The notes under the pieces: model-generated
The model's input: the letters and a program-made list of their open reading frames with translations, nothing else
What the model was told of the DNA's origin: nothing
Databases searched by the model: none
Program-made: the position numbers and the translations under genes
NCBI GenBank assembly: GCA_964641065.1
Contig: CAZXJZ010000005.1
Span: 92-64,091, forward strand
Direction of reading: 5' to 3'
Source of the DNA: an uncultured Hyphomicrobiales bacterium
GTDB lineage: Bacteria; Pseudomonadota; Alphaproteobacteria; Rhizobiales; Xanthobacteraceae
Length of the DNA: 64,000 bases
In this document: piece by piece, positions 1 to 64,000 of the stretch
Layout of the letters: each line of letters opens with the position of its first letter
How positions within the stretch are numbered: position 1 is the first letter of the stretch

Positions 1-324
1 TTCGATCTTGTGCTCGCGCACCGGCTCCGGCTGTTCGTCCGCGCGCGGCTTCGTCGCCGGCACTTTGATGGCCGCAGTTCGCACCGTCAGTTCGATGCGC
101 TGAACGCAATGTTCTTCGGCTTGCCAGCAACGCAGCACGCGATCGCTGTAATGCGATTGAATCCAGCTCTTCAGAAACCGCGTCGGCACCGACAAGCGTG
201 CGGTGTCCTTCTCGACGGCTTCCAGATCCATGCGAGCAAACCAGCTCGAGAAAATATCTTCGCCAACTTCAGCCTTGAGCCGTCCCTTGACCCGGGACCA
301 ACGCTCTTGTTCCAGACTCGTCAT
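1..324 (-). CDS. dnaA: Chromosomal replication initiator DnaA, N-terminal part (continues beyond the window start)
   Basis: Manual minus-strand translation from ATG 324: [35 protein letters not shown]...[16 protein letters not shown], the alphaproteobacterial DnaA domain I. GGAAGAGG RBS upstream; lies downstream of rpsT as is usual in this class. Not in the supplied ORF track. Confidence 0.96.
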
Positions 325-494
325 TTCGGTCGCCTCTTCCCGAATGTCGAAAAACGATGGGTGAAATGCCGGGGCGGAAACGCCCCACATGGAACTCGGC
401 TCACATTCGAATGCAGCGCTTGAAGCGAAAGATGCTTCGGGTCGGATGTCAGAATGATCCGGCTATCGTGCGCACTCGCAAATGAGCGTTGTTC

Positions 495-683
495 CTAGCC
501 ATCGTTGGGAGGAGATGCCGCGCCCAGCGATCCGATTGCGGTCATTGTTGTCCGCACCCGGTTAGTCGCGCCCGGCAGAAGCCGGGCAAAGTCCTGTCCA
601 CAATCACTTTGCTGCGGTGATGAATGCCGCGCCTCGCGCCGCTTGTGCCGGCGGCCTTTGTTATTCGTCTGACCCGTCGTCAT
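495..683 (-). CDS. Possible small upstream ORF (62 aa) in the dnaA leader region
   Basis: ATG 683 preceded by GGGGGAG 3 nt upstream; MTTGQTNNKGRRHKRREARH...; no recognisable family. Confidence 0.25.
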   Translation of the reverse strand: MTTGQTNNKGRRHKRREARHSSPQQSDCGQDFARLLPGATNRVRTTMTAIGSLGAASPPNDG

Positions 684-925
684 AACTCCCCCTACCATCC
701 GCGCGCCTCCACGCGGTGGACCGATTTCTTAGTCAACGTTTGAGTTACGGGAGCTTCCCAGCGACGCGGATACAAATACGCAGCGTCGCGAAGTTCAGCA
801 GTGAATTAGATCTTCTAGTCCGTCGAGTCCGCAGTCGCCCTTGCCAAGATCAAGATGATGAGAAATTCAGACACAGCTCACCCATCCTCATCTTACTGAG
901 TTTCAAAACAGACCGATTATTGAAG

Positions 926-954
926 GCCGCCGCTGCAGTGCGCGGCGGTGTTTT
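926..954 (+). terminator. Intrinsic-terminator-like hairpin on the + strand in the rpsT-dnaA spacer
   Basis: GCCGCCGC-tgcagtgc-GCGGCGGT followed by GTTTT; no annotated + strand gene upstream. Confidence 0.4.
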
Positions 955-1353
955 GAAGATACACGCGCGCCCCCAAACTGCAACGAGTTTGTCTCGGACA
1001 CAGCGTCGCGAGATCGCGATTTCGCAGTAACGACGGCCCTTTTCATGCGTCTGTCACTGCAACGTCTTGAATCGCCGCATGCTTTTTCGGGTTCGCACCG
1101 CTTTTGCAGGGTGATTCAACCGTCGAACGGGCAGCGTCGCGATGGCAGTCGAATGCCGAATTGAAAGTCCCTGCTGCGCTATGGACCTAAATCTTTATTT
1201 TACCGGCGCTTTTCGTGCTCAGTTTTCAAACCAATGCACGCCCTGAAAAGTCGCGGCGGCGGATTTTGCGGTGCGCAGGCGCTGGATGTGTGACACGCGG
1301 GCGACACCTGCGATTCAAAACGATCCGCGGGCGCTCTGCAAGGGCCTGCAAAC

Positions 1354-1421
1354 GACAAGACCCGGCTCGCGCCAGGTCTTGTCGGTCCGAAAATGAAAAG
1401 ACCCGGCACTGCCGGGTCTTT
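1354..1421 (-). terminator. Tandem hairpins terminating rpsT
   Basis: AAAGACCCGGC-act-GCCGGGTCTTT (1397-1421), followed on the minus strand by TTTTCATTT; second near-identical stem GACAAGACCCGGC-tcgc-GCCAGGTCTTGTC (1354-1383). Confidence 0.8.
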
Positions 1422-1463
1422 GAAGCATAAAATAAAGCGATGGCCGACGAAGGCCGTCACGCT

Positions 1464-1730
1464 TTACGAGGCGAGCTTCGCAACGCGAACCGTCAGACGC
1501 GACACCTTCCGGCTTGCGGTCTTCTTGTGAACGATGCCCTTCTGGCTCGCACGCATGATCTGCGGCTCCGCCGCCTTCAGCGCCGCGAGCGCGGCGTTGC
1601 GGTCGCCGCCGGCGATCGCCTCTTCGACCTTGCGAATAAATCCGCGCATCATCGACCGGCGATGCTGGTTGATGGCGGTGCGGCGTGCGATCACGCGCGT
1701 CTTCTTCTTCGCCGATTTCGTATTGGCCAT
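1464..1730 (-). CDS. rpsT: 30S ribosomal protein S20
   Basis: [39 protein letters not shown]...[15 protein letters not shown], typical S20 (88 aa); start at ATG 1730. Confidence 0.98.
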
Positions 1731-1790
1731 GGGGCCCTCTGTAACATGGGTCCGAGCGCATGCCTGGGCGCGACCGGACGGGTGATTTCG

Positions 1791-1822
1791 GAAAACTAAA
1801 AGGCGGCGGATAGCCGCCGCCT
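1791..1822 (-). terminator. GC hairpin plus U-tract between the rpsT promoter and rpsT
   Basis: Minus strand AGGCGGCGG-ctat-CCGCCGCCT-TTTAGTTTT. Confidence 0.55.
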
Positions 1823-1833
1823 CGTTTGGCCGG

Positions 1834-1862
1834 GTTATAGTCGCGGGACCGGTTTTCGTCAA
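1834..1862 (-). promoter_or_regulatory. Sigma70-type promoter for rpsT
   Basis: Minus strand TTGACG-N17-TATAAC, near consensus. Confidence 0.8.
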
Positions 1863-1889
1863 CGAACGAAAACGGTCCGAAAACGGCTT

Positions 1890-2786
1890 TTAGGCCACTT
1901 TCCGGGCCCGGGCGGCCTCATATCCGGCAATAATCGCGTTCCGGTCGGCAGCGGAAGGCTCCGCCAGCGGCGGTTTCATGGCTGCCAGGGCCGGATCGCC
2001 ATGGATATGGGCCAGCAGGGCCTTGATCCCGGAGACGAGCGGCTTGCCGTTGAACAGGTTCCGGATCGTCACCGCCTGTTCCGAAGCCGCGACGTCACCC
2101 GACGTCCAGGCCCGCTGACACAGATCGGCGTTGCAATTGGCCGTAGCGGAAATGCAGCCGGCGAAGACCCCTGACCGGGCCTCCAGCAGCGCGGCTTCAG
2201 TCGATGGGAACACGTCGAAGCCGGCCTCGATCTTCGCCGCCTCGCGGGCATAGGCCATGTCGCCGGACGAGTCCTTCAGGCCGACGATGCGGCCGGGATG
2301 GGCATCGAGCAGGCGCCGGATCAGGCCGACGTGCCACGGCAGGCCGGATTGGGCGGGAAAATGGTAGAGATAGAGCGGGATCGGGTTATCGGCGGTCGCG
2401 GCCACAATCGCGTCGATATAGGCGACGAGCCCGTCATCCGGCACGCCCTTGTAGTAGAACGGCGGCAGGACCAGCGCGCCGGCAAAGCCAAGTCCTGCGG
2501 CATGCCGCGTCAGCGCAATCGCGTCGGAGACGGCCGCGGCGCCGGTGCCGACCATCAGCCGCTGCATCGGCAAGCCGTTGTCGCGATAGGCGCTCATCAG
2601 GCCCATGCGCTCCTCGCGCGAGAACGACGTCGCCTCGCCGGTGGTGCCGAGCACATTCAGTCCGTCGCAGCCATTGTCGAGCAGGAAACGCGCGAGCTTC
2701 AGTGCGCGCGCCTGGTCGGGCGTGCCGTTCTTGTCGATGGTGGTTGCGATCGCGGCGATCACGCCGCGCAGGGTTCTGGTGGTCAT
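1890..2786 (-). CDS. Dihydrodipicolinate synthase (DHDPS/NAL) family aldolase/lyase
   Basis: GTTGEA motif, LPPFYY, YLYHFP, Schiff-base lysine in GLKDSSGD; substrate not assignable. Confidence 0.9.
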   Translation of the reverse strand: MTTRTLRGVIAAIATTIDKNGTPDQARALKLARFLLDNGCDGLNVLGTTGEATSFSREERMGLMSAYRDNGLPMQRLMVGTGAAAVSDAIALTRHAAGLGFAGALVLPPFYYKGVPDDGLVAYIDAIVAATADNPIPLYLYHFPAQSGLPWHVGLIRRLLDAHPGRIVGLKDSSGDMAYAREAAKIEAGFDVFPSTEAALLEARSGVFAGCISATANCNADLCQRAWTSGDVAASEQAVTIRNLFNGKPLVSGIKALLAHIHGDPALAAMKPPLAEPSAADRNAIIAGYEAARARKVA

Positions 2787-2860
2787 TCTTGGTTCCCGGC
2801 AAATACGAATAGGAGTAGCGAACAGCGAAGAAGGCTTTCGACTGCTCGCGACGCGCTTCC

Positions 2861-5143
<2,283 letters not shown>

Positions 5144-5335
5144 TACAACTCCCTGGACTCAGAACAAATTTTTGGGCGGACCCCGCCTCGCCGGACGTTA
5201 GCGGAACCTGCCCACGATGCTCAAGGATGAACCGGATGCTTAATTGACGCGACCATAGCGGTTGAACCGAACGGCGCGGGGAGGTATCGACTGGGCCGTC
5301 CGCGCCGACCGTCTTCGGATGCCTGGGACCCCAAA

Positions 5336-5653
5336 ATGATCCGTTCTCTGTTGCGACTGATCGGCGTGATCTTTCTCGCCGCCGGCTTCATTCTCCTGAT
5401 GTACGACGGTGCGAAGTCGATCGCCGACAGCCGCATCTATATCTACAAGCTCGGGCAGCTCTGGACCGATGTCCACGCGGCGAGCCTGCAATCGGCTGAG
5501 GCCAATGTGCAGGCCAGCCTGCCGGCGGTGGTGTGGAATCCGGTGATTACGACCGTGCTCGACCAGCCGTCCTGGCTCATTTTCGGCGTGATCGGGGCCG
5601 TTCTCATCCTCCTGGGCCGCAAGCGCAAGCCCCTGATCGGCTACGCGCGCTGA
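5336..5653 (+). CDS. Small membrane protein of unknown function
   Basis: 105 aa, hydrophobic N- and C-terminal helices, basic tail GRKRKPLIGYAR; coding-like codon usage. Confidence 0.8.
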   Translation: MIRSLLRLIGVIFLAAGFILLMYDGAKSIADSRIYIYKLGQLWTDVHAASLQSAEANVQASLPAVVWNPVITTVLDQPSWLIFGVIGAVLILLGRKRKPLIGYAR

Positions 5654-5680
5654 TCGCTCCTGCCCGGAACGCGCCTGTCG

Positions 5681-6178
5681 CTAGCGGCTCGGATTGCCGA
5701 TCGCGGCAAGCCCGGCCTTTGCGATCTGCGCATCCTGGGCGGAGAGAACGCCGGCGACCCCGATGGCGCCGATGATCTTGCCGTCCTCGATGATCGGGAA
5801 GCCGCCCTCGAACGGCGCGATATCCTGCACCGCCAAGAGCCGCGAGCCGGCGCCGCCGGCCGCAACCGCGTCCTCCAGCAGCTTGGTCGGCAGCCGGAAT
5901 CCGAGGGCCGACTTCGCCTTGGCCTCGGCCACCCGGATCGAGACCAGCTGCGTATTGTCGAGCTTCTGCATCATGACGAGGTGCCCGCCGCTGTCGATGA
6001 CCGCGATCGCCACCTGCCAGTTGTTACGGACCGCCTCTGCCTCGGCTGCGGCAACGACCTTCTTCGCCGCTTCCAGCGGGATCGGCGCACCATAGGGCGG
6101 GGGCGTTCCGGTCTGGGCGGAGAGCGGGCACGCGAGCAGGGACACGGCAAGCCCGAGCGCGACGGCGTTGAACCTCAT
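5681..6178 (-). CDS. GlcG/HbpS-family heme-binding protein with signal peptide
   Basis: Signal peptide ...ACPLSA-Q; VAIAVIDSGGHL, AEAKAKSA, GGFPIIEDGKIIGAIGVAG...QDAQIA. Confidence 0.9.
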   Translation of the reverse strand: MRFNAVALGLAVSLLACPLSAQTGTPPPYGAPIPLEAAKKVVAAAEAEAVRNNWQVAIAVIDSGGHLVMMQKLDNTQLVSIRVAEAKAKSALGFRLPTKLLEDAVAAGGAGSRLLAVQDIAPFEGGFPIIEDGKIIGAIGVAGVLSAQDAQIAKAGLAAIGNPSR

Positions 6179-6258
6179 GATTTGCCTCTCACACGACCTG
6201 ATTCAGTCCACCAGCATAGGGCGTCGGCGAAGCGAGGGGAAGATGACGTGACGTTGCG

Positions 6259-6330
6259 TCCCGACACGCCAGATCCCGATACGCCAATTCCCGATACGTC
6301 AGGTCCCGATACGTCAGGTCCCGGTACAGG
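6259..6330 (+). repeat. 15-bp tandem repeat, about 4.7 copies (TCCCGAYACGYCARN)
   Basis: TCCCGACACGCCAGA / TCCCGATACGCCAAT / TCCCGATACGTCAGG / TCCCGATACGTCAGG / TCCCGGTACAGG. Confidence 0.9.
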
Positions 6331-6404
6331 TCGTGATCCGGGAGGGGCCTGCGGAACGGCGCCGCCGCCCTTATATTGGGGAGCAGAATGAAGGAGACCC
6401 GCCG

Positions 6405-7061
6405 ATGTTCACGTTCAAGAAGTCTCTGACCATCCCGAGCAAGGCCGAGGCGCTGCCCGGCCGCGCCACGCCGATCCCGACCGCCCGCACCCATTACGTC
6501 AACGGCAACCCGCTGAAGGGCCCCTATCCGGAGGGCGCGCAGATGGCGCTGTTTGGCTTCGGCTGCTTCTGGGGCGCCGAGCGAAAGTTCTGGGAGCTGG
6601 GCGACGGCATCTTCGTCACCGCGGTCGGCTATGCCGGCGGTCCCACCCCGAACCCCACCTACGAAGAGGTGTGTTCGGGACGCACCGGGCATAACGAGGT
6701 GGTGCTGGTGGTCTTCGACCCGAAGAAAATTTCCTACGAGAAGCTGCTGAAGACCTTCTGGGAAAATCACGACCCCACCCAGGGGATGCGTCAGGGCAAC
6801 GATATCGGAACGCAATATCGATCCGGGATCTATGTCTTCGACGAGGCCCAGCGCAAAGCGGCTGAAGAGTCGAGGGCGATGTATGCCAAGGCGCTTGCAG
6901 ACAAGCGCTACGGTGCGATCACGACCGAAATCGTCGACGCGCCGGAATTCTTCTTTGCCGAGGACTATCACCAGCAATATCTGGCGAAAAATCCGTCCGG
7001 CTATTGCGGGCTCGGCGGTACCGGTGTGAGCTGTCCGATCGGCACCGGCGTGGCGGCCTAG
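6405..7061 (+). CDS. msrA: Peptide-methionine (S)-S-oxide reductase
   Basis: GCFWG catalytic motif, [43 protein letters not shown]; AGGAG RBS before ATG 6405. Confidence 0.98.
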
Positions 7062-7087
7062 TTATCGCGGTCGTGCGAGCCTGAAGG

Positions 7088-7112
7088 GCGGCGGGGCAAC
7101 CCGCCGCTTTTT
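7088..7112 (+). terminator. msrA intrinsic terminator
   Basis: GCGGCGGG-gcaa-CCCGCCGC-TTTTT. Confidence 0.85.
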
Positions 7113-7190
7113 GAATGTACGATTGGTTTTCCTGCCTTTGCACCGCCTCTGTAGCTGGTGCGCGGGTCACGTTGCTTGGGGACATTATCG

Positions 7191-7751
7191 ATGCGCCGGC
7201 TTGAGCAGTTCTTCGAAGCGATGCTGTTTCGCAGCCGCTGGCTGCTGGCCCCGTTCTATATCGGCCTCGTGATCGGGCTGGTCGTATTGCTGGTACATTT
7301 CCTGCGCGAATTGGCCCACTTCGCGTTGAAGGCCGGCACCCTGACCGAGGCGGAGGTGATCCTCGGTGTTCTGGCTCTGATCGATATCGTGCTGGTGGCG
7401 AATCTGATCCTGATCGTTGTTTTCTCGGGCTACGAAAATTTCGTCTCCAAATTCGACGTCGAACATCACGACCTGCCGCAATGGATGGCCAAGGTCGATT
7501 TCGGCGGTCTGAAGATGAAGCTGCTGTCGTCGATCGTCGCGATCTCGGCAATCCAGTTGCTGAAGGCGTTCATGAATGTCGGCACTTATGACGACAAGAA
7601 ATTGGCCTGGATGGCCGGCATCCACGTCGTGTTCCTCGGCTCGATGCTGATCGCGGCGATCTCGGACCGGATCGCCGTCAAATCCATCCCGCTGGAAGAC
7701 GGCGCCTATGCCAAGCGCAAAAGCCCAGCCCCGGAGGCTGACAGCCACTGA
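7191..7751 (+). CDS. YqhA/TIGR00645 (UPF0114) family membrane protein
   Basis: SRWLLAPFYIGL, VIFSGYENFVSK-like segment, LKMKLLSSIVAISAIQLLKAF. Confidence 0.85.
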   Translation: MRRLEQFFEAMLFRSRWLLAPFYIGLVIGLVVLLVHFLRELAHFALKAGTLTEAEVILGVLALIDIVLVANLILIVVFSGYENFVSKFDVEHHDLPQWMAKVDFGGLKMKLLSSIVAISAIQLLKAFMNVGTYDDKKLAWMAGIHVVFLGSMLIAAISDRIAVKSIPLEDGAYAKRKSPAPEADSH

Positions 7752-7773
7752 ACCGCGGCGTGGTGAGGCTTTG

Positions 7774-7781
7774 TTAACCAT
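7774..7781 (+). promoter_or_regulatory. CtrA-type half-site TTAACCAT
   Basis: Exact TTAACCAT 45 nt upstream of the polysaccharide export gene. Confidence 0.5.
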
Positions 7782-7825
7782 ACAGGGGGTTAATTGGGCT
7801 GGAATTTACTGCCCGGATCCTCCTT

Positions 7826-8479
7826 ATGCGGCCCAAGGCCACGCTTCGCCTGCCCGTATTGCTTGTCGCGCTGGCGCTACCCGCCTGCGTGCACAATCAG
7901 GTTGCGGTTGCCCCGGTCGCAGTCGAGGGCGAGCCGGCGGTGGTGCAGGTCCAGGCGCCCGCACCGGTCATGGTGGCGGCCGGCGGGCCCTATGCTCCGG
8001 CCGGACTGACCGGGTATGACGCGCCGTATCAGCTCGATGCCGGTGACCGGCTGCGGGTGCAGGTGTTCGGCCAGGAAGGCCTGACGAATTCCTACATCGT
8101 CGACGCGTCCGGAAATATCTCGATGACCCTGATCGGGTCGGTGCCGGTGCGCGGATTGACCACCAGCCAGGTCGCCGCTGCGATCTCGAGCCGGCTGCGC
8201 TCGGGCTATATCCGCAATCCGCATGTCTCGGTCGAGGTCGAGGTCTATCGCCCGTTCTTCATCCTCGGCGAGGTCAATGCGCCCGGGCAATATCCGTACG
8301 TTCCCAACATGACCGTGGAGGCCGCCGTCGCCATCGCCGGCGGGTTCGCGCCGCGTGCCAGCAAGAGTGACATCCTGGTCGCGCGTAACTTCAACGGTGA
8401 AGTGATGCGCACCCGCGTGCCCGCGGATTTCCCGATGCGGCCCGGCGACACCGTCACCGTGCGCGAGCGCTGGTTCTGA
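7826..8479 (+). CDS. Short polysaccharide export lipoprotein (Wza/ExoF/HfsD-like, Poly_export + SLBB)
   Basis: Lipobox LALPA-C; YQLDAGDRLRVQVFGQ, YIVDASGNISMTLIG, RPFFILGEVNAPGQYPY, PGDTVTVRERWF. Confidence 0.92.
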   Translation: MRPKATLRLPVLLVALALPACVHNQVAVAPVAVEGEPAVVQVQAPAPVMVAAGGPYAPAGLTGYDAPYQLDAGDRLRVQVFGQEGLTNSYIVDASGNISMTLIGSVPVRGLTTSQVAAAISSRLRSGYIRNPHVSVEVEVYRPFFILGEVNAPGQYPYVPNMTVEAAVAIAGGFAPRASKSDILVARNFNGEVMRTRVPADFPMRPGDTVTVRERWF

Positions 8480-8583
8480 TCTGACAGTCTCGAACGCGTC
8501 GCCGGGGCACGCGTTTCGCGAAATCCTGGACGGATGATCCCGCATGTCGCGACCACGACATGCGGGCTGCTCACCGCTCGATA

Positions 8584-9024
8584 TTACGGCTGCTTCTCCA
8601 TGGTCCAGCATGCGACAGCCTTGCTGGTCATGTTGGTGTGCCGGTAGCAAACGTCCATGGTCTTCGCATCGCGCAGCGTGAAGTCGTATTCGCCGTCATT
8701 GTCGAGCATGATGCCGCTGCGGTATTCCGGCGGACGCAGGGTGCCGATGACCGTTTCGTTGACCTTGGCCGCGAGCTCGCCGGTGAAGCGGGTGCCCTGC
8801 TGCTGCTTGATCACGTAAGCGAATTCCATCGGGCCACCGAAATTGGGCCCGGGGGTCTCGGCAACACGATAGGGGTTGGCGCCGATGATGACCGCCTCGG
8901 CTTTGCCCTTCCAGGTGCCGACGAGGTTCGGTGGCGTCTGGGCGGAGACGGACGAGGCAGCAAACGTGGTCGCCGAGACGCAAACGCAAGACTGAATCAG
9001 GCGGAGAAAGGTGTTCGACGGCAT
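8584..9024 (-). CDS. Hypothetical secreted protein
   Basis: Signal-peptide-like N-terminus (..FAASSVSA-Q), beta-rich mature part with two Cys; start chosen at ATG 9024. Confidence 0.7.
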   Translation of the reverse strand: MPSNTFLRLIQSCVCVSATTFAASSVSAQTPPNLVGTWKGKAEAVIIGANPYRVAETPGPNFGGPMEFAYVIKQQQGTRFTGELAAKVNETVIGTLRPPEYRSGIMLDNDGEYDFTLRDAKTMDVCYRHTNMTSKAVACWTMEKQP

Positions 9025-9186
9025 CGCGCAATCCTTTGATCGAACGGGATGGAACCGCGAACGGGATAACAGATCGCATCCGAATCGCAATCGGCTGCGT
9101 CGGGCATGTTCAATTTTTTGATAAGCGAATGGCGCGCTACATCCGGCGCGCCATGTGCATGTCCGGTGGCGCGACCTCGCGCGACG

Positions 9187-9855
9187 CTATTTCATATGCT
9201 TGTCAAGAAAAGCGGTGGTCCGCTGCCATGCGAGCTTCGCACTGTCGTCATGGAAGCTTGCGCGTTCGTCGCAATAGAAGCCGTGCCCGGCCGGATAAAC
9301 GTAGATCTCGCAATCGGGCCGCTTCTGCTTGACGATCTCGACATCCGCCATCGGGATGCTGGCGTCGGTCTCGCCGAAATGCATCTGCACCGGGCATTTC
9401 GGCTTCTCGTCGGCGTATTTCACGATCTGTCCGCCGTAATAGGCGACTGCTGCCTTGATGCCGTCGAGCCGTGTCGCGGCCAGGAATGCCGCGCTGCCTC
9501 CGAGGCAGAAACCGATCACTCCCACCGGTCCGACCGACTTCACCTCGTCGATGCCGGCCTGGATATCGAGCAGCAACTTCGACCAGTCGACCTTGGCGAT
9601 GTGGGTCCGCGCATGCGCGACCTCGTCGGGCGTATAGCCCGACTGGAAATCGCGCACGAAGCGATCGAACACCGCGGGCGCCACCGCGACATAACCTTCC
9701 GCGGCGAGACGGTCGCAGACATTGCGGATGTGGCTGTTGACGCCGAAGATTTCCTGCACGACCACCATCGCACCCTTCGGCTTGCCCGCAGGATCGGCGC
9801 GGTAGGCGCCGAGTGTATGTTGATCGGTGGTGGTGAGCGAAACATGCTTGCCCAA
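9187..9855 (-). CDS. Dienelactone hydrolase family protein
   Basis: VVVQEIFGVN, GFCLGG nucleophile elbow, HFGETD, YPAGHGFYCDER; TTG start 9855 with GGGAGA RBS. Confidence 0.95.
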   Translation of the reverse strand: MGKHVSLTTTDQHTLGAYRADPAGKPKGAMVVVQEIFGVNSHIRNVCDRLAAEGYVAVAPAVFDRFVRDFQSGYTPDEVAHARTHIAKVDWSKLLLDIQAGIDEVKSVGPVGVIGFCLGGSAAFLAATRLDGIKAAVAYYGGQIVKYADEKPKCPVQMHFGETDASIPMADVEIVKQKRPDCEIYVYPAGHGFYCDERASFHDDSAKLAWQRTTAFLDKHMK

Positions 9856-9904
9856 GTCTGATCTCCCCAAAGGTCTAATCTTCCGAACTCTCTCGTGCGA
9901 TCAC

Positions 9905-10951
9905 TCAACCAGCCGTGGCCGGCTGCGGTTGCGGCTTAGCACGCGATGCCAGGAGAGAAAACGCCTCCGCCAGCAACGCATAGGATCGTTTGCGGGCCTG
10001 GTGGTCGAAGACCATGGTCGTGATCATGATCTCGTCTGCCTGCGTTGCTGCGGCGAGGGCGTCGAGCCGCGCCTTCACCATCGCCGGCGTGCCGACCGCG
10101 AGCCGTTCGCGGTTCTGCGCGATGCGTTCGCGGTCGATCGGCGAATAATCGTAAGCCAGCGCCACGTCCGGACTTTCCAGCGGCGCGTAGGTGCCCTTGG
10201 CGCGGCGCACGAAGTTCAGGTCGATGGTGGATGCAAGCCGCTCGGCTTCCTCGGCTGTCTCGGCAACGACCGCTGCGGTGGCGAGGATCGCCAGCGGCTC
10301 TTTCAGAAATTCCGACGGCTTGAATCTGTCGCGATAGAGCCGCATCGCATCGGCTGCATCGTGTCCGGCGAAATGATGCGCGAAGGAAAAGCCGGCGCCG
10401 ATCTGGGCTGCAAGCTGCGCGCTGTAGTCACTTGACCCAAGCAGGAAGATCGGCGGCAGCGCGACATCGTTAGGCATCGCCTGCACGTTGCTGAATGGAT
10501 GATCTTTCGGGTAGCCCTTGTTTTCCAGCAGCAGCAATTCCTGGAAGCGGTCGAGGAAGTCGTCTTCGTCGCGAATGTCCTGCCGCCGTCGCAATGCGAT
10601 CGAGGTGACGTGGTCGGTTCCGGGCGCGCGGCCGAGACCGAGATCGATTCGGCCGGGAAACAGCGCTTCCAGCACCTTGAACCGCTCCGCAACGGCGAGC
10701 GGCGCATGGTTCGGCAGCACCACGCCGCCGGAGCCGACGCGCATGTTGCGCGTCGCCGCGGCAATCTGGCCGATCATGATGTCGGGGGCGGAACTCGCGA
10801 TATTTGCAAGATTGTGATGCTCCGCGAGCCAATAGCGCCGATAGCCGAGGGTGTCGGCGTGGCGCGCGAGATCGATGGAGTCGCGCAACGACTGCGCGGC
10901 GGAGCCGCCTGCGGGGACGGGAGAGAGATCGAGAATCGAGAGTGGGATCAT
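9905..10951 (-). CDS. Luciferase-like (LLM class) flavin-dependent monooxygenase
   Basis: [43 protein letters not shown]. Confidence 0.93.
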
Positions 10952-11041
10952 GCGGCGGACCGTACCTGGCTGATCAGCCGATGTAAGCCGGATCAGCCAA
11001 AACGCCAGTTATGCCCGCTATGCCTATCCGCTTGGCGCCGG

Positions 11042-12046
11042 TTAGCGCGGCGGCTGCTGCAGCGTGAACATATTGAAGAAATTCGGCGCGGCCGGTTGTG
11101 CGGGCGGAGCGGCGCGCCGGACCGGCCGTCTCACGACTTTCTTCGGGGCTGCGGCCTTTTTTTTCGGAGCGGCCTTGGCTCGTTTCAGCCCCGGCGCAGC
11201 TTTCGGGACCGGAACGGTCTCGATCGACTGCCAGGTCGAACCGACTGAATTGTCCGGCTCCGGCCGGCTTGCGAGCTTGGTCTCCGGCTCCTTGCCTGGC
11301 TGCACATCGGCTTCATTGTCGGCTTTCGCGCCCCGTTCGGCAATCGAGCCGGTGGTGGCCGGCGCCTCGGACGGGGGCGTGTCGGCGGTTATGGCCGGTG
11401 CGGCGGACACGACTGGAGCCCGCAATTCCGGCGGAAGCTCGAGGATCGGCGGATACTGGACCGCGACGCGGATATCCGGCTCGGGCGCGGGCTTCGGCGC
11501 TTCGGTCACGGCAATGGCTGGGGCCGGTGCTGGCGGTGCGGGTTCCGGCTTTGCTGCCTCCGGCGGTGCGGACTGCGGTGTTGCGGTCTCCGCCGGTGCG
11601 GCTTGCGGCGTTACGACTTGTGGAGTTACCACTTGTGGCGTTACGGCCTGCGGCAATGCGGCGTCCAATGGCGCGGCTGCCGGCGATGACGTCGCCGCTC
11701 TCTCGACCGGTGATTTTGTCGTATCGATGGCTGATGTCCGAACCGGCGCTGCTTCCGGTTCCGATGGCTTCTCCGCTACGGGGAATTCATGGGTCACGTC
11801 GCGAACCGGGTTGCGCAGGGCTTTCGCCGTGACCGCGAAATCAAGCGCCAAGGGTTCCGGCTGGCGTGTCGGTGCAGGCCAGCTCAACGCAATCCGGTTG
11901 ACGGGTGTGGCGTCAAGAGCGGCGATCGAGTCGGTGCTCTTCTTCGGTTCGCTGATCAGCCGCGATGACGCGTAGAAGCCGACGCCCACCGTTAGCACGA
12001 AGGTCGATATCACGGCAGCGATGACGATCCGAAGATCGGGAAGCAT
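11042..12046 (-). CDS. Pro/Ala-rich membrane-anchored hypothetical protein
   Basis: N-terminal TM (IVIAAVISTFVLTVGVGFY), long low-complexity region, K/R-rich C-terminus; start chosen at ATG 12046. Confidence 0.75.
   Translation of the reverse strand: MLPDLRIVIAAVISTFVLTVGVGFYASSRLISEPKKSTDSIAALDATPVNRIALSWPAPTRQPEPLALDFAVTAKALRNPVRDVTHEFPVAEKPSEPEAAPVRTSAIDTTKSPVERAATSSPAAAPLDAALPQAVTPQVVTPQVVTPQAAPAETATPQSAPPEAAKPEPAPPAPAPAIAVTEAPKPAPEPDIRVAVQYPPILELPPELRAPVVSAAPAITADTPPSEAPATTGSIAERGAKADNEADVQPGKEPETKLASRPEPDNSVGSTWQSIETVPVPKAAPGLKRAKAAPKKKAAAPKKVVRRPVRRAAPPAQPAAPNFFNMFTLQQPPR
11604..11648 (-). repeat. Coding 15-bp tandem repeat x3 (encodes VTPQV)
   Basis: tgcggcgttacgact / tgtggagttaccact / tgtggcgttacggcc on the + strand. 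Confidence 0.8.
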
Positions 12047-12334
12047 TTGCGAATCCGGCAGCCATAAACCGATGGTTCGCCCGAACGGGCGCAGCACGCA
12101 CGACACCAGAGCTAAGAAAGCTGGCGCACCAGCGCCGCATCATGGTCGCGATAGCTGTAAAGGCCGACGGACCGCCGACCTCATCGACGAATCCTTTCTG
12201 ATTCGTGCGGGGCCGTCATGCAAATATTGGGACAAAAGAATGTCGGGGACGGACCTGATATAAGCTTGAGAACTCGCAGGAACATTGGGTCCCGCGAATT
12301 CCCTGATCGGCCTGTCAGCGCGACGAAGCGCGGC

Positions 12335-13522
12335 TCAGCGAGCCGCAGTGCTGCCCGGTGCGCGCGGACCCTTGCCGTCGCCGCGCACCACGACCTTGGT
12401 GCCGACCTTGACCCGCGAATAGAGGTCCATGACGTCTTCGTTCAGCATGCGAATGCAGCCCGAGGATACGAACTGGCCGATCGTCGACGGCTGGTTGGTG
12501 CCGTGCACGCGGTAGATCGTCTTGCCGAGATAGAGAGCGCGTGCTCCCATCGGATTGCTTTCGCCGCCGGCCATGAAGCGCGGCAGATAGGGCTGGCGCT
12601 CGATCATTTCCGAGGGCGGATGCCAGTCAGGCCATTCCGCCATGCGGGTGACCTTCTCGGTTCCGGCCCAGGTGAAGCCATCGCGTCCGACTCCGATTCC
12701 GTAGCGGATCGCAGTGCCATCGCCGTTCACGTAATAAAGGAAGGTGCTGGGCGTATCGATGATGATCGTGCCGGCCGGTTCCTTGGTCTGATAGTCGACG
12801 ATCTGTCGCCGGAATTGCGGCGGCAGTTCCTTCGGCTTGCCGACTTCCGGCTGGTCTTCCGGCGGCAATGCCGCGATCACGGCCGGCGGAATCGAGCCGG
12901 TGGTGCCGGGATAGCCTGAGCGGCCGGCCTCAATTCCCATCGGCGGGCGGGGCGCGCCGTAGCGCGGGTCGTTCGGACCCGACAAAGGTCCGGCTGCCGG
13001 CGGCGCGTAGGTCCCTTGAGGAGCACCGTAAGCGGCCGGCGGCTGTTGTGCGCCATAGGCTACAGGGGGCTGCGCGCCATAGGCTGCCGGAGGCTGGGCA
13101 CCATAAGCGACCGGGGGCTGAGCGCCGTAAGCGGCCGGTGGCGGGGAATAGGCGGCCGGCGCTTCGCGGTAAGCCGGTCCATAACCCGGAGCAGGGCTCG
13201 CATAGTTGCGATCCGGCGGCGGCGGCAAAGTTCCGGCCGGCGCCGACACCCGCGGATGCAAATCGTACGGATAGGCCCCGCGCTCACGATCGTTGGCTGG
13301 GGGCAGCTGCTGGCTGCTGATCGACGGGTCGTAGGGACGCTGAGTCGCTATTCCCGGAGGCGGCAAGCGGCCATCATCATCATCGTCGTCGTCGAGCGTG
13401 ATGACGCCGTTCCGCTCGCCACCGCGATAACCGCCCGGCGGATAGGAATATTGCGCCCATACCGGCTCTGCGATGGCGACGCCAAGTGTCGCGAGCGAAG
13501 ACAATAAAACCAGACGCCGCAT
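12335..13522 (-). CDS. L,D-transpeptidase (YkuD/ErfK) with long Pro/Tyr/Gly/Ala-rich N-terminal linker
   Basis: Signal peptide; IRYGIGVGRDG, NPMGARALYL, YRVHGTN...VSSGCIRM catalytic His/Cys. Confidence 0.95.
   Translation of the reverse strand: MRRLVLLSSLATLGVAIAEPVWAQYSYPPGGYRGGERNGVITLDDDDDDDGRLPPPGIATQRPYDPSISSQQLPPANDRERGAYPYDLHPRVSAPAGTLPPPPDRNYASPAPGYGPAYREAPAAYSPPPAAYGAQPPVAYGAQPPAAYGAQPPVAYGAQQPPAAYGAPQGTYAPPAAGPLSGPNDPRYGAPRPPMGIEAGRSGYPGTTGSIPPAVIAALPPEDQPEVGKPKELPPQFRRQIVDYQTKEPAGTIIIDTPSTFLYYVNGDGTAIRYGIGVGRDGFTWAGTEKVTRMAEWPDWHPPSEMIERQPYLPRFMAGGESNPMGARALYLGKTIYRVHGTNQPSTIGQFVSSGCIRMLNEDVMDLYSRVKVGTKVVVRGDGKGPRAPGSTAAR
13022..13160 (-). repeat. Coding 24-bp repeat (QPP[AV]AYGA x5-6)
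   Basis: PPPAAYGA QPPVAYGA QPPAAYGA QPPVAYGA QQPPAAYGA in the translation. Confidence 0.85.
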
Positions 13523-13636
13523 GCCGCTTAAGTCCCCCGTCCGTCTCGAACTGTCGTTAGCCTATGCTGGATAGATTAGGCAGCATGAAGGCGTGGTAAA
13601 GGCCGCCATAAAACAACGAATTTGTGATCCGGCCGT

Positions 13637-14479
13637 TTATTCGGTCGAGAAGCCGCGGTTCCTGACATAGGCGCCGAAATCCCGTCGCTGCGGCTGCGCA
13701 TAATGGCGGGCTTTCTCCTCCGACCACCCGTATTCCGGCGCCTGACCCCAGATTCCGCTGTCGCGCTGCTCGCGATAGGGCGCTGCCTTTTCCCTGCGCC
13801 GGTCATAGGCCCCGAGCTCGGTCGCGAAGTCATGGTCGCCGAACCGGTCGCGGTGGACGGTCATGGTCAGCGGCAGCCGCGGTGACATCCGTCCCTGGTC
13901 CGAGGGCCAGCCGAGGCAAAGTCCGGCAAACGGGATCACCCGTTCCGGCAGGGCGAGCAGTTCGCCGATCCGCGCCGCATGGTCGCGAATGACGCTGATC
14001 GGGCAGGTGCCGAGACCCATCGCTTCCGCCGCGATGACGGCTGTCGCCAATGCGATCGCGGCGTCGCTGGCGGCATTGAAGACAAGGTCGAAGTGATTGT
14101 TCGGAAAAGGTTTCCCGCGCAATTCCGCGATTGCCGGAAGACGGCGCCCATTGGCCAGGAAGACCAGGAAGGCGGGGGCGGTGCCGACCCACGGCATGTC
14201 CGGGATCAGGGCCGCGATGTTGCGCCGGATGTCCGCGTCTTCCACCACCACGATGTCGCGCTGCTGCAGGTCGCTTTTCGAGGGCGCTGACAGCGCGCAG
14301 GCACAAATCAGGCGAACCATCGCCCCATCCAAAGGTTGTGCGGAATAACGCCGCAGGACGCGATGTTTGACGATTGGTTCGACGCGATCGAGGCCGGGCC
14401 AGGATGGATCGACCGGCACCTTCTCACCGAAACGGTCCTGCAGCAGAGATTCGATCTGTTCGGCAAGGGTCACTGGCAT
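13637..14479 (-). CDS. Nitroreductase family protein (NfsA/Frp-like)
   Basis: HRVLRRYS, LSAPSKSDLQQ, AEAMGLGTCPISVIR, GLCLGWP, PRLP; GGAG RBS before ATG 14479. Confidence 0.9.
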   Translation of the reverse strand: MPVTLAEQIESLLQDRFGEKVPVDPSWPGLDRVEPIVKHRVLRRYSAQPLDGAMVRLICACALSAPSKSDLQQRDIVVVEDADIRRNIAALIPDMPWVGTAPAFLVFLANGRRLPAIAELRGKPFPNNHFDLVFNAASDAAIALATAVIAAEAMGLGTCPISVIRDHAARIGELLALPERVIPFAGLCLGWPSDQGRMSPRLPLTMTVHRDRFGDHDFATELGAYDRRREKAAPYREQRDSGIWGQAPEYGWSEEKARHYAQPQRRDFGAYVRNRGFSTE

Positions 14480-14538
14480 CTCCGGGGGTGGCCTGCTCTT
14501 ACGGACCGCCAACGTAGGCGCAAAAGGGAAAATGGCGA

Positions 14539-15504
14539 ATGCCATCGATGAGCGACTGGAAAATTGCCGCGGCCGTGCAGCCCAGACCCGACGATTATGC
14601 CTACGACCTCGATCGCGCCCTGCAATCGGTGGTCGGCCTGCGCGCGACAATGCCTCCGGATGCATTCACGGCGGACACCTTGGGCACAGAGCGGGCCGGA
14701 CACGGTGTGCTGATCCGCGACAGCGGACTGATCCTCACCATTGGCTATCTGATTACGGAGGCAGAGCAGATCTGGCTGCATCTCGCCGACGGCCGCGCCG
14801 TTCCGGGGACGGTCATTGGCTTCGACGCCGTGAGCGGATTTGGGCTGGTCCAGGCGCTGGGGCGTGTCGATCTGCCGGCTCTGCCGCTAGGAGACTCAGC
14901 CACCGTCGCGCTTGGCGACCGGGTGGTCCTTGGTGGTGCCGGCGGCCGCAAGCGGTCGGTCGCGGCGCGGGTGGTCGGCAAGCAGGAATTCGCCGGCTAT
15001 TGGGAATACGTGCTGGACGAGGCGATTTTCACCGCGCCGTCGCACCCGAATTGGGGCGGGACGGCGCTGATCGGCGAAACCGGAGAGCTGCTGGGCATCG
15101 GATCGCTACAGCTTGAGGGCAGCACGGGCAGCGACATCAACATGGTCGTCCCGATCAATCTGCTGAAGCCGGTGCTCGACGACATGCTCACCTACGGCGC
15201 AAGAAACGAACCGCCACGTCCGTGGCTTGGGATGTATGTTGCCGATTCCGACGAGAAACTGGTGGTGATGGGACTGGCCGGCCGCGGTCCCGCGCAGCGT
15301 GCGAAGGTCGAGACGGGCGACATCGTGCTTGCGGTCGGCGGGACGAAGGTGGCGAGCCTCGCCGATCTGTTCCGGAGAATCTGGGCGATCGGAGCTGCGG
15401 GAGTCGACGTGCCGCTGACGCTCTCGCGCGAGCAACGCACTGTCGACATCATCGTCAAGTCGGCAGACCGCAGCAGGTTTCTGAAGACGCCGCGCATGCA
15501 TTGA
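14539..15504 (+). CDS. S1C-family serine protease-like protein with C-terminal PDZ domain
   Basis: GHGVLIRDSGLILTIGYLITEA, GFDAVSGFGLV, GELLGIGS, RPWLG, GPAQRAKVETGDIVLAVGG; canonical catalytic GNSGG appears as NWGG. Confidence 0.85.
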   Translation: MPSMSDWKIAAAVQPRPDDYAYDLDRALQSVVGLRATMPPDAFTADTLGTERAGHGVLIRDSGLILTIGYLITEAEQIWLHLADGRAVPGTVIGFDAVSGFGLVQALGRVDLPALPLGDSATVALGDRVVLGGAGGRKRSVAARVVGKQEFAGYWEYVLDEAIFTAPSHPNWGGTALIGETGELLGIGSLQLEGSTGSDINMVVPINLLKPVLDDMLTYGARNEPPRPWLGMYVADSDEKLVVMGLAGRGPAQRAKVETGDIVLAVGGTKVASLADLFRRIWAIGAAGVDVPLTLSREQRTVDIIVKSADRSRFLKTPRMH

Positions 15505-15543
15505 CGCTGGCGGTTGAGTTTTCGCCGCGCGGGAAAGCGGGGG

Positions 15544-16377
15544 CTATTTGCCGGATGCGGCGTAGGCCGTCGTCTCGAACTGATCGGCCTGAAGCACCAT
15601 GTTGCCGATCAGGCTCGCGACCGAAAAGCGGATCGGGGCGAGAATGCGCGTGCCGGTGACGGGAACGAGCCACACCTCGATGTCGCGGCCTTCCGACAGG
15701 AACTTGATCAGTTGGCTCGATGATCGATGGCCGGACATCGGCGTGAACTTGATGGCGCAAACCAGCGCGGCCTTCTGCCGGCCGCCTTCGCCCTTGATCA
15801 TGTCGGTTCGCTTGAATGACAGCGCGAGATCGTAGCGGCGGCGCCCGTCGAACATCGACAGCGTTCGCTCGCATGCCTGGCGCGACAGCGCGTCGGCTGG
15901 GCCCGGCTCGGTACCCGGAATCAGAAAAGCCGACAATGGGTCGATGACGCCGATCTTGTGCGACGGCGCTATCGGGACCCGATCGGACTCGAGCGGCGGC
16001 TCCTCGACCTTGAGGTCGCGCACCCGCGCGCCATCGAAGGTGATCTGCACATTGACCTTCTCGTCCTCGCGCACGACGTCGGAGACGAAGCTGACAGATT
16101 CCGGTTGCCCGTCCTTGATCCGTCCCCTGGCCATGACGGTGCCTTCGCCCTTGACAAGGAGACTGAGGAAGCCGCTGACCCCGCCCTTGGCCGAGGTGGT
16201 ATAGTCGGAAGGGGCGAGCTGGGCGCGCCAGGTCAGTTTCCCGATCGCGATCCCGGCCATGGTTAGCGTGTAGCGCGCGTCAAACTGCGCCTGCGCAGAT
16301 GCAGGACCGGCAATGCCGGTCGCAATCGCCAGGGCTGCGACCGGCGCAAGGATTGCGGTTGCGAATGTCGGCGCCAT
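15544..16377 (-). CDS. DUF3108-family secreted protein
   Basis: Signal peptide; GVIDPLSA, CERTLSMFDGRRRYDL, IEVWLVP. Confidence 0.75.
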   Translation of the reverse strand: MAPTFATAILAPVAALAIATGIAGPASAQAQFDARYTLTMAGIAIGKLTWRAQLAPSDYTTSAKGGVSGFLSLLVKGEGTVMARGRIKDGQPESVSFVSDVVREDEKVNVQITFDGARVRDLKVEEPPLESDRVPIAPSHKIGVIDPLSAFLIPGTEPGPADALSRQACERTLSMFDGRRRYDLALSFKRTDMIKGEGGRQKAALVCAIKFTPMSGHRSSSQLIKFLSEGRDIEVWLVPVTGTRILAPIRFSVASLIGNMVLQADQFETTAYAASGK

Positions 16378-16516
16378 CAATGTCGCCGCCCGCGGCGGCA
16401 ATCCCTCGTCACTCGTTCAGCTCCGGGAACTATAGGAGACCGCTGCACCGATTGCTTCCGGAACTTGCCGGGCACGTCGGCCGCCGGCCGGCACGGTTAA
16501 CTGCCGCGCTCCCAGC

Positions 16517-16888
16517 TCATTCGGCGGCCTGGATCAACTCGATCGCGTCCACCCGGCTGGAATAGAAGGCCAAATGGCCGGCTATGTCACGCACGGCATC
16601 AAATGGGGCTTCGTAGGTCCAGATCGCGTTGGCGGACATGCGGCCATCGACCGCGATCGAATAATAGGCTGCGTCACCCTTGTAGGGACAATGCGTCGTG
16701 TGATCGGTGCGCGACAGCGCGCTCATGTCGACATCCGCGCGGGGAATATAGTGAACCACCGGGTAGGCGGCTTCCCGGAGCGCCAGCGCACGGCGCGAAT
16801 CCGCAATCACCCGGCCGCCATGTGTGATGCGTATCCGATGGCCGGCCGGCTGGATGGTGATGGGGTGGTTGGCGTCGGGGAGCTTCAT
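16517..16888 (-). CDS. DUF427 (NTP_transf_9) family protein
   Basis: VIADSRRALALRE, YIPRADVDM, THCPYKGDAAYYS, WTYEAP, LAFY. Confidence 0.9.
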   Translation of the reverse strand: MKLPDANHPITIQPAGHRIRITHGGRVIADSRRALALREAAYPVVHYIPRADVDMSALSRTDHTTHCPYKGDAAYYSIAVDGRMSANAIWTYEAPFDAVRDIAGHLAFYSSRVDAIELIQAAE

Positions 16889-17041
16889 TCAACCTGCCTC
16901 TCGCGTCGCGGTGGGCCGGAGATAGGGGCGGCGGCGCTCGCCCAGAATAGCGGGTCCAGCGATTTGTCGCAGGTTCCCGAAATCGACGCCGGCCAGGCCC
17001 CGCCATTGCAGGTGCGGACCGGAGAGAGCTAACATTTTCAG

Positions 17042-17118
17042 TGGCGCACCCGACACGATTCGAACGTGTGACCTTTGCCTTCGGAGGGCAACGCTCTATC
17101 CAGCTGAGCTACGGGTGC
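17042..17118 (-). tRNA. tRNA-Arg(CCG)
   Basis: GCACCCGTAGCTCAGCTGGATAGAGCGTTGCCCTCCGAAGGCAAAGGTCACACGTTCGAATCGTGTCGGGTGCGCCA: anticodon stem TTGCC/GGCAA, loop CTCCGAA, TTCGAA T-loop, encoded CCA. Confidence 0.98.
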
Positions 17119-17129
17119 TTCGGGGGCCT

Positions 17130-17158
17130 ACATAGCCCAAGCCACGCCCGCGCGGCAA
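17130..17158 (-). promoter_or_regulatory. Probable tRNA promoter
   Basis: Minus strand TTGCCG-N17-CTATGT, 11 nt upstream of the tRNA 5' end. Confidence 0.55.
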
Positions 17159-17254
17159 TGCCTCGCTTTTTGGCACGGAAAAGCGCGCAATCGCGTGCCG
17201 TATCGCCGTTTTGGCCGCTTTGCCCAGCGGGTCGCGCAGCCGCGGATACGCGAG

Positions 17255-17294
17255 TTTACGTTCCGTAAACCATACGCGGTTATCCATTCATTAA
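17255..17294. promoter_or_regulatory. Two degenerate CtrA-type boxes upstream of the porin gene
   Basis: TTTA-N7-TAAACCAT (17255-17273) and TTAT-N7-TTAA (17280-17294). Confidence 0.4.
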
Positions 17295-17392
17295 GCATAA
17301 CTGCACCGGCAGGCCGGGAAGCCGCTGCTCATCGATGGTGGGTCGCGGCGTGCCTTTGGGCTCGACGTGCGGCCGGATTTCGGGGGCCGAAG

Positions 17393-18118
17393 ATGCAACG
17401 AGTCGTTCCTGCCGTCGTCGGTGCGATGGTCGCATCACTGGGCCTTGCCGGAAGCGCGCGGGCGGCGGATGTCCCCCAGGGCTATGTCGTGCCCGCGCCG
17501 GCAGCCTCCCTGTACAACTGGACCGGCATCTATGTCGGCGGCCAGGGCGGCTATAGCTGGGGCACCTTCGACATCAATCCTCGCGGCACAGACATCGATG
17601 GCTGGTTCGCCGGCGGGCAGATCGGCTTCAACTGGCAGAATGGCCGATCGCCCTGGGTGTTCGGTATCGAAGTCGATTCCGCTTTCGGCAATATTGAGCG
17701 CGACGTCGACCGCATCACCGTCAATACGTTCGCCAGCGCATACAGCAAGGTCAATTACTTCGGCACCGCGCGCGCCAGGATTGGCTACGCCATCGACCGC
17801 GCGATGATTTACGGCACCGGCGGCCTGGCCTGGGCGCACAGCGAGCTCGGGTATTACGTCAACTGGCAACAACTGAGCGGTTACGCGACATCGAACAACA
17901 GCCATATCGGCTTTGTCGCCGGCGCGGGCTTCGAGTGGGCGCTGTCGCGCAGCTGGACGATGAAAGTCGAATATCTCTACACCGGATTCGGCGCCGAAAA
18001 TTATCTGGCCGGAACGGTTCCGGGCGGCATCAACGCCGATCTCGGATTCAGCACCGGCAGGCTCGGGGTCAATTACATTTTCGACTGGGGACGGCCGTTT
18101 GTCGGTCCGAAATACTGA
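17393..18118 (+). CDS. Outer-membrane beta-barrel protein, Omp25/RopB/Omp31 family
   Basis: Signal peptide ending ARA-AD; NWTGIYVGGQGGYSWG, GTARARIGYA, GAGFEWAL, KVEYLY; start at ATG 17393. Confidence 0.92.
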   Translation: MQRVVPAVVGAMVASLGLAGSARAADVPQGYVVPAPAASLYNWTGIYVGGQGGYSWGTFDINPRGTDIDGWFAGGQIGFNWQNGRSPWVFGIEVDSAFGNIERDVDRITVNTFASAYSKVNYFGTARARIGYAIDRAMIYGTGGLAWAHSELGYYVNWQQLSGYATSNNSHIGFVAGAGFEWALSRSWTMKVEYLYTGFGAENYLAGTVPGGINADLGFSTGRLGVNYIFDWGRPFVGPKY

Positions 18119-18371
18119 CCGACGCGCGTTTTCGTATTAACCCCGACTTGCCGAGGCTGCGCGCAGCGCACTAATTCTTGCTTTCGGCTTCACGTCATCT
18201 CGATGAAGCGTGCCGAGCGGCGCGGCTGGTTTGTCGTGCCGACCAGACCGCGGTCGTGTGAACGCAGCCCGCGATGAGCTGCTGAAGCATCCGCTGTTGC
18301 CGGTGTTGTTCAGACGCGCGCGCGGAGACACGCCGTCTGCCGGTGCTCGCAGGCTCCGGGATCAGTCCGCG

Positions 18372-20786
18372 TCAGGATGCGCCGCGTGCGAGAATTCCGG
18401 ATCGTGATTTGCGTCCTGCGCCAGCGTCGCCCGTCGTGTGGTCCCATCCACCCGGGGGGGTGGCGACGACAACGGCCTCTTTCGGCTGCACCTTCGGCGT
18501 AAACTGCTGAACGGCGGTTCGGGCGCTGGCCAGGAGTGCCGGTTCGAGTTTGCTGCCGATTTCATCGCGATGTCGTGCGGCCTCGCGGTCGCCCTGAATT
18601 GCCGCCAGCGCGAACCATTTGTAGGCTTCCTGATGACTCTGGTCGATGCCGATGCCGCGCATCAGCAGAACGGCCAGATTGTACTGACTGTCTGCAATGC
18701 CGCGTTCAGCCGCACGCTGGAACCAGCGCGATGCCGTCTTGTAGTCGCGCCGGCCATCGATCCCTTCGGCGTAGAGCACGGCGAGATTGTGCATCGCCTT
18801 GGCGTTGCCTTTCTCGGCCGCGGCGAGGTAGTGCGTGCGAGCCAGCGCAAGATCCTTGTCCACGCCCTGACCTTTTTCGTACAGGCTTCCGATCCACAGA
18901 TGCGCGGGGATAATGCCTGACTTTGCCGCACGCCTGAGCCAGCGCAGACCTTCCTCGGCATTCACGGGTGCGGAATTGCCTTCGACGAGTCTGACGCCGA
19001 CTTCGTATTCGGCTGCAGGCTTGCCTTTGGCTGCTTCGGCGCGAAGTTGCGACGGAAGAGTCTCCGGCAACGGCAGGGAGGGTTCACGCGCGGCTTCGCG
19101 CGCCCCGGCCGCGACAGGGACCGGCCGGCCGATCACGCCGGTGTTCTCGTTGTCACCGGCGGCCAAAGCCGTTTGCTGAACCTGCCGTTCCGGTGACGGC
19201 GAGATCGTTTCCGGAGCTTGCGATCGCGCCAGGTCCGGGACCTCCTGCTCGGCAAGGTCCGTCCGGTCCACGGGCGTCTTGGCGACAGTAGCCTGCAATG
19301 CGCCGGCTTTCGAGATTTCCGGCAGCGAAAAATCGGTCAGTTGCATCGAAACTCGGCCCGCGACAGCAGCAAGTGCGATTACCACCAGGCTGAAGATCAG
19401 CGGGCGGATCGGGATGACGATCGCTCGCCTTTGCATCTGCGGCTCGTCGTCTCCGGCCAGATCAGCATAGGCGGCGTGGTCATGACGGCCAGCTTGCGGA
19501 AAGTCGCGGTCATAGTCGTACGCAACGCCACGGAGGCTTCTCGTTGCAGGATGACGTCCGTCGGTCGGGCTCGCGTAATCCGGAGCGGAATCGTGCCGCG
19601 CGAGCGCAGTCCGCGGCTCGCGCGGTGTTCGCAGATTGAGTGCAAGCTGGCCGACCAGTCGCGAGAGCGTGTCGTGGGCTTCCTGCAGCGCGTCCTGCGC
19701 GCTCCTGTCACCGGCCGGAATACCTGGCTCATGAGCCGGAGCAGCGAATGCCGGAGCCTCCTTCTGCAACGCATCAAGCCTGAGATTGATATCTTTCAGG
19801 CTGCGTTCGATCGAAGCGGGCAGGGTCTCCGCGGATGTCGGCGCAGGCTTCGCAGGTTCGCGACGAGGACTGTCTGAAATCGCCAAACGGTCGCACCTTG
19901 CGATAAGCCCGCGCACTTCCTCAGACAGTGCATTCAAGGTGTCTGCCGACGAGGCGAGCTGCGCAATGGCGTTCAGGGAAGAGATGACGGCTTCGATCTG
20001 GGGTTTCGGCGAGACCTGCCGGGTACCCTGTCCCGGGCTGAGGCGCTGCGTGAGGTTCTGCAGCGCTGTGTGGAACGCCGTAAGACTTTCGCGCGGCTTC
20101 AAATGGTGCAGAACCTCGCGAACGTCGCACAATCCCTGTTCGATCGGCGCGAGACGGTCGGGCTCGACGCCCGACTTTCGGCTTGCGTCGATACGCTGAA
20201 CGAGCGTGGCGATGCCGCCTTCGAGAGTCTCGATCGTGCGGAACGGGATCGCGCGCATCAATGGTGCGACGATGTCATCCAGGGTCTGTTGCACCTGTCC
20301 TGCGGCGGCTGCCGGAGCGGCGGCGTGATGCCGCACCGCTTCGATCCCGGCGGTCAGGGCACGCAATTGTCCGTCCAGTGCCGGCGGTGTCTGGGCGACC
20401 GGCGCCGCATGGGACCTGCTGTCGGAAGCCCGGGCGCGAGACTGCAGCCACCACAAGCCGCTCCGACGCGTGGTGTCTGATTGAACGGCTGCGACATAGG
20501 CGCCGTGAGAGGGCTGCGGTTCGGCCCGGTCCCGGCTTGGGAAACGATATGCAGACGGACCCGCCGGCGCCGGCTGGCGAGTTTGTGCCGTGCTGGGAAA
20601 CGCGAAGCTGGGGGCTGCGTCGAAGGGGTATTGGCGCGGATAGCCGAAGGCGGCGTCCGGCTGACCTTGCTGCCGTCGCGTAGCGGCAGCGGCGAGGCCG
20701 TCATCGGCCGGACCATACGGATGCGTAACGGGCGCCCGCCATCCATTCTGCGCGAAATGCTCGTTTGTCGACCCGCGCCTGTTCAT
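18372..20786 (-). CDS. PodJ-like polar localisation factor (coiled-coil + TM + 3 Sel1 repeats)
   Basis: Coiled-coil N-terminal region, TM PLIFSLVVIALAAVAG, Sel1 repeats (AEYEVG, AHLWIGSLYEKGQGV, AMHNLAVLYAEG, SQYNLAVLLMRGIG), PodJ-like tail QPKEAVVVATPPGGWD; start uncertain. Confidence 0.75.
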   Translation of the reverse strand: MNRRGSTNEHFAQNGWRAPVTHPYGPADDGLAAAATRRQQGQPDAAFGYPRQYPFDAAPSFAFPSTAQTRQPAPAGPSAYRFPSRDRAEPQPSHGAYVAAVQSDTTRRSGLWWLQSRARASDSRSHAAPVAQTPPALDGQLRALTAGIEAVRHHAAAPAAAAGQVQQTLDDIVAPLMRAIPFRTIETLEGGIATLVQRIDASRKSGVEPDRLAPIEQGLCDVREVLHHLKPRESLTAFHTALQNLTQRLSPGQGTRQVSPKPQIEAVISSLNAIAQLASSADTLNALSEEVRGLIARCDRLAISDSPRREPAKPAPTSAETLPASIERSLKDINLRLDALQKEAPAFAAPAHEPGIPAGDRSAQDALQEAHDTLSRLVGQLALNLRTPREPRTALARHDSAPDYASPTDGRHPATRSLRGVAYDYDRDFPQAGRHDHAAYADLAGDDEPQMQRRAIVIPIRPLIFSLVVIALAAVAGRVSMQLTDFSLPEISKAGALQATVAKTPVDRTDLAEQEVPDLARSQAPETISPSPERQVQQTALAAGDNENTGVIGRPVPVAAGAREAAREPSLPLPETLPSQLRAEAAKGKPAAEYEVGVRLVEGNSAPVNAEEGLRWLRRAAKSGIIPAHLWIGSLYEKGQGVDKDLALARTHYLAAAEKGNAKAMHNLAVLYAEGIDGRRDYKTASRWFQRAAERGIADSQYNLAVLLMRGIGIDQSHQEAYKWFALAAIQGDREAARHRDEIGSKLEPALLASARTAVQQFTPKVQPKEAVVVATPPGGWDHTTGDAGAGRKSRSGILARGAS

Positions 20787-20899
20787 GCTCTCGACCCGCT
20801 CAGCTTCAACGACCGGCGGCCCGCACGCGCAGAATTCTAAAGATTGGCTTGCGCCGCGAAGCAGGGGCTGCCTTCAGCGCTCACCTTTTTCTCTTATAG

Positions 20900-20967
20900 T
20901 AAAGAAGAGGTTAAACACCGTTGTGACCCGGAGAATTCAGCCGACCGCGCGTTAGCCTTTCCTTAAC
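20900..20967. promoter_or_regulatory. Two CtrA-type boxes upstream of the podJ-like gene
   Basis: Minus strand TTAA-cctcttc-TTTA (20900-20914) and plus strand TTAG-cctttcc-TTAAC (20952-20967), one mismatch each from TTAA-N7-TTAA. Confidence 0.6.
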
Positions 20968-21021
20968 AATTGTTTTTTGACGCTGCAGGTCGGGCGGACT
21001 CAGGCGGGCCGGCCTGCTGAA

Positions 21022-21348
21022 TCAGAAATACAAGGCGACCACGCCGCCGGCGCCTGCGATCATCGACATCGACACGACCAGCCAACCGACAAGCAGCCAG
21101 ACCGACCGCGTATACGGACGCCGCGAGCGCTTTCCGGGGCGGCGACCGATCCCTGAACGAGGATGGCTGACGACCAGCGCTTCGGCTGCGAGAGCGGAAG
21201 AGCTGGGCATATATTCCTCGGACAGATCGGCAATCGCGAGGGCGCGTTCCGGCGCTTTCGATGACGCGGCGCGGGCCGCAATTACCCCACGGATATGCTT
21301 TGACATGGCAAGGATCTCGTTCGACAGCGCCACAATACCCGCATCCAA
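21022..21348 (-). CDS. Small hypothetical protein with C-terminal TM helix
   Basis: Basic stretch RRPGKRSRRP then hydrophobic VWLLVGWLVVSMSMIAGAGGVVALYF; fills the gap between two genes. Confidence 0.55.
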   Translation of the reverse strand: MDAGIVALSNEILAMSKHIRGVIAARAASSKAPERALAIADLSEEYMPSSSALAAEALVVSHPRSGIGRRPGKRSRRPYTRSVWLLVGWLVVSMSMIAGAGGVVALYF

Positions 21349-21381
21349 ATGGAGCGAGCGATCAACTTGCCGCTACGGTAA

Positions 21382-21400
21382 ATAACGAAAATTTAACCAT
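21382..21400. promoter_or_regulatory. CtrA-type box
   Basis: ATAA-cgaaaat-TTAACCAT. Confidence 0.6.
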
Positions 21401-21452
21401 AGGGCGGCGCTGCGCGATTGCCGGCCCAGGGGCGGATCGCGTTGGCCGCCGG

Positions 21453-22910
21453 TCAATAGGCGTTCTTGTGAGCGGCTTTAGAGAACACCGTCGAGAACAG
21501 GATCTTGATGTCGAGCCAGATCGACCAATTGTCGATGTAATAAAGATCGCACAAGATGCGGCCCTGGAGTTGCTCCTCGGCGACGATCCCGCCCCGGAAG
21601 CCGTTGATCTGCGCCCAGCCGGTGATGCCGGGTTTGACATTGTGCCGCCGTGCATACAGCGCGATCTTCGATCCCCATGCGCGATCGTGAGCGAGGGCGT
21701 GCGGGCGCGGGCCGACAAGCGACATGTCGCCTCTGATCACATTGAGGATCTGCGGCAACTCGTCGATGCTCCACCGGCGCATGAAGTGGCCCAGGCGGGT
21801 GACGCGCTCATCGTGACGCGTGGCCTGACGGACATGCGCGCCGTCTTCCAGCGCGGACATCGTCCGGAATTTGTAGATCAGGAAAGACTTCTGATTGAAG
21901 CCGTAACGTTGCTGCCGGAACAGCACCGGGCCCGGACTATCGAGTTTGATCAGGATCGCGATCACGAGAAAGAACGGCAGAAGCGCCAGCAGAAGAAGCG
22001 ACGCAACCAGTATGTCGAACACCCGCTTGACGGTGGTGGCTGCGCCCGACATCGGCGGATTCAGCAGATGGAGACTTGCGATCGGTCCGAGCTTCTCGAT
22101 CGTGATGTGATCGAAGCGCTCCAGAATCCGTTCCGGCGCGAGGCTGATCGAGCACGGCAGCGTCATGAATGCATCGATGCAGCGATCGATCGTGGCCTGG
22201 TTCGACCAGGGTGCAATCAGCATGATGTTGTCCGGGGACAGCGCGCGCGCTTTCGCGACGGCGCTGTTCAGCGAGTCGCCTGTCTGGTCCTCGGTCGGCG
22301 ACAGATAGCCAATGCCGACGATCTGACACCCCAGGGAGCGGAGATTGTAGCGCTGGGTGAAATCGCGGACATCGGCCTCGTGTCCGACCAGAAACAGGCG
22401 CTGTCCGGAAATCAGCCCGAGCCGGCTTGCGGCATCGAAGGCGAGAACGCGCAGCACATACACGCTGGTGAGCGAGACCAGCCCGGCGACATAGAACAGG
22501 ACCAGCCATCCGCGCGAATAGAGAATGCTCGTCTTCGACAGGAAGCCGAGGATCACCAGGCAGATGAAGGCGAATGTCCAATAGCGTGCAATCTGCGCGG
22601 GACGCAGATCGAATTTCAGATGCTTCGAGAACAGATACTCGTCACGGTAGAGGCAGGGAATAAGGTAAAGCAGCGCGGTCATCAGTCCGACCTTGACGTA
22701 GTCGGTGAGCGGCCCCGCGTCCTGATAAACGAATGTGTGATAGAGCACGCCCGTGCCGACCGAGACGAGGATCACGGTGGCCGCGTCTGCGCCGCCGGCG
22801 ATCAGGGCAAGGGTGAAACGGCGCAGAGATGGCCGTGACACGATTGACGGGCCCGTTCCCGACCTTTGGTTCAACCAGGTATTCGTCACCGCAAACGCCG
22901 CCTGTTCCAA
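21453..22910 (-). CDS. wcaJ: Undecaprenyl-phosphate glucose phosphotransferase (initiating GT, WcaJ/GumD/ExoY type)
   Basis: N-terminal TMs, KRVFDI, IKLDSPGPVLFRQQRYG, KFRTM, SIDELPQILNVIRGDMSLVGPRPH, KPGITGWAQ, DLYYIDNWS. Confidence 0.93.
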   Translation of the reverse strand: MEQAAFAVTNTWLNQRSGTGPSIVSRPSLRRFTLALIAGGADAATVILVSVGTGVLYHTFVYQDAGPLTDYVKVGLMTALLYLIPCLYRDEYLFSKHLKFDLRPAQIARYWTFAFICLVILGFLSKTSILYSRGWLVLFYVAGLVSLTSVYVLRVLAFDAASRLGLISGQRLFLVGHEADVRDFTQRYNLRSLGCQIVGIGYLSPTEDQTGDSLNSAVAKARALSPDNIMLIAPWSNQATIDRCIDAFMTLPCSISLAPERILERFDHITIEKLGPIASLHLLNPPMSGAATTVKRVFDILVASLLLLALLPFFLVIAILIKLDSPGPVLFRQQRYGFNQKSFLIYKFRTMSALEDGAHVRQATRHDERVTRLGHFMRRWSIDELPQILNVIRGDMSLVGPRPHALAHDRAWGSKIALYARRHNVKPGITGWAQINGFRGGIVAEEQLQGRILCDLYYIDNWSIWLDIKILFSTVFSKAAHKNAY

Positions 22911-23157
22911 AAAGAGGCGGTTTGCGCGACCGCCATCGCTTGTGATGACGAGTCAGCAATTGCGGGGCCGCGGCCGCGTTTACCAATGGCGTCCGAGCGA
23001 GCGACTTGTGTTGCGCCTGAAAAATGCGGGTTCGTCTGAGTTGACGTGCGGCGTGCGCTGTGAGGCCGCGCCGCCCAGGCCGCCGCGACGCTGTGCCGGA
23101 TGTCCTAAGCTGGCACGCGAACGCGAAGCGCCGTGGCAGCGTTAATTCATGGCGCCA

Positions 23158-24426
23158 TTAATTGACGGACTTGACGTTGATCGTGTTCCGAAGCGCGAAG
23201 CCGTCGCCGGCCGTCGCAATCATGGTGCGGACGAATGTCAGGAACTTGGTGAAGTCGACGGTCGCCGCATTCGAGATGTAGATGACGTCCTTGTTCTGGA
23301 TCGGCGTTGAGGTCGCGAGAAAGTATCCGGCCGGATCGCCGAAATTCGCCCAGTAGATCACCGGGACCTGGCGGGTGTTGCCCCAGCGGCTGATGTCGAC
23401 GCCCAGTTCTGCGAGATATTCGGTCGGCTCCACGCGATAGATGAAGACCGTCCGCGGATCGGCCTGGGAGTCGATCAGGCCGCCGGCCTTGCCGACGGCT
23501 TCGGCCAGCGACAGGCGGTCCTGGTCGAAATTGAACTGGCCCTGCTGTCCGGTCGCGCCGAAGGCGAGAAATGTCTGCTGCTCGCTGAAGACGTAGATGG
23601 TGTCGCCGGGCTGCACGTTGATGTTGTTGTCCGGTTCCGCGATCAGCCGGTTGAAGCCGACCGTCTGCTTGTGGCCACGCCGCTGCAATGTGACAAATGT
23701 CTGCCAGCCCTGGTTCTTCGGACCGCCTGCGCGGGCAATCGAGTCGAGAATGCGTTCTCCCGGCAGCGACAGCGCAAATTTGAGCGGGCTGTTGACGTCT
23801 CCCATGACGCTGACAAGGTTCGAGCGTTGCTCGGCGATCGTGATGACGACTTGCGGCTCGATCGCCCGGTTTTTCAGGCGGCTGACGATGTCGCTTTGAA
23901 CCTCCGGCACGGTCCGGCCGGAGGCGCGAACCTGCCCCGCATAGGGAACGGTGATGTTTCCGGCGCGATCGACGGTCTGGTTGGGGATCTGGACGAAATT
24001 GCCGGGCCGTGATGCCGCCTGCAATGGAATGAACAGGCCGCCGGCCTGCGCCTCGAACACCGTGACTGCGACAACGTCGCCGACGCCAAGCCGGATGTCG
24101 GGCGCCGGCGGCCGGTCGGAAAACGTACCTACGCCCTTGAGCCCGCCGCGGCGTGAGAGCGCAGTCGCCACGCGAGGCGACAGCGGCACGAGTTCGTATT
24201 GAGCGTCCGGCCCGCCATTATAGGCCATGATGTCGGGGCTGTAGGGGCCCGATGCCGAAAACAGGCCGCAACCGGTCGTCAGCAGCGGAACGAGCGCGAC
24301 CGAGATGCGCGCCAGCCAGGTTCGCGCCCAAGCGGATTGCGGACGGGAACCGGCGCGGCTCGCACCCTCGCGGGGCAACCGGTCGCGCGGACCCACCGCA
24401 ACAATGGGGCACCTGAAAATCGTCAT
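23158..24426 (-). CDS. wza: Outer-membrane polysaccharide export lipoprotein
   Basis: Lipobox LLTTG-C; LGVGDVVAVTVFE, VDRAGNITVPYAGQV, two SLBB domains, DVIYISNA. Confidence 0.92.
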   Translation of the reverse strand: MTIFRCPIVAVGPRDRLPREGASRAGSRPQSAWARTWLARISVALVPLLTTGCGLFSASGPYSPDIMAYNGGPDAQYELVPLSPRVATALSRRGGLKGVGTFSDRPPAPDIRLGVGDVVAVTVFEAQAGGLFIPLQAASRPGNFVQIPNQTVDRAGNITVPYAGQVRASGRTVPEVQSDIVSRLKNRAIEPQVVITIAEQRSNLVSVMGDVNSPLKFALSLPGERILDSIARAGGPKNQGWQTFVTLQRRGHKQTVGFNRLIAEPDNNINVQPGDTIYVFSEQQTFLAFGATGQQGQFNFDQDRLSLAEAVGKAGGLIDSQADPRTVFIYRVEPTEYLAELGVDISRWGNTRQVPVIYWANFGDPAGYFLATSTPIQNKDVIYISNAATVDFTKFLTFVRTMIATAGDGFALRNTINVKSVN

Positions 24427-24472
24427 CGAACCCAGTTCGGCATGCGAGCACTGGGGCGATAATTCGAAGTTT

Positions 24473-24491
24473 ATGGTTAATGGAGCTTTAA
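24473..24491. promoter_or_regulatory. Perfect CtrA consensus box in the wza/wzc divergent promoter region
   Basis: TTAA-tggagct-TTAA (24477-24491) overlapping ATGGTTAA (reverse complement TTAACCAT, 24473-24480); TTAATCAT also at 24571. Confidence 0.75.
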
Positions 24492-24713
24492 GAAGCGCGG
24501 CCGCGTCCGCCGCGGGCGACCGTATTCCGCCGCTTGATACTATTCGGCCGTGTCCGGCGCGGGCCGGCAGTTAATCATTCAAGGGCTGTTTGCTTGCGCC
24601 GCAGGAGGCGATGCCATATCCGGCTTTGGGGGGTAGGCCTTTGTCGGGCGGCCGTTTTTCGAACCGACAACGTCTCACGGCACGGGACGTAAGTGTGTGA
24701 GTAGGTCATCGCC

Positions 24714-27008
24714 ATGCTTAACGCCAGCCCGCTCAGGCGACCGGAGATCAGCGCACCGACCGCGCCGGGGTCGGACGGCAACGTTGCGATCGACCTCCAC
24801 GGTATCTTCCGGTTCTTGCGCCGGCGTGCGGTTGTCATTGTCGCCGTTGCTGCAGTGACAGGCCTGATGGGTTTGATCTACAGCCTGACGGCAACTCCCA
24901 AATATACGGCAGCTTCCCGGGTTCTGGTCGACAACAGCAGCATCAAGGCGTTGCGCGACCAGTCTGCGACGTCGGATTCACCTGTGTCGGTTACGCTCGA
25001 CAGCCAGGTCGAGATCATCAAGTCCGAGCGTGTGCTCCAGCGCGTCGTGAAGCAGCTGAACCTCGCAAAAGAGCCGGAGTTTCAGAAGCAGCCGGGCCTG
25101 GTGACCAAACTCAAGAACACGATCGCCGGACTGATTTCACCCGGAGAAGTCGAGCAGGCGGAGCCTTTCGAGGACGAACTGCTGGTCGACTGGCTGAGAA
25201 GCGATCTCGATGTCCGGCGCGTCGGCTTCACCAATGTGATCGAGATCAGGTTTACGTCGCGCAATCCGGAACAGGCGGCGCGAGTCGCGAACGCCGTCGC
25301 CGATGCCTATCTCGCCGATATTCTGGAAGCAAAACACGAGATGGGCCGGCGTGCCGGACTCTGGCTCGAAGAGCGTTTGAAGCAATTGTCGGAACAGACC
25401 TCGGAGTCCGACAAGGCGGTCCAGAAGTTCAAGTCGGACAACAACATCGTCAACACCGGGCGCGGCCTGATCAACGAGCAGCAGATCGCCGAGGTCAGCA
25501 CGCAGATCATTCTGGCGCGGACACAGGTTGCCGAGGCGAAGGCCCGGTGGGACCGTGTCGAAGAAATCCTGAAGGGCGACGCCAGCGACGCGACGATTAC
25601 CGAGTCGCTGCGAAACGACGTCATCGTCAGGCTGCGCCAGCAATATCTGGAAGTCGCGCGGCGCGAAGCCGAGCTGTCGGCGCGCTATGGCTTCAAGCAC
25701 ATGGCCGCGGTCAATCTGCGAACCGAAAAGAACCAGCTTCTCGACAACATCAAGGATGAGCTCCGGCGCATCGCGCAGAGCTACAAAAGCGATTACGAAA
25801 TCGCAAAGCTTCGCGAGACGACCCTGCAGAACAGCCTCGACGCGCTTGTGTCGCAGACACAGAACACCAATCAGGCGCAGGTCAAGCTTCGCGCCCTGGA
25901 AAGCGCCGTCCAGACGTCGCGCGAAGTGCAGGAAAATTTCCTCAAGAAATACATGGAAATCGCGCAGCAGGAGTCCTTCCCGGTCACCGAGGCGCGGATC
26001 ATCTCGACGGCGAAGACGCCCCGCTACAAGAGTTCGCCCGCGACCACCCGCATCACACTGGGGAGCGGCTTTCTCGGTCTGTTTCTCGGCCTGATTTTCG
26101 CTCTCGGCCTCGAGGCGACCGACTCGACCTTCCGCACACAGGGTCAAGTCGAAGACGTTCTCGGCTGCAAGGCGCTGGGAATCTTGCCGGACATCGGCCA
26201 TCCGACATTGCCGTACCGCACGCTGCGCAGCGGTTCGATGGCGCGCGCCGGTCCCGGAAAACGCTTGCTCAGCGACGATCTTGGATCGCTGCGCTATGCA
26301 GTCGACAATCCCACGTCGCACTTCGCCGAGACGTTGCGCCACGTCAAGCTCGAGGCGGCCGCCATTGCGCCGGTCGCAAGCGGCGGCCAGGTGATCGGCT
26401 TCTGCTCGACCAGACCAGGTGAAGGCAAGAGCTTCGTCGCCGCGAACTTCGCCGAGGCGATGGCCGATAGCGGCCGGAGTTGCATTCTGGTCGACTGCGA
26501 TCTGCGGTATCCGGCGCTGACCTATATGCTCAGCCCGGAAGCGGATTACGGTTTGGCCGAAATCGTCAAGGGGCGGGCGGCGCTGGATGGCGCGGTCTGG
26601 ACGGACAGTCTGACAAGAATGGCGTTCATGCCTGCCGCTTCGCAGGGGCAGGTTCACAATCCGCACGATCTGCTCGCTTCGGCGGGCCTGCAGGATCTCG
26701 TCGAGGCGCTCCGCAAACGGTACGACTTCGTCGTGCTCGATCTTCCGCCCATCGTCCCATTCGCGGATGTTCGCGCGATGATCGACGTCGTAGATTCGTT
26801 CGTCTTCATCGTCGAATGGGGCAATACGAGCCGCGACGCGGCGTTGTCCGCGCTCCGGGCCGCGCCCGGCATCGAGGACAAGCTTCTCGGTTGTCTTCTG
26901 AACAAGGCCGACGTGGACAAGCTCAGTCACTATTGCCGCAACGGCGAGAGCAACTATTACGATCGGTATCGCGCGGGCCAGGGCTACAAGCGGGGCATGC
27001 GGGCATGA
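24714..27008 (+). CDS. wzc: Polysaccharide co-polymerase / BY tyrosine kinase (Wzc/ExoP/GumC)
   Basis: Two TMs flanking a coiled-coil periplasmic domain; Walker A PGEGKS, Walker A' LVDCDLR, Walker B VVLDLPP; C-terminal Tyr cluster HYCRNGESNYYDRY..GY. Confidence 0.95.
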   Translation: MLNASPLRRPEISAPTAPGSDGNVAIDLHGIFRFLRRRAVVIVAVAAVTGLMGLIYSLTATPKYTAASRVLVDNSSIKALRDQSATSDSPVSVTLDSQVEIIKSERVLQRVVKQLNLAKEPEFQKQPGLVTKLKNTIAGLISPGEVEQAEPFEDELLVDWLRSDLDVRRVGFTNVIEIRFTSRNPEQAARVANAVADAYLADILEAKHEMGRRAGLWLEERLKQLSEQTSESDKAVQKFKSDNNIVNTGRGLINEQQIAEVSTQIILARTQVAEAKARWDRVEEILKGDASDATITESLRNDVIVRLRQQYLEVARREAELSARYGFKHMAAVNLRTEKNQLLDNIKDELRRIAQSYKSDYEIAKLRETTLQNSLDALVSQTQNTNQAQVKLRALESAVQTSREVQENFLKKYMEIAQQESFPVTEARIISTAKTPRYKSSPATTRITLGSGFLGLFLGLIFALGLEATDSTFRTQGQVEDVLGCKALGILPDIGHPTLPYRTLRSGSMARAGPGKRLLSDDLGSLRYAVDNPTSHFAETLRHVKLEAAAIAPVASGGQVIGFCSTRPGEGKSFVAANFAEAMADSGRSCILVDCDLRYPALTYMLSPEADYGLAEIVKGRAALDGAVWTDSLTRMAFMPAASQGQVHNPHDLLASAGLQDLVEALRKRYDFVVLDLPPIVPFADVRAMIDVVDSFVFIVEWGNTSRDAALSALRAAPGIEDKLLGCLLNKADVDKLSHYCRNGESNYYDRYRAGQGYKRGMRA

Positions 27009-27057
27009 AGTGGGTCAGCGCGGTCAAGCGGCCGTCGTCCCGGGGATTGCGTCCGCG

Positions 27058-28221
27058 ATGACCGGCACAATTCTCGTCAATCATCTGCTCGAGCCGCCGA
27101 ACCTGATTTCCGGGATCTCGCGCTATCTGTTTGCCTTGCTCGAGGAACTGGCGCAGTCGCGGCGCTATCGCTATGTGCTCGCGACCACATGGGATGCCGA
27201 AAGTCTCCCGGCATCGTTGCGGCAGACGGCGATCGACATCCGCACTCTTCCCTATCATCCGAAGACGCCGGTCAACGTCATGAGCCAGGTCGCGACCGTG
27301 CCGCGGCTGATGCGCGAGACCGGCGCCGCGCTCGAGTTCAACTGCAATCCGGTCGGGTGTTTCTGGGGAGGCTGGCCGCGCGTCATCACCGTGCATGACA
27401 TGTACATGGAGACGATGCCCGATTCCTATCCGCTGAGGCATCGACTGTGGTGGAAGGCCCTGTTTCCGCTCAGCCTGCGAGCGGCCTCGGCGGTCGTCTG
27501 CGTGTCGCAGGCCACGCGGCGCGATGTCGAGACGCGATATCCGTTCGCCCGGGACAAGCTCGCTGTGGTCCATGAAGCGCCGATCATCGATGCTGCGCAA
27601 CCCGGCGTGCCGCAGCCGGATGGCCGGTTCGACACACCCTATGGCCTTTATGTCGGCAATGTCTCGCCGAACAAGAATGTCGCCATTCTCGTCGAAGCGC
27701 TGAAGCAGCTGAAGCGGGATGGCGATGCGCCCGTCATCTGTCACATCGGTCGTGACCAGGCCGGGCTTCTGGCCGAGGCGGAACGGCGCGCGGGCGGCAA
27801 CATCATCCGCAAGATGGGCACGCTGTCGGATGCCGACCTCGTCAGCGCCTATCGCGGCGCGACCTGCTTCATCAATACGTCGCTGAACGAGGGCTTCTGC
27901 CTCCCGGTGGTCGAGGCGCAGTCTCTCGGCGCGCCAGTCATCTGTGCCGATATTGCGGTGCTGCGCGAGGTCGCCGGCGAGGGTGCGCTGTTCTTTCCGC
28001 CGCATGACGCAGCGGCACTGGCGAGCCGTATCCGATCGATCTTCGGCGATGCGCAATTGCAGCGGCGGATGTCGCGAGCCAGCCTCGATAACGCCGCGCG
28101 CTTCTCGTGGCGCAAGGCAGCCGGCGAGACCGAAGCGATCTTCGATGCGGCCCTTACCGGGTACACGCGGCCGGCAACCGCGGATCTGCCGCAACAGGCG
28201 GGAGCGTTCGGTGACCGGTAA
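27058..28221 (+). CDS. Glycosyltransferase family 4
   Basis: VITVHD, VCVSQATR, YVGNVSPNKN, SLNEGFCLPVVEAQSLGAPVI. Confidence 0.93.
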   Translation: MTGTILVNHLLEPPNLISGISRYLFALLEELAQSRRYRYVLATTWDAESLPASLRQTAIDIRTLPYHPKTPVNVMSQVATVPRLMRETGAALEFNCNPVGCFWGGWPRVITVHDMYMETMPDSYPLRHRLWWKALFPLSLRAASAVVCVSQATRRDVETRYPFARDKLAVVHEAPIIDAAQPGVPQPDGRFDTPYGLYVGNVSPNKNVAILVEALKQLKRDGDAPVICHIGRDQAGLLAEAERRAGGNIIRKMGTLSDADLVSAYRGATCFINTSLNEGFCLPVVEAQSLGAPVICADIAVLREVAGEGALFFPPHDAAALASRIRSIFGDAQLQRRMSRASLDNAARFSWRKAAGETEAIFDAALTGYTRPATADLPQQAGAFGDR

Positions 28222-29338
28222 ACGCGAGCCCGTTCAGCGCCGCCTGCGCATCGATCATACCCATATGGGCCGGCGCTCGACCGGCATTGAGCGCATCACC
28301 CGCGAGTTGTTCAGTCCATCGGTGTTGTCGCCGCTGCCGGTGGAGACCGTCACCGCGGGGAGCGGGCGCCTCGGCGTGGTCATGGCGCAGAATATGACGC
28401 TGCCGCGCGAGGCGCTGCGGCACAGCGACGATGTGTTTGTGTTTCCGGGATTTCCACCGTCTCCGTATTTTTCTCTCGCGCGCCGCGACAAGACGGTTCT
28501 TTACGTGCACGACGTGTTTCTCCTGACGCGGCGCGCCGAACTGAATCTCGCCGCGCGTCTCTATTTCGCACCGCTGTTCGCGCTCGCGGTGCGTTCGCTG
28601 AAATACTTCCTGACCAATTCCGAATACACGGCTTCGACGCTACGGCCGTTCTGCCGAGCCGATGCGAGCATCACGCTGTGCCGCCCCGCGGTGCGCAATG
28701 TGTTCGGGCTCACTGTCGGGGACCGTGCATCCCGCACTGACGCGCCGGGCTCGCTGACCATGTGCGCGATCGGGACGATCGAACCCCGCAAGAATTTCCG
28801 GGCGGCGGCGGAGATCTGCGGCGCTCTCTCCGCCCGCCTCGGTATTCCGGTGCATTTGCACATCATCGGACGCCCGGGCTGGGGCCCCGATGCGGAATGG
28901 CTGGCGCAACAGCCGTATGTGAAGCTGCTCGGTCCGCTGCCGGACCGGGACGCGCGCGCTGCGATCGAGGCCGCCGACTTTCTGATCTGCACCTCGCGCG
29001 ACGAAGGCCTCGGCCTTCCGCTGCTCGAAGTCCAGCATGGCGGCGTGCCGGTGATCGCGCCGGATATGCCGGTGTTTCGTGAAGTGCTGGGACGTTCGGG
29101 CCTGCTGGTCGATGCGGAGAATGCTGGCGCAGCGGCGGCCGCGATCGCGACGCTGTACGCGTCGGAGGGCTGGCGCGCCCGATCCACCGAGGCGGCTCTG
29201 GCCAATGTCGCGCGCTGGAACGCGCTGGCCGAGAGCGATCATGCGGCGGTGTGCGGCATGTTCGCGCAGATGCTGGGCCTGGAGCGGCCAATGCGCGATA
29301 TCGCCGACGCCGCGCCGGCCCACTCCCGCGCTGCATAA
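28211..29338 (+). CDS. Glycosyltransferase family 4
   Basis: IGTIEPRKNF, SRDEGLGLPLLE..HGGVPVIAPD; GTG start 28211 overlaps the previous gene end. Confidence 0.9.
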   Translation: MTGKREPVQRRLRIDHTHMGRRSTGIERITRELFSPSVLSPLPVETVTAGSGRLGVVMAQNMTLPREALRHSDDVFVFPGFPPSPYFSLARRDKTVLYVHDVFLLTRRAELNLAARLYFAPLFALAVRSLKYFLTNSEYTASTLRPFCRADASITLCRPAVRNVFGLTVGDRASRTDAPGSLTMCAIGTIEPRKNFRAAAEICGALSARLGIPVHLHIIGRPGWGPDAEWLAQQPYVKLLGPLPDRDARAAIEAADFLICTSRDEGLGLPLLEVQHGGVPVIAPDMPVFREVLGRSGLLVDAENAGAAAAAIATLYASEGWRARSTEAALANVARWNALAESDHAAVCGMFAQMLGLERPMRDIADAAPAHSRAA

Positions 29339-29365
29339 GTTGCCACCAGCGTCTGCGGGCGGCTG

Positions 29366-29384
29366 TTTAGATTTCGTTAACCAT
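29366..29384 (+). promoter_or_regulatory. CtrA-type box upstream of the small secreted repeat protein
   Basis: TTTA-gatttcg-TTAACCAT. Confidence 0.6.
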
Positions 29385-29431
29385 ACCGGCAGCAGATTGC
29401 GCGCTGAATCACCGTCTCGGGAGGCGCTCGC

Positions 29432-29710
29432 ATGAAGCCATTTCTTCTCGCCGGAGCTTTTCTGATCGCGGCGTCCGCTTATGCCGAAGCGCAGACCGCG
29501 CCGACACCGGCTCGGATCAATTCCCGTGTTGATTCGCTGAGATACAATTCCAATCCGAGCACGCTCGGGCCGAACGATTCACAAAGCCAGTATGGGTTGA
29601 GCAACCGGACGGATTCACGAATTCGCTCGCGGGTCGACTCGCTCAACTACAATACCAATCCGAGCCAGTTCCGGATTGTCGATCCGCGATTCAACGTTCA
29701 GCGGTTCTGA
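29432..29710 (+). CDS. Small secreted protein with an internal 16-aa repeat
   Basis: GGGAGG RBS; signal peptide MKPFLLAGAFLIAASAYAEA-Q; RINSRVDSLRYNSNPS and RIRSRVDSLNYNTNPS. Confidence 0.85.
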   Translation: MKPFLLAGAFLIAASAYAEAQTAPTPARINSRVDSLRYNSNPSTLGPNDSQSQYGLSNRTDSRIRSRVDSLNYNTNPSQFRIVDPRFNVQRF

Positions 29711-29882
29711 ACCGCGCCGGTTTCGCCGGCCCAAACATGCCGGTCTCCCGCTCTTGCGGCGGTTAGGCTTAACACGCCAATCCTCCCTGTTCCGGCTGAA
29801 ACGCCGATAAAATTCGACATGGTCCGGACCAGCGCTCCGGGTGCGATGACATCGCGCCGGGTGCGCTCCCGATCGCTCGTTC

Positions 29883-30686
29883 GTGTTTGCAATGGAATGC
29901 CAGTCTATGCGTAACCGTTATGGACTCGTCGAAATCGACGGCCAGGTCATCACCACCCGCAATCTCTCCGACTCGGTCGGCGCGATCGTGCGGCGTCTCG
30001 GTGAGATGAAGTCGTTTCTGGTTTGCACCCTCAACCTCGACCACCTTGTGAAGCTGCGCAGCGATCCGCGTTTTCGCGATGCCTATGCAAAGGCCGAGAT
30101 CGTAATGCCGGACGGATTTCCGATCGTTGCCTTTGCAAAGATGGAGGGCGTGTCTCTCGAACGGGCGACCGGCGCCGACCTGATCGTGCCGCTATGCCGC
30201 GAGGCCGCAGCGCTGGGCTATCCGGTCTATCTGTTCGGCTCGACATTCGAAACGCTGCGCGTCGCCGGCCGCAATCTTTCGGCGACGATCCCGGGCCTGC
30301 AGATCGCGGGAATCATGGCGCCGCCGCAAAACTTCGACGTCGCCTCGCCGATGTCCGACGACGCCATCGCCATCATCGGACAATCCGGCGCGCGCATCTG
30401 TCTTGTTGCCCTGGGAGCGCCACGGCAGGAGTTGTTTTCGGCACGCGCGGTCGACAAGACAGCGGGCATGGCATTCCTGGGAATCGGCGCGTCGCTCGAT
30501 TTCATCGCCGGCAGTCAGACGCGCTGTCCGCTGCTGGTGCGGAAACTCAATCTCGAATGGGCGTGGCGCGCTGCGTCCAATCCGCGTCGTCTGGTGCCGC
30601 GTTATGCGGCCTGCGCTGCGTTATTTGCGAGGCTCTACGCCGGCTATGCATGGCGCAACTGGTGGCCGGCTCAGTCCCGCTCCTGA
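29883..30686 (+). CDS. WecB/TagA/CpsF (GT26) glycosyltransferase
   Basis: TLNLDH, PDGFPIV, ERATGADL, VALGAPRQE, GASLDF, LEWAWR..PRRL..RY; start may be ATG 29907. Confidence 0.93.
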   Translation: MFAMECQSMRNRYGLVEIDGQVITTRNLSDSVGAIVRRLGEMKSFLVCTLNLDHLVKLRSDPRFRDAYAKAEIVMPDGFPIVAFAKMEGVSLERATGADLIVPLCREAAALGYPVYLFGSTFETLRVAGRNLSATIPGLQIAGIMAPPQNFDVASPMSDDAIAIIGQSGARICLVALGAPRQELFSARAVDKTAGMAFLGIGASLDFIAGSQTRCPLLVRKLNLEWAWRAASNPRRLVPRYAACAALFARLYAGYAWRNWWPAQSRS

Positions 30687-30699
30687 AGCGCGGCTGAGA

Positions 30700-31353
30700 T
30701 CAGCGCATCGATATCTTGCGCGCGAAAAAGCCTTCGGCAAATCGCTCAGGCGCGCGGCACTCCATTCCCCGCAACCGGGCGAGGCCCTGGAAGGTATCGG
30801 CATCGAACCATTGCTTGGAGCGCTGGGTCGCGAAATGCTTGTCCAGCAGCTCGATCTTGCGCTGCAGGATTGCGGCCGGCATCGACACGAAAAGGTTCGG
30901 CTGCCCGAGATCGCCATCCCATTTCGGGATTTCGTATTCGAGGATGAAGTGATCGCGGAACGTGTTCCAGGTCAGCCGGCACACCTCGCGATGATCCTGA
31001 TGCGCATCGTCCTTGCGATGCGTGAAGATCAGATCGGGTGACACGCGCGCCTTGAGGTCTTCAAACCACGACTTGATGGCCTCACCCTGCTGGGGGAAAA
31101 AACCGTCGCGGAACGCAAGGGTCTGGATGCTCTGCCCAGCCGCGCCGGCAAGGAAGTCGGTCGCCGAGTTGCGCGCTTCCGCTTCACGATCGCCGGCGGC
31201 GCTCAGGACGCACCAATGCACGTCGAGCCGGATTCCGCGAGCAATCAGGCCGAGCAGGGTGCCGCCCAGTCCGATCTCGATATCGTCGGAATGGGCGCCC
31301 AGGCACAGAACGGACAAACGCTCACCGGGAGCGGGCAGATTGAGGGAGAGCAT
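30700..31353 (-). CDS. PIG-L/LmbE family de-N-acetylase
   Basis: GAHSDDIEIG and DAHQDH zinc-binding motifs. Confidence 0.92.
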   Translation of the reverse strand: MLSLNLPAPGERLSVLCLGAHSDDIEIGLGGTLLGLIARGIRLDVHWCVLSAAGDREAEARNSATDFLAGAAGQSIQTLAFRDGFFPQQGEAIKSWFEDLKARVSPDLIFTHRKDDAHQDHREVCRLTWNTFRDHFILEYEIPKWDGDLGQPNLFVSMPAAILQRKIELLDKHFATQRSKQWFDADTFQGLARLRGMECRAPERFAEGFFARKISMR

Positions 31354-31360
31354 GTGAGCG

Positions 31361-32170
31361 TCAGATCCGCCGGACCAGATTGCGTTCGCGCTGGTTCTCG
31401 CTTTCGGGCGCCCAGGGCATCTGGCCGTTCTCGACCATTTCCTCCAGCACCTGGCGGTCCCGCAGCGTGTCCATGGCGCGCCAGAACCCTTCGTATTTGA
31501 AGGCGACCAGGTTGTTGTCCTTGATCAACCGGTTGAAGGGTTGCAGCACCAGCTCTTCGCCATCCTGGATGTAGTCGAAGATCTCGTTGCGGAAGATGAA
31601 GTAGCCGCCGTTGATCCAGACTTCGGACTCGGTGTTCGCGCGAAGCCGCTTGACCAGGCCGCCTTCGTCGAATTCGGCGAGATGGAAGTTGAACGGCGGG
31701 CGGACCGCGATGAAGCAGGCGAGCTTACCGCTGGCCTTGAAGAAGTCGATCATCTCGGGCAATGGCGCGTCGGTGAGCCCGTCGCTGTAATTCGCCAGAA
31801 AGATCTCTTCGTCCTTGACGTGTTCCTTCACCGCAACCAGCCGCTGGCCGATGTTGCGCCACACGCCGGTGTCGATCATGGTCAGGCGCCAGTCCGGTTG
31901 CTGTTCGCCGAGGATCTCGATTTTCTTGCCGAATTGCGACACCACGCAATTGTGGGTGGCGGCGGAATCGAGGTGCAGGAAATAGTCCTTGATGACGTTG
32001 GCCTTGTAGCCGAGGCAGAGCACGAAATCGCGGTGCCCGTACCGGCTGTAATATTGCATGACGTGCCACATGATCGGGTGCGATCCGACCGGGATCATCG
32101 GCTTCGGAATGCTTTCGGAATATTCCCGAATGCGGGTTCCAAGGCCTCCGCAGAACAATACGACCTTCAT
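31361..32170 (-). CDS. rfbF: Glucose-1-phosphate cytidylyltransferase-like
   Basis: GGLGTRIRE..PKPMIPVG, CLGYKANVIKDYF, LANYSDG, INGGYF, GFWRAMDTLRD. Confidence 0.88.
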   Translation of the reverse strand: MKVVLFCGGLGTRIREYSESIPKPMIPVGSHPIMWHVMQYYSRYGHRDFVLCLGYKANVIKDYFLHLDSAATHNCVVSQFGKKIEILGEQQPDWRLTMIDTGVWRNIGQRLVAVKEHVKDEEIFLANYSDGLTDAPLPEMIDFFKASGKLACFIAVRPPFNFHLAEFDEGGLVKRLRANTESEVWINGGYFIFRNEIFDYIQDGEELVLQPFNRLIKDNNLVAFKYEGFWRAMDTLRDRQVLEEMVENGQMPWAPESENQRERNLVRRI

Positions 32171-32544
32171 CGGTGATCCGCCTGCTTTTGTCCCGGTGGC
32201 GATGAGTAACGCGTTGTTGAACTCACGCCGCTGCGCCGGGTTTTCTCTTTGTCATCTCGCACCACAATCTCTGCGCAAGCGTCGGTGCGGAATCAAGTGT
32301 TGCACGCATCGTAGTCGCAGGATGTGAGCGTTAGCGTAAACAGCAATAACGACCGGTGTTTTCAGCGCCTCGTTGATCGAGCGCGTTTATCGTAGATCGG
32401 TGCGCACCACAAAAGAGCAAGTCCGAGAAGCGCGTTGAAGCATCGATAAAATTGCAACGTCCTGCTTAAGGTTAACGTGCGGCTGTCCAGCCGCTTCGCG
32501 CGCCGCGTGATAGCAGATCATCAGATATCGACGAGGAGGCCAGC

Positions 32545-33123
32545 GTGATCTTCACGGAAACCAAGCTGAAGGGCGCATACATTATCGAGCTCGAACGGCG
32601 CGAGGATTCGCGCGGATTTTTCGCGCGCGGGTTCTGCCAGAACGAGTTCAGGGCGCACGGATTGAAGCCGACCGTGGCCCAGGGCAACATTGCCTCGAAT
32701 ATCAAGGCCGGTACGCTTCGCGGCATGCATTTTCAGTATCCGCCCGCGGCGGAGAGCAAGCTCGTTCGCTGCACGCGCGGCGCGATCTACGACATCATCG
32801 TCGACCTCAGACCGGAAAGCTCGACCTATCTCCAGCATATCGGCGTCGAGCTGAACGAGGACAATCAGCGCGCGCTCTATGTGCCGGAGCGTTTCGCGCA
32901 CGGCTATCAGACCCTGACCGACAAGACCGACACCAGCTATCTGGTCGGCGAATTTTATACGCCGGATGCGGAGGGCGGGCTGCTCTATGACGATCCGAGC
33001 CTGAAACTGAACTGGCCGCTGCCGGTAAGCGTGATCTCCGAGAAGGACCAGAAATTCCCGCTCTATCGCGAGATCGAGGGTGAACTGAAGCGCAAGATGA
33101 GCCGCGTGCTCGAACCGGCATGA
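32545..33123 (+). CDS. rfbC: NDP-4-keto-sugar 3,5-epimerase (RmlC/RfbC cupin)
   Basis: DSRGFFAR, GTLRGMHFQ, KLVRCTRGAIYDIIVDLRPES, HGYQTL, ISEKD. Confidence 0.93.
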   Translation: MIFTETKLKGAYIIELERREDSRGFFARGFCQNEFRAHGLKPTVAQGNIASNIKAGTLRGMHFQYPPAAESKLVRCTRGAIYDIIVDLRPESSTYLQHIGVELNEDNQRALYVPERFAHGYQTLTDKTDTSYLVGEFYTPDAEGGLLYDDPSLKLNWPLPVSVISEKDQKFPLYREIEGELKRKMSRVLEPA

Positions 33124-33168
33124 GCCGGGACGGATCGATCACAGGCCTGTGCTGACAAGGGATATGAC

Positions 33169-34494
33169 ATGATACTCGTCGATGACGCTCTCCAGGCCCG
33201 CGAGGCCGCCGGCAATCCGATCCGCGTTGGCGTGGTTGGCGCTGGCTTCATGTGCCAGGGCCTGACCAATCAGATCGCGCATAGCGTTGCGGGGATGCAG
33301 GTCGTCGCGATCTCGAACCGGAAGGTCGAGCGCGCCGCCGGCGTGTTCAAGTATTCCGGCTATCAGGACGTCGCATTCGCCGATACACAGCGCGCGCTTG
33401 ACGACGCGATTGCGTGCGGGCGGCCGGTGGTCACCGAGGATGCGTTCCTGCTTGCACGATCCGGCCTGGTCGATGTTCTGGTCGACGCCACCGGCTCGGT
33501 CGAGTTCGGCGCCCGGGTGACGCTTGAAGCGTTCAAGCACGGCAAGGACGTCGTGCTGTTGAATGCGGAGATCGACGCCACGATCGGTCCCATTCTCCAG
33601 ACCTATGCGGCAAAGCACGGCGTCATCCTGTCGGCCTGCGACGGCGACGAGCCGGGCGCGCAGATGAACCTGTATCGCTGGGTGAAGGGTCTCGGCCTGA
33701 CGCCGCGGGTGATCGGCAACGTCAAGGGGCTGCAGGATCCTTATCGCAATCCGACCACGCAACAGGGCTTCGCCGAGAAGTGGGGCCAGAATCCGGCGAT
33801 GGTCACGAGCTTTGCCGATGGCTCCAAGATCAGCTTCGAACAGGCGATCGTGGCGAATGCGACCGGCTTCAAGGTGCGGTCGCGCGGCATGTCGCGCGGG
33901 CTGGAATATCGCGGCGACGTCATGCAGATCGGCCAGCTCTACGAAATCGACGAGTGCCGTCGGCTCGGTGGCATCATCGATTACGTGGTCGGTACGCCGC
34001 TGACCAAGGTCTATGTGCTGGCGGAACACACCGATCCGAAGCAGCAGCACTATCTCAATCTCTACAAGATGGGCGAGGGGCCGCTCTATTCCTTCTTCGT
34101 TCCGTATCATCTGGTTCATTTCGAAGTGCCGAACGCGATCGCCCGCGTCGCGCTGTTCCGCGATCCGGTCGCCAAGCCGCTCGGCGGTCCGGTGGTGGAG
34201 GTCTGTGCGGTTGCCAAGCGCGATCTGAAGGCCGGCGAAGTTCTCGACGATTACGGCATGTACATGACCTATGGCGAAGCCGTGAATGCCGAGGAGATGT
34301 GCGAGCAGCGCTACCTGCCGGAAGGATTGGTCGAAGGCTGCAAGCTGGTTCGCGACATCAGCAAGGACGGCGTGATCCGGTATGACGATGTGGTGCTGCC
34401 GCAGGGCCGCCTGTCGGATCGTCTGCGCGCCGAACAATACCGCCATTTCCGCGGAGCGACCTGGCTGGAAGACGCCCTGAAAGTCGCCGCCTGA
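33169..34494 (+). CDS. NAD(P)-dependent oxidoreductase with C-terminal SAF domain (homoserine-dehydrogenase-like, uncharacterised)
   Basis: VGVVGAGFM Rossmann motif, DGDEPG, SFADGSK, SAF-type AVAKRDLKAGEVLD...LVRDISKDGVIRYDDV. Confidence 0.8.
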   Translation: MILVDDALQAREAAGNPIRVGVVGAGFMCQGLTNQIAHSVAGMQVVAISNRKVERAAGVFKYSGYQDVAFADTQRALDDAIACGRPVVTEDAFLLARSGLVDVLVDATGSVEFGARVTLEAFKHGKDVVLLNAEIDATIGPILQTYAAKHGVILSACDGDEPGAQMNLYRWVKGLGLTPRVIGNVKGLQDPYRNPTTQQGFAEKWGQNPAMVTSFADGSKISFEQAIVANATGFKVRSRGMSRGLEYRGDVMQIGQLYEIDECRRLGGIIDYVVGTPLTKVYVLAEHTDPKQQHYLNLYKMGEGPLYSFFVPYHLVHFEVPNAIARVALFRDPVAKPLGGPVVEVCAVAKRDLKAGEVLDDYGMYMTYGEAVNAEEMCEQRYLPEGLVEGCKLVRDISKDGVIRYDDVVLPQGRLSDRLRAEQYRHFRGATWLEDALKVAA

Positions 34495-34713
34495 TCACTG
34501 CCCAAGTCAGCGAAGCCGCCGGCATCTCCATCTGAGATCCGGCGGGCCTTCGATCGTGCGCGGTGTTACAAGCTTTTTGGTTCAGGGCGGCTGGCGTGGC
34601 CAGCAATTGCGGTAGCGCTCATGCACCGCAGATGAGGCACTTAAGGCTGCGTGCAGGAAGAGACGTCGGAAGACAGTCAGGCCGCGCGTGTTTACGCGCG
34701 GCCGCGCCGTCTG

Positions 34714-35760
34714 TCAGGCGGCGACGAGCTGGGTATGGCGGAGGCGGGAGTCGAGAACGCCGTCCGACAGCAGCATCTTGATATGGCTGATGCGCTGATA
34801 GCGCGGCCCCTCGAAATCCTCCAGCGTCAGGCGCGCCTCGCGATAGGCCCTGTAGAGCTGTTCGGCGCCCCGTTGCGCGTCCCATTGCGGCTTGAACGCA
34901 GGCAGCTTGCGTCGGATCTTGTCGAAGTTCACGCGATAGGAACGCTTGTCCGGGCCGGCATCGTCGGCAAATGCAAGCTTGCATCCGGGCACGGTCCTGG
35001 CGACGATTTCCGCGAGGTCGCGGATGCGGTAATTGTGTTCGGTCTGGCCGACATTGAAGGCTTCGTTGAAAACGGCGTCTTCCGGGGCCTCGAGCGCGGC
35101 GATGAAGGCGCGTGAAATGTCCTCGATATGAACAATCGGGCGCCAGGGCGTGCCGTCCGATTTCAGGAAGATGTTTCCCGTGGTGAGAGCGAAGGCCACA
35201 AGATTGTTCAGGACGATGTCGAACCGAAGCCGCGGCGAAACGCCATAAGCGGTGGCCGGGCGCAGGTAGACCGGGCAGAAGCCGTCACCCGCCAGCCTCG
35301 ATATGCCCCGTTCGGACATCACCTTGGATTCGCCGTACGCGGTGACCGGGTTGAGAGGGGCGGTTTCGTCGATCATCGTATCCCCGGCCTGGCCATAATT
35401 GCTGCACGAGGATGCAAACAGGAAGCGCCGGACCCCGGCGCTTTTCGCCAGCTCAGCGAGCCGAACGCTCGCGCGGTGATTGATATCGTCTGTCAGGCCG
35501 GGCTGCAGGTCGCCGAGGGGATCGTTCGAGAGCGCTGCCAGATGCACGACTGCGTCGATGCCCGCCAGATCGCTGGCCGTGATGTCTCGCGTGTCTTTGC
35601 GGATCGCGGGAACCTTCACGATATCGCCACCGTTCGCGAACGTGCATCGCGAATATAGATCGCTGTCCAGGCCAACGACGTCATGTCCGGCCTTGATCAG
35701 CATCGGCGTCATGACGGTGCCGATGTATCCCATATGGCCGGTAAGAAGAACGCGCATCAT
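34714..35760 (-). CDS. Extended SDR, NDP-sugar epimerase/reductase
   Basis: [45 protein letters not shown]. Confidence 0.92.
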
Positions 35761-36158
35761 TCACTCCATATACTAAGCTCGGGGCCATTCTTCATGCAGC
35801 GTCCGCGCGACAATCGTGCTGCGGGAGGACGCCATGCGGCCATCGTCGTCGCGAAGCGACGTCTCGGATCGGCGGAGGGGAGCGCAATTCGCGCCAGTCA
35901 GTCAACGATGCCGGTCAATTAAGACTAACGTGACGTCGTAGCGGCTGTGTGAAGCAAAGCCCTGCGCGCACTTATCCATGAAGATCGTTGTCGGCACGAG
36001 CGGCGCGGCCCCGTATCCATGCTTGCCCGACCGCGCGACCGTTTAGGTTAATGCGCATTTGGCGGCGCGGCGGAAGTTTCGCCCCACATTGAGCGGCATT
36101 GTCATGCGATAGATCGGGCGAACGCCCACCCGGGCCCTGTTGCTGGACAGCTCAGTAG

Positions 36159-37589
36159 ATGATCAACGTCGGCCGGCCCCCGATCGTTACCGGATATGGT
36201 CACGAGCACGTGACAGGCTCGCGGCCGGCCATGTCGCCGGCCTCGGCAATCATGCTCTTCGTGGCGATGTTTTTCTTGCTTCCGGGCAGCCTTCTTCCAT
36301 CCATTGGATGGCACTATTTTGGCGGCGGACCGGAATTCCAGAAGCTCCATCCGGCGACTTACCTGCTGGTGGCCGTGTTTCCGCTGGCGCTGATTGTCGA
36401 TGGTGCTTTTCGTCGGCGCTGCATGGTTCAGCTGACCACGGATTACGCCTTCGTTGCGTTCGGAATTGCCGCACTGGCGACGTCGCTGTTCGCAATCGTC
36501 GCGCGGGGTGCATCGGCCGCGAATTTGATCGAGACATTTGCCTTGGCCCTGATCGTGAGGTTGTCCATCGTGGCGATGCCACGCGGGCCGATGATCTGGT
36601 TCCGGCGATTTATCGATCTGCTCTTCATTGTCGGGGTCGTGACGGTCCTTGGCGAATTTGTCCTTCGTCGCAGCATCATTTTCGAGAACGTGGCATTCTA
36701 CGATCCCATCACCCAGCAGATCGTGACCACTGAATTCCGCGCCGCCGGCATTTTCGGTCACCCGCTTGCCGCAGCCGGGTTCTTCGCCTTGTACGCCATC
36801 CTGAATCTCGTATCGACGCCGATGCGGCTGACAATCGGGTGTATGACCAGACTGCTGCTATCCGCCCTTGCATTTCTGGCGATCTTCCCGACCGGCGGTC
36901 GCTCCGGACTCCTGGTCGGTGGGCTGATCATGGCTGCGTTTGTCGCATTGGCGGCCTTTCGCAGCCTGGCAAGAGGATCTTTCAGCAAGGCAGGACTTGT
37001 CTGGTTCGTCCTGTTCCTGACCTGCGTGATCCTGATGCTGCCGGTCATGTATCATTTCGATGTTTTCGATACCATGCTCGCGCGCTTCGCGAGAGACGAC
37101 GGCAGTACGTTGAGCCGCGAATATGCGTTGCAAATCTTGCTGGAGTCGCGCCCCGAAGATCTCTGGTTTGGAATGCCGTTGGCGGATGTTGTGAACCTGC
37201 AGAGGCAATTCGGGCTGGTTGCGATCGAGAATGGCTGGATCAATTTCGCACTGATCTGCGGCCTCGTATTCACGATCCCGCTGCTGGTCAGCTATCTCCT
37301 GTTTATGTTCAAATCCAACCCGCGCTATTGCACCTCCGGCATCTACTACGTCGCTCTGCTTCAGCTTATTCTGTCAAACGCGACCAATGATCTGTGGGCG
37401 AAGAATACCGCCTTTGCCACCGGCCTCGCGGTCATTTTCGCGTTCCTGCGAAAAGATCTGGCCGTTCCGCAGGAGGAGCGGCGCGCGTATGCACTTCGCA
37501 AGGCTCCGATCGGTCGACACGCGGTGTCTCGCCACTCGGCGCGGATGATCGGCCATCCTGCCGGCGCGCAGCGGTTCGGAGAGCGATGA
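36159..37589 (+). CDS. Multi-TM polysaccharide polymerase (Wzy / VpsF-family-like)
   Basis: About 11 TMs; KLHPATYL, RAAGIFGHPLAAA, TGGRSGL, IENGWI motifs of O-antigen polymerase/ligase type; sits among GTs. Confidence 0.75.
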   Translation: MINVGRPPIVTGYGHEHVTGSRPAMSPASAIMLFVAMFFLLPGSLLPSIGWHYFGGGPEFQKLHPATYLLVAVFPLALIVDGAFRRRCMVQLTTDYAFVAFGIAALATSLFAIVARGASAANLIETFALALIVRLSIVAMPRGPMIWFRRFIDLLFIVGVVTVLGEFVLRRSIIFENVAFYDPITQQIVTTEFRAAGIFGHPLAAAGFFALYAILNLVSTPMRLTIGCMTRLLLSALAFLAIFPTGGRSGLLVGGLIMAAFVALAAFRSLARGSFSKAGLVWFVLFLTCVILMLPVMYHFDVFDTMLARFARDDGSTLSREYALQILLESRPEDLWFGMPLADVVNLQRQFGLVAIENGWINFALICGLVFTIPLLVSYLLFMFKSNPRYCTSGIYYVALLQLILSNATNDLWAKNTAFATGLAVIFAFLRKDLAVPQEERRAYALRKAPIGRHAVSRHSARMIGHPAGAQRFGER

Positions 37590-38662
37590 TGCAGCCGGTC
37601 TCGATTGCGGCGGAGTCGGCCGCAAACCCGATGATTACGATTGCGATCCCAACGTTCAATCGTGCGTCATGGCTCGGCGATTGCGTGCGCTCCGCACTCT
37701 CGCAGTCCTACCGGAATATCGAAGTGCTGGTGTCGGACAATGCGTCGACCGACGACACGCAGAGCGTTCTGAGGGAGTTTAGCGATCCGCGGCTGCGAGC
37801 GATCGCTCACCCGACCAATATCGGGCTGATGCCGAACTGGAATGCCTGTCTGATGGCCGCGAAGGGCGAACTTATCGTCTTCCTTCCCGACGACGATCGA
37901 ATGTCGCCATGGATGCTTGAGAGCTGTGTCAATCTGCTGAAGCAGGAGCCCGGGCTTGTGGCGGTTGTCGCGTTAAGCGATGTCCGGCTGACCGAGGAAC
38001 GCAGAACGCTGCCCGCTATCGCCAGCCGGTCGCTCGATACGGGCATTCACGAGGGTGTCGAGATCTTCCTCGAGTATCTGAGGGGGCATTTGTCCGTCCA
38101 GCTCTGCGGCATCGTGATGCGCACGGATGCGCTCCGCAAGGACGGCGGGTTCGTCAACGATTGGCCCTATGCGGGCGACACCGCCATGTGGGGCCAGCTG
38201 CTGATGTCCGGCCGGGCGGGGCTGGTCAACACGAGTTGCGGGACCTTCGCGTGGCACAGCGAGAATGCAACGTCGCATTTCTCGATCGATCTGCGGCTTG
38301 ATGCCGATCGTCAGTTTGTCGATACGATTGACGCCGCGGCGGAGCGATATGTTCACGACCCGAAGGTGCGGGCCAGGGTCATGCGGCAGGCGCGCCGTTA
38401 TGTGGCGCGCGACGTGGTCGCCATTCTTGCGTCTTACCGCAAGAATGGTGCTTCGCTGAAGTCTGTGTTGCCTGTGATCTGGCGATGCAGGAGTGAGCTC
38501 GCATATCTCGGCCTGGAGCCGGGCGCCATCGGTAACCTGGCAAGACCGGCCGCAATTATCCTGTTTCCACGTTTCGTCACGAACTGGATCGGGCAAATCA
38601 ACCACGCGCTGCGATCATGGAAGCGCCCCGCGGTCTCAAGCTACCGGGGCACCAATGCGTGA
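37586..38662 (+). CDS. Glycosyltransferase family 2
   Basis: TIAIPTFNR, VSDNASTDDT, NIGLMPNWN, LPDDD; ATG 37586 overlaps the preceding stop. Confidence 0.92.
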   Translation: MMQPVSIAAESAANPMITIAIPTFNRASWLGDCVRSALSQSYRNIEVLVSDNASTDDTQSVLREFSDPRLRAIAHPTNIGLMPNWNACLMAAKGELIVFLPDDDRMSPWMLESCVNLLKQEPGLVAVVALSDVRLTEERRTLPAIASRSLDTGIHEGVEIFLEYLRGHLSVQLCGIVMRTDALRKDGGFVNDWPYAGDTAMWGQLLMSGRAGLVNTSCGTFAWHSENATSHFSIDLRLDADRQFVDTIDAAAERYVHDPKVRARVMRQARRYVARDVVAILASYRKNGASLKSVLPVIWRCRSELAYLGLEPGAIGNLARPAAIILFPRFVTNWIGQINHALRSWKRPAVSSYRGTNA

Positions 38663-39653
38663 TTGGTCGATCTCGGTTGTCATCAACAACTACAATTACG
38701 CCGAGTATGTCGGGGCGGCGATCGAGTCCGTGCTCGGACAGGTCGGCGTCGAAGTGGAATGCATCGTCGTCGATGACGGGTCGACGGACGGATCGCGATC
38801 CGTCATCGAGTCCTATCCGGGCGTCAAACGCGTCTACAAAAGCAATGGCGGTCAATTGTCTGCCCTGCAGGCGGGCTTCGCGCAGGCGAGCGGAGACATT
38901 GTCGTCTATCTGGACTCCGACGATTTCCTCGCACTCGATGCGTGTCACGAAATCACGCAGGCGTGGCGCGCGGAGTTATCGCTTCTGCAATATGGCCTCG
39001 AGATCATCGACGGCGCAGGCAGGACGATCGGTTCCTATCCCAACCAGAAATTTGTAGCCCATGGTCATCTGGGCTTCCTGTTGCGCTATGGATACATCCC
39101 GTCTTCCCCGATGTCGGGAAATGCGTTCTCGCGAGCGTATCTCGCCAGCTTGTTCTCGGTGCCTGCGCCCAGCGATCACATGGCCGCTGACGGATACCTT
39201 GTGTATTGCGCACCGCTCTACGGCCAGGTCGGACAGATCGACCGGAACCTGGGATACTATCGTGTCCATGGGCGGAACGCGTCCCCGTCCGCAAGCGTCA
39301 ACGCTCAGTCTCTTCAGCGTCAGCTTTTGAATGACATCAAGTTTCGGGAGGGGCTGGTTCGCAACATGGCTCGCTTCGGACTGAACACGGATGCGCCTTT
39401 GCAATATCTCGGGCCTTATGACTTCCGGACGATCCTGCTCCTGAACAGGGGCTATCGCGACATTACGAAAGTAGGCGACATCGGATTCCCGTTCGCTGCC
39501 GCGCAGGCGATCAAGAAGTTCATCACTTATCCCGGCATTCCCCTCTGGAAGCGCGCGAAGAATATCCTGGCGGTGGTTGCAATTGCAGGGCTTCCGCCGG
39601 CCATGGTTCGCCGCTTCCTGCCCGGCAAGCCCGCCGGTTCGGCGGGGCTTTGA
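38655..39653 (+). CDS. Glycosyltransferase family 2
   Basis: SVVINNYNY, VVDDGSTDGS, NGGQLSA, LDSDD, YRVHGRN. Confidence 0.93.
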   Translation: MRDWSISVVINNYNYAEYVGAAIESVLGQVGVEVECIVVDDGSTDGSRSVIESYPGVKRVYKSNGGQLSALQAGFAQASGDIVVYLDSDDFLALDACHEITQAWRAELSLLQYGLEIIDGAGRTIGSYPNQKFVAHGHLGFLLRYGYIPSSPMSGNAFSRAYLASLFSVPAPSDHMAADGYLVYCAPLYGQVGQIDRNLGYYRVHGRNASPSASVNAQSLQRQLLNDIKFREGLVRNMARFGLNTDAPLQYLGPYDFRTILLLNRGYRDITKVGDIGFPFAAAQAIKKFITYPGIPLWKRAKNILAVVAIAGLPPAMVRRFLPGKPAGSAGL

Positions 39654-39665
39654 GGCGGGATCGTC

Positions 39666-41147
39666 ATGGATAATTTGAAAGGGCGGACACTTCGCGGAGG
39701 CCTTGCCAAGGTTTGCGGCCAGGGCGCGAACTTTGCTTTGCGTTTCGCCTACCTCATGATCCTCGCCCGGCTGCTGACACCGGAAGACTTTGGTCTTGTT
39801 GCCATGGTCACCGTGGTGACGGGTGTGTTTGAGCTTTTTACGTCTGCCGGGTTGTCGTCCGCGATGGTTCAGCAGGCGACGATCACCAACCAGCAGATTT
39901 CCAAATTGTTCTGGGTCAACCTGCTGGTTGGCGCCTTGCTCGCGCTTCTGTGCGTCGCAACAGCGCCGTTGCTCGTGCGCTTTTTCCATGAACCACGGTT
40001 GTTGTGGGTCACGATCGCGATGGCCCCCGCCTTCCTGTTCGGTGCGGCTGGGGTTCAGCACATGGCGATCCTGCAGCGCCAGTTGCGCTATGTCACCATC
40101 ACGGTGATCGAGATCGTTGCATTGCTGTCCAGCATCGCCGTCGGAATCGGGATGGCGCTCACCGGATTCGGCTATTGGGCGATCGTGGGTGCAGCCGTCA
40201 CCGTGCAGGCGGTGTCGACCATCTGTGCCGTCGCGGTCACCAGGTGGATCCCCGGCCGCTTCGACGCGTCGACGAGTATCGGTTCGATGTTGCGCTACGG
40301 CGGGACGGTGACCCTGAGCGGCGTGGTCGTCTATATCGCCTACAATCTCGATAAGGTGCTGCTCGGCCGGGTGTGGGGCGTCGAAGCACTCGGCGTCTAC
40401 GGAAGGGCCTATCAGCTCATCAATATCCCGATCTCAAATCTGAACGTGGCGGTAGGCGGGGTCGCCTTTTCCGCGCTGTCGCGGCTTCAGGATGATCCGG
40501 TTCGCTTCAAGGCCTATTTCCTCAAGGGTTATTCGCTGGTCGTGTCGATGACGATTCCGGTCACGATCTTCTGCGGCGTATTCGCTGACGAGATTGTGAC
40601 GGTCGTGCTGGGGCGACAATGGAGTGAAGCGGCGCCGATTTTCCGCCTGATGTCTCCGACCATCCTGATATTCGCGATGATCAATCCGCTGTCGTGGGTG
40701 CTGTTCTCGGTTGGATTGCAGCGCAGGAGTTTGAAGATCTCCCTGACGATGACGCCGCTGCTGGTGGTCGCATATCTGATCGGCCTGCCTTACGGCGCGA
40801 ATGGCGTCGCGGCCGCGTATTCCGCGGTAATGGCGCTCTGGCTTGTCCCGCATATCGCGTGGTGTCTGCACGGCACGTCGATCTCACTGAAGGAGCTGTT
40901 CTCAGCCATCAGTCGCCCGCTGCTGTCAGGGCTCATCGCTGCCGGCGCAGCGATCGGGATCGGTCTTTACGTTAACGACGCTTACGCGCTGTCGCCGCTG
41001 ATGAGGCTGTGCCTCGGCGGTGGCGCGATGGCCGTGATCTACGCTGTCGTTCTGCTGTTTATCTTAAGACAGAAAGACCTCTATCTGGATGTGCTTCGTG
41101 GCTTGAAACAACCGTCAAGTGCTAATACCTACGGATCTCTACTGTAG
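39666..41147 (+). CDS. wzx: Wzx flippase (WzxC-like)
   Basis: LARLLTPEDFGLVAM, 12+ TMs, NLDKVLLGR..G..ALGVYGRAY. Confidence 0.93.
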   Translation: MDNLKGRTLRGGLAKVCGQGANFALRFAYLMILARLLTPEDFGLVAMVTVVTGVFELFTSAGLSSAMVQQATITNQQISKLFWVNLLVGALLALLCVATAPLLVRFFHEPRLLWVTIAMAPAFLFGAAGVQHMAILQRQLRYVTITVIEIVALLSSIAVGIGMALTGFGYWAIVGAAVTVQAVSTICAVAVTRWIPGRFDASTSIGSMLRYGGTVTLSGVVVYIAYNLDKVLLGRVWGVEALGVYGRAYQLINIPISNLNVAVGGVAFSALSRLQDDPVRFKAYFLKGYSLVVSMTIPVTIFCGVFADEIVTVVLGRQWSEAAPIFRLMSPTILIFAMINPLSWVLFSVGLQRRSLKISLTMTPLLVVAYLIGLPYGANGVAAAYSAVMALWLVPHIAWCLHGTSISLKELFSAISRPLLSGLIAAGAAIGIGLYVNDAYALSPLMRLCLGGGAMAVIYAVVLLFILRQKDLYLDVLRGLKQPSSANTYGSLL

Positions 41148-41165
41148 TTTTCTCTACTGTAGTTT
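41136..41165. repeat. Exact 15-bp tandem duplication over the wzx stop codon
   Basis: TCTCTACTGTAGTTT x2. Confidence 0.9.
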
Positions 41166-41249
41166 TGAGCGCGGGGCGGCGAAACGAAAGCTGGCCATCC
41201 GAGATCTCCCTGACGGAGCGTCTCTGATCTGGCCGACACTGGGACGTTA

Positions 41250-42323
41250 GTGATGTTGCGTGCAGGTGATTGGATCGAAGTTCGCGGTAAGGACGAAATT
41301 CTGAAAACCCTCGACAAGCAGGGTCGCCATGAAGGGCTTCCCTTCATGCCGCAAATGTTCAGCTTTTGCGGAAAGCGCTTTCAGGTTTTCAAGCGGGCGC
41401 ACAAGACCTGCGATACCGTGGATCGAACCGGCGGCCGCAGCCTTCCCGACACTGTCCATCTGGATCTTCGTTGCGACGGCAAGGCTTATGGCGGCTGTCA
41501 GGCTGCGTGCCTGATCTTCTGGAAGGAAGCCTGGCTCAAAGCAGTCGATGCCGCGGACGTGTCCTTGGCGGTGTCGAGTGACCGGACTCTGAATGCGGGC
41601 AAGGGCGCGGTCTGCACGGAAGACGATGTCTGGAAGGCCGTTCGACGCGTCGACAGCGCAAATCCTAAAGAGATCCGCTACGCGTGCCAGGCAACCGAGC
41701 TGCCGCGCTTCACAACGCCGTTGCCGTGGTGGGACCTCAGGCAATATGTCGAGGACTATACGTCCGGCAACACATCGCTTGGCCGGATCGTGCGCGGGGC
41801 TCTTTACGCCGCGTATTATAATGGGACCCTGGCCTATCGTGACAAAATCGGCCGGCCGGCGCGTTGGCTCTACGATGTCACTCAATCCCTGTGGCAGGGC
41901 GTGCCGTTTCCTCGCAAGAAGGGCCGGCTACCGGACGGGAGGCCGGCGACAGACGAACAGCAGTTCGAGCCGGGCGATGTTGTTCGGATCAAATCCTATG
42001 ACGAGATTCTGTCGACCCTCGACCGGGGCAACAAGCTTGGTGGCTTGTTCTTCGATGCGGAGATGGTGCCGTTTTGCGGCGGCACCTATCGCGTCAGGTC
42101 CAGAGTCAAAAATTTTCTGAACGAAAAAACTGGCAAGCTGGTCGCGCTCAAGGCCGGCGCCGTCATGCTGGAGAATGTCTGGTGTCAATCCCGCTACAGT
42201 GATTGCCGGATGTTCTGTCCGCGCGCAATTTATCCGTGGTGGCGCGAAGAATGGCTGGAGAAGGTGTCCGACAGTCCCGCGCGCGCGGTAGACGGCAGAC
42301 GTCAGATGCCGGACGCGGCCTGA
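41250..42323 (+). CDS. Hypothetical protein made of two homologous Cys-containing domains
   Basis: Repeat 1 LRAGDWIEVRGKDEILKTLD..LPFMPQMFSFCGKRFQV..C..C...WKEAWL; repeat 2 FEPGDVVRIKSYDEILSTLD..LFFDAEMVPFCGGTYRV..C..C..WREEWL. Confidence 0.85.
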   Translation: MMLRAGDWIEVRGKDEILKTLDKQGRHEGLPFMPQMFSFCGKRFQVFKRAHKTCDTVDRTGGRSLPDTVHLDLRCDGKAYGGCQAACLIFWKEAWLKAVDAADVSLAVSSDRTLNAGKGAVCTEDDVWKAVRRVDSANPKEIRYACQATELPRFTTPLPWWDLRQYVEDYTSGNTSLGRIVRGALYAAYYNGTLAYRDKIGRPARWLYDVTQSLWQGVPFPRKKGRLPDGRPATDEQQFEPGDVVRIKSYDEILSTLDRGNKLGGLFFDAEMVPFCGGTYRVRSRVKNFLNEKTGKLVALKAGAVMLENVWCQSRYSDCRMFCPRAIYPWWREEWLEKVSDSPARAVDGRRQMPDAA

Positions 42324-42411
42324 CGCAAGGGTATCACGAGGTCGGGGCCGGCGGATCGGCCGCCGGCTGAGTTACGTCAATCCGGTCGCCTTGCGCGCGC
42401 CGGTGCTTCGC

Positions 42412-43569
42412 TTATTTGCCCATGAGCGCCGAGACGATGGCGTTGTAGGCTGGCTTCGGCCGCATGTCGAAATCGAACGGCAGGGTGCGCGGCATCCTCA
42501 CATCGGAGAGGCGCCCGGCCATGATGTTTTCCGCGCCCGATGTATGCCTGTCGCTGAGCTCCCAGGTAACGAGCAGCTTGACTGCGTCGACCGACAGGAC
42601 ATCCCTGAGATACATCTGGTAAAAATCCGCGACGCCCTTGTCGCGCTTTGCGAAATCGTCGGGAAACGGCGAATCGTCCACGTCGAGTTCGGTGATGTAG
42701 ATGTCGAGGCCCATCGCCTTGATCGCATGCATGAACGCGAGCAGGGAATCGCGATCATATTCGTCGCGGAATTTCGGCGACATGTGCGATTCCATGCCGA
42801 TCGCGTCGAGCGGCACATTCTCGTCACGCAGGCGCCTGACCAGGTCGAGGAAGTGGCTGCGGAATTTCGACCACGGCGAGCCCGGCTTGCGGGACCGGTT
42901 CTTCGCGAACGGCGAGTCGTACCATTTGTACTCGAGGAAGGCCTCGTTCAGCACCAGTTTGGCGGCCGGGTCGGCCTGCCTGGCGCGCCTGAAGCTTCGG
43001 GCAATGTAATCGCGGCCCATGGCATTGTACCACGGTCCGCCACGCAGGCCGCCCTCATGCCCGCTCTCGATCCAGATCGGCTCGTTGACCACGTCCCACG
43101 AATGCACGCGCCCGGCATAGCGGCCGGCCACGTCGTCGATATGGCGATCCAGCAGCCGTTCCATCTCGCGCGCGGACATGCGGCGCGTCCAGTCCGGCAT
43201 GAAGTCGTTCCAGATCAGCGTGTGTCCGCGCATCTTCAGATTGCATGTCGCCGCAAACGCGAACAGCCGGTCTGCGACCGTGAAGTCGATCGTATCCGGA
43301 CCGCCACGCAGCGCGCCGAATTTCAGGCTGTAGTCGGGTGTCAGGATCGCGCATTCGTCGCAGAGAAGCTTCGCATAGGGCGGGTTCGCGTAAATGTGCT
43401 GGTCGAATGCCGACCCGAACAGGATGCCGCGCGCCGCCGCGACGTCGCGCGCTTTCTTTGCAGGAGCGACCACGCTGCGCGCTGGGGATGCGGCGAGAAA
43501 CGTCGCTCCGGCGAGGGCTGCCATGCCGCGCAGGACGTTCCGGCGATTGCTGGGGATTTCCGGGTGCAT
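42412..43569 (-). CDS. Tat-exported glycoside hydrolase family 10 (xylanase-like)
   Basis: Twin-arginine signal NRRNVL; RGHTLIW, WDVVNEP (acid/base Glu), ITELDV (nucleophile Glu). Confidence 0.93.
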   Translation of the reverse strand: MHPEIPSNRRNVLRGMAALAGATFLAASPARSVVAPAKKARDVAAARGILFGSAFDQHIYANPPYAKLLCDECAILTPDYSLKFGALRGGPDTIDFTVADRLFAFAATCNLKMRGHTLIWNDFMPDWTRRMSAREMERLLDRHIDDVAGRYAGRVHSWDVVNEPIWIESGHEGGLRGGPWYNAMGRDYIARSFRRARQADPAAKLVLNEAFLEYKWYDSPFAKNRSRKPGSPWSKFRSHFLDLVRRLRDENVPLDAIGMESHMSPKFRDEYDRDSLLAFMHAIKAMGLDIYITELDVDDSPFPDDFAKRDKGVADFYQMYLRDVLSVDAVKLLVTWELSDRHTSGAENIMAGRLSDVRMPRTLPFDFDMRPKPAYNAIVSALMGK

Positions 43570-43861
43570 GGCGGTCGCTATCACGCACCGTGAAGGCGGT
43601 CAAAACAACGAAAAGTCAGACGCTGCGGCGGCGTGCATTAAGGTAAAGGCTATGGCGTTTTGGTTAATCCGCCAATTGGGCTGTCATGAGCGAAAGGAGG
43701 TCATATAAAACCACGATGCGTGCGATGCCCGGTTCAATCGCGCGCGGGGGACGACGCAGGAACCTTACAAATCAGCAATGATTGGCTGATGCGAGCGGCG
43801 AAATTTGGTGATGCTCAATTTGTCAGCCGATGTTGAAATAGTGAAAAGTGCCGTATCCCCC

Positions 43862-44704
43862 ATGACAACGTATGACGTCGAACTGGGCCGTCTCAACAGC
43901 CCAAAGCAGAAACTGCTGTCCCGTTTCCCGAAGCAGGCCGTGTATGCGCGATACATCAAGGCGCTGTTCCGCGGCGAAGTCGAATTACGGCTGCTTCCGT
44001 TTTTGTGCAACCGCTCGCTCGTGTCGCTGGATATCGGCGCGCATCACGGAATCTATACGCTCGGCACCAGTTTGTTTTCCCGTCGCGTGGTTTCGGTCGA
44101 ACCGCAATATCATCTGGCGCAGACGCTGCGGAAGTCGATGCCGCCGCGCACGACGCTGATCGAGGGTGCTTTGTCGCGCGAGGCCGGCGAGGCGACGCTG
44201 CGTATTCCCTTGCGCGAATGGGACTCGCTGTCGCATCTGGATTTCGGCGGCGAGGACGACAGCCGGTGGCGCTCACAGCGGGTGCGGCTGTTCCGTATGG
44301 ACGACATCGTTCAGGCGCCGGTCGGCTTTGTGAAGGTCGATGTCGAGGGCCATGAACGCGAAGTGCTCGAGGGCGCGCTCCGGATCGTTGAACAAGACAA
44401 GCCGGTCTTCCTGATCGAGATCGAGGAACGGCACCGTCCCGGATCGGTTGCGGACATCGTGGCTTTCATGGAGGGGCACGGATATCGCAGCTATTTCGTC
44501 GAAGGCAATCTGATCCGCCCGATCCATGAATTCGACATCGCGCGCCATCAATCCACATCGCTGATCGGCGCGGGCGATCGCGCAAGCTACAAGGACTACA
44601 TCAACAATTTCATTTTCGTCCCGCCGCATGTGAGCGTGCCGGCGTCGGTGCCGTCTCCGTGGCAGGCTTTGTCGGTCAGCCTCGGTCGAATTCTGGCGGG
44701 CTGA
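43862..44704 (+). CDS. FkbM-family SAM-dependent methyltransferase
   Basis: LDIGAHHGIYT, VVSVEPQ, FVKVDVEGHEREVLEGA; start uncertain (43805-43862). Confidence 0.9.
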   Translation: MTTYDVELGRLNSPKQKLLSRFPKQAVYARYIKALFRGEVELRLLPFLCNRSLVSLDIGAHHGIYTLGTSLFSRRVVSVEPQYHLAQTLRKSMPPRTTLIEGALSREAGEATLRIPLREWDSLSHLDFGGEDDSRWRSQRVRLFRMDDIVQAPVGFVKVDVEGHEREVLEGALRIVEQDKPVFLIEIEERHRPGSVADIVAFMEGHGYRSYFVEGNLIRPIHEFDIARHQSTSLIGAGDRASYKDYINNFIFVPPHVSVPASVPSPWQALSVSLGRILAG

Positions 44705-44763
44705 TCGCCTGAAACGCAAGCGGGCAGATTGCAGGCGCTGCCAACTATCGAATCGCAAGGGCG

Positions 44764-46062
44764 GTGATTGAGATGCTGGCAAGACAGGAACTGCCGGACG
44801 TTATGAATGAGGCGGATGGCGTTCAGGCGTCGCGGGCCTCGCGTCCGCACATGCTCTGCCTGATCCATCCGATCGATCCGCGCGGCAACAAGGTCGGCGG
44901 CATCGAGACCCATGTTCGCATGCTTCTGGCGCATGCGCCGCGCGACTGGCAGGTCCTGCTGGTCGGCGTTGACGGCCGCGGCGATTGCCGTGTCGGCGAA
45001 ATGCAGCGCCTGACGCTGGAAGGGCGGACGTTCGATTTTCTACCGGTGCTGCATTTTCCGGACGACCAGACGCAGGCGGCGCGGTCGATCTTTGCCTCGC
45101 TGACGTTCCGGTTTGGGGCCGGCTTGCTTAGGCATTTCGCGACGCTGCGGCGCGCGATCCGGGCAACGCCCAGCGCCACCATCGAACTGCAGCGGTTCGA
45201 ATTCGCGGTTCTTGGACCGCTGCTCGGCCGTCCGACCGTTCAGGTGATCCACGGCGAAGGCTCAAAGTCCGACAAGATGGATTCGCTGATCAAGAAATTC
45301 TGGTTCCTGCACCGCATGAACGAGGAGATCGCGATCCGGCTGGCCGGCGGAATCATTTGCGTGAATCCGAACATCCTCGCACGGCTCGAGCGCGAGAAGC
45401 CGGACGCAGCGAGACGCGCGGTGTTCATGCCGGTCGCGGTCGATGCTGAGATTTTCAAGGCGGCGGCGTTCGACAAGGCGGATGGCATCTTTCGTGTGGT
45501 GTTTGCAGGCCGGTTCGATGAGTTCAAGAATCCGCCCTTGATGTTCAAGAGCCTGCGACGCCTGCACGAGCGTCTGGGCGGCAGGGTCGAGTTTCATTAC
45601 ATCGGCACCAGCGACCCGTCGCGCTATCCCGAATTCGAGCTGGTGCGGCCGTTCACGACGTTCCATGGCTTCCGGACCTCGCGCGAGGTGGCTGACATCG
45701 TGAAGCGGTGCCACGCCGGCATTCTGACCTCATGGTTCGAGGGGATGCCGTGCTACCTGCTTGAACTGCTGTCGGTCGGACGGCCGGTCGTTGCGGTGAC
45801 ATTGCCGCAATACAAGCTGGTGATCGCGCCGGCCAAGAGCGGCTATCTGGTCGAGCGCCTGGACGAGGCCGGGCGCATGATCGACGACGAGCGCCTCGCC
45901 GACGCATTGGCGGACCGGCTGGCCGCTGTCTGGTCGGCAATCCAGCGCGACGCCCTGTCCGTCGATGCGATCCGGGACTGCGCAATGCCGTATTCGGTCG
46001 ACGTGCAACTCGATCGGCATTTCGCGCAGCATCGGCAGCTCATTGCCGGACGGGCAGCCTGA
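44764..46062 (+). CDS. Glycosyltransferase family 4
   Basis: GGIETHVR, FAGRFDEFKN, SWFEGMPCYLLELLSVGRPVV. Confidence 0.9.
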   Translation: MIEMLARQELPDVMNEADGVQASRASRPHMLCLIHPIDPRGNKVGGIETHVRMLLAHAPRDWQVLLVGVDGRGDCRVGEMQRLTLEGRTFDFLPVLHFPDDQTQAARSIFASLTFRFGAGLLRHFATLRRAIRATPSATIELQRFEFAVLGPLLGRPTVQVIHGEGSKSDKMDSLIKKFWFLHRMNEEIAIRLAGGIICVNPNILARLEREKPDAARRAVFMPVAVDAEIFKAAAFDKADGIFRVVFAGRFDEFKNPPLMFKSLRRLHERLGGRVEFHYIGTSDPSRYPEFELVRPFTTFHGFRTSREVADIVKRCHAGILTSWFEGMPCYLLELLSVGRPVVAVTLPQYKLVIAPAKSGYLVERLDEAGRMIDDERLADALADRLAAVWSAIQRDALSVDAIRDCAMPYSVDVQLDRHFAQHRQLIAGRAA

Positions 46063-46112
46063 CGCGCGCGAGGCGCATTTCACGCGCATGACGCGCCGCC
46101 TGCGACGCGCGG

Positions 46113-46436
46113 CTATTCGCCTTGCGCGCCGGATCGAAGGATCGCGATCCCGATTTCGTTTTCCGAACGCCACACGACCTGGCATTGCCAGAGTCCGTCC
46201 TCATGGCCTTTGACCCGCAACTGAAACACGTCGGGCATGTCGGCGACGCTTCGGCCCATCAATCTCGCGCCGCGCGCCGACACGTCGGTGAGCCAGAACG
46301 GACTGGTCTGCGTGCCATCGCCGCTATCGACGCAGTAGAAGGTTGGCGTTTCCAAGCGCGTCTGGTGCGGCGAGTGACTCGGCGAAGGCTTCATTGATTT
46401 CGTTTCGGGCCGCGTTTGCGGCGGACGAAAACTCAT
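46113..46436 (-). CDS. PilZ-domain protein (RxxxR motif degenerate)
   Basis: LTDVSARGARL, MPDVFQL, CQVVWRSENEIGI typical of PilZ barrels; start 46436 or 46394. Confidence 0.8.
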   Translation of the reverse strand: MSFRPPQTRPETKSMKPSPSHSPHQTRLETPTFYCVDSGDGTQTSPFWLTDVSARGARLMGRSVADMPDVFQLRVKGHEDGLWQCQVVWRSENEIGIAILRSGAQGE

Positions 46437-46539
46437 ACTGGTGCCGCCGGACCGGTTCCATGCGTGGCTGAGGTTAACCTTACTTGCCGCGGCTGGCGCT
46501 CGTGTCACCAGCCGGCGTCGCACCGAGAGTTAGGCGGCG

Positions 46540-47496
46540 CTAGGGGATCAGCAGAACCTTGCCGAAGTGTTTGTTCGCTCGCATGTAGGCATGCGCTTCG
46601 GCGGCTTGCGCGAGGCTGAAGCTGCGGTCGACCGGCACCCCGAGGCGGCCGGCCTTGACGTGATCCCACAGATCGTCGCGCATCCGGACCATGATGTCGT
46701 GAACCTCATCGATGTTGCGTGTCCGGAACGTCACGCCGATATAATCGATGCGGCGGCGTGCATGCTCGTCGAAGTCGAATTCGGCACGCGCGCCGGCGAG
46801 GCGTCCGATATTGACGATACGGCCCTTGAGCGCCGTGCAGCGCATGGTCTGGTTGACGGTCGGGCCGGACAGCATGTCGACGGTCAGATCGATACCTCGG
46901 CCGTCGGTCGCCTTGAGAACCTGCTCGGGCCAGTCGGCATCGGCCGTGTTGAGCGCGACGTCCGCGCCGAATTCCGTCAGCCGCGCACGCCGGGCGTCAT
47001 TGGTCGAGGTGCCGATGACGCATTTCGCGCCGAGCAGCTTCGCCATCTGCAGCCCGATGATGCCGACGCCGGAACTCGCACCTTGCACCAGCACGTTCTC
47101 GCCTGGCTTGAGACGGCCGGCCGTGACCAGTGCATTGTGCAGCGTGTTGAGGCCGACCGGCAGTGTCGCGGCCGTCTCATAGCTCATACCCTCCGGCATC
47201 TTGAGCGCGCGGCGGTAGTCGCACAGCGCAAATTCGGCGTGACTGCCGGTCGCGTGGCACATGATGCGGTCGCCGGCGGCGAAGCCTTGCACCTCAGCGC
47301 CGGTCGCGACGACCTCGCCGGCAAATTCGATTCCGATCGGCTTGCCGCCGTCGCTCGCCCCGGCTTTGGCAGCGCCGAGGTCGGCGCGGTTCAGCCCGAT
47401 AGCCTTCACTGCGATCAGAAGGTCGGCCGGGCCTGGGGCCGGTTGCGGCACGTCGTGAATTGTAATGCCGTTCGGGGAGGCAAGGCCGGCCTTCAT
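46540..47496 (-). CDS. Quinone oxidoreductase / zinc-independent MDR-family dehydrogenase
   Basis: AIGLNRAD, GIEFAGEV, LVQGASSGVG, GRIVNIG, HFGKVLL. Confidence 0.93.
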   Translation of the reverse strand: MKAGLASPNGITIHDVPQPAPGPADLLIAVKAIGLNRADLGAAKAGASDGGKPIGIEFAGEVVATGAEVQGFAAGDRIMCHATGSHAEFALCDYRRALKMPEGMSYETAATLPVGLNTLHNALVTAGRLKPGENVLVQGASSGVGIIGLQMAKLLGAKCVIGTSTNDARRARLTEFGADVALNTADADWPEQVLKATDGRGIDLTVDMLSGPTVNQTMRCTALKGRIVNIGRLAGARAEFDFDEHARRRIDYIGVTFRTRNIDEVHDIMVRMRDDLWDHVKAGRLGVPVDRSFSLAQAAEAHAYMRANKHFGKVLLIP

Positions 47497-47611
47497 CAGT
47501 CGCTCCTGGGTGCGGGTAGGAATTCCTTGGCACACGAATATCAGAGGACGGCTGCAACGGAACCGCCCTGGCTGAATCGTTACGGAGCCGCGATATTGTC
47601 ATAGGTCCGGC

Positions 47612-47625
47612 TTGATCTGACGCAA
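47612..47625. promoter_or_regulatory. FixK/FNR-type box upstream of phaC
   Basis: TTGA-TCTGAC-GCAA fits the FixK2 consensus TTG(A/C)-N6-(T/G)CAA, about 80 nt upstream of ATG 47703. Confidence 0.7.
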
Positions 47626-47702
47626 AACTTTCGTCCGTCGCGAAGAGGATGTTGCGAACATGGTCCGCGGGTCCGTGATGGGCCGCGGAGTGGGAGCGAA
47701 CG

Positions 47703-49544
47703 ATGGCCTTGCACGATGATCGGCAGACGTTGAGCGTCCTGAACCTGCCGGCGCGAACGGAGACCCGTCTCGCGGCGGCGTCGCAGGCGGCGCCTGCTGC
47801 CGATGCGGACGATGGCATTTCGGTGCCGTCGTTCGAGAACTGGAATCGTGTCATGCGGGCGACGGCCGCGCGCCTGACTCAGGGATTGTCGCCCCACGCA
47901 CAAGCGGCGGCGTGGTTCGACTGGGCGTCGCATCTCGCGCGCGCGCCCGGCCGGCAAGCGGAACTGGGCATCGCCGCCGCGCAGATCGCAACGCTGTATT
48001 CGCGCTTCGTCGGGCAGGCGCTGACGGGCTCGATGCCGCCGCCGCCATTTCATGCCCGGCCGCACGACCGGCGCTTCCAGCACGAGGCGTGGAGCAAGGC
48101 GCCGCTTGTTTTCTGGCAGCAGGCGCAACTCGCTCAGGAGCGATGGTGGTGCGAGGTGACCCGCGAGGTGCGGGGTATGAGTCCGATCAGGGCCAAACGC
48201 GTCCGCTTCATGGTCAACCAAATTCTCAATGCAGCCTCGCCGTCCAACAACCCGTGGCTCAATCCCGAGATTGTGGAGACCACCCTGCGCGAGAGTGGCG
48301 CCAATCTCGTGCGCGGCGCGAAGAACTACACCGAGGATATTTTTGCCCTGCTGTCGTCGAAGGAGCTGCCGATCCGCGACGGCTTCGAGGTCGGCAAGCA
48401 TGTGGCCGCGACGCCGGGCGAAGTCGTGTTCCGCAATCACCTGATGGAACTCATCCAGTACTGTCCGTCCGGCGATGCGGTCGTCGCCGAGCCGCTGCTG
48501 ATCGTTCCGGCCTGGATCATGAAATATTATGTCCTCGACCTGGAGGCGCATAATTCCCTGGTCCGCTATCTGGTCGAGCGCGGCTTCACCGTGTTCATGA
48601 TCTCCTGGCGCAATCCGGACGCCGACGATCGCGATGTGTCGTTCGACGATTACCGCCTGTCCGGCGTGATGGCCGCGCTCGATGCCATCAACGCGATCGT
48701 TCCCGACCGCAAGGTGCACGCGTGCGGCTATTGCATCGGCGGCACGCTGCTGTCGATCGCGGCCGCGACGATGGCGCGCGAAGGAGACGAGCGGCTTGCG
48801 ACCATCGCGCTGCTCGCGGCGCAGGTCGATTTCAGCGAAGCCGGCGACCTGATGCTGTTCGTGGACGAGAGCCAGATCGCCTTCCTCGAAGACATGATGT
48901 GGGATCAGGGCGTGCTCGATACCCGCCAGATGGCGGGCGCTTTCCGGATTCTGCGCGCGAACGACCTGATCTGGCGGACGATGCTGAAGGAATACTGGCT
49001 GGGCGAGCGCGAGAAGGCGAATGCGCTGACATCGTGGAACGCCGACCGGACGCGGATGCCAGCCCGCATGCACTCGCAATATCTGCGCGCGCTGTTCCTT
49101 GAGAACAGGATCACGGCCGGGCGGTATGCCGTCGACGGGCGGGTGATTGCCCTGAAGGACATCCACGCGCCGATGTTCGTCGTGGGCACGGAAAGCGACC
49201 ACATCGCGCCGTGGCGTTCGGTCTACAAAATCAGCCTCTTCACGGACAATGAGCTGACCTTCGTGTTGACCAATGGCGGGCACAATGTCGGCATCGTGTC
49301 CGAGCCCGGCCGCACCGACCGGCATTATTCCTTCGGGATGCGGCGTCCGTTCGATCGTTATCTCGACCCCGATAGCTGGCTCGCACAGGCGACGCGGGCC
49401 GAAGGATCGTGGTGGCCTGCCCTGGCCGACTGGCTGCTGACCCGCAGCAGCAGCGGCCGCGTTGCGCCGCCGCCGATGGGCGCGGTGCATCGCGGGCTTG
49501 CGACGCTATGCCCTGCGCCGGGCACTTACGTCCACCAGCGCTGA
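47703..49544 (+). CDS. phaC: Class I PHA synthase with PHBC_N-type extension (PhaC2-like)
   Basis: TPGEVVFRNHLMELIQY, IVPAWIMKYYVLDL, lipase box GYCIGG, catalytic D (ESDHIAPW) and H (GGHNVG). Confidence 0.95.
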   Translation: MALHDDRQTLSVLNLPARTETRLAAASQAAPAADADDGISVPSFENWNRVMRATAARLTQGLSPHAQAAAWFDWASHLARAPGRQAELGIAAAQIATLYSRFVGQALTGSMPPPPFHARPHDRRFQHEAWSKAPLVFWQQAQLAQERWWCEVTREVRGMSPIRAKRVRFMVNQILNAASPSNNPWLNPEIVETTLRESGANLVRGAKNYTEDIFALLSSKELPIRDGFEVGKHVAATPGEVVFRNHLMELIQYCPSGDAVVAEPLLIVPAWIMKYYVLDLEAHNSLVRYLVERGFTVFMISWRNPDADDRDVSFDDYRLSGVMAALDAINAIVPDRKVHACGYCIGGTLLSIAAATMAREGDERLATIALLAAQVDFSEAGDLMLFVDESQIAFLEDMMWDQGVLDTRQMAGAFRILRANDLIWRTMLKEYWLGEREKANALTSWNADRTRMPARMHSQYLRALFLENRITAGRYAVDGRVIALKDIHAPMFVVGTESDHIAPWRSVYKISLFTDNELTFVLTNGGHNVGIVSEPGRTDRHYSFGMRRPFDRYLDPDSWLAQATRAEGSWWPALADWLLTRSSSGRVAPPPMGAVHRGLATLCPAPGTYVHQR

Positions 49545-49552
49545 ATGGCGTC

Positions 49553-50752
49553 TCAGCGTGCGATCCGCATCACCCGTCCGTCGAGGTCGGACGGATCGCG
49601 CGATCCAAGGAACGCCAGATTGCGGTGGACTTCGCTGCGCAGCAGATCGATCGCGCGGCGCACGCCGGCTTCCTGTCCGATTGCCGCAGCATAAAGAAAC
49701 GGCCGTCCGGCAAACACGAAAGCGGCGCCGAGTGCGAGCGCCTTGATCACGTCGCTGCCGCGGCGGATGCCGCTGTCCATCATCACTGTCATGCCCTGCG
49801 CCGCTTCGGCGATGCGGGGCAGCACGCGCAACGGCGCGGCTGCGCCATCGAGTTGCCGCCCGCCATGGTTCGAGACGATGACACCGTCGCAGCCAATCCG
49901 GCGCGCGGTCTCCGCATCCGGCGCAGACAGGATGCCCTTGATGATCAGCTTGCCGTGCCAGCGCTCGCGAATCCACTCGAGGTCTTGCCACGACAACGAG
50001 TCACGAAGATGCGCGCGCGTTGCCGCATTGGAGAACACTGCCATGCCGCGTTCGACGCTCGAATTCTCGTAATAGGGCATGCCGTGATGGCGCAATGTGC
50101 GCAGCGCCGTGCCGAACAGCCAGTGCGGATGGGCGATCCCATCGAGCGCGAGTTTCAGCGTCGGACGCAGCGGCGAGGTATAGCCGGCGCGCACCAGGTT
50201 TTCGCGATTGCCGCCGACCGGCACGTCGGCGGTGACGACCAGGTGGCGGTAGCCGGCGGCTGAGACGCGATCGATCAAGCAGCCAATGGCGCCACGATCG
50301 ACCGGCAGATAGGCCTGAAACCAGGCCTGCGGATTGGCTTTTGCGATCTCCTCCAGCCGCACCAGGGACGCGCCGCTCAGGATGAACGGGACATTCTCGG
50401 CCGCAGCAGCAGACGCCAGCGCAAGATCGGCGCGATACCCTGCCAGTCCCGATCCGCCCATCGGCGCGATGCCGAACGGCGCACTGAATGTCTCCCCGAA
50501 CAGCGTTGTCGCGGTGGTTCGCGCCGACACGTCGATCAGAACGCGGGGATGAAAGTCGTAGTCCTGGAACGCGGCGCGGTTCTCATGCCGTGAGGCGTTG
50601 GTCTCCACCGCGCCCGAGATGAAGCTGTAGATGCAATGCGGCAGATAGCGTTCTGCGGCAGGATCCAGATCCTCGAGCGACAGGATATCGCGCAGCCGCC
50701 GGTTCAGCGCAGGCGGCGCCGCCGCCGCGGGATTGCGAGTGACGTCACGCAT
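49553..50752 (-). CDS. FMN-dependent alpha-hydroxy-acid dehydrogenase/oxidase (LldD/MdlB family)
   Basis: PFGIAPMG, VTADVP, IIKGIL, VSNHGGRQLDG, DSGIRRGSDVIKALALGA. Confidence 0.95.
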   Translation of the reverse strand: MRDVTRNPAAAAPPALNRRLRDILSLEDLDPAAERYLPHCIYSFISGAVETNASRHENRAAFQDYDFHPRVLIDVSARTTATTLFGETFSAPFGIAPMGGSGLAGYRADLALASAAAAENVPFILSGASLVRLEEIAKANPQAWFQAYLPVDRGAIGCLIDRVSAAGYRHLVVTADVPVGGNRENLVRAGYTSPLRPTLKLALDGIAHPHWLFGTALRTLRHHGMPYYENSSVERGMAVFSNAATRAHLRDSLSWQDLEWIRERWHGKLIIKGILSAPDAETARRIGCDGVIVSNHGGRQLDGAAAPLRVLPRIAEAAQGMTVMMDSGIRRGSDVIKALALGAAFVFAGRPFLYAAAIGQEAGVRRAIDLLRSEVHRNLAFLGSRDPSDLDGRVMRIAR

Positions 50753-51785
50753 GCGCGAACACCTGCGCGAATCTCTCGCGGAAGCGCGGCAATGCCTCGG
50801 CGTTCAGCATGCGTTGCGGCTGGCCGCCGCGCAGGATGTCGATGAGCTGTTCGGCCGCCATCAAGGCGAGGCGCTGTCGCGCGGCATGAGTCACGCCGGC
50901 GGTGTGCGGGCTGGCGATCACATTGCGCAATGTCAGCAGCGGATGATCGGCGGGCGGCGGTTCCTGCTCCCAGACGTCGACGCCGGCGCCGGCAAGATGG
51001 CCGGATTTCAAGGCATCGTAGAGCGCCTTTTCGTCATGGATTCCGCCGCGCGCGGCGGTGACGAAGAACGCGCCCTTCTTCATCCGCGCGTATTCCGGCG
51101 CGCCGATCATGCGCGTGGTCTCGGCGGTGAGCGGGCAATGCAGCGACACAAAATCAGAGTGTTGCAGAAGCTCGTGCAGATCGACCTTGCGGACGCCGCG
51201 AGCGGTCATCACGTTCTCGCCGACATACGGATCATAGGCCAGCGCCGGCATGGCGAACAGGCCGCTGCACAATTCGGCGACCCGCGTTCCGGTATTGCCG
51301 AAGCCGACAATCCCCACGGTCTTGCCGTAGAGATCGTCGCCCATATAGGCGATGCGGTCGACCACCTCGCCGGATCGCAGCGCCTTGTCGACCTCACCGA
51401 TGCGCTTGGTCAGCGACAGCATCATGCCGAGCGTATGCTCGCCGACGGCTTCGCGGTTGCCGCCGGTCTGGTTGACCGCGATCACGCCGGCTTCGGTACA
51501 GGCGTCGACATCGATGGCGTCGAAGCCTGCGCCGCTCGCCGACACCACCAGCACATTCGGGCATCGCGACAGGAAGTCGCGTCCGACCCGCAGATGTTCG
51601 GGAATGTCGAGACGCGCCGAATCGATCTGGATCGCGTGCGACGCAGCAAGCGTTGCATGGAGAGCTTCAAACGGTTGCGACTTATCGATCCGGATCAGCG
51701 AGAGATCGGCGCAGGCTTCGATGCTGCGATCGAATCCCGGGTCGATATAGCCGCCGATATAGGAAATCTGTTTGCGCGCGCTCAT
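50745..51785 (-). CDS. D-isomer-specific 2-hydroxyacid dehydrogenase (SerA-like catalytic domain)
   Basis: GAGFDAIDVDA, GIVGFGNTG, SLHCPL, TAARGGI, DVWEQEP, SPHTAG. Confidence 0.93.
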   Translation of the reverse strand: MSARKQISYIGGYIDPGFDRSIEACADLSLIRIDKSQPFEALHATLAASHAIQIDSARLDIPEHLRVGRDFLSRCPNVLVVSASGAGFDAIDVDACTEAGVIAVNQTGGNREAVGEHTLGMMLSLTKRIGEVDKALRSGEVVDRIAYMGDDLYGKTVGIVGFGNTGTRVAELCSGLFAMPALAYDPYVGENVMTARGVRKVDLHELLQHSDFVSLHCPLTAETTRMIGAPEYARMKKGAFFVTAARGGIHDEKALYDALKSGHLAGAGVDVWEQEPPPADHPLLTLRNVIASPHTAGVTHAARQRLALMAAEQLIDILRGGQPQRMLNAEALPRFRERFAQVFAHA

Positions 51786-51927
51786 GGGACGACCTCGCTC
51801 GTGGGATTGTGTGTAGCAGGCGCCCGCATGGCGTCAATCGCGAGCCGCGTTGCAAGCCGCTTTGGCATTCGGCCCATTCATTGTATGCATCGCAGGTATC
51901 GCGATGGCTTCCGGGGGCGACCAGAGC

Positions 51928-52662
51928 ATGTCCAAGATCGTCGAGCGGACGCTGGATTTCATCGAACTGTTTGCGACCGAGCGGCGGCCGTTGTCGCTGT
52001 CCGACATTTCGCGGCTGCTCGGCATTCCGGCGTCGAGCTGCCACGATGTGCTGCGGGCGCTGCTGGCGCGCGGTTACATCTACGAGATTGGACCGCGCGC
52101 GGGCTTCTATCCGACGGTGCGGCTGCTGAATCTGTCAACGACCATCTCGCAGCACGATCCGATCCTGCTGCGCGCCGAATTGCTGCTGCGAAAGATACGC
52201 GACGCCATCGACGAGTCGGTGTCGCTGGCGAAGGCCGGCAAGACCAACGCGACCTATCTGCTGGTATTTGAACCCAGCCACCCGTTGCGCTTTATCGTCG
52301 ATGCCGGCGGCCAGGTGCGCAGCCTGCATGCGACCTCGGCCGGCAAGGCCTTTCTCGGCAGCCTCGGCCAAGAAGAATTCGAGGCCTGGCTGAAAGCCGC
52401 AAAGCTCGTTCCGATGACGGCGAAGACCATCCGCTCGAAGCAGGACTTGCGCGAGGATATCGAGGCGTCCCGACGCCGCGGCTATTTCCTCAATCAGGCG
52501 GAAAGCTTCGAGGACGCCACCACGGTGTCGTCGCTGTTCCGGTGGCAGGGCGCCGATTACATCGTGACCATTGCCGGGCCGACGTCACGCATGACGGGCA
52601 AATTCGATCAGGCGATCAAGCTCGTCACCGAAGCATGCAAAACGCTCGGGCAGGGCGGATAG
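51928..52662 (+). CDS. IclR-family transcriptional regulator
   Basis: N-terminal HTH (LSLSDISRLLGIPASSCHDVL), LHATSAGKAFL; ATG 51928. Confidence 0.93.
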   Translation: MSKIVERTLDFIELFATERRPLSLSDISRLLGIPASSCHDVLRALLARGYIYEIGPRAGFYPTVRLLNLSTTISQHDPILLRAELLLRKIRDAIDESVSLAKAGKTNATYLLVFEPSHPLRFIVDAGGQVRSLHATSAGKAFLGSLGQEEFEAWLKAAKLVPMTAKTIRSKQDLREDIEASRRRGYFLNQAESFEDATTVSSLFRWQGADYIVTIAGPTSRMTGKFDQAIKLVTEACKTLGQGG

Positions 52663-52690
52663 GGCGCCTTGGTGAAGCGACGCCGGTCGA

Positions 52691-52756
52691 TTGACTCCGG
52701 CGCCGCGCGGCCATAGAAATATTCGAAATAGCGATAGTTCTTTCGGTATAGCGAAA
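52691..52756 (+). promoter_or_regulatory. Promoter with tandem IclR-type operator palindromes
   Basis: TTGACT-N17-TAGAAA; ATTCG-aaatag-CGATA (52721-52736) and perfect TTTCG-gtatag-CGAAA (52741-52756) ending 1 nt before ATG 52758. Confidence 0.7.
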
Positions 52757-52757
52757 T

Positions 52758-54005
52758 ATGACGAAGCGGGTGGAAGCGTCCGGGGCGGCTGAAACGCGGG
52801 ACGCACGTGGCCCAAGGGGCCCATTGTCAGGCATCCGCGTCATCGATCTGACGACGGTCATCATGGGGCCGTCGGCGACGCAGATTCTCGGCGATCTCGG
52901 TGCCGACGTGATCAAGATCGAGTCCGCTGGCGGCGATTCCCTGCGCTGGATCGGTCCGAACCGCACCGACGGCATGGGGCCGCTCTACCTCAATGCCAAC
53001 CGCAACAAGCGCAGCGTCGTTCTCGATCTGAAGGATGCCGAGGATCGCGGGGCGCTGCTGTCGCTTGTGTCCGATGCCGACGTGTTCGTCTCCAACGTGC
53101 GGCCGCAGGCGATGGCGCGGCTCGGGCTTGGTTACGGCGAGGTCCGGGCTGTGAATCCCGAGATCGTGTACTGCCTCGCGGTCGGATACGGCTCCGATGG
53201 ACCGAAATCCGGCCAGGCCGTGTATGACGATCTTACCCAGGCGGGCGCGGGCGTCGCCGGATTGTTCGGCGCAATCGATGGCACGCCACGCTACACGCCG
53301 GTGAATATGTGCGACCGCGTGGTCGGCCTCTATGTCGCGATCTCCATCATTGCGGCCTTGCATCATCGTGCCGTGACGGGCGAAGGGCAGGAAATCGAAG
53401 TGCCGATGCTGGAGACCATGGCGCAATTCGTGCTCGCCGATCACATGGGCGGAGGCGCGTTCGTTCCGCCACTCGACACGATGGGCTACAAGCGCCTGAT
53501 GTCACGCGTGCGCGGGCCTTATCCGACCAAGGACAGCCATCTTTCGCTCGTGGTCTATACCGACAAGCATTGGCGCGCATTTTCGGCGATGGTCGGCAAG
53601 CCCGATCTGCTCGATACCGATCCAAGGTTCAGGACGCAGGAAACCCGCACCCGGCATTCCGAGGATATGGGGCATTTCCTGAAAGAGCATTTGCCGCAAA
53701 AGACCACAGCCGAGTGGATCGCAGCGTTGCACTTAGCCGACATACCGGCGCATGCGGTGAACCGGCTGGAAGATCTGTTCGACGATCCGCACCTCAAAGC
53801 GGTGGAGATGTTCCCCGAGATGGAGCATCCGACGGAAGGCAGGGTCAAGGTTTCGCGCTTCCCGGTGAAATTTTCGAAGACGCCGGCCCGGATCCGCTGT
53901 CTCGCGCCGAATCTCGGCGAGCACACCGACGCAATCCTGCCCGAGCGGGCGAAGAAGCGCGCCGCCATATCAAAATCAAAGCCGAAAACCAGCACCGGGA
54001 GCTGA
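52758..54005 (+). CDS. Family III CoA transferase (CaiB/BaiF)
   Basis: PLSGIRVIDL, LGDLGADVIKIE, NRNKRSVVLDLK, DVFVSNVRP, APNLGEHT. Confidence 0.95.
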   Translation: MTKRVEASGAAETRDARGPRGPLSGIRVIDLTTVIMGPSATQILGDLGADVIKIESAGGDSLRWIGPNRTDGMGPLYLNANRNKRSVVLDLKDAEDRGALLSLVSDADVFVSNVRPQAMARLGLGYGEVRAVNPEIVYCLAVGYGSDGPKSGQAVYDDLTQAGAGVAGLFGAIDGTPRYTPVNMCDRVVGLYVAISIIAALHHRAVTGEGQEIEVPMLETMAQFVLADHMGGGAFVPPLDTMGYKRLMSRVRGPYPTKDSHLSLVVYTDKHWRAFSAMVGKPDLLDTDPRFRTQETRTRHSEDMGHFLKEHLPQKTTAEWIAALHLADIPAHAVNRLEDLFDDPHLKAVEMFPEMEHPTEGRVKVSRFPVKFSKTPARIRCLAPNLGEHTDAILPERAKKRAAISKSKPKTSTGS

Positions 54006-54010
54006 CGCAA

Positions 54011-55189
54011 GTGAAGACCTTCGACGCGCTGTGCAACACGCCGGAACGGCGCGAAATCCGTGACGCCGTTCGCGCGATCTGCGACCGCTTCAATGACGAT
54101 TACTGGCTCGAAAAAGACAAGGCGCACGCCTTTCCGTTCGAATTCGCCAAGGCGATGGCCGATGGCGGATGGCTCGGCATTGCGATGCCGGAGGAATATG
54201 GCGGCGCGGGACTTGGCGTCACCGAAGCCGCGATCATGATGCAGGAGGTGGCGCATTCGGCCGGCGCGTTCGCCGCCTGCTCGACCGTGCACATCAACAT
54301 TTTCGGCCTGCATTCCATCGTCAAGCACGGCACCGACGCGCAGAAGAAGGCGTGGCTGCCCTCGATCATCGATGGGTCGTCGCGCACCTGTTTCGGCGTC
54401 ACCGAGCCGGATGCCGGCCTCGATACGTCGAAGATCAAGACCCGTGCCGTGCTGAAGGGCGACCATTATGTCGTCAACGGCCAGAAAATCTGGACCTCGA
54501 CCGCGCAGCAGGCCGACAAGATCGTGCTGCTGGCGCGCACCATCCCGATCGAGGAGTGCAAGAAGCCGACCGACGGATTGACGCTGTTCTATACCGACTT
54601 CGACCGCTCGAAGATCGAGGTGCGCGAAATCCTGAAAATGGGCCGGCACGCGGTCAATTCGAACCAGACCTTCTACGACAACCTCGAAGTGCCGGTGGAG
54701 CATCGCATCGGCGAGGACGGCAAGGGCTTCCGCTACATCCTCGACAGCCTCAATCCCGAGCGCATCCTGAACGCCGCCGAGTGCGTCGGCATCGGCCGGC
54801 GCTGCCTTGAGCGTGCGGTGAACTATGCCGGACAGCGCGTGGTGTTCGGACGGCCGATCGGCCAGAATCAGTCGATCCAGCATCCGCTGGCCGAGAACTG
54901 GACGGAATTGCTGGCCGCCGAGTTGCTCACGCTTCGCGCGGCGGAACTGTATGACAGCGGACAGCCATGCGGTGCGGAAGCGAACGCGGCGAAATACTTC
55001 GCCGGCGATGCGGCCTTCAAGGCCGCCGACCAGGCGGTGCGTACGCATGGCGGCATGGGCTATGCTGCGGAATTCCACGTCGAGCGCTATTTTCGCGAAG
55101 CGGTGGTGATGCGGCTTGCGCCGGTGTCGCGCGAGATGGTGCTCAACTTCCTGGCCGAGCGCGAACTCGGCCTGCCGAAGTCGTACTGA
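54011..55189 (+). CDS. Acyl-CoA dehydrogenase
   Basis: [45 protein letters not shown]; GTG start 54011. Confidence 0.95.
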   Translation: MKTFDALCNTPERREIRDAVRAICDRFNDDYWLEKDKAHAFPFEFAKAMADGGWLGIAMPEEYGGAGLGVTEAAIMMQEVAHSAGAFAACSTVHINIFGLHSIVKHGTDAQKKAWLPSIIDGSSRTCFGVTEPDAGLDTSKIKTRAVLKGDHYVVNGQKIWTSTAQQADKIVLLARTIPIEECKKPTDGLTLFYTDFDRSKIEVREILKMGRHAVNSNQTFYDNLEVPVEHRIGEDGKGFRYILDSLNPERILNAAECVGIGRRCLERAVNYAGQRVVFGRPIGQNQSIQHPLAENWTELLAAELLTLRAAELYDSGQPCGAEANAAKYFAGDAAFKAADQAVRTHGGMGYAAEFHVERYFREAVVMRLAPVSREMVLNFLAERELGLPKSY

Positions 55190-55209
55190 CAGACCGCGTG
55201 GGGCAAGAC

Positions 55210-57015
55210 ATGGCCGAAAAGGTCATCAATATCGGCGGCGCGTCGGGGGCCTGGGGCGACAGCCCGATGGCGATCCCGCAATTGCTGACCGCGGATGTCC
55301 ATTACCTGATGATGGATTATCTCGCCGAAGTGACGATGTCGCTTCTGGCCCGTGCGCGCATGAAGGATCCCAATGCGGGCTTCCCGTCGGATTTCGTGGC
55401 CTATCTCAAACGCTCGCTGCCGGAGATCGCGAAGCGCAAGATCAAGGTCGTCAGCAATGGCGGCGCCGTCAATCCGCAAGGCGCCAAGCGCGCACTGGAC
55501 GCCGCCTGTGCAGAACTCGGACTGTCGCTGAAGATTGCGGTGGTCGAAGGCGACGATGTGATGCCGCGCATCGACGCGCTGCGTGCAACAACGCGCGAGG
55601 CCGCGACCGGAGAGGCGCTGCCGCCGAAATTGCTCACCGCCAACGCCTATCTCGGCGCGCTGCCGATCGCCGCTGCCCTCGATCGCGGCGCCGACATCGT
55701 CATCACCGGCCGTTGCGCGGATTCGGCGCTGGCGCTCGGCATCCTGATGCATGAATTCGGCTGGAAAGCCGACGATTACGACAAGCTCGCTGCCGGCAGT
55801 CTCGTCGGGCACATCCTGGAATGCGGCCCGCAATCGACCGGCGGCGTGCACACCGACTGGGACAAGGTGCCAGGCTGGGAGAATATCGGTTATCCGATCG
55901 CCTCCTGCAAAATCGACGGCAGCTTCACGCTGTGGAAGCCCGACAATACCGGTGGGCTGATCGTGCCGGCCTCCGTAGCCGAGCAGGTGCTGTACGAAGT
56001 CGGCGATCCGGCCGCTTACATGCTGCCGGACGTTGTCGCCGATTTCACGCAGGTCACCCTCGAACAGGTGGGTGAGAACCGCGTGCGCATCTCGGGCGCG
56101 AAGGGTTATCCGCCGACATCGCAATACAAGGTCTCGGCCACCTGGCAGGATGGCTGGCGCGGCGTGGCCACGGTCTCCATCGTTGGACCGGATGCGGTCG
56201 CGAAGGCCGAGCGCACAGCGGAAGCACTGCTGGCGCGTGCGCGCATGCTGTTCCGCCAGCGTCAGCTTCCCGATTTCACGGCAACGCACACCGAAGTGCT
56301 GGGCTCGGAATCCGCCTACGGGCCAAAAGCAAACGCGCGCGGCGTGCGCGAAGTGCTGTTGCGTCTGGTGGTCGACCATGCCGACCGCGAAGCGATCGAT
56401 ATTTTCGCGCGCGAACTCGGCTCCGTCGGCATCAGCTTCGCGCAGGGCACGACCGGCATTTTGTCCGGGCGGCCTAAGCCGACGCCGGTCGTGCGTTTGT
56501 TCACGTTCTTTGTCGACAAGTCGGTGCTTGGATCGCCGAAGGTCCAGATCGGCGACGGCGAGCCGTTCGATGTGGATGTTCCTGCGCAAGGCGGCTATGC
56601 CGCGCCAGCGGGCGCGACGCTTGCTGCGGAGTCAAGCGAGCAAAACGATGGTGAATCCGAAGTCGCCTTGCGCTCGCTCGCGGTGGCGCGCTCCGGCGAC
56701 AAGGGCAATTCATCCAACATCGCCATCATCGCACGCGATCCGAAATACGTGTCGCTGATCCGCCGTGAGGTGACGCCCGAGAAAATGGCGGCCCATTTCG
56801 AGGGCCTCGTCCATGGCAAGGTCACACGATACGAAGCGCCGGGCCTGCATGCTTTCAACTTCCTGCTCGAAGACGCGCTCGGAGGCGGCGGCATGGCCTC
56901 GCGGCGCATCGATTCGCAGGGCAAGGCCTTCGGTCAGATGGCGCTGGAAATGAAGATCAAGGCGCCGCGCGCATTGGCACAGGAACTCCAACGCGCGGAC
57001 TCCACGACAGCGTGA
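55210..57015 (+). CDS. AtuA / DUF1446 acyclic-terpene-utilisation family protein
   Basis: IGGASGAWGDS, DYLAEVTM, GADIVITGR..DSAL, GHILECG, C-terminal ARSGDKG..SN..IIAR and DSQGKAFGQ. Confidence 0.9.
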   Translation: MAEKVINIGGASGAWGDSPMAIPQLLTADVHYLMMDYLAEVTMSLLARARMKDPNAGFPSDFVAYLKRSLPEIAKRKIKVVSNGGAVNPQGAKRALDAACAELGLSLKIAVVEGDDVMPRIDALRATTREAATGEALPPKLLTANAYLGALPIAAALDRGADIVITGRCADSALALGILMHEFGWKADDYDKLAAGSLVGHILECGPQSTGGVHTDWDKVPGWENIGYPIASCKIDGSFTLWKPDNTGGLIVPASVAEQVLYEVGDPAAYMLPDVVADFTQVTLEQVGENRVRISGAKGYPPTSQYKVSATWQDGWRGVATVSIVGPDAVAKAERTAEALLARARMLFRQRQLPDFTATHTEVLGSESAYGPKANARGVREVLLRLVVDHADREAIDIFARELGSVGISFAQGTTGILSGRPKPTPVVRLFTFFVDKSVLGSPKVQIGDGEPFDVDVPAQGGYAAPAGATLAAESSEQNDGESEVALRSLAVARSGDKGNSSNIAIIARDPKYVSLIRREVTPEKMAAHFEGLVHGKVTRYEAPGLHAFNFLLEDALGGGGMASRRIDSQGKAFGQMALEMKIKAPRALAQELQRADSTTA

Positions 57016-57998
57016 GGAGTGATCTGATGAAACGATTCGTCGCCCTGCTGATCTCGCTTGGCGTGGCTTGTGCCGCTGCCGCCTCCCCGGTCAATGCGCA
57101 AAGCTACCCCACGCGCCCGATTACGATCATCGTGCCGTTTCCGGCCGGTGCGCTATCGGATGCCGCCGCGCGGATCCTTCAGCCGAAACTCGCCGAGGCG
57201 CTCGGCCAGCCGGTGGTGATCGAGAACCGGGGCGGCGCCGGCGGCGTGACCGGCACGGCGGCAGTCGCCCGCGCGCAGCCGGATGGATACACGCTGCTCG
57301 TCAGCGTCAACGCTCCCGTCGTCATGGGGCCCGCGCTGCAGAAGAGCTATCCGTTCGATCCGTCGAATGGATTGGCCGGGGTGTCGTTGCTGACCGAGAC
57401 CTACCTTGCGCTGGTCGTTCGCAGCGACTCGCCGATCAAGTCCGTGGCGGATGTGATCAAGCTTGCCAAGGAGAAGCCCGGTCAGCTTACATTTGGTAGC
57501 GCCGGTGTTGGCTCCGCGCACCAGATTGCAGGCGCGCTGCTCAACGCCAAGGCTGGCATCAATGTAAATCACGTCCCGTTTCAGGGTGGCGCACCGGCCG
57601 TGCAAAATCTCGCCGGCGGCCATATCGACATGAGCTTTGCCACGCTGCCGTCGGTGATGCCGCTTGTGACCGGCGGGCAGCTTCGTCTCGTGGCTCTGGC
57701 GGAGCCGAAGCGCTATCCGGGTCTGCCCGACCTGCCGACGATCAGCGAGACCATTGCGGGTGTAGAGACAACCTCGTGGGTCGGGATGCTCGCACCCGCA
57801 GGAACCCCGATGGACATCCGGGAGCGTCTGGCGAAGATCGTGGCCGACGCGATGGCGATGCCGGACGTGCGAGAGAAGATGCTTGCGCTCGGCATGACAC
57901 CTGTTCCCATGGGGCCGGTGGCGTTCGACCGGCTGATCGCGGACGATCTGAAGTTCTGGCGCGGAGCGGTCGAGACCGCGAAGATCAAAAAGCAATAG
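57012..57998 (+). CDS. Tripartite tricarboxylate transporter substrate-binding protein (TctC/Bug)
   Basis: YPTRPITIIVPFPAG, ENRGGAGG, PDGYTLL, HVPFQGGAPA; start GTG 57012 or ATG 57027. Confidence 0.95.
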   Translation: MRSDLMKRFVALLISLGVACAAAASPVNAQSYPTRPITIIVPFPAGALSDAAARILQPKLAEALGQPVVIENRGGAGGVTGTAAVARAQPDGYTLLVSVNAPVVMGPALQKSYPFDPSNGLAGVSLLTETYLALVVRSDSPIKSVADVIKLAKEKPGQLTFGSAGVGSAHQIAGALLNAKAGINVNHVPFQGGAPAVQNLAGGHIDMSFATLPSVMPLVTGGQLRLVALAEPKRYPGLPDLPTISETIAGVETTSWVGMLAPAGTPMDIRERLAKIVADAMAMPDVREKMLALGMTPVPMGPVAFDRLIADDLKFWRGAVETAKIKKQ

Positions 57999-58005
57999 GT
58001 GAGCC

Positions 58006-59037
58006 GTGCGCATCTGCATTTTCGGAGCCGGGGCCAGCGGCGGGCATTTCGCGGTGCGCCTTGCGCGCGCGGGCCACGACGTCTCGGTGATCGCGCGAGG
58101 GCCGCATCTGGCGGCGATCCGCGAGCGCGGCCTGCAACTCAAGACCGGCGCTGATCTTCTGGCGGCAGAGGTTGCCGCCACGGACACGCCGCGCGATCTC
58201 GGTCCGCAGGATCTGGTGATTGTCGCCACCAAGGCGACGGCGTTGGCGGCGATCGCTCCGCATATCGCGCCGCTGGTCGGCAAGGACACGCTGGTGCTGT
58301 TTCCGCAAAACGGCATGACCTGGTGGTACCCGGTCGGGCTGCCGTCGCAGCATCCGCAGCCGCCGGGGCTTCCCGTCTTCGAACTGGCGAAGCCGTTTCT
58401 TGCGGCGATGCGCATGGATCAGGTGCTCGGCGGCATCATCTATTCGGCCAACGAAGTCGAGTCACCGGGCGTCATCAAGAACAATTCGCCCACGCATAAC
58501 CGGCTGGAACTGGCTTCGATTGCCGACAATGCCGCGCCAGGACGCGCGGATGCACCCGGGCGGCTCGCCGAAGTCCGCGAAGCGCTCCAGCAGGCCGGCA
58601 TCCTGTCGCCCGATCCCGGCGACATCCGCGTTGCGGTCTGGACCAAGCTCGTCAACAACATGAGCGGATCGACCATCGGCCTGGCGACCGCGAGCCCGTC
58701 CGATGGTGCGCGCAAGGATCCGGCGCTGGCTGAAATCTACTGCCGCGTGATGCGCGAAGGTCTCAGCATTTCCGCCGCGCATGGCTATGCCCTCGATATA
58801 GAACCGAAACGTATGCTGGCGCGGCTGCTCGACCACAAGGCGTCGATCCTGCAGGACTACGAGCAGCATCGTCCGATGGAGATTGCCGAGATCGTGCTGG
58901 CGCCGGTTGCGTTCGCGCGCGCGGCGAATATCGCAACGCCGACGCTCGACACGGTGGCCGCGATCGTGACCAAGCTGGCACGGGATCGCGGCCTGCTGCC
59001 GGCGGAGATTGACGGGCCGTCATTGACGAGGTCTTGA
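58006..59037 (+). CDS. Ketopantoate reductase (PanE/ApbA)-family oxidoreductase
   Basis: FGAGASGG, ARGPHLAAI, QNGMTWWY, WTKLVNN, KASILQD. Confidence 0.88.
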   Translation: MRICIFGAGASGGHFAVRLARAGHDVSVIARGPHLAAIRERGLQLKTGADLLAAEVAATDTPRDLGPQDLVIVATKATALAAIAPHIAPLVGKDTLVLFPQNGMTWWYPVGLPSQHPQPPGLPVFELAKPFLAAMRMDQVLGGIIYSANEVESPGVIKNNSPTHNRLELASIADNAAPGRADAPGRLAEVREALQQAGILSPDPGDIRVAVWTKLVNNMSGSTIGLATASPSDGARKDPALAEIYCRVMREGLSISAAHGYALDIEPKRMLARLLDHKASILQDYEQHRPMEIAEIVLAPVAFARAANIATPTLDTVAAIVTKLARDRGLLPAEIDGPSLTRS

Positions 59038-59055
59038 ACAGGATCAGGTGACGCC

Positions 59056-59442
59056 ATGTCGCAGCGTTCGAAATACATCATTCGGTCCGAAGAGATCGAA
59101 GCCTATTCACCGGCCAATCACACCGGCACCCGCAACAAGCGGCTGATCGGACCGCGCGTCAATGGCGCGCGGCATCTCGAAATCGTGCTGGGCGAGATCG
59201 AACGCAACGAAGGCGCGATTGCGCATATGCATCCCGATCTCGAACAGGCGGTTTATGTGCTTGAGGGCGAGGCGGTGGTGCGGATCGACGACGTCCCGCA
59301 TGACATCAGGGCCGGCGATCTCGTGTACTTTCCGGCAAAGGTGTTTCACGACATCAAGGTCACCAGCCCGGTGATCCGGATGCTGGTGATCTACGGGCCG
59401 CCCTATGACGAGCAGCCGCATCAGGTGGTGCGGAAGGAATGA
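59056..59442 (+). CDS. Cupin-domain protein
   Basis: HMHPDLEQAVYVLEGE and GDLVYFPAKVFH cupin motifs. Confidence 0.9.
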   Translation: MSQRSKYIIRSEEIEAYSPANHTGTRNKRLIGPRVNGARHLEIVLGEIERNEGAIAHMHPDLEQAVYVLEGEAVVRIDDVPHDIRAGDLVYFPAKVFHDIKVTSPVIRMLVIYGPPYDEQPHQVVRKE

Positions 59443-59460
59443 CGCGGGCCGCGGCGCGGC

Positions 59461-60957
59461 TTACCGCGTCACCACGATGAAGTCGGTGTAAAGCCCGGTC
59501 TCGTGGCCAAGCCCATGGTCCGAGACGATCAGCGAGGCGCCGGGAGTGACATATTCCGAGATTCGCTCGACCACCTCGGGCGCGATTTCGATCCGGTCCA
59601 GTACCGCCGCTGCGCCGAGGCTCTGCGTCGGTTCGGGGGCCTTGCTCAGCCGCTTCGCCGAAACTTCGATCGGACGGCCGCGACGATCGGTTTCGACGCG
59701 GGTCTTGACGTTCTCGGCTTTCGGCAGTTCCGGCGGCATTGTGACCGCCTTCCAGTTCACCTCGGTGTCGCTGCCGTCTTTCGCCAGCGCAGTGAAGACA
59801 TGGGTGCCGAAATTCGGCTTGTCGTCCTTGAAGGTCACCGGTGCGCTGAACAGCGGAATGAAGTGCTGGCGCACGTACAGTGTCTTGTCCTTCTTGCTGA
59901 TGAAGACCGTGATCGCGCCCTTGGGTGGCGCTTTCTTTTGCTTGGCGTCCAGCGATTGCGCGAAGCTCGCGAGGATCGGCCCCGGGATATTCGCAGGCTG
60001 CGGATAGATCGAGGCGGTCGTGTCGGAATTGCGCTCGCTGTCCTGAACCTCGGCCGCGGTTTTGGCTTCGGGGGTGGCCTCAGCTTCCACATGCGTGCCG
60101 GCCTGCTCGACCGAGGACGTCAGGTCGCGCATGGCAGGCTTCGCATCCGTGCCCTCGGCGGCTTCACCGGCGCCGTCGGTGGCGATCAGTGCGGCACTGG
60201 CGGTCCGCACCCGTTCCGGCATCGTGGTGTCCAGCGTCTTGCGCAGGTCCGGCAGCGTCTCGACGGCAGCAACCGGCGGCTTGGGCTGGAACAGCAACGG
60301 ATGCGCCACGTCCACGGGTTCGACATCCTCGCGTGACACGATCACGCGCGTATTCATCCGGATGGTGCGCCACAGGTAATCCGCATAGCGCTCCGGCAGC
60401 CGGATGCAGCCATGAGAGGCGGGGTAGCCCGGCAGCTTTCCTTCATGCAGGGCGATGCCCGACCAGGTCAGTCGCTGCATGTAGGGCATCGGCGCGCCGC
60501 TATAGATATTCGAGCGGTGGTGCCGGTTGCGCTGAATGACGCTGAATACGCCAAAAGGCGTGGGATTGGAGGCCTTGCCGGTTGAAACCGGGGATTGCGA
60601 GACCAGCTTGCCGTTGGCGTAGAACGACACATTCTGCGACTTCACCGACACGATCAGCATGTGCGGGCCGGCGGGAGGCGGTGCCTCCTTCGCAGGTCTG
60701 GCGATTTCCGACTTGGGCGGTTTGCCGGCCGAGCGGGCCGGCTGCCGGGGGGTGAGGCGCTGGCGCGGTTCCGGCCTGCGGCTTTCGAGGCGCGGCGGCG
60801 GCCCGTCATACCGGTCATAGCGGGGGCTATCGCGGAAGAACAAAAAGTCCTGCGCCACGGCCGGGGACACCGACCCGGCCGCGAATGCCAGGGTCAGCAT
60901 GCTGGCCCCGCCGAGCGCTCCAGCTTTCAGGCGGAAAAACGCACTCTTGATACACAC
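59461..60957 (-). CDS. L,D-transpeptidase family protein with a second, non-catalytic YkuD-like domain
   Basis: SPVSTGK, TPFGVFSV, GIALHEG..PASHGCIRL; start may be ATG 60900. Confidence 0.9.
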   Translation of the reverse strand: MCIKSAFFRLKAGALGGASMLTLAFAAGSVSPAVAQDFLFFRDSPRYDRYDGPPPRLESRRPEPRQRLTPRQPARSAGKPPKSEIARPAKEAPPPAGPHMLIVSVKSQNVSFYANGKLVSQSPVSTGKASNPTPFGVFSVIQRNRHHRSNIYSGAPMPYMQRLTWSGIALHEGKLPGYPASHGCIRLPERYADYLWRTIRMNTRVIVSREDVEPVDVAHPLLFQPKPPVAAVETLPDLRKTLDTTMPERVRTASAALIATDGAGEAAEGTDAKPAMRDLTSSVEQAGTHVEAEATPEAKTAAEVQDSERNSDTTASIYPQPANIPGPILASFAQSLDAKQKKAPPKGAITVFISKKDKTLYVRQHFIPLFSAPVTFKDDKPNFGTHVFTALAKDGSDTEVNWKAVTMPPELPKAENVKTRVETDRRGRPIEVSAKRLSKAPEPTQSLGAAAVLDRIEIAPEVVERISEYVTPGASLIVSDHGLGHETGLYTDFIVVTR

Positions 60958-61143
60958 GGTCCTAACCCTCGCCCCCGGAAAGCCGCATCTTAGGTGCCGA
61001 ATCCGAACATAATGTTAGTGGATGCAACTTTCGGGATCATGTCCGGTCGTTTGGCGGCCAGCATTCGCATCGTTAGTGTTGCATTTACGGTGAATATCTG
61101 ACGGATAGCCGGCAGACAGGCTCCTGCAGGGAGAGAAAGCATC

Positions 61144-62364
61144 ATGAGTCAGGCCGCAGAAAAGCTTACAGCCCAGCGCCCCGGGTCCATCAAGGACGCG
61201 CATTTCAATTGGGAAGACCCGCTCGATCTGGAGGGGGAGCTCACCGAAGAGGAGCGCATGGTCCGCGACACCGCGCGGGGCTATGCTCAAGACAAATTGA
61301 TGCCGCGGGTGATCGAGGCCTATCGCGACGAAAAGGTCGACCGCACCCTGCTGCCCGAGATGGGCGAACTCGGCCTTCTGGGCCCGACCCTTCCGGAGGA
61401 GTATGGCGGTGCGGGCCTGGGCTATGTTGCCTACGGTTTGATCAACCGCGAGATCGAGCGGGTCGATTCCGGCTACCGCTCGACCCTGTCGGTGCAATCC
61501 TCGCTGGTGATGCACCCGATCTACGCCTACGGCACCGAGGCGCAGAAGAAGAAATACCTGCCGAAGCTCGCCTCGGGCCAGATGGTCGGCTGCTTCGGCC
61601 TGACCGAGCCGGATCACGGCTCCGATCCCGGCTCGATGGTCACCCGCGCCGAAAAGGTGCCGAACGGCTACCGGCTGACCGGCGCCAAGATGTGGATCTC
61701 GAACTCGCCGATCGCCGACATCGCCATCGTGTGGGCGAAGCTGGACGGCAAGATCCGCGGCTTCGTGGTCGAGCGCGGCACCGAGGGCTTCTCCACCCCG
61801 AAGATCGAGGGCAAGCTGTCGTTGCGGGCCTCGGTGACCGGCGAGATCGTGCTCGATAACGCCTTCGTGCCGGAGGATGCGCTGCTGCCGAATGTGTCCG
61901 GCCTCGCGGGGCCGTTCGGCTGCCTCAACAATGCGCGCTACGGCATCGCCTGGGGTTCGCTGGGCGCTGCGGAATTCTGCTGGCATGCCGCGCGTCAATA
62001 CACCCTCGACCGCAAGCAGTTCGGCCGGCCGCTCGCAGCGAACCAGCTGATCCAGAAAAAGCTCGCGGACATGCAGACCGAGATCACGCTCGGGCTGCAG
62101 GGCGTGCTGCGTCTTGGTCGCCTGATCGAGGAGGGCCGTGCGGGTCCGCCCGCGATCTCGCTGATGAAGCGCAACAATTGCGGCAAGGCGCTGGATATCG
62201 CCCGCGTCGCCCGCGACATGCATGGCGGCAACGGCATTGCCGACGAGTTCCATGTCATGCGCCACGTCGCCAACCTGGAGACGGTCAATACTTACGAGGG
62301 TACGCACGACATCCATGCGCTGATCCTCGGCCGCGCGCAGACCGGTATTCAGGCGTTCTTCTGA
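61144..62364 (+). CDS. gcdH: Glutaryl-CoA dehydrogenase
   Basis: [61 protein letters not shown]. Confidence 0.95.
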
Positions 62365-62403
62365 TCGTCTGCCTGTCGCTCTGCTGGAAAGCATAACTCT
62401 CCT

Positions 62404-62438
62404 GTGATGCCCGGCCTTGCGCCGGGCATTCATGTCTT
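62404..62438. repeat. Half copy of a Rhizobiales REP-like palindromic element
   Basis: GTGATGCCCGGC-cttgc-GCCGGGCAT-TCATGTCTT resembles the GTCATGCCCGG..CCGGGCATCCAC.TCT element common in this order; the mirror half is absent. Confidence 0.55.
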
Positions 62439-62503
62439 TACAGGTCGGATTGCCCCGGCATGTGTCGCCGTCGCGGCAGGCTTTTTTCCCGACTGGTTGA
62501 ATC

Positions 62504-63277
62504 ATGGACATTGCGTCGACCGCATTGCTGGCAACGGCCGGGCTCGCCGGCGGCACGATTGCGAGCCTCGCTGGCGGTGCGGCGCTGATCACCTTTCCGA
62601 CCTTTCTCGCCGTCGGGCTGACCCCGATTGCCGCCATCGCCACCAACATCGCCGCCCTGACTCCGGGCAGCCTGATCGCGGCCCTGTCCGACCGGACCCA
62701 ATTGCCGCCGCTCGACCGCGGCTTTATCGGTCTGGTTCTCGCCTCGGTACTCGGCGCCGGCATCGGTGCGCTGCTGCTGATGCTGACGTCGAACCGGGTG
62801 TTCGAGATTCTGGTGCCGCTCCTGATCGGCTTTGCGACCATCCTGTTCGCGTTCGGGGAAAAAATCAGTGCGGTGGTGCGTGCGCGCGCGCTCGCGAAGC
62901 ACGGTCGCGAGCCGGAGATCAAGCTCACCTCGATTCCGATGCTGTTGCCGGTCTCCGTCTATGGCGGCTATTTCGGCGCCGGCCTCGGCGTGCTGCTGAT
63001 CGCGGTGCTGCAACTCGCGACCTCTGGCGAATACCGGCCAGCCAACGCCACCAAGAACCTGGTCGCCGCCCTGAACGGATCGGTGGCGATGACGGTGTTT
63101 GCGGTTCAGGGCAGCATCAACTGGCCGGCCGCACTCGCCATGATGTGCGGCGCCCTGGTCGGATCGGTGATCGGCGCGCGGATCGCGCGGCATGCGCCGC
63201 GCGAACTGATGCGCTGGGTGGTCACCGGCATCGGCGTGGTGCTGACCACCGTCTATGCGTGGCGCTACTGGTTCTGA
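62504..63277 (+). CDS. TauE/SafE family sulfite exporter-like membrane protein
   Basis: AGGAALITFP, YGGYFGAGLG, NATKNL, GSVIGARIAR. Confidence 0.9.
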   Translation: MDIASTALLATAGLAGGTIASLAGGAALITFPTFLAVGLTPIAAIATNIAALTPGSLIAALSDRTQLPPLDRGFIGLVLASVLGAGIGALLLMLTSNRVFEILVPLLIGFATILFAFGEKISAVVRARALAKHGREPEIKLTSIPMLLPVSVYGGYFGAGLGVLLIAVLQLATSGEYRPANATKNLVAALNGSVAMTVFAVQGSINWPAALAMMCGALVGSVIGARIARHAPRELMRWVVTGIGVVLTTVYAWRYWF

Positions 63278-63298
63278 AGCGCCGCTTGCGTGACGCGA

Positions 63299-64000
63299 CT
63301 ATCTCCGCGTCAGCTCGCACAATTCGACGAGGCGCCCGGTCATCGTGCTGAGCGGGTCCGCGAACGGCGCCACCACGTTGAAATGATGCGTGCCGGGCAC
63401 CGCCTCGTATCGCGTTTCGACGCCGGCGGCGCCCCAGGTGTCGGCCATGACATGCGACAGCCGGATGAATTCCGGCAATTCGTCGGCGCCGACCACGACA
63501 TCGAGCACGCGGCCCTTCGGCGCCGGCCAGAATAGCGGCGAACTCCTCCGCGCCGAGGCCTCGTCCAGCTTGAAATCCGCGTTCATGTCGGTGGTGACGA
63601 GCCCGGTCAGGTCGAACACGCCGGAGATCGCGGAGCCCGCCGGGATCAGGTCGGCCGGCGCGGTCGGATCGAGCGCCTGCCAGTCGGTCGCCATCATGCA
63701 GGCGGTGAGATGGCCGCCAGCCGAATGGCCATAGACCATGATGCGCTTGCCGAAGCGCTTCCACAGGAACAGCACGGCGGCGCGCATCTCATCCACGATC
63801 TGCGCGATCGACACCTGCGGCGTCAGGTCATAGCCCGCGACCGCAACGGTGACGCCGTTGCCGGTCAGCCCACGCGCCAGATGGCTGTGTTCCTTCGGGC
63901 TCATCGCGCGCCAATAGCCGCCATGAATGAACAGCGCGACCGGCGCCTCGTCGTCCTTGGCCTTGAACAAATCGATATATTGACGCTCGCTCGGCCCGTA
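63299..64000 (-). CDS. Alpha/beta hydrolase (arylformamidase/esterase-like), 5' end outside the window
   Basis: Open frame to the window edge (YGPSERQYIDLF), FIHGGYW, GHSAGGH, C-terminal HHFNV. Confidence 0.9.
   Translation of the reverse strand, partial: YGPSERQYIDLFKAKDDEAPVALFIHGGYWRAMSPKEHSHLARGLTGNGVTVAVAGYDLTPQVSIAQIVDEMRAAVLFLWKRFGKRIMVYGHSAGGHLTACMMATDWQALDPTAPADLIPAGSAISGVFDLTGLVTTDMNADFKLDEASARRSSPLFWPAPKGRVLDVVVGADELPEFIRLSHVMADTWGAAGVETRYEAVPGTHHFNVVAPFADPLSTMTGRLVELCELTRR

Follow-up and report, generated by a model that had tools for sequence, protein, structure and literature searches.

The question raised by this locus is whether the TTAA-based boxes standing before its operons are sites of one regulator, and if so, of which. 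The window analysed here, a 64-kb stretch of DNA, comes from an uncultured Hyphomicrobiales bacterium, an organism known from metagenomes only. An earlier note had proposed that CtrA-type boxes lie in almost every promoter region between 20900 and 46483 and that the genes form a cell-cycle regulon for a stage- or pole-specific polysaccharide. CtrA with its conserved site is used across the Alphaproteobacteria (PMC4083442, PMC7003649), and an extended CtrA/SciP half-site, (G/A)TTAACCAT(A/G), has been derived from ChIP data (PMC4083442).

Table 1. Boxes and genes of the window, with coordinates and the basis of each assignment.
Feature	Position	Strand	Context or basis
GTTAACCATAcagggGGTTAAT box	7773..7794	+	44 nt upstream of orphan wza-like gene; exact (G/A)TTAACCAT(A/G)
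Second, orphan wza-like gene	7826-8479	+	Poly_export/SLBB
Porin box TTTA-CGTTCCG-TAAACCATA	17255..17274	+	Degenerate full CtrA-type box with ACCAT extension
Porin box TTAT-CCATTCA-TTAAGCATAA	17280..17300	+	One mismatch to TTAA-N7-TTAA
Omp25/RopB-type outer-membrane beta-barrel gene	17393..18118	+	Pfam OMP_b-brl
Sel1 membrane protein, 804 aa	18372..20786	-	Pfam Sel1, translation
Box h, TTAA-CCTCTTC-TTTACTAT (minus-strand reading)	20897..20914	-	111-128 nt upstream of Sel1-protein ATG
Box i, TTAG-CCTTTCC-TTAAC	20952..20967	+	One mismatch in window, L001, L002
Small conserved gene, ~94 aa, C-terminal membrane anchor	21022..21306	-	Below ORF-list threshold
ATAA-N7-TTAACCAT site	21382..21400	+	Orientation opposite to other extended boxes
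Initiating polyprenyl-phosphate sugar-phosphate transferase, WcaJ-like	21453..22952	-	Pfam Bac_transf
Half-site-like TTTACCAA	22979..22986	+	~30 nt upstream of transferase gene
wza, outer-membrane polysaccharide export protein	23158..24426	-	Pfam Poly_export + SLBB
Box j, CTTAA-AGCTCCA-TTAACCATAA (minus-strand reading)	24471..24492	-	Perfect TTAA-N7-TTAA + extended half-site
wzc promoter region	24571..24621	+	TTAATCAT half-site (TTAAGCAT in relatives), then CTGTTTGCTTGC, GATGCCATATCC
wzc (chain-length/tyrosine-kinase protein), then two GT4 glycosyltransferase genes	24714..29338	+	Pfam
Box k, TTTA-GATTTCG-TTAACCATA	29366..29385	+	Ends 47 nt upstream of secreted-protein ATG
Small secreted protein gene, 92 aa, signal peptide, internal repeat	29432..29710	+	
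Box a, TTAGGCTTAACA, TTAA-N2-TTAA class	29763..29774	+	109 nt upstream of WecG-family transferase gene
WecG-family transferase gene	29883-30686		
NTP-transferase/PIG-L operon	32170 to 30700	-	
Box b, GTTAGCGTAAAC	32330..32341	+	Divergent gap, NTP-transferase/PIG-L vs RmlC-like operon
Box c, TTAAGGTTAAC	32466..32476	+	68 nt upstream of RmlC-like/DRL-oxidoreductase operon
RmlC-like/DRL-oxidoreductase operon	32545-34494		
Divergent epimerase gene	35760 to 34714		
Box d, GTTTAGGTTAAT	36041..36052	+	106 nt upstream of Wzy operon; 280 nt from divergent epimerase gene
Wzy(VpsF-like)-GT2-GT2-Wzx-unknown operon	36159-42323		
GH10 glycanase gene	43584 to 42412		
Boxes e (TTAAGGTAAAG) and g (TTTTGGTTAATC)	43638..43669	+	Divergent gap, GH10 vs FkbM/GT4
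FkbM-methyltransferase/GT4 operon	43805-46062		
Small gene with weak PilZ-domain match	46113..46436	-	ORF; coding-type conservation in L036, L037
Box f, GTAAGGTTAACC (minus-strand reading)	46472..46483	-	~37 nt upstream of PilZ-like gene's likely ATG

All 11 sites of the earlier list were found in place and as described, with the one correction that the TTAACCTTAA given for 32466-32475 is the reverse complement of the plus-strand TTAAGGTTAA; further sites, at 22979-22986, 29763-29774 and 32330-32341, were absent from that list. TTAA is indeed scarce, with 29 counted in 64 kb against ~74 expected from base composition, and 22 of the 29 fall within 20900-46483. The window holds one perfect TTAA-N7-TTAA, at 24477-24491 (0.01 expected), six such boxes when up to one mismatch is allowed (1.7 expected), and four TTAACCAT (0.30 expected), all four intergenic; exact matches to the extended half-site number three. 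As a null model we used 2,000 dinucleotide shuffles of intergenic DNA only, with a locus set of 2,795 bp (GC 0.609) and an outside-locus set of 2,482 bp (GC 0.606). The locus set held 17 TTAA (5.8 in shuffles), 9 TTAACC (0.67), 3 TTAACCAT (0.03) and 5 full boxes with at most one mismatch (0.32), a 3- to 100-fold excess across the four motif types, and none of the 2,000 shuffles reached any of these counts. Of sites within one mismatch of the extended half-site, the 2.8 kb of locus intergenic DNA has six (0.19 expected). Intergenic DNA of like GC outside the locus showed no TTAA excess (5 against 4.85 in dinucleotide shuffles), so AT-richness is not the cause of the excess in the locus. The boxes are enriched only in the promoters of the polysaccharide locus. 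Comparison with the box density of other intergenic DNA, on which the earlier note had staked its proposal, thus brought no refutation, the locus being denser, and in five relatives, too, the motif density inside the locus is ~10-fold that outside. Control wzc loci of Bradyrhizobium, Agrobacterium and Bosea contained no TTAACCAT in 575 kb and were essentially box-free over the 700 bp before wzc, where five Bradyrhizobium loci gave the sole matches, a CTAA-N7-TTAA with one mismatch lying 320-385 bp upstream. The pattern claimed for 20900-46483 is real there, but it is not confined to that range, as it recurs in the porin promoter (17255-17300) and before the second wza-like gene (7773-7794).

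The relatives compared are Hyphomicrobiales near Pseudorhodoplanes (L-numbers below). Ten of the 11 listed sites and six more that had been missed recur in up to six syntenic relatives, conserved amid diverging flanks, and among them are most of the longest non-coding blocks without change. The exception is 21382-21400, which is not conserved past the closest strain: TTAACCAT survives only as TTAACTAT in L001 and is missing at the aligned position in L002, L004, L038 and L041, and the site is probably non-functional. Three-way intergenic alignments are invariant in 35% of 2,232 columns; five of their eight invariant blocks of at least 10 nt are TTAA boxes, the two longest, of 22 and 16 nt, being canonical boxes. 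Selection has kept the boxes in seven genomes or more. In total, at least 16 conserved boxes accompany ~13 transcription units in 30 kb, and they form two classes of about half each: canonical TTAA-N7-TTAAC(C/G)CAT, preceding the Omp25-like porin, the PodJ-like Sel1 protein, wza and the small secreted protein, and TTAA-N2-TTAA (TTAAGGTTAAC), preceding the sugar, glycosyltransferase, Wzy/Wzx and PilZ-like units.

The left-hand boxes are built exactly like CtrA boxes, with a pair of TTAA half-sites at 11-bp distance, free bases between them and the (C/G)CAT extension of the published CtrA/SciP half-site. At the second wza-like gene a conserved GTGA lies 7 nt upstream of the TTAA, and TTTGTTAACCATA and GTTAAT are invariant in four relatives at 65-83% on the amino-acid level (L043, L045, L046, L048) while the flanks diverge. 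The first porin box is conserved in L004, L038, L041 and L042, and TCATTAAGCAT of the second is invariant across five genomes; the porin starts at ~17393 and not at the GTG at 17195, as the aligned ATG is conserved and the orthologues have 240-241 aa. The gene of the Sel1 protein carries two conserved boxes, of which box h retains ATGGTAAAGAAnnnGTTAA in L001, L002, L004, L038, L041 and L042 with a varying spacer, and box i is a perfect TTAA-N7-TTAA in L004, L038, L041 and L042 with the spacers CGATTTC, AGATTCT, CAATTTC and CGCGGTG, together the signature of a dimeric direct-repeat binder. The half-site before the transferase gene reads TTTACCAA in L001, L002, L038 and L041 and TTAACCAA in L042 (L004 is not aligned). 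Box j, ending 46 nt upstream of the wza ATG, is a 22-nt block identical in L001, L002, L004, L038 and L041, the longest invariant intergenic block, and its two changes in L042 both fall outside the TTAA tetramers. Box k keeps GATTTCGTTAACCATA in L002 and L004 and reads TTAG-GATTTCG-TTAACGAG in L038; the invariant spacers of j and k point to a constraint exceeding CtrA half-site contacts. The wzc promoter region is conserved in seven genomes, and we infer CTGTTTGCTTGC as its -35 and GATGCCATATCC as its -10 element; a search of this region for an E. coli-type promoter found none. Two of the promoter positions in the earlier note are accounted for by small genes, 21022-21306 (-), called as 93-94 aa in L038, L041 and L042, and 29432-29710 (+), with coding conservation in L002 and L004 and called as 92 aa in L038.

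In seven boxes, all further to the right, the TTAA tetramers are 6 bp and not 11 bp apart. Box a is invariant in L002, L004 and L038, box b is conserved with at most one change in L002, L004 and L036, box c is invariant in the same three genomes with diverging flanks, and box d keeps TTTAGGTTAA in L002 and L004. Boxes e and g are retained in L036, L037 having GTTAACCCTAAAG and TGGTTAACCTAAAG at the same positions, and box f reads GTAACGTTAAT in L036 and GTAACGTTAAC in L037. This last site (46474-46483) does not lie between convergent genes but upstream of the small unlisted gene 46113-46436 (-), whose product, with a PilZ match under the cut-off (E = 0.009, 16.8 bits), is a possible c-di-GMP receptor. 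The 36-44 kb stretch is lower in GC (0.59-0.60) and variable between relatives.

Enrichment and conservation show the boxes to be non-random and located in promoter regions, and we take them to be real cis-regulatory sites. Their likeness to the CtrA consensus also held up, with TTAA-N7-TTAA, conserved half-sites, free spacers and three exact extended half-sites. To our knowledge, no regulator but CtrA has a TTAA-N7-TTAA site, and because CtrA is the only known one, control by CtrA is the best explanation of the boxes, with a probability of roughly 65%. Boxes before nearly every operon, unchanged in relatives, suggest that the genes of the cluster are turned on and off together, with CtrA as the probable switch. 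About a dozen transcription units would then stand under one global regulator, most probably this response regulator, as an envelope module of ~30 kb that comprises the Omp25-like porin, the PodJ-like Sel1 membrane protein and a Wzx/Wzy-dependent polysaccharide locus (wza, wzc, initiating transferase, glycosyltransferases, deoxy-sugar pathway, methyltransferase, GH10 glycanase, PilZ-like protein), and the second wza-like gene, 10 kb away, would be part of the same set. Phosphorylated CtrA would bind the boxes. At CtrA-activated promoters the box overlaps the -35 region, and the boxes at wza, wza2 and the small secreted-protein gene, which end 44-47 nt before the start codon, probably do likewise. 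The RTTAACCATR form suggests activation in late S phase and, in newborn cells, subsequent repression by SciP, and the TTAA-N2-TTAA boxes at the sugar, glycosyltransferase and polymerase operons may be read as CtrA half-site-type sites because TTAACCTTAA differs from TTAACCAT at a single position. Downstream of the boxes there is no recognisable -10 element at a constant distance, and the sequence therefore does not tell activation from repression. The locus encodes no DNA-binding protein, which fits a global regulator encoded elsewhere; ctrA itself is absent from the 64-kb window, and a search for it in this lineage gave Caulobacterales sequences only. If CtrA control is true, synthesis of the surface polymer would be timed to a cell-cycle stage.

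The 6-bp TTAA spacing is not a described CtrA dimer site; it sets the pair on opposite helix faces, unlike any described CtrA site. It is thus conceivable, if rather unlikely, that two regulators divide the locus, CtrA acting at the canonical N7 boxes only (porin, PodJ-like protein, wza, wzc, small secreted protein, wza2) and an undescribed sequence-specific factor at the N2 boxes of the sugar-nucleotide, glycosyltransferase, Wzy/Wzx, GH10/FkbM and PilZ-like units. The classes do lie apart, N7 at 17.2-29.4 kb and 7.8 kb, N2 at 29.8-46.5 kb, a literature search with the N2-box string found no described site, and the post-hoc pattern TTARSSTWAAY occurs four times in the window (0.01 expected) and never in the 575 kb of control loci, as a specific element in its own right would. 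However, conservation in the N2 boxes is strongest at GGTTAAC/GTTAACC, the CtrA half-site core, three of the seven are one mismatch from RTTAACCATR (the other four, 2-3 mismatches), L037 has TTAACCCTAAAG in place of TTAAGGTAAAG with TTAACC kept, and CtrA acts at isolated half-sites (PMC7003649). Nor is any regulator gene linked to the locus.

MucR/Ros-type zinc-finger proteins are the classical regulators of rhizobial exopolysaccharide genes. A silencer of this type, for which the AT islands would be nucleation sites and not CtrA sites, is improbable here. Such proteins control exopolysaccharide in Sinorhizobium, and the sites they use in GC-rich genomes are AT-rich, with <10 nt between T-A steps (PMC5693944; PMC4083442); TTAA has a T-A step, and MucR and CtrA have many common target promoters in Caulobacter and S. 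fredii, which makes co-occupancy plausible. Yet the AT cores of our boxes are mostly 4 bp with G/C on both sides, the bases themselves, down to the flanking GG, CC and CAT, do not change from genome to genome, the half-sites keep their 11-bp distance around a free spacer, and AT-only tetramers are generally not enriched, like-GC intergenic DNA outside the locus being without excess. Chance, in the form of AT-rich promoter DNA, -10/-35 elements or a horizontally acquired low-GC island with no dedicated regulator, would suit the composition and variability of 36-44 kb and the general limitation of TTAA to intergenic DNA, but has next to no probability and is refuted as far as sequence analysis goes by shuffles, alignments and retention: the excess beats composition-matched shuffles and is missing outside the locus at like GC, in alignments otherwise 35% invariant the boxes make up the longest unchanged blocks, and they are kept in seven genomes, plus four more at the second, unlinked wza gene, but are missing from control EPS loci.

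Control of envelope and polysaccharide genes by CtrA is already known. Our predicted sites share with the CtrA boxes of Caulobacter, Sinorhizobium and Brucella (TTAA-N7-TTAA; TTAACCAT) the consensus, the 11-bp spacing, the free spacer, the promoter-proximal position and an alphaproteobacterial host; their density is unusual, and half have the 6-bp spacing undescribed for CtrA. ChIP-seq in Brucella found CtrA at outer-membrane and LPS genes, and OMP levels fall upon CtrA depletion (PMC10787603). Our envelope module resembles that of Brucella abortus in that an Omp25-family porin and polysaccharide genes carry boxes in a member of the Hyphomicrobiales/Rhizobiales, and differs in that the boxes cover an entire Wzx/Wzy-dependent locus, Wza and Wzc included, one operon after another. 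We know of no Wzx/Wzy-dependent EPS locus in Brucella. In Agrobacterium tumefaciens, a PdhS2/DivK study reported putative CtrA sites at the succinoglycan (exo) genes (PMC7003649). There too an exopolysaccharide pathway has predicted sites of the same consensus, TTAANNNNNNGTTAAC, but these were called at ≥7 conserved motif nucleotides with no conservation test; the Agrobacterium wzc homologue loci have no box in the 700 bp upstream and are not orthologous (34% Wzc identity).

The 'polar polysaccharide' part of the earlier proposal is speculation, because the transferase falls under the HfsE cut-off and the likeness of the Sel1 protein to PodJ is limited to the periplasmic repeats. The initiating transferase is WcaJ-like (407.9 bits with TIGR03023, cut-off 410.75) and not the HfsE of the Caulobacter holdfast (224.8 bits, cut-off 750). 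The Sel1 protein shares the PodJ topology, with a cytoplasmic N-terminal part, one TM segment (~463-487) and periplasmic Sel1 repeats, and PodJ proteins are its nearest non-orthologous relatives, its best matches after orthologues being 'localization factor PodJL' at 40-56% identity in the Sel1 part only; with 804 aa against 900-1400, no PG_binding_1 and likeness over 25-30% of the protein, it would be a PodJ paralogue at best. In Caulobacter, holdfast and capsule are under cell-cycle control, with hfiA acting on the holdfast and the CtrA-dependent inhibitor HvyA on the capsule. CtrA also binds PhfsJ, the promoter of a holdfast glycosyltransferase (PMC6847485). The concept, predicted here, is the same, a cell-cycle master regulator gating surface polysaccharide; Caulobacter exerts the control through single genes or inhibitors (hfsJ, hfiA, hvyA), whereas here the boxes stand before nearly every biosynthesis and export operon.

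A single envelope module, delimited by codon-usage scoring and Pfam/NCBIfam scans, extends from about 17.2 to 46.5 kb of the window, whose GC content is 63% and whose closest relatives are uncultured Hyphomicrobiales and Pseudorhodoplanes. The module holds the full Wzx/Wzy-dependent set (Wza, Wzc, Wzx flippase, polymerase, initiating phosphoglycosyl transferase and glycosyltransferases), called on the families Poly_export, Wzz/GNVR/AAA_31, Polysacc_synt_3, Bac_transf and GT2/GT4/WecG of Pfam/NCBIfam; the VpsF-family polymerase matched at 170.6 bits (cut-off 150). No gene for a DNA-binding protein was found within the locus by these scans.

Genes of the envelope module and the two tandem boxes upstream of its porin gene
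Feature	Position (nt)	Strand	Remark
Porin box 1	17255-17274		TTTA-N7-TAAACCATA
Porin box 2	17280-17300		TTAT-N7-TTAAGCATAA
Omp25/RopB-type porin	17393-18118	+	
Sel1 membrane protein	18372-20786	-	804 aa
Small membrane protein	21022-21306	-	~94 aa, C-terminal membrane anchor; without family match
WcaJ-like initiating transferase	21453-22952	-	
wza	23158-24426	-	
wzc + two GT4 genes	24714-29338	+	
Small secreted protein	29432-29710	+	92 aa, internal SRxDSLxYNxNPS repeat; without family match
WecG-type transferase	29883-30686	+	
Nucleotidyl-transferase + PIG-L deacetylase operon	32170 to 30700	-	
RmlC-like + DRL-oxidoreductase operon	32545-34494	+	
Epimerase/dehydratase	34714-35760	-	
VpsF-family (Wzy-like), GT2, GT2, Wzx, unknown	36159-42323	+	
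GH10 glycanase	42412-43584	-	
FkbM methyltransferase + GT4	43805-46062	+	
Small, weakly PilZ-like gene	46113-46436	-	PilZ E = 0.009, under Pfam cut-off

Syntenic contigs at three levels of divergence served as comparators: L001 (89% nucleotide identity), L002 and L004 (70-78%), and the most divergent L038, L041 and L042, in which the Sel1 protein is 56-59% identical; the right half was compared with L036 (85%) and L037 (75%). The genes for the small secreted and small membrane proteins keep their synteny across all relatives, and the PilZ-like gene, which possibly adds a c-di-GMP receptor to the locus, has coding-type conservation in L036 and L037. The DRL-oxidoreductase gene (33169-34494 segment) is missing in L002 and L004 and present in L036, and in both L036 and L037 other genes take the place of the lower-GC Wzy/GT2/Wzx segment, so that the locus consists of a conserved export and initiation core and a variable sugar and polymerase part. 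TTAACC-type strings recur in the promoter gap of the replaced segment of L036 (L036rc 6212, 6265).

Every site listed in the earlier note was found at its position, and the claim that the boxes occupy promoter regions holds once three small genes, below the horizon of that reading, are counted: some boxes had seemed to lie in non-promoter gaps for this reason, and with these genes every site is upstream of a gene start. The boxes fall into two classes. Class 1 (TTAA-N7-TTAAC with a (C/G)CAT extension) is found at the porin (twice, beyond the range first described, and conserved in four relatives), the Sel1 protein (twice), wza and the small secreted protein, and as an extended half-site at wzc and at wza2, an orphan short wza-like gene (7826-8479, +; 217 aa, Poly_export + SLBB) 10 kb from the main locus. 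The neighbours of wza2 are unrelated metabolic genes, relatives retain its synteny with the genes for malic enzyme, MsrA, DLH and an HbpS-like protein, and it has its own conserved TTAACCAT box; four relatives, with protein identity as low as 65%, carry the sequence TTTGTTAACCATA...GTTAAT without change. The distance from the end of the CtrA half-site TTAACCAT to the ATG is 44-47 nt for wza, wza2 and the gene of the secreted protein, and the extended 10-mer (G/A)TTAACCAT(A/G) is exact at 7773, 24472 (-) and 29376. Fumeaux et al. obtained this 10-mer from SciP ChIP-seq and presented it as an extended form of the CtrA box, characteristic of the promoters on which CtrA acts in late S phase (PMC4083442).

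We put the probability that CtrA controls the module at about 0.65. Besides CtrA, we know of no alphaproteobacterial regulator with a TTAA-N7-TTAA site. The literature searched likewise gives this site to CtrA alone among the regulators of this class (PMC4083442, PMC6847485, PMC7003649). The ctrA gene is absent from the window, and Caulobacter CtrA as a query gave only Caulobacterales proteins among its matches. Under CtrA control, CtrA~P would bind class 1 boxes at wza, wza2 and the gene of the secreted protein, where they probably overlap the -35 region or lie directly beside it; at the porin, at wzc and at the Sel1 protein its sites would be farther upstream. The RTTAACCATR form suggests a SciP-type shut-off in newborn cells. 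About 20 nt separate the wzc half-site, TTAAKCAT, from a conserved promoter-like block downstream of it, CTGTTTGCTTGC...GATGCCATATCC; a scan of the wza/wzc gap for E. coli-type promoters found none.

Seven genomes share a conserved wzc 5' leader (24622-24713, about 95 nt). It contains a hairpin in which TTGTCGG (about 24641-24647) pairs with CCGACAA (about 24664-24670), and one of the pairs shows a compensatory change; an Rfam search of 20-47 kb gave no match. Control of wzc after transcription is a possible role for the leader.

Class 2, in which two TTAA-like tetramers stand 6 bp apart (TTAA-N2-TTAA), is represented by TTAAGGTTAAC, TTTAGGTTAAT, TTAGGCTTAAC, TTAGCGTAAAC, TTAAGGTAAAG, GTAAGGTTAAC and TTTTGGTTAAT, upstream of the sugar-nucleotide, glycosyltransferase, Wzy/Wzx, GH10/FkbM and PilZ-like units. 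The pattern TTARSSTWAAY, drawn up post hoc, has four matches in the window (0.01 expected) and none in 575 kb of control loci. A palindromic reading was dropped, as it fits AGGTTAACCT at 46472 and fails for the other copies. The strongest rival to CtrA control of the whole module, doubtful in our judgement, is that two regulators are at work, CtrA at class 1 and another factor at class 2. Literature searches with the N2 box strings returned unrelated matches only. The opposite-strand reading of class 2, RTTAACC-W-W-A-A, differs from the extended half-site at one to three positions. With no greater confidence, we suggest that the N2 box (as in TTAAGGTTAAC) could be a distinct, previously undescribed site, either a non-canonical CtrA mode or the target of a new partner factor, that orders assembly in the cell cycle. 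In a CtrA mode of this kind, the 6-bp spacing would place the two half-sites on opposite faces of the helix. The locus would then have two temporal classes of genes: canonical CtrA/SciP boxes would serve the porin, the PodJ-like protein and the export machinery, and N2 boxes the sugar, glycosyltransferase and polymerase operons, with polymer assembly perhaps also targeted to a pole through the PodJ-like protein. The TTAA-N2-TTAA class is a concrete candidate for a new site type.

In three-way intergenic alignments, in which 35% of 2,232 columns are invariant, the longest invariant block is TTATGGTTAATGGAGCTTTAAG (24471-24492, 22 nt) and the second longest GATTTCGTTAACCATA (29370-29385, 16 nt); the eight invariant blocks of at least 10 nt also include the TTAA boxes at 29763-29774, 32466-32476 and 36042-36051. 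TTTACCAA lies upstream of the initiating transferase gene, TTAGGCTTAACA upstream of the WecG-type gene and GTTAGCGTAAAC within the 32.3-kb divergent gap. Of the two Sel1 boxes, one (20952-20967) is TTAG-N7-TTAA in the window and a perfect TTAA-N7-TTAA, with four different spacers, in four relatives, and the other retains ATGGTAAA...GTTAA with variable spacers. Across seven genomes the half-sites of both are thus conserved around a free 7-nt spacer, the pattern expected of a dimeric direct-repeat binder; the wza and secreted-protein boxes keep their spacers too, which makes this criterion uninformative for them. Among the sites first listed, only 21382-21400 fell short in conservation, its TTAACCAT being lost in L002, L004, L038 and L041; the TTAA at 35919, 23142 and 23158 are also without conservation. 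The alignments contain conserved non-TTAA blocks as well: TGTCCTAAGC (23101-23110, wza-transferase gap), GGAATCAAG (32289-32297, including a GANTC methylation site), GCGGTCAAAACAA (43596-43608, near the GH10 start) and ATCAAnTTGnCGCTAnnGTAAATRAC (21361-21388, upstream of the small membrane protein gene).

The same conservation bears on MucR, which as main ligand of the boxes we consider quite improbable. MucR/Ros proteins are the classical EPS regulators and bind degenerate AT-rich cores of at least 5 bp in the minor groove (PMC5693944), with a central T-A step and no base-specific readout. T-A steps are present in the boxes; however, the cores are mostly 4 bp and their exact bases and G/C flanks are invariant, whereas minor-groove AT binding predicts neither exact-base conservation, nor G/C flanks, nor 11-bp phasing. 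MucR may co-occupy the boxes with CtrA, by analogy with Caulobacter G1 promoters. CenR, the other essential OmpR-family envelope regulator (site TGA-N8-TGA; PMC9275681), was rejected as ligand since the conserved blocks are TTAA-based and not such a direct repeat. The CcrM/GcrA motif GANTC is not enriched, with five copies in the locus intergenic DNA, one of them conserved.

As to frequency, TTAA is indeed scarce (29 seen, about 74 expected), and 22 of the 29 copies fall between 20900 and 46483. Scored as consensus strings, not with a published CtrA/SciP matrix, and set against whole-window shuffles, TTAA-N7-TTAA occurs once perfectly (0.01 expected) and six times with at most one mismatch (1.7), TTAACCAT four times (0.30), and TTAACC 13 times (5.9), every copy intergenic. 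Because intergenic DNA is AT-richer, the shuffles were repeated on intergenic segments alone. The locus intergenic DNA (2,795 bp, GC 0.609) holds 17 TTAA versus 5.8 in shuffles, nine TTAACC versus 0.67, three TTAACCAT versus 0.03 and five full boxes with at most one mismatch versus 0.32, counts reached by 0 of 2,000 intergenic shuffles; the extended 10-mer with at most one mismatch occurs six times (0.19 expected). Intergenic DNA of the same GC outside the locus (2,482 bp, GC 0.606) holds five TTAA versus 4.85, and the direct inside/outside comparison gives a binomial P of 0.004. Five relatives have 3.4 TTAACC per 10 kb inside the locus versus 0.34 outside, and 2.3 full boxes versus 0; with the window included, the enrichment is about 10-fold. 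The wzc loci of Bradyrhizobium, Agrobacterium and Bosea, non-orthologous and used as negative controls only, contain no TTAACCAT in 575 kb, and the 700 bp upstream of their wzc genes is box-free except for a one-mismatch CTAA-N7-TTAA, 320-385 bp upstream of wzc in five Bradyrhizobium loci. The earlier note had named a motif density no higher than in other intergenic regions as a result that would refute its reading; the shuffles, the inside/outside comparison and the relatives all place it higher, and a chance origin of the boxes is extremely improbable.

The case for a pole-specific polymer is circumstantial. PodJ itself is a protein of about 1000 aa that combines a coiled-coil cytoplasmic part, a TM segment, Sel1/TPR repeats in the periplasm and, at the C-terminus, a domain that binds peptidoglycan. 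The Sel1 protein resembles PodJ in its topology and its periplasmic repeats; it was not assigned as PodJ, being without the PF01471 peptidoglycan-binding domain and aligning over 25-30% of its length. A holdfast or unipolar polysaccharide locus, marked by an HfsE/UppE-type initiating enzyme, the hfs/upp gene set and polar deposition, was likewise rejected: the HfsE equivalog scored 224.8 bits (cut-off 750), and the best model was WcaJ-type.

CtrA control predicts an entire Wzx/Wzy pathway whose operons are each tied to the master regulator of the cell cycle, and the comparative support is unusually good. The lineage is environmentally widespread, yet little studied: near-identical sequence is present in metagenomes from biofilters, wetlands, aquifers, biocrust and roots and in algae-associated ones, whereas a search for RNA runs with this organism found none. 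CtrA binding is established at outer-membrane and LPS genes in Brucella (PMC10787603), putative CtrA sites have been pointed out at the succinoglycan genes of Agrobacterium (PMC7003649), and in Caulobacter holdfast and capsule are gated via CtrA-dependent single genes (PhfsJ, hfiA, hvyA). In the model organisms CtrA touches surface polysaccharides via single genes or inhibitors, whereas here boxes are predicted operon by operon. The locus is set apart by this coverage, by how deeply its boxes are conserved and by the class 2 arrangement, and the locus-wide arrangement, if true, would stand as the clearest example of exopolysaccharide synthesis gated by the cell cycle.

Follow-up and report, generated by a model that had tools for sequence, protein, structure and literature searches.

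A widespread nucleotide-sugar gene cassette that probably generates its 4-keto intermediate by C4 oxidation without 4,6-dehydration

The window analyzed here is a 64,000-nucleotide stretch of DNA from an uncultured Hyphomicrobiales bacterium. Within it, a Wza/Wzc/Wzx polysaccharide locus contains a cassette of five genes (Table 1), and all five open reading frames listed in an initial annotation of the window are present. The cassette is not a single operon but comprises three transcription units: PIG-L with CytT on the minus strand, RmlC with the DRL-like gene on the plus strand, and the SDR gene on the minus strand. The PIG-L gene begins 7 bp after the CytT gene. As described below, the cassette is probably a widespread, uncharacterized, and self-contained nucleotide-sugar pathway.

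Table 1. Genes of the cassette, with positions counted from the first nucleotide of the window
Product	Length (aa)	Coordinates	Strand	Profile match
PIG-L/LmbE-family zinc hydrolase (PIG-L)	217	30700..31353	(-)	PF02585, 55.2 bits (cut-off 28.2)
Divergent RfbF-like sugar-phosphate nucleotidyltransferase (CytT)	269	31361..32170	(-)	TIGR02623, 222.6 bits (cut-off 300.25)
RmlC-type NDP-4-keto-hexose 3,5-epimerase (RmlC)	192	32545..33123	(+)	TIGR01221, 168.6 bits (cut-off 155.75); PF00908, E 5.8e-61
DRL-family (DLO1-type) NADP(H) oxidoreductase with C-terminal SAF domain (DRL-like)	441	33169..34494	(+)	PF21135 DRL_cat, 156.2 bits (cut-off 27)
Extended SDR, SSCSxYG...YGESK motif (SDR)	348	34714..35760	(-)	PF01370, 150 bits

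Conservation of the cassette was examined in 161 public loci: 80 from the subclade of the window, collected through the DRL-like protein, and 81 from a Nostoc/Bacteroidetes subclade. RmlC and the DRL-like enzyme form the constant pair across both sets: in about 150 of the 161 loci, which span at least eight phyla, the RmlC gene immediately precedes that of the DRL/SAF oxidoreductase. The first set includes Alphaproteobacteria, Acidobacteriota, Verrucomicrobiota, Nitrospira, Gemmatimonadales, Planctomycetes, and others, and its DRL-like proteins are 75-96% identical. Here, RmlC occupies the upstream position in 78 of 80 loci, and the full set of five is present in most loci, typically in one co-directional operon of the order SDR-RmlC-DRL-CytT-PIGL. 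The co-occurrence that the initial annotation had proposed checking is therefore found; the grouping is far above chance and is not an accidental neighborhood. An SDR homologue lies inside the fetched flanks of most first-set loci and of 60 of the 81 second-set loci, and the SSCS motif is retained in 117 of the 161. RmlC, the DRL-like enzyme, and the SDR are 48-67% identical between subclades with and without PIG-L.

The RmlC of the window carries the GMHFQ and KLVRC motifs that provide the context of the catalytic His and Lys, and it is the sole RmlC found in the genome (a 511-contig draft that is 91.7% complete). No CDP-, dTDP-, or GDP-hexose 4,6-dehydratase (RfbG, RmlB, or GMD) and no RmlD scores over its cut-off in this draft, which leaves the 4-keto substrate of RmlC without another source. 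The lack of a dehydratase reported for the cassette thus extends to the draft genome, where rfbG or rmlB might have acted in trans. The SDR does contain the SSCSNYG motif described previously, in which Cys-Ser replaces the acid/base pair of dehydratases (Asp-Glu or Asp-Lys), and Cys119 does not vary among 30 homologues. Its scores against dehydratase models (RfbG TIGR02622, RmlB TIGR01181, and GMD) are far below cut-off, for example, 25.7 bits versus 278 and 43.6 bits versus 365.

The closest PDB sequence match of the SDR is Cj1427 (6VO6/6VO8), the GDP-heptose C4-dehydrogenase of Campylobacter jejuni, with an E value of 2.7e-35 and 30-31% identity; the next match is at 2e-21. Residues G30 and D32 are invariant, the latter being the NAD-type Asp that ends beta-2, and the SDR, like Cj1427, is partnered with an RmlC-type epimerase. 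Cj1427 reoxidizes its bound NADH with 2-oxoglutarate, producing L-2-hydroxyglutarate (PMC10680097). A gene for L-2-hydroxyglutarate oxidase (LhgO; NF008726, 595-628 bits versus a cut-off of 299) is found in the fetched flanks of 46 of the 161 loci (9/80 and 37/81). These loci belong to Verrucomicrobiota, Dormibacterota, Cyanobacteria, Bacteroidetes, and an alphaproteobacterial MAG, and the position of the gene varies. Cj1427 as the nearest solved relative, the replaced dehydratase dyad, an Asp32 of the NAD type, and the 46 loci in which LhgO accompanies the cassette make it likely that the SDR is an NAD-dependent CDP-hexose C4 oxidase of the Cj1427 type. The initial annotation was right about the missing dehydratase dyad of the SDR; the role of epimerase or reductase that it suggested is not the one to which this evidence points. 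Two observations are counted against the main reading. The predicted model of the SDR (pLDDT 92.5) gives Z scores of 35.1 with Cj1427 and 35.2 with GalE-type 4-epimerases, which does not separate the two. Moreover, the window contains no L-2-hydroxyglutarate oxidase gene, and all that the genome offers is a relative below threshold on a different contig (206 bits versus a cut-off of 299).

An ordinary 6-deoxy-L-hexose, such as CDP-L-rhamnose, would be expected if the SDR were a cryptic 4,6-dehydratase or if a dehydratase gene had escaped assembly. Certain related cassettes do rely on RfbG, and the gene could sit in the missing ~8%. However, the SDR lacks the dyad and keeps SSCS across most loci, and the dehydratase models give it 26-44 bits where 278-365 are required. 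Few of the 161 loci show dehydratase signature motifs, and those that do have cassette types other than the one with the SSCS-type SDR. The LhgO linkage would also be left without explanation, and we regard this route as highly improbable.

The DRL-like enzyme matches Brucella DRL (3UPL/3UPY) with an E value of 6e-65. It has in common with the DXR-II/DRL enzymes the PF21135 domain, a three-domain layout, residues K191, D167/E168, D225, K228, and E232, and an NADP-type motif. The two differ in the substrate anchors, of which the window enzyme keeps K191 but replaces K193 with Leu and T229 with Ile, a pattern given for the uncharacterized DLO1 clade (PMC3847144). Having lost two of its three fosmidomycin/phosphate anchors, the window enzyme is not a DXP reductoisomerase. 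After beta-2, the window enzyme reads Ser-Asn-Arg-Lys, and the NADP-type [NS]-R-[RK] motif is near-universal among the DRL-like enzymes of the cassette. Variants of the cassette bear on its direction of catalysis. The operons of loci L101 and L107 encode a genuine RfbF (406-449 bits), a genuine CDP-glucose 4,6-dehydratase RfbG (479-519 bits), RmlC, and then the DRL-like enzyme, which holds the position of RmlD; no other reductase is present in these operons. Because a reductase, not an oxidase, is needed after RfbF-RfbG-RmlC, the DRL-like enzyme likely catalyzes the last, NADPH-dependent step, either as a terminal reductase or as a reductoisomerase. In loci L095-L099, the 4-keto sugar would instead arise from an NDP-sugar 6-dehydrogenase and a UXS/ArnA-like SDR.

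The initial annotation had cast the SAF/DRL-like enzyme as the CDP-glucose C4 oxidase, which would make the SDR a final, RmlD-like 4-ketoreductase. This division of labor has precedents: most known NDP-sugar 4-ketoreductases belong to the SDR superfamily, the SDR weakly matches RmlD and GDP-fucose synthase models, and GFO/HSD-like Rossmann enzymes of the WlbA/GnnA type oxidize nucleotide sugars. Nevertheless, we consider it quite unlikely. The DRL-like enzyme follows RfbF, RfbG, and RmlC in L101 and L107 without an SDR reductase, its Asn/Ser-Arg motif is of the NADP type whereas the SDR has the NAD-type Asp, and the SDR is nearest to a C4 dehydrogenase whose by-product would be recycled by the LhgO that is linked to the cassette. 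The proposal of C4 oxidation without dehydration stands, but with the SDR as its probable catalyst; the role of oxidase given to the SAF enzyme is not supported.

The Phe of the HGF motif in RmlC packs against the C6 methyl group. In the RmlC of the window, the motif reads HGY, and among 54 first-set RmlCs the position is occupied by Leu in 31 cases and by Tyr in 21 (52/54 together). CBU1838 of Coxiella burnetii has Met there, which was interpreted by the authors as making space for a 6-hydroxyl (PMC9095892). These substitutions suggest that the 6-OH is most likely retained in the product of the cassette. They correlate only partly with cassette type, which is counted against the main reading.

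CytT aligns over its full length with Salmonella RfbF (1TZF, E 3.9e-55), consistent with the same overall fold, and keeps the G-G-x-G-T-R nucleotide-binding loop as CGGLGTRIRE. Its score, however, falls below the RfbF cut-off, whereas canonical RfbF proteins in related loci reach 406-455 bits, and the E-K-P sugar-phosphate motif is missing (R-A-N-T-E-S-E versus Q-E-K-P-K-G-D in Salmonella RfbF). E-K-P is absent from every sampled transferase of this subclade (that of the window and the 40 of its 52 homologues that were sampled), with ANT/SQE-type residues instead; canonical RfbF proteins of the second set keep F-R/Q-E-K-P in 25 of 25. The low score and the absent motif are likewise counted against the main reading, because the sugar activated at the outset may not be glucose and the nucleotide might not be CDP. 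PIG-L adjoins CytT in nearly all loci of the window's subclade and is absent from all 81 Nostoc/Bacteroidetes loci; its transferase partner is always the EKP-less one, and canonical RfbF never accompanies it. It has the metal-binding motifs AHSDD and HQDH. Its top PDB matches are BshB-type deacetylases, to which it is weakly similar, and it scores 49.9 bits against 182.5 for the BshB1 equivalog. The catalytic AHSDD begins at residue 20, so a signal peptide is lacking. With no such peptide and a gene always coupled to CytT, PIG-L is unlikely to act on the exported polymer, as had been suggested, and an N-acylated small molecule or lipid-linked substrate is possible.

PIG-L and the EKP-less transferase could also belong to an amino-sugar route, in which GlcNAc-1-P or a related N-acyl hexosamine phosphate is activated, PIG-L deacylates it, and the SDR, RmlC, and the DRL-like enzyme convert it to an L-hexosamine. 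This combination is similar to a set of enzymes put forward earlier for the N-methyl-L-glucosamine of streptomycin (StrQ, StrP, StrX, and StrU), and the PIG-L enzymes whose function is known de-N-acetylate molecules that carry GlcNAc. The weak BshB-type matches and the exclusive pairing of PIG-L with the EKP-less transferase are in keeping with it, and S. griseus is listed with a DLO1-family member (PMC3847144). On the other hand, the neighborhood of the cassette includes no conserved aminotransferase or acetyltransferase, and the 48-67% identity of RmlC, the DRL-like enzyme, and the SDR regardless of PIG-L argues for similar sugar substrates. We also know of no CDP-hexosamine, and we judge this route unlikely.

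Taken together, it is fairly probable that the 4-keto intermediate of RmlC arises by plain C4 oxidation and not by 4,6-dehydration; the roles assigned to the SDR and the DRL-like enzyme draw on homology, cofactor motifs, and cassette variants. In the proposed pathway, the transferase would make a CDP-activated hexose, with CDP-D-glucose as the default guess. The SDR, with tightly held NAD, would oxidize C4 and keep the 6-OH, probably passing the hydride to 2-oxoglutarate to give L-2-hydroxyglutarate. The RmlC-like cupin would then epimerize C3 and C5 to yield a 4-keto-L-hexose, which the DRL-like enzyme would consume with NADPH. The product would pass to glycosyltransferases of the surrounding Wzx/Wzy-type locus. 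None of these steps falls to PIG-L, which is counted against the main reading; it may serve as a cytoplasmic amidohydrolase that partners the transferase and acts on a putative N-acylated substrate. This logic and order resemble those of Cj1427/Cj1430/Cj1428 in the GDP-D-glycero-L-gluco-heptose pathway of C. jejuni, in which an SDR oxidizes C4 without dehydration, NADH is recycled by 2-oxoglutarate, and an RmlC-type 3,5-epimerase precedes an NADPH-dependent reduction. By contrast, the cassette would use a hexose and probably CDP, its final enzyme is DRL/homoserine-dehydrogenase-like whereas that of Campylobacter is of the SDR family, L-2-hydroxyglutarate oxidase is often co-encoded, and PIG-L is present in the window's subclade. 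The same four steps (activation, 4-keto formation, 3,5-epimerization, and reduction) make up the dTDP-L-rhamnose pathway, RmlA-RmlB-RmlC-RmlD, and its CDP analogue in L101 and L107. Relative to it, RmlB would give way to a C4 dehydrogenase that does not dehydrate, so that the 6-OH should stay, and RmlD to the DRL-like enzyme.

Two outcomes of the last step appear about equally likely, and each is offered tentatively. Simple 4-ketoreduction would give a CDP-L-hexose of L-manno or L-talo configuration, whereas a DXR-like ketol rearrangement with reduction would give a 3-C-hydroxymethyl furanose of the dihydrohydroxystreptose type. Either agrees with the 6-hydroxy L-series or branched sugar foreseen in the initial annotation, which is supported as the most likely product. 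The reactions of dTDP-dihydrostreptose synthase and UDP-apiose/xylose synthase (an NDP-4-keto sugar, a C-C bond shift, and aldehyde reduction) amount to DXR chemistry. Related cassettes appear to feed 6-deoxy, 6-hydroxy, and pentose 4-keto sugars to RmlC-DRL, the pentose through a putative UXS/ArnA-like decarboxylase, and these match the precursors of streptose, hydroxystreptose, and apiose. The known or proposed ring-contracting synthases for dihydrostreptose and apiose are SDRs, however, and no DRL-family enzyme is known to carry out ring contraction. The DRL parallel is a mechanistic analogy only.

The genes CBU_1834-1838 of C. burnetii, listed in the order rmlA, FAD oxidase, "homoserine dehydrogenase", "UDP-glucose 4-epimerase", and rfbC, appear to contain the transferase, DRL-like, SDR, and RmlC core of the cassette, although they are TDP-based and without PIG-L, unlike the window. 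CBU1838 has been proven to be a 3,5-epimerase, with a native substrate that is believed to retain its 6-OH, and the region is linked to dihydrohydroxystreptose, for which a C4 oxidase and a ring-contracting synthase are still sought (PMC9095892). C. burnetii is also listed with a DLO1-family protein (PMC3847144), which, by annotation and accession order, appears to be CBU_1836. Relatives of this cassette point to the missing enzymes for a signature sugar of the Q-fever bacterium.

The cassette is surrounded by a polysaccharide locus, with Wza, a Wzc-type kinase, two GT4 enzymes, and a WecG/TagA-type transferase encoded upstream, and a VpsF-family protein, two GT2 enzymes, and a Wzx flippase encoded downstream. 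Its G+C content is slightly below that of its flanks, and a scan for promoters and terminators across 30400-36300 gave no signal exceeding the shuffled expectation. The membrane protein listed in the table (476 aa) scores 170.6 bits with the VpsF family model NF038256 (cut-off, 150) and has no Pfam match.

Coordinates of the cassette genes and of features in related loci, with the corresponding Coxiella burnetii genes
Feature	Location or locus tag	Strand	Source
PIG-L hydrolase	30700-31353	minus	window
RfbF-like nucleotidyltransferase	31361-32170	minus	window
RmlC epimerase	32545-33123	plus	window
Oxidoreductase, DRL catalytic domain + SAF domain (DRL-like)	33169-34494	plus	window
Extended SDR	34714-35760	minus	window
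Membrane protein, VpsF family	36159-37589	plus	window
Second DRL-family gene	C78:8398-9711		same genome, contig outside the window
LhgO (L-2-hydroxyglutarate oxidase)	L135:278-1492		related locus
LhgO	L082:3949-5166		related locus
Operon RfbF, RfbG, RmlC, DRL-like	L101:5565-9290		related locus
Operon RfbF, RfbG, RmlC, DRL-like	L107:5499-9311		related locus
Operon with UXS/ArnA-like SDR and 6-dehydrogenase	L098:4298-9278		related locus
rmlA	CBU_1834		supplementary gene table
FAD oxidase	CBU_1835		supplementary gene table
'Homoserine dehydrogenase'	CBU_1836		supplementary gene table
rfbC	CBU_1838		supplementary gene table

The initial annotation described this cassette as lacking a 4,6-dehydratase, and that description holds. 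The SDR carries S-S-C-S-N-Y-G, with Cys-Ser at the position of the dehydratase acid/base pair, and scores only 26-44 bits with 4,6-dehydratase models, which have cut-offs of 278-365. No RmlC other than that of the cassette was found in the genome. Residue 119 of the SDR, which occupies the dehydratase Asp position, is an invariant Cys in all 30 aligned SSCS-type SDRs; Cys119 may itself take part in catalysis.

Related cassettes were collected in two sets of public loci. The first (80 loci) contains DRL-like relatives at 75-96% identity from Alphaproteobacteria, Acidobacteriota, Verrucomicrobiota, Nitrospira, Gemmatimonadales, Planctomycetes, Dormibacterota, and others. RmlC lies directly upstream of the DRL-like gene in 78 of these 80, and most have the complete set of five, usually arranged co-directionally in an SDR-RmlC-DRL-CytT-PIGL operon (CytT being the transferase), of which the gene order in the window is a rearranged version. 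In the second set (81 loci from Nostoc, other cyanobacteria, and Bacteroidetes), the DRL-like enzymes are 44-62% identical; the RmlC-DRL pair is found in 78 loci, an SSCS-type SDR in 60, RfbF in at least 26, and PIG-L in none of the 81. Further neighbors in related loci include flippases, glycosyltransferases, and pyruvyl transferases, with no conserved aminotransferase or acetyltransferase among them. Cultured carriers include Methylocapsa polymorpha RX1, Reyranella massiliensis 521, Bradyrhizobium tropiciagri, and Nostoc punctiforme. When 120 genomes of the same family were sampled, the high-identity DRL type occurred in this one only and was absent from two congeners, indicating that the cassette is horizontally mobile. 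A relative search from P0034, a possible Streptomyces-like representative, returned a single Chloroflexia locus. The genome also encodes a second DRL-family protein, 32% identical to that of the window, and paralogues at 30-36% identity occur in about half of the 120 same-family genomes (best match below 40% in 49).

The closest solved sequence to the SDR is 6VO6/6VO8 (E 2.7e-35; next match, 2e-21), which the entry titles identify as Cj1427, an NAD-dependent GDP-heptose C4 dehydrogenase from Campylobacter. When the modeled structure of the SDR was compared with solved structures, Cj1427 and GalE-type epimerases tied in Z, such that only the sequence ranking separates a predicted dehydrogenase from a predicted epimerase. 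The SDR has an unvarying Asp where beta-2 ends, a feature of the NAD type. Cj1427 keeps its NADH tightly bound and reoxidizes it with 2-oxoglutarate, releasing L-2-hydroxyglutarate; its product is then processed by an RmlC-type epimerase, followed by a reductase (PMC10680097). A gene for L-2-hydroxyglutarate oxidase (LhgO; NF008726, 595-628 bits versus a cut-off of 299) is present in the fetched flanks of 46 of the 161 loci, 9 of 80 in the first set and 37 of 81 in the second. These loci span several phyla, the position of the gene within them varies, and none is found in the window. LhgO is probably a built-in recycler of the by-product of a Cj1427-type dehydrogenase. Because this linkage would otherwise be hard to explain, it argues that the SDR probably acts like Cj1427, as the C4 oxidase.

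The RfbF-like transferase reaches 222.6 bits against the RfbF cut-off of 300.25. The E-K-P motif is absent from all sampled transferases of its subclade (that of the window and 40 of its 52 homologues) and is kept in 25 of 25 canonical RfbF proteins of the second set. The form without E-K-P is exactly the one followed by PIG-L, in nearly all loci of the window's subclade. The metal motifs of the PIG-L protein are intact, and it lacks a signal peptide; it is therefore cytoplasmic, which argues against the earlier suggestion that it acts on the exported polymer. The substrate of the transferase/PIG-L pair may instead be an N-acylated sugar phosphate or lipid-linked GlcNAc. A cluster search with PIG-L returned generic PIG-L clusters only.

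The role of the DRL-like enzyme was examined by comparing three cassette variants that have the RmlC-DRL pair in common and differ only in the preceding enzymes. The first, with an SSCS-type SDR, accounts for 117 of the 161 loci. The second (L101-L103 and L107) has a genuine RfbF and a genuine CDP-glucose 4,6-dehydratase, and the third (L095-L099 plus five first-set loci) has an NDP-sugar 6-dehydrogenase and a UXS/ArnA-like SDR. The four-gene operons of L101 and L107 correspond to the rhamnose pathway in a CDP version, with the DRL-like enzyme substituting for RmlD: a 4-keto intermediate is present, and the operons encode no further reductase. The position of RmlD is thus occupied by the DRL-like enzyme. 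It also has an Asn/Ser-Arg-basic motif after beta-2, which is of the NADP type. Together, these features indicate that it probably catalyzes the terminal reductive step rather than an oxidation. The central idea of the initial annotation, oxidation of C4 without dehydration, is therefore retained, but its assignment of that oxidation to the SAF-domain enzyme is not. In the Bacteroidetes loci L095-L099, the operon encodes a true RfbF, the UXS/ArnA-like SDR, the 6-dehydrogenase, RmlC, and DRL, and this gene order implies a putative route from CDP-glucuronate to a CDP-4-keto-pentose. We know of no earlier description of such a route. Two fusions were also observed. In P0134 (722 aa, metagenome), an RmlD domain is fused to a DLO1-type DRL domain whose cofactor motif is of the NAD type (Glu). 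The amoebal protein P0003 (1276 aa, Balamuthia mandrillaris KAL6076453.1) carries R3H and SUZ domains and, after them, a DRL-like domain that shares 50% identity with that of the window. The Balamuthia protein was the sole useful name in a cluster look-up of ten representatives.

The DRL-like enzyme matches Brucella DRL, a DXP reductoisomerase, at 6e-65. It keeps K191, D167/E168, D225, K228, and E232, while K193 is replaced by Leu and T229 by Ile. The three fosmidomycin anchors include both K193 and T229, and loss of these two is reported as characteristic of the DLO1 clade (PMC3847144). Given these replacements, a role as DXP reductoisomerase in isoprenoid synthesis was rejected. To our knowledge, no role has been assigned to the DLO1 clade since its description in 2010-2013. 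Dihydrohydroxystreptose (DHHS) and streptose are the sugars for which Coxiella burnetii and Streptomyces griseus are known. In the dihydrostreptose-synthase reaction, C2 migrates from C3 to the carbonyl at C4, after which the new aldehyde is reduced; by analogy, this would be formally equivalent to the DXR reaction. DLO1 members are listed in both organisms, among many other species (PMC3847144). One possibility, to which we assign slightly less than an even chance, is that the DRL-like (DLO1-type) enzyme is a nucleotide-sugar reductoisomerase, converting the 4-keto-L-hexose from RmlC into a 3-C-hydroxymethyl furanose by a DXR-like ketol shift and aldehyde reduction. Plain 4-ketoreduction to an L-manno or L-talo hexose has a similar, somewhat less than even probability, and the two are given about equal weight. 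If plain reduction occurs, routine analysis would register the product simply as mannose or talose. An HGF substitution in RmlC correlates only partially with cassette type.

'Homoserine dehydrogenase' is the usual annotation label for the DRL family, and we take CBU_1836 to be a member. Compared through papers and one gene table, Coxiella CBU_1834-1838 appears to have the same core as the cassette in a TDP version. CBU1838 was shown to be a 3,5-epimerase, and its substrate probably carries a 6-hydroxyl (Cross et al., PMC9095892); the C4 oxidase and ring-contracting synthase of the DHHS pathway are stated there as unknown. If ring contraction is correct, the cassette product would be CDP-dihydrohydroxystreptose or a close analogue, and CBU_1837 and CBU_1836 would supply the missing C4 oxidase and DHHS synthase, respectively. 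DHHS, regarded as a sugar of Coxiella alone, would then be common among bacteria of soil and freshwater, and the RfbG or UXS-like variants would lead to dihydrostreptose-like and apiose-like sugars.

These results give the orphan DLO1 clade a testable proposed function and provide concrete candidates for the two missing enzymes of DHHS biosynthesis in Coxiella burnetii. The ring contraction of streptose biosynthesis may be related to the proposed DLO1 reaction. C4 oxidation that depends on 2-oxoglutarate, known for the heptoses of Campylobacter, would apply more generally, to CDP-hexoses in many phyla, and a dedicated L-2-hydroxyglutarate oxidase appears to recycle its by-product. An L-hexose or branched sugar may be present in many environmental polysaccharides, overlooked by routine composition analysis.
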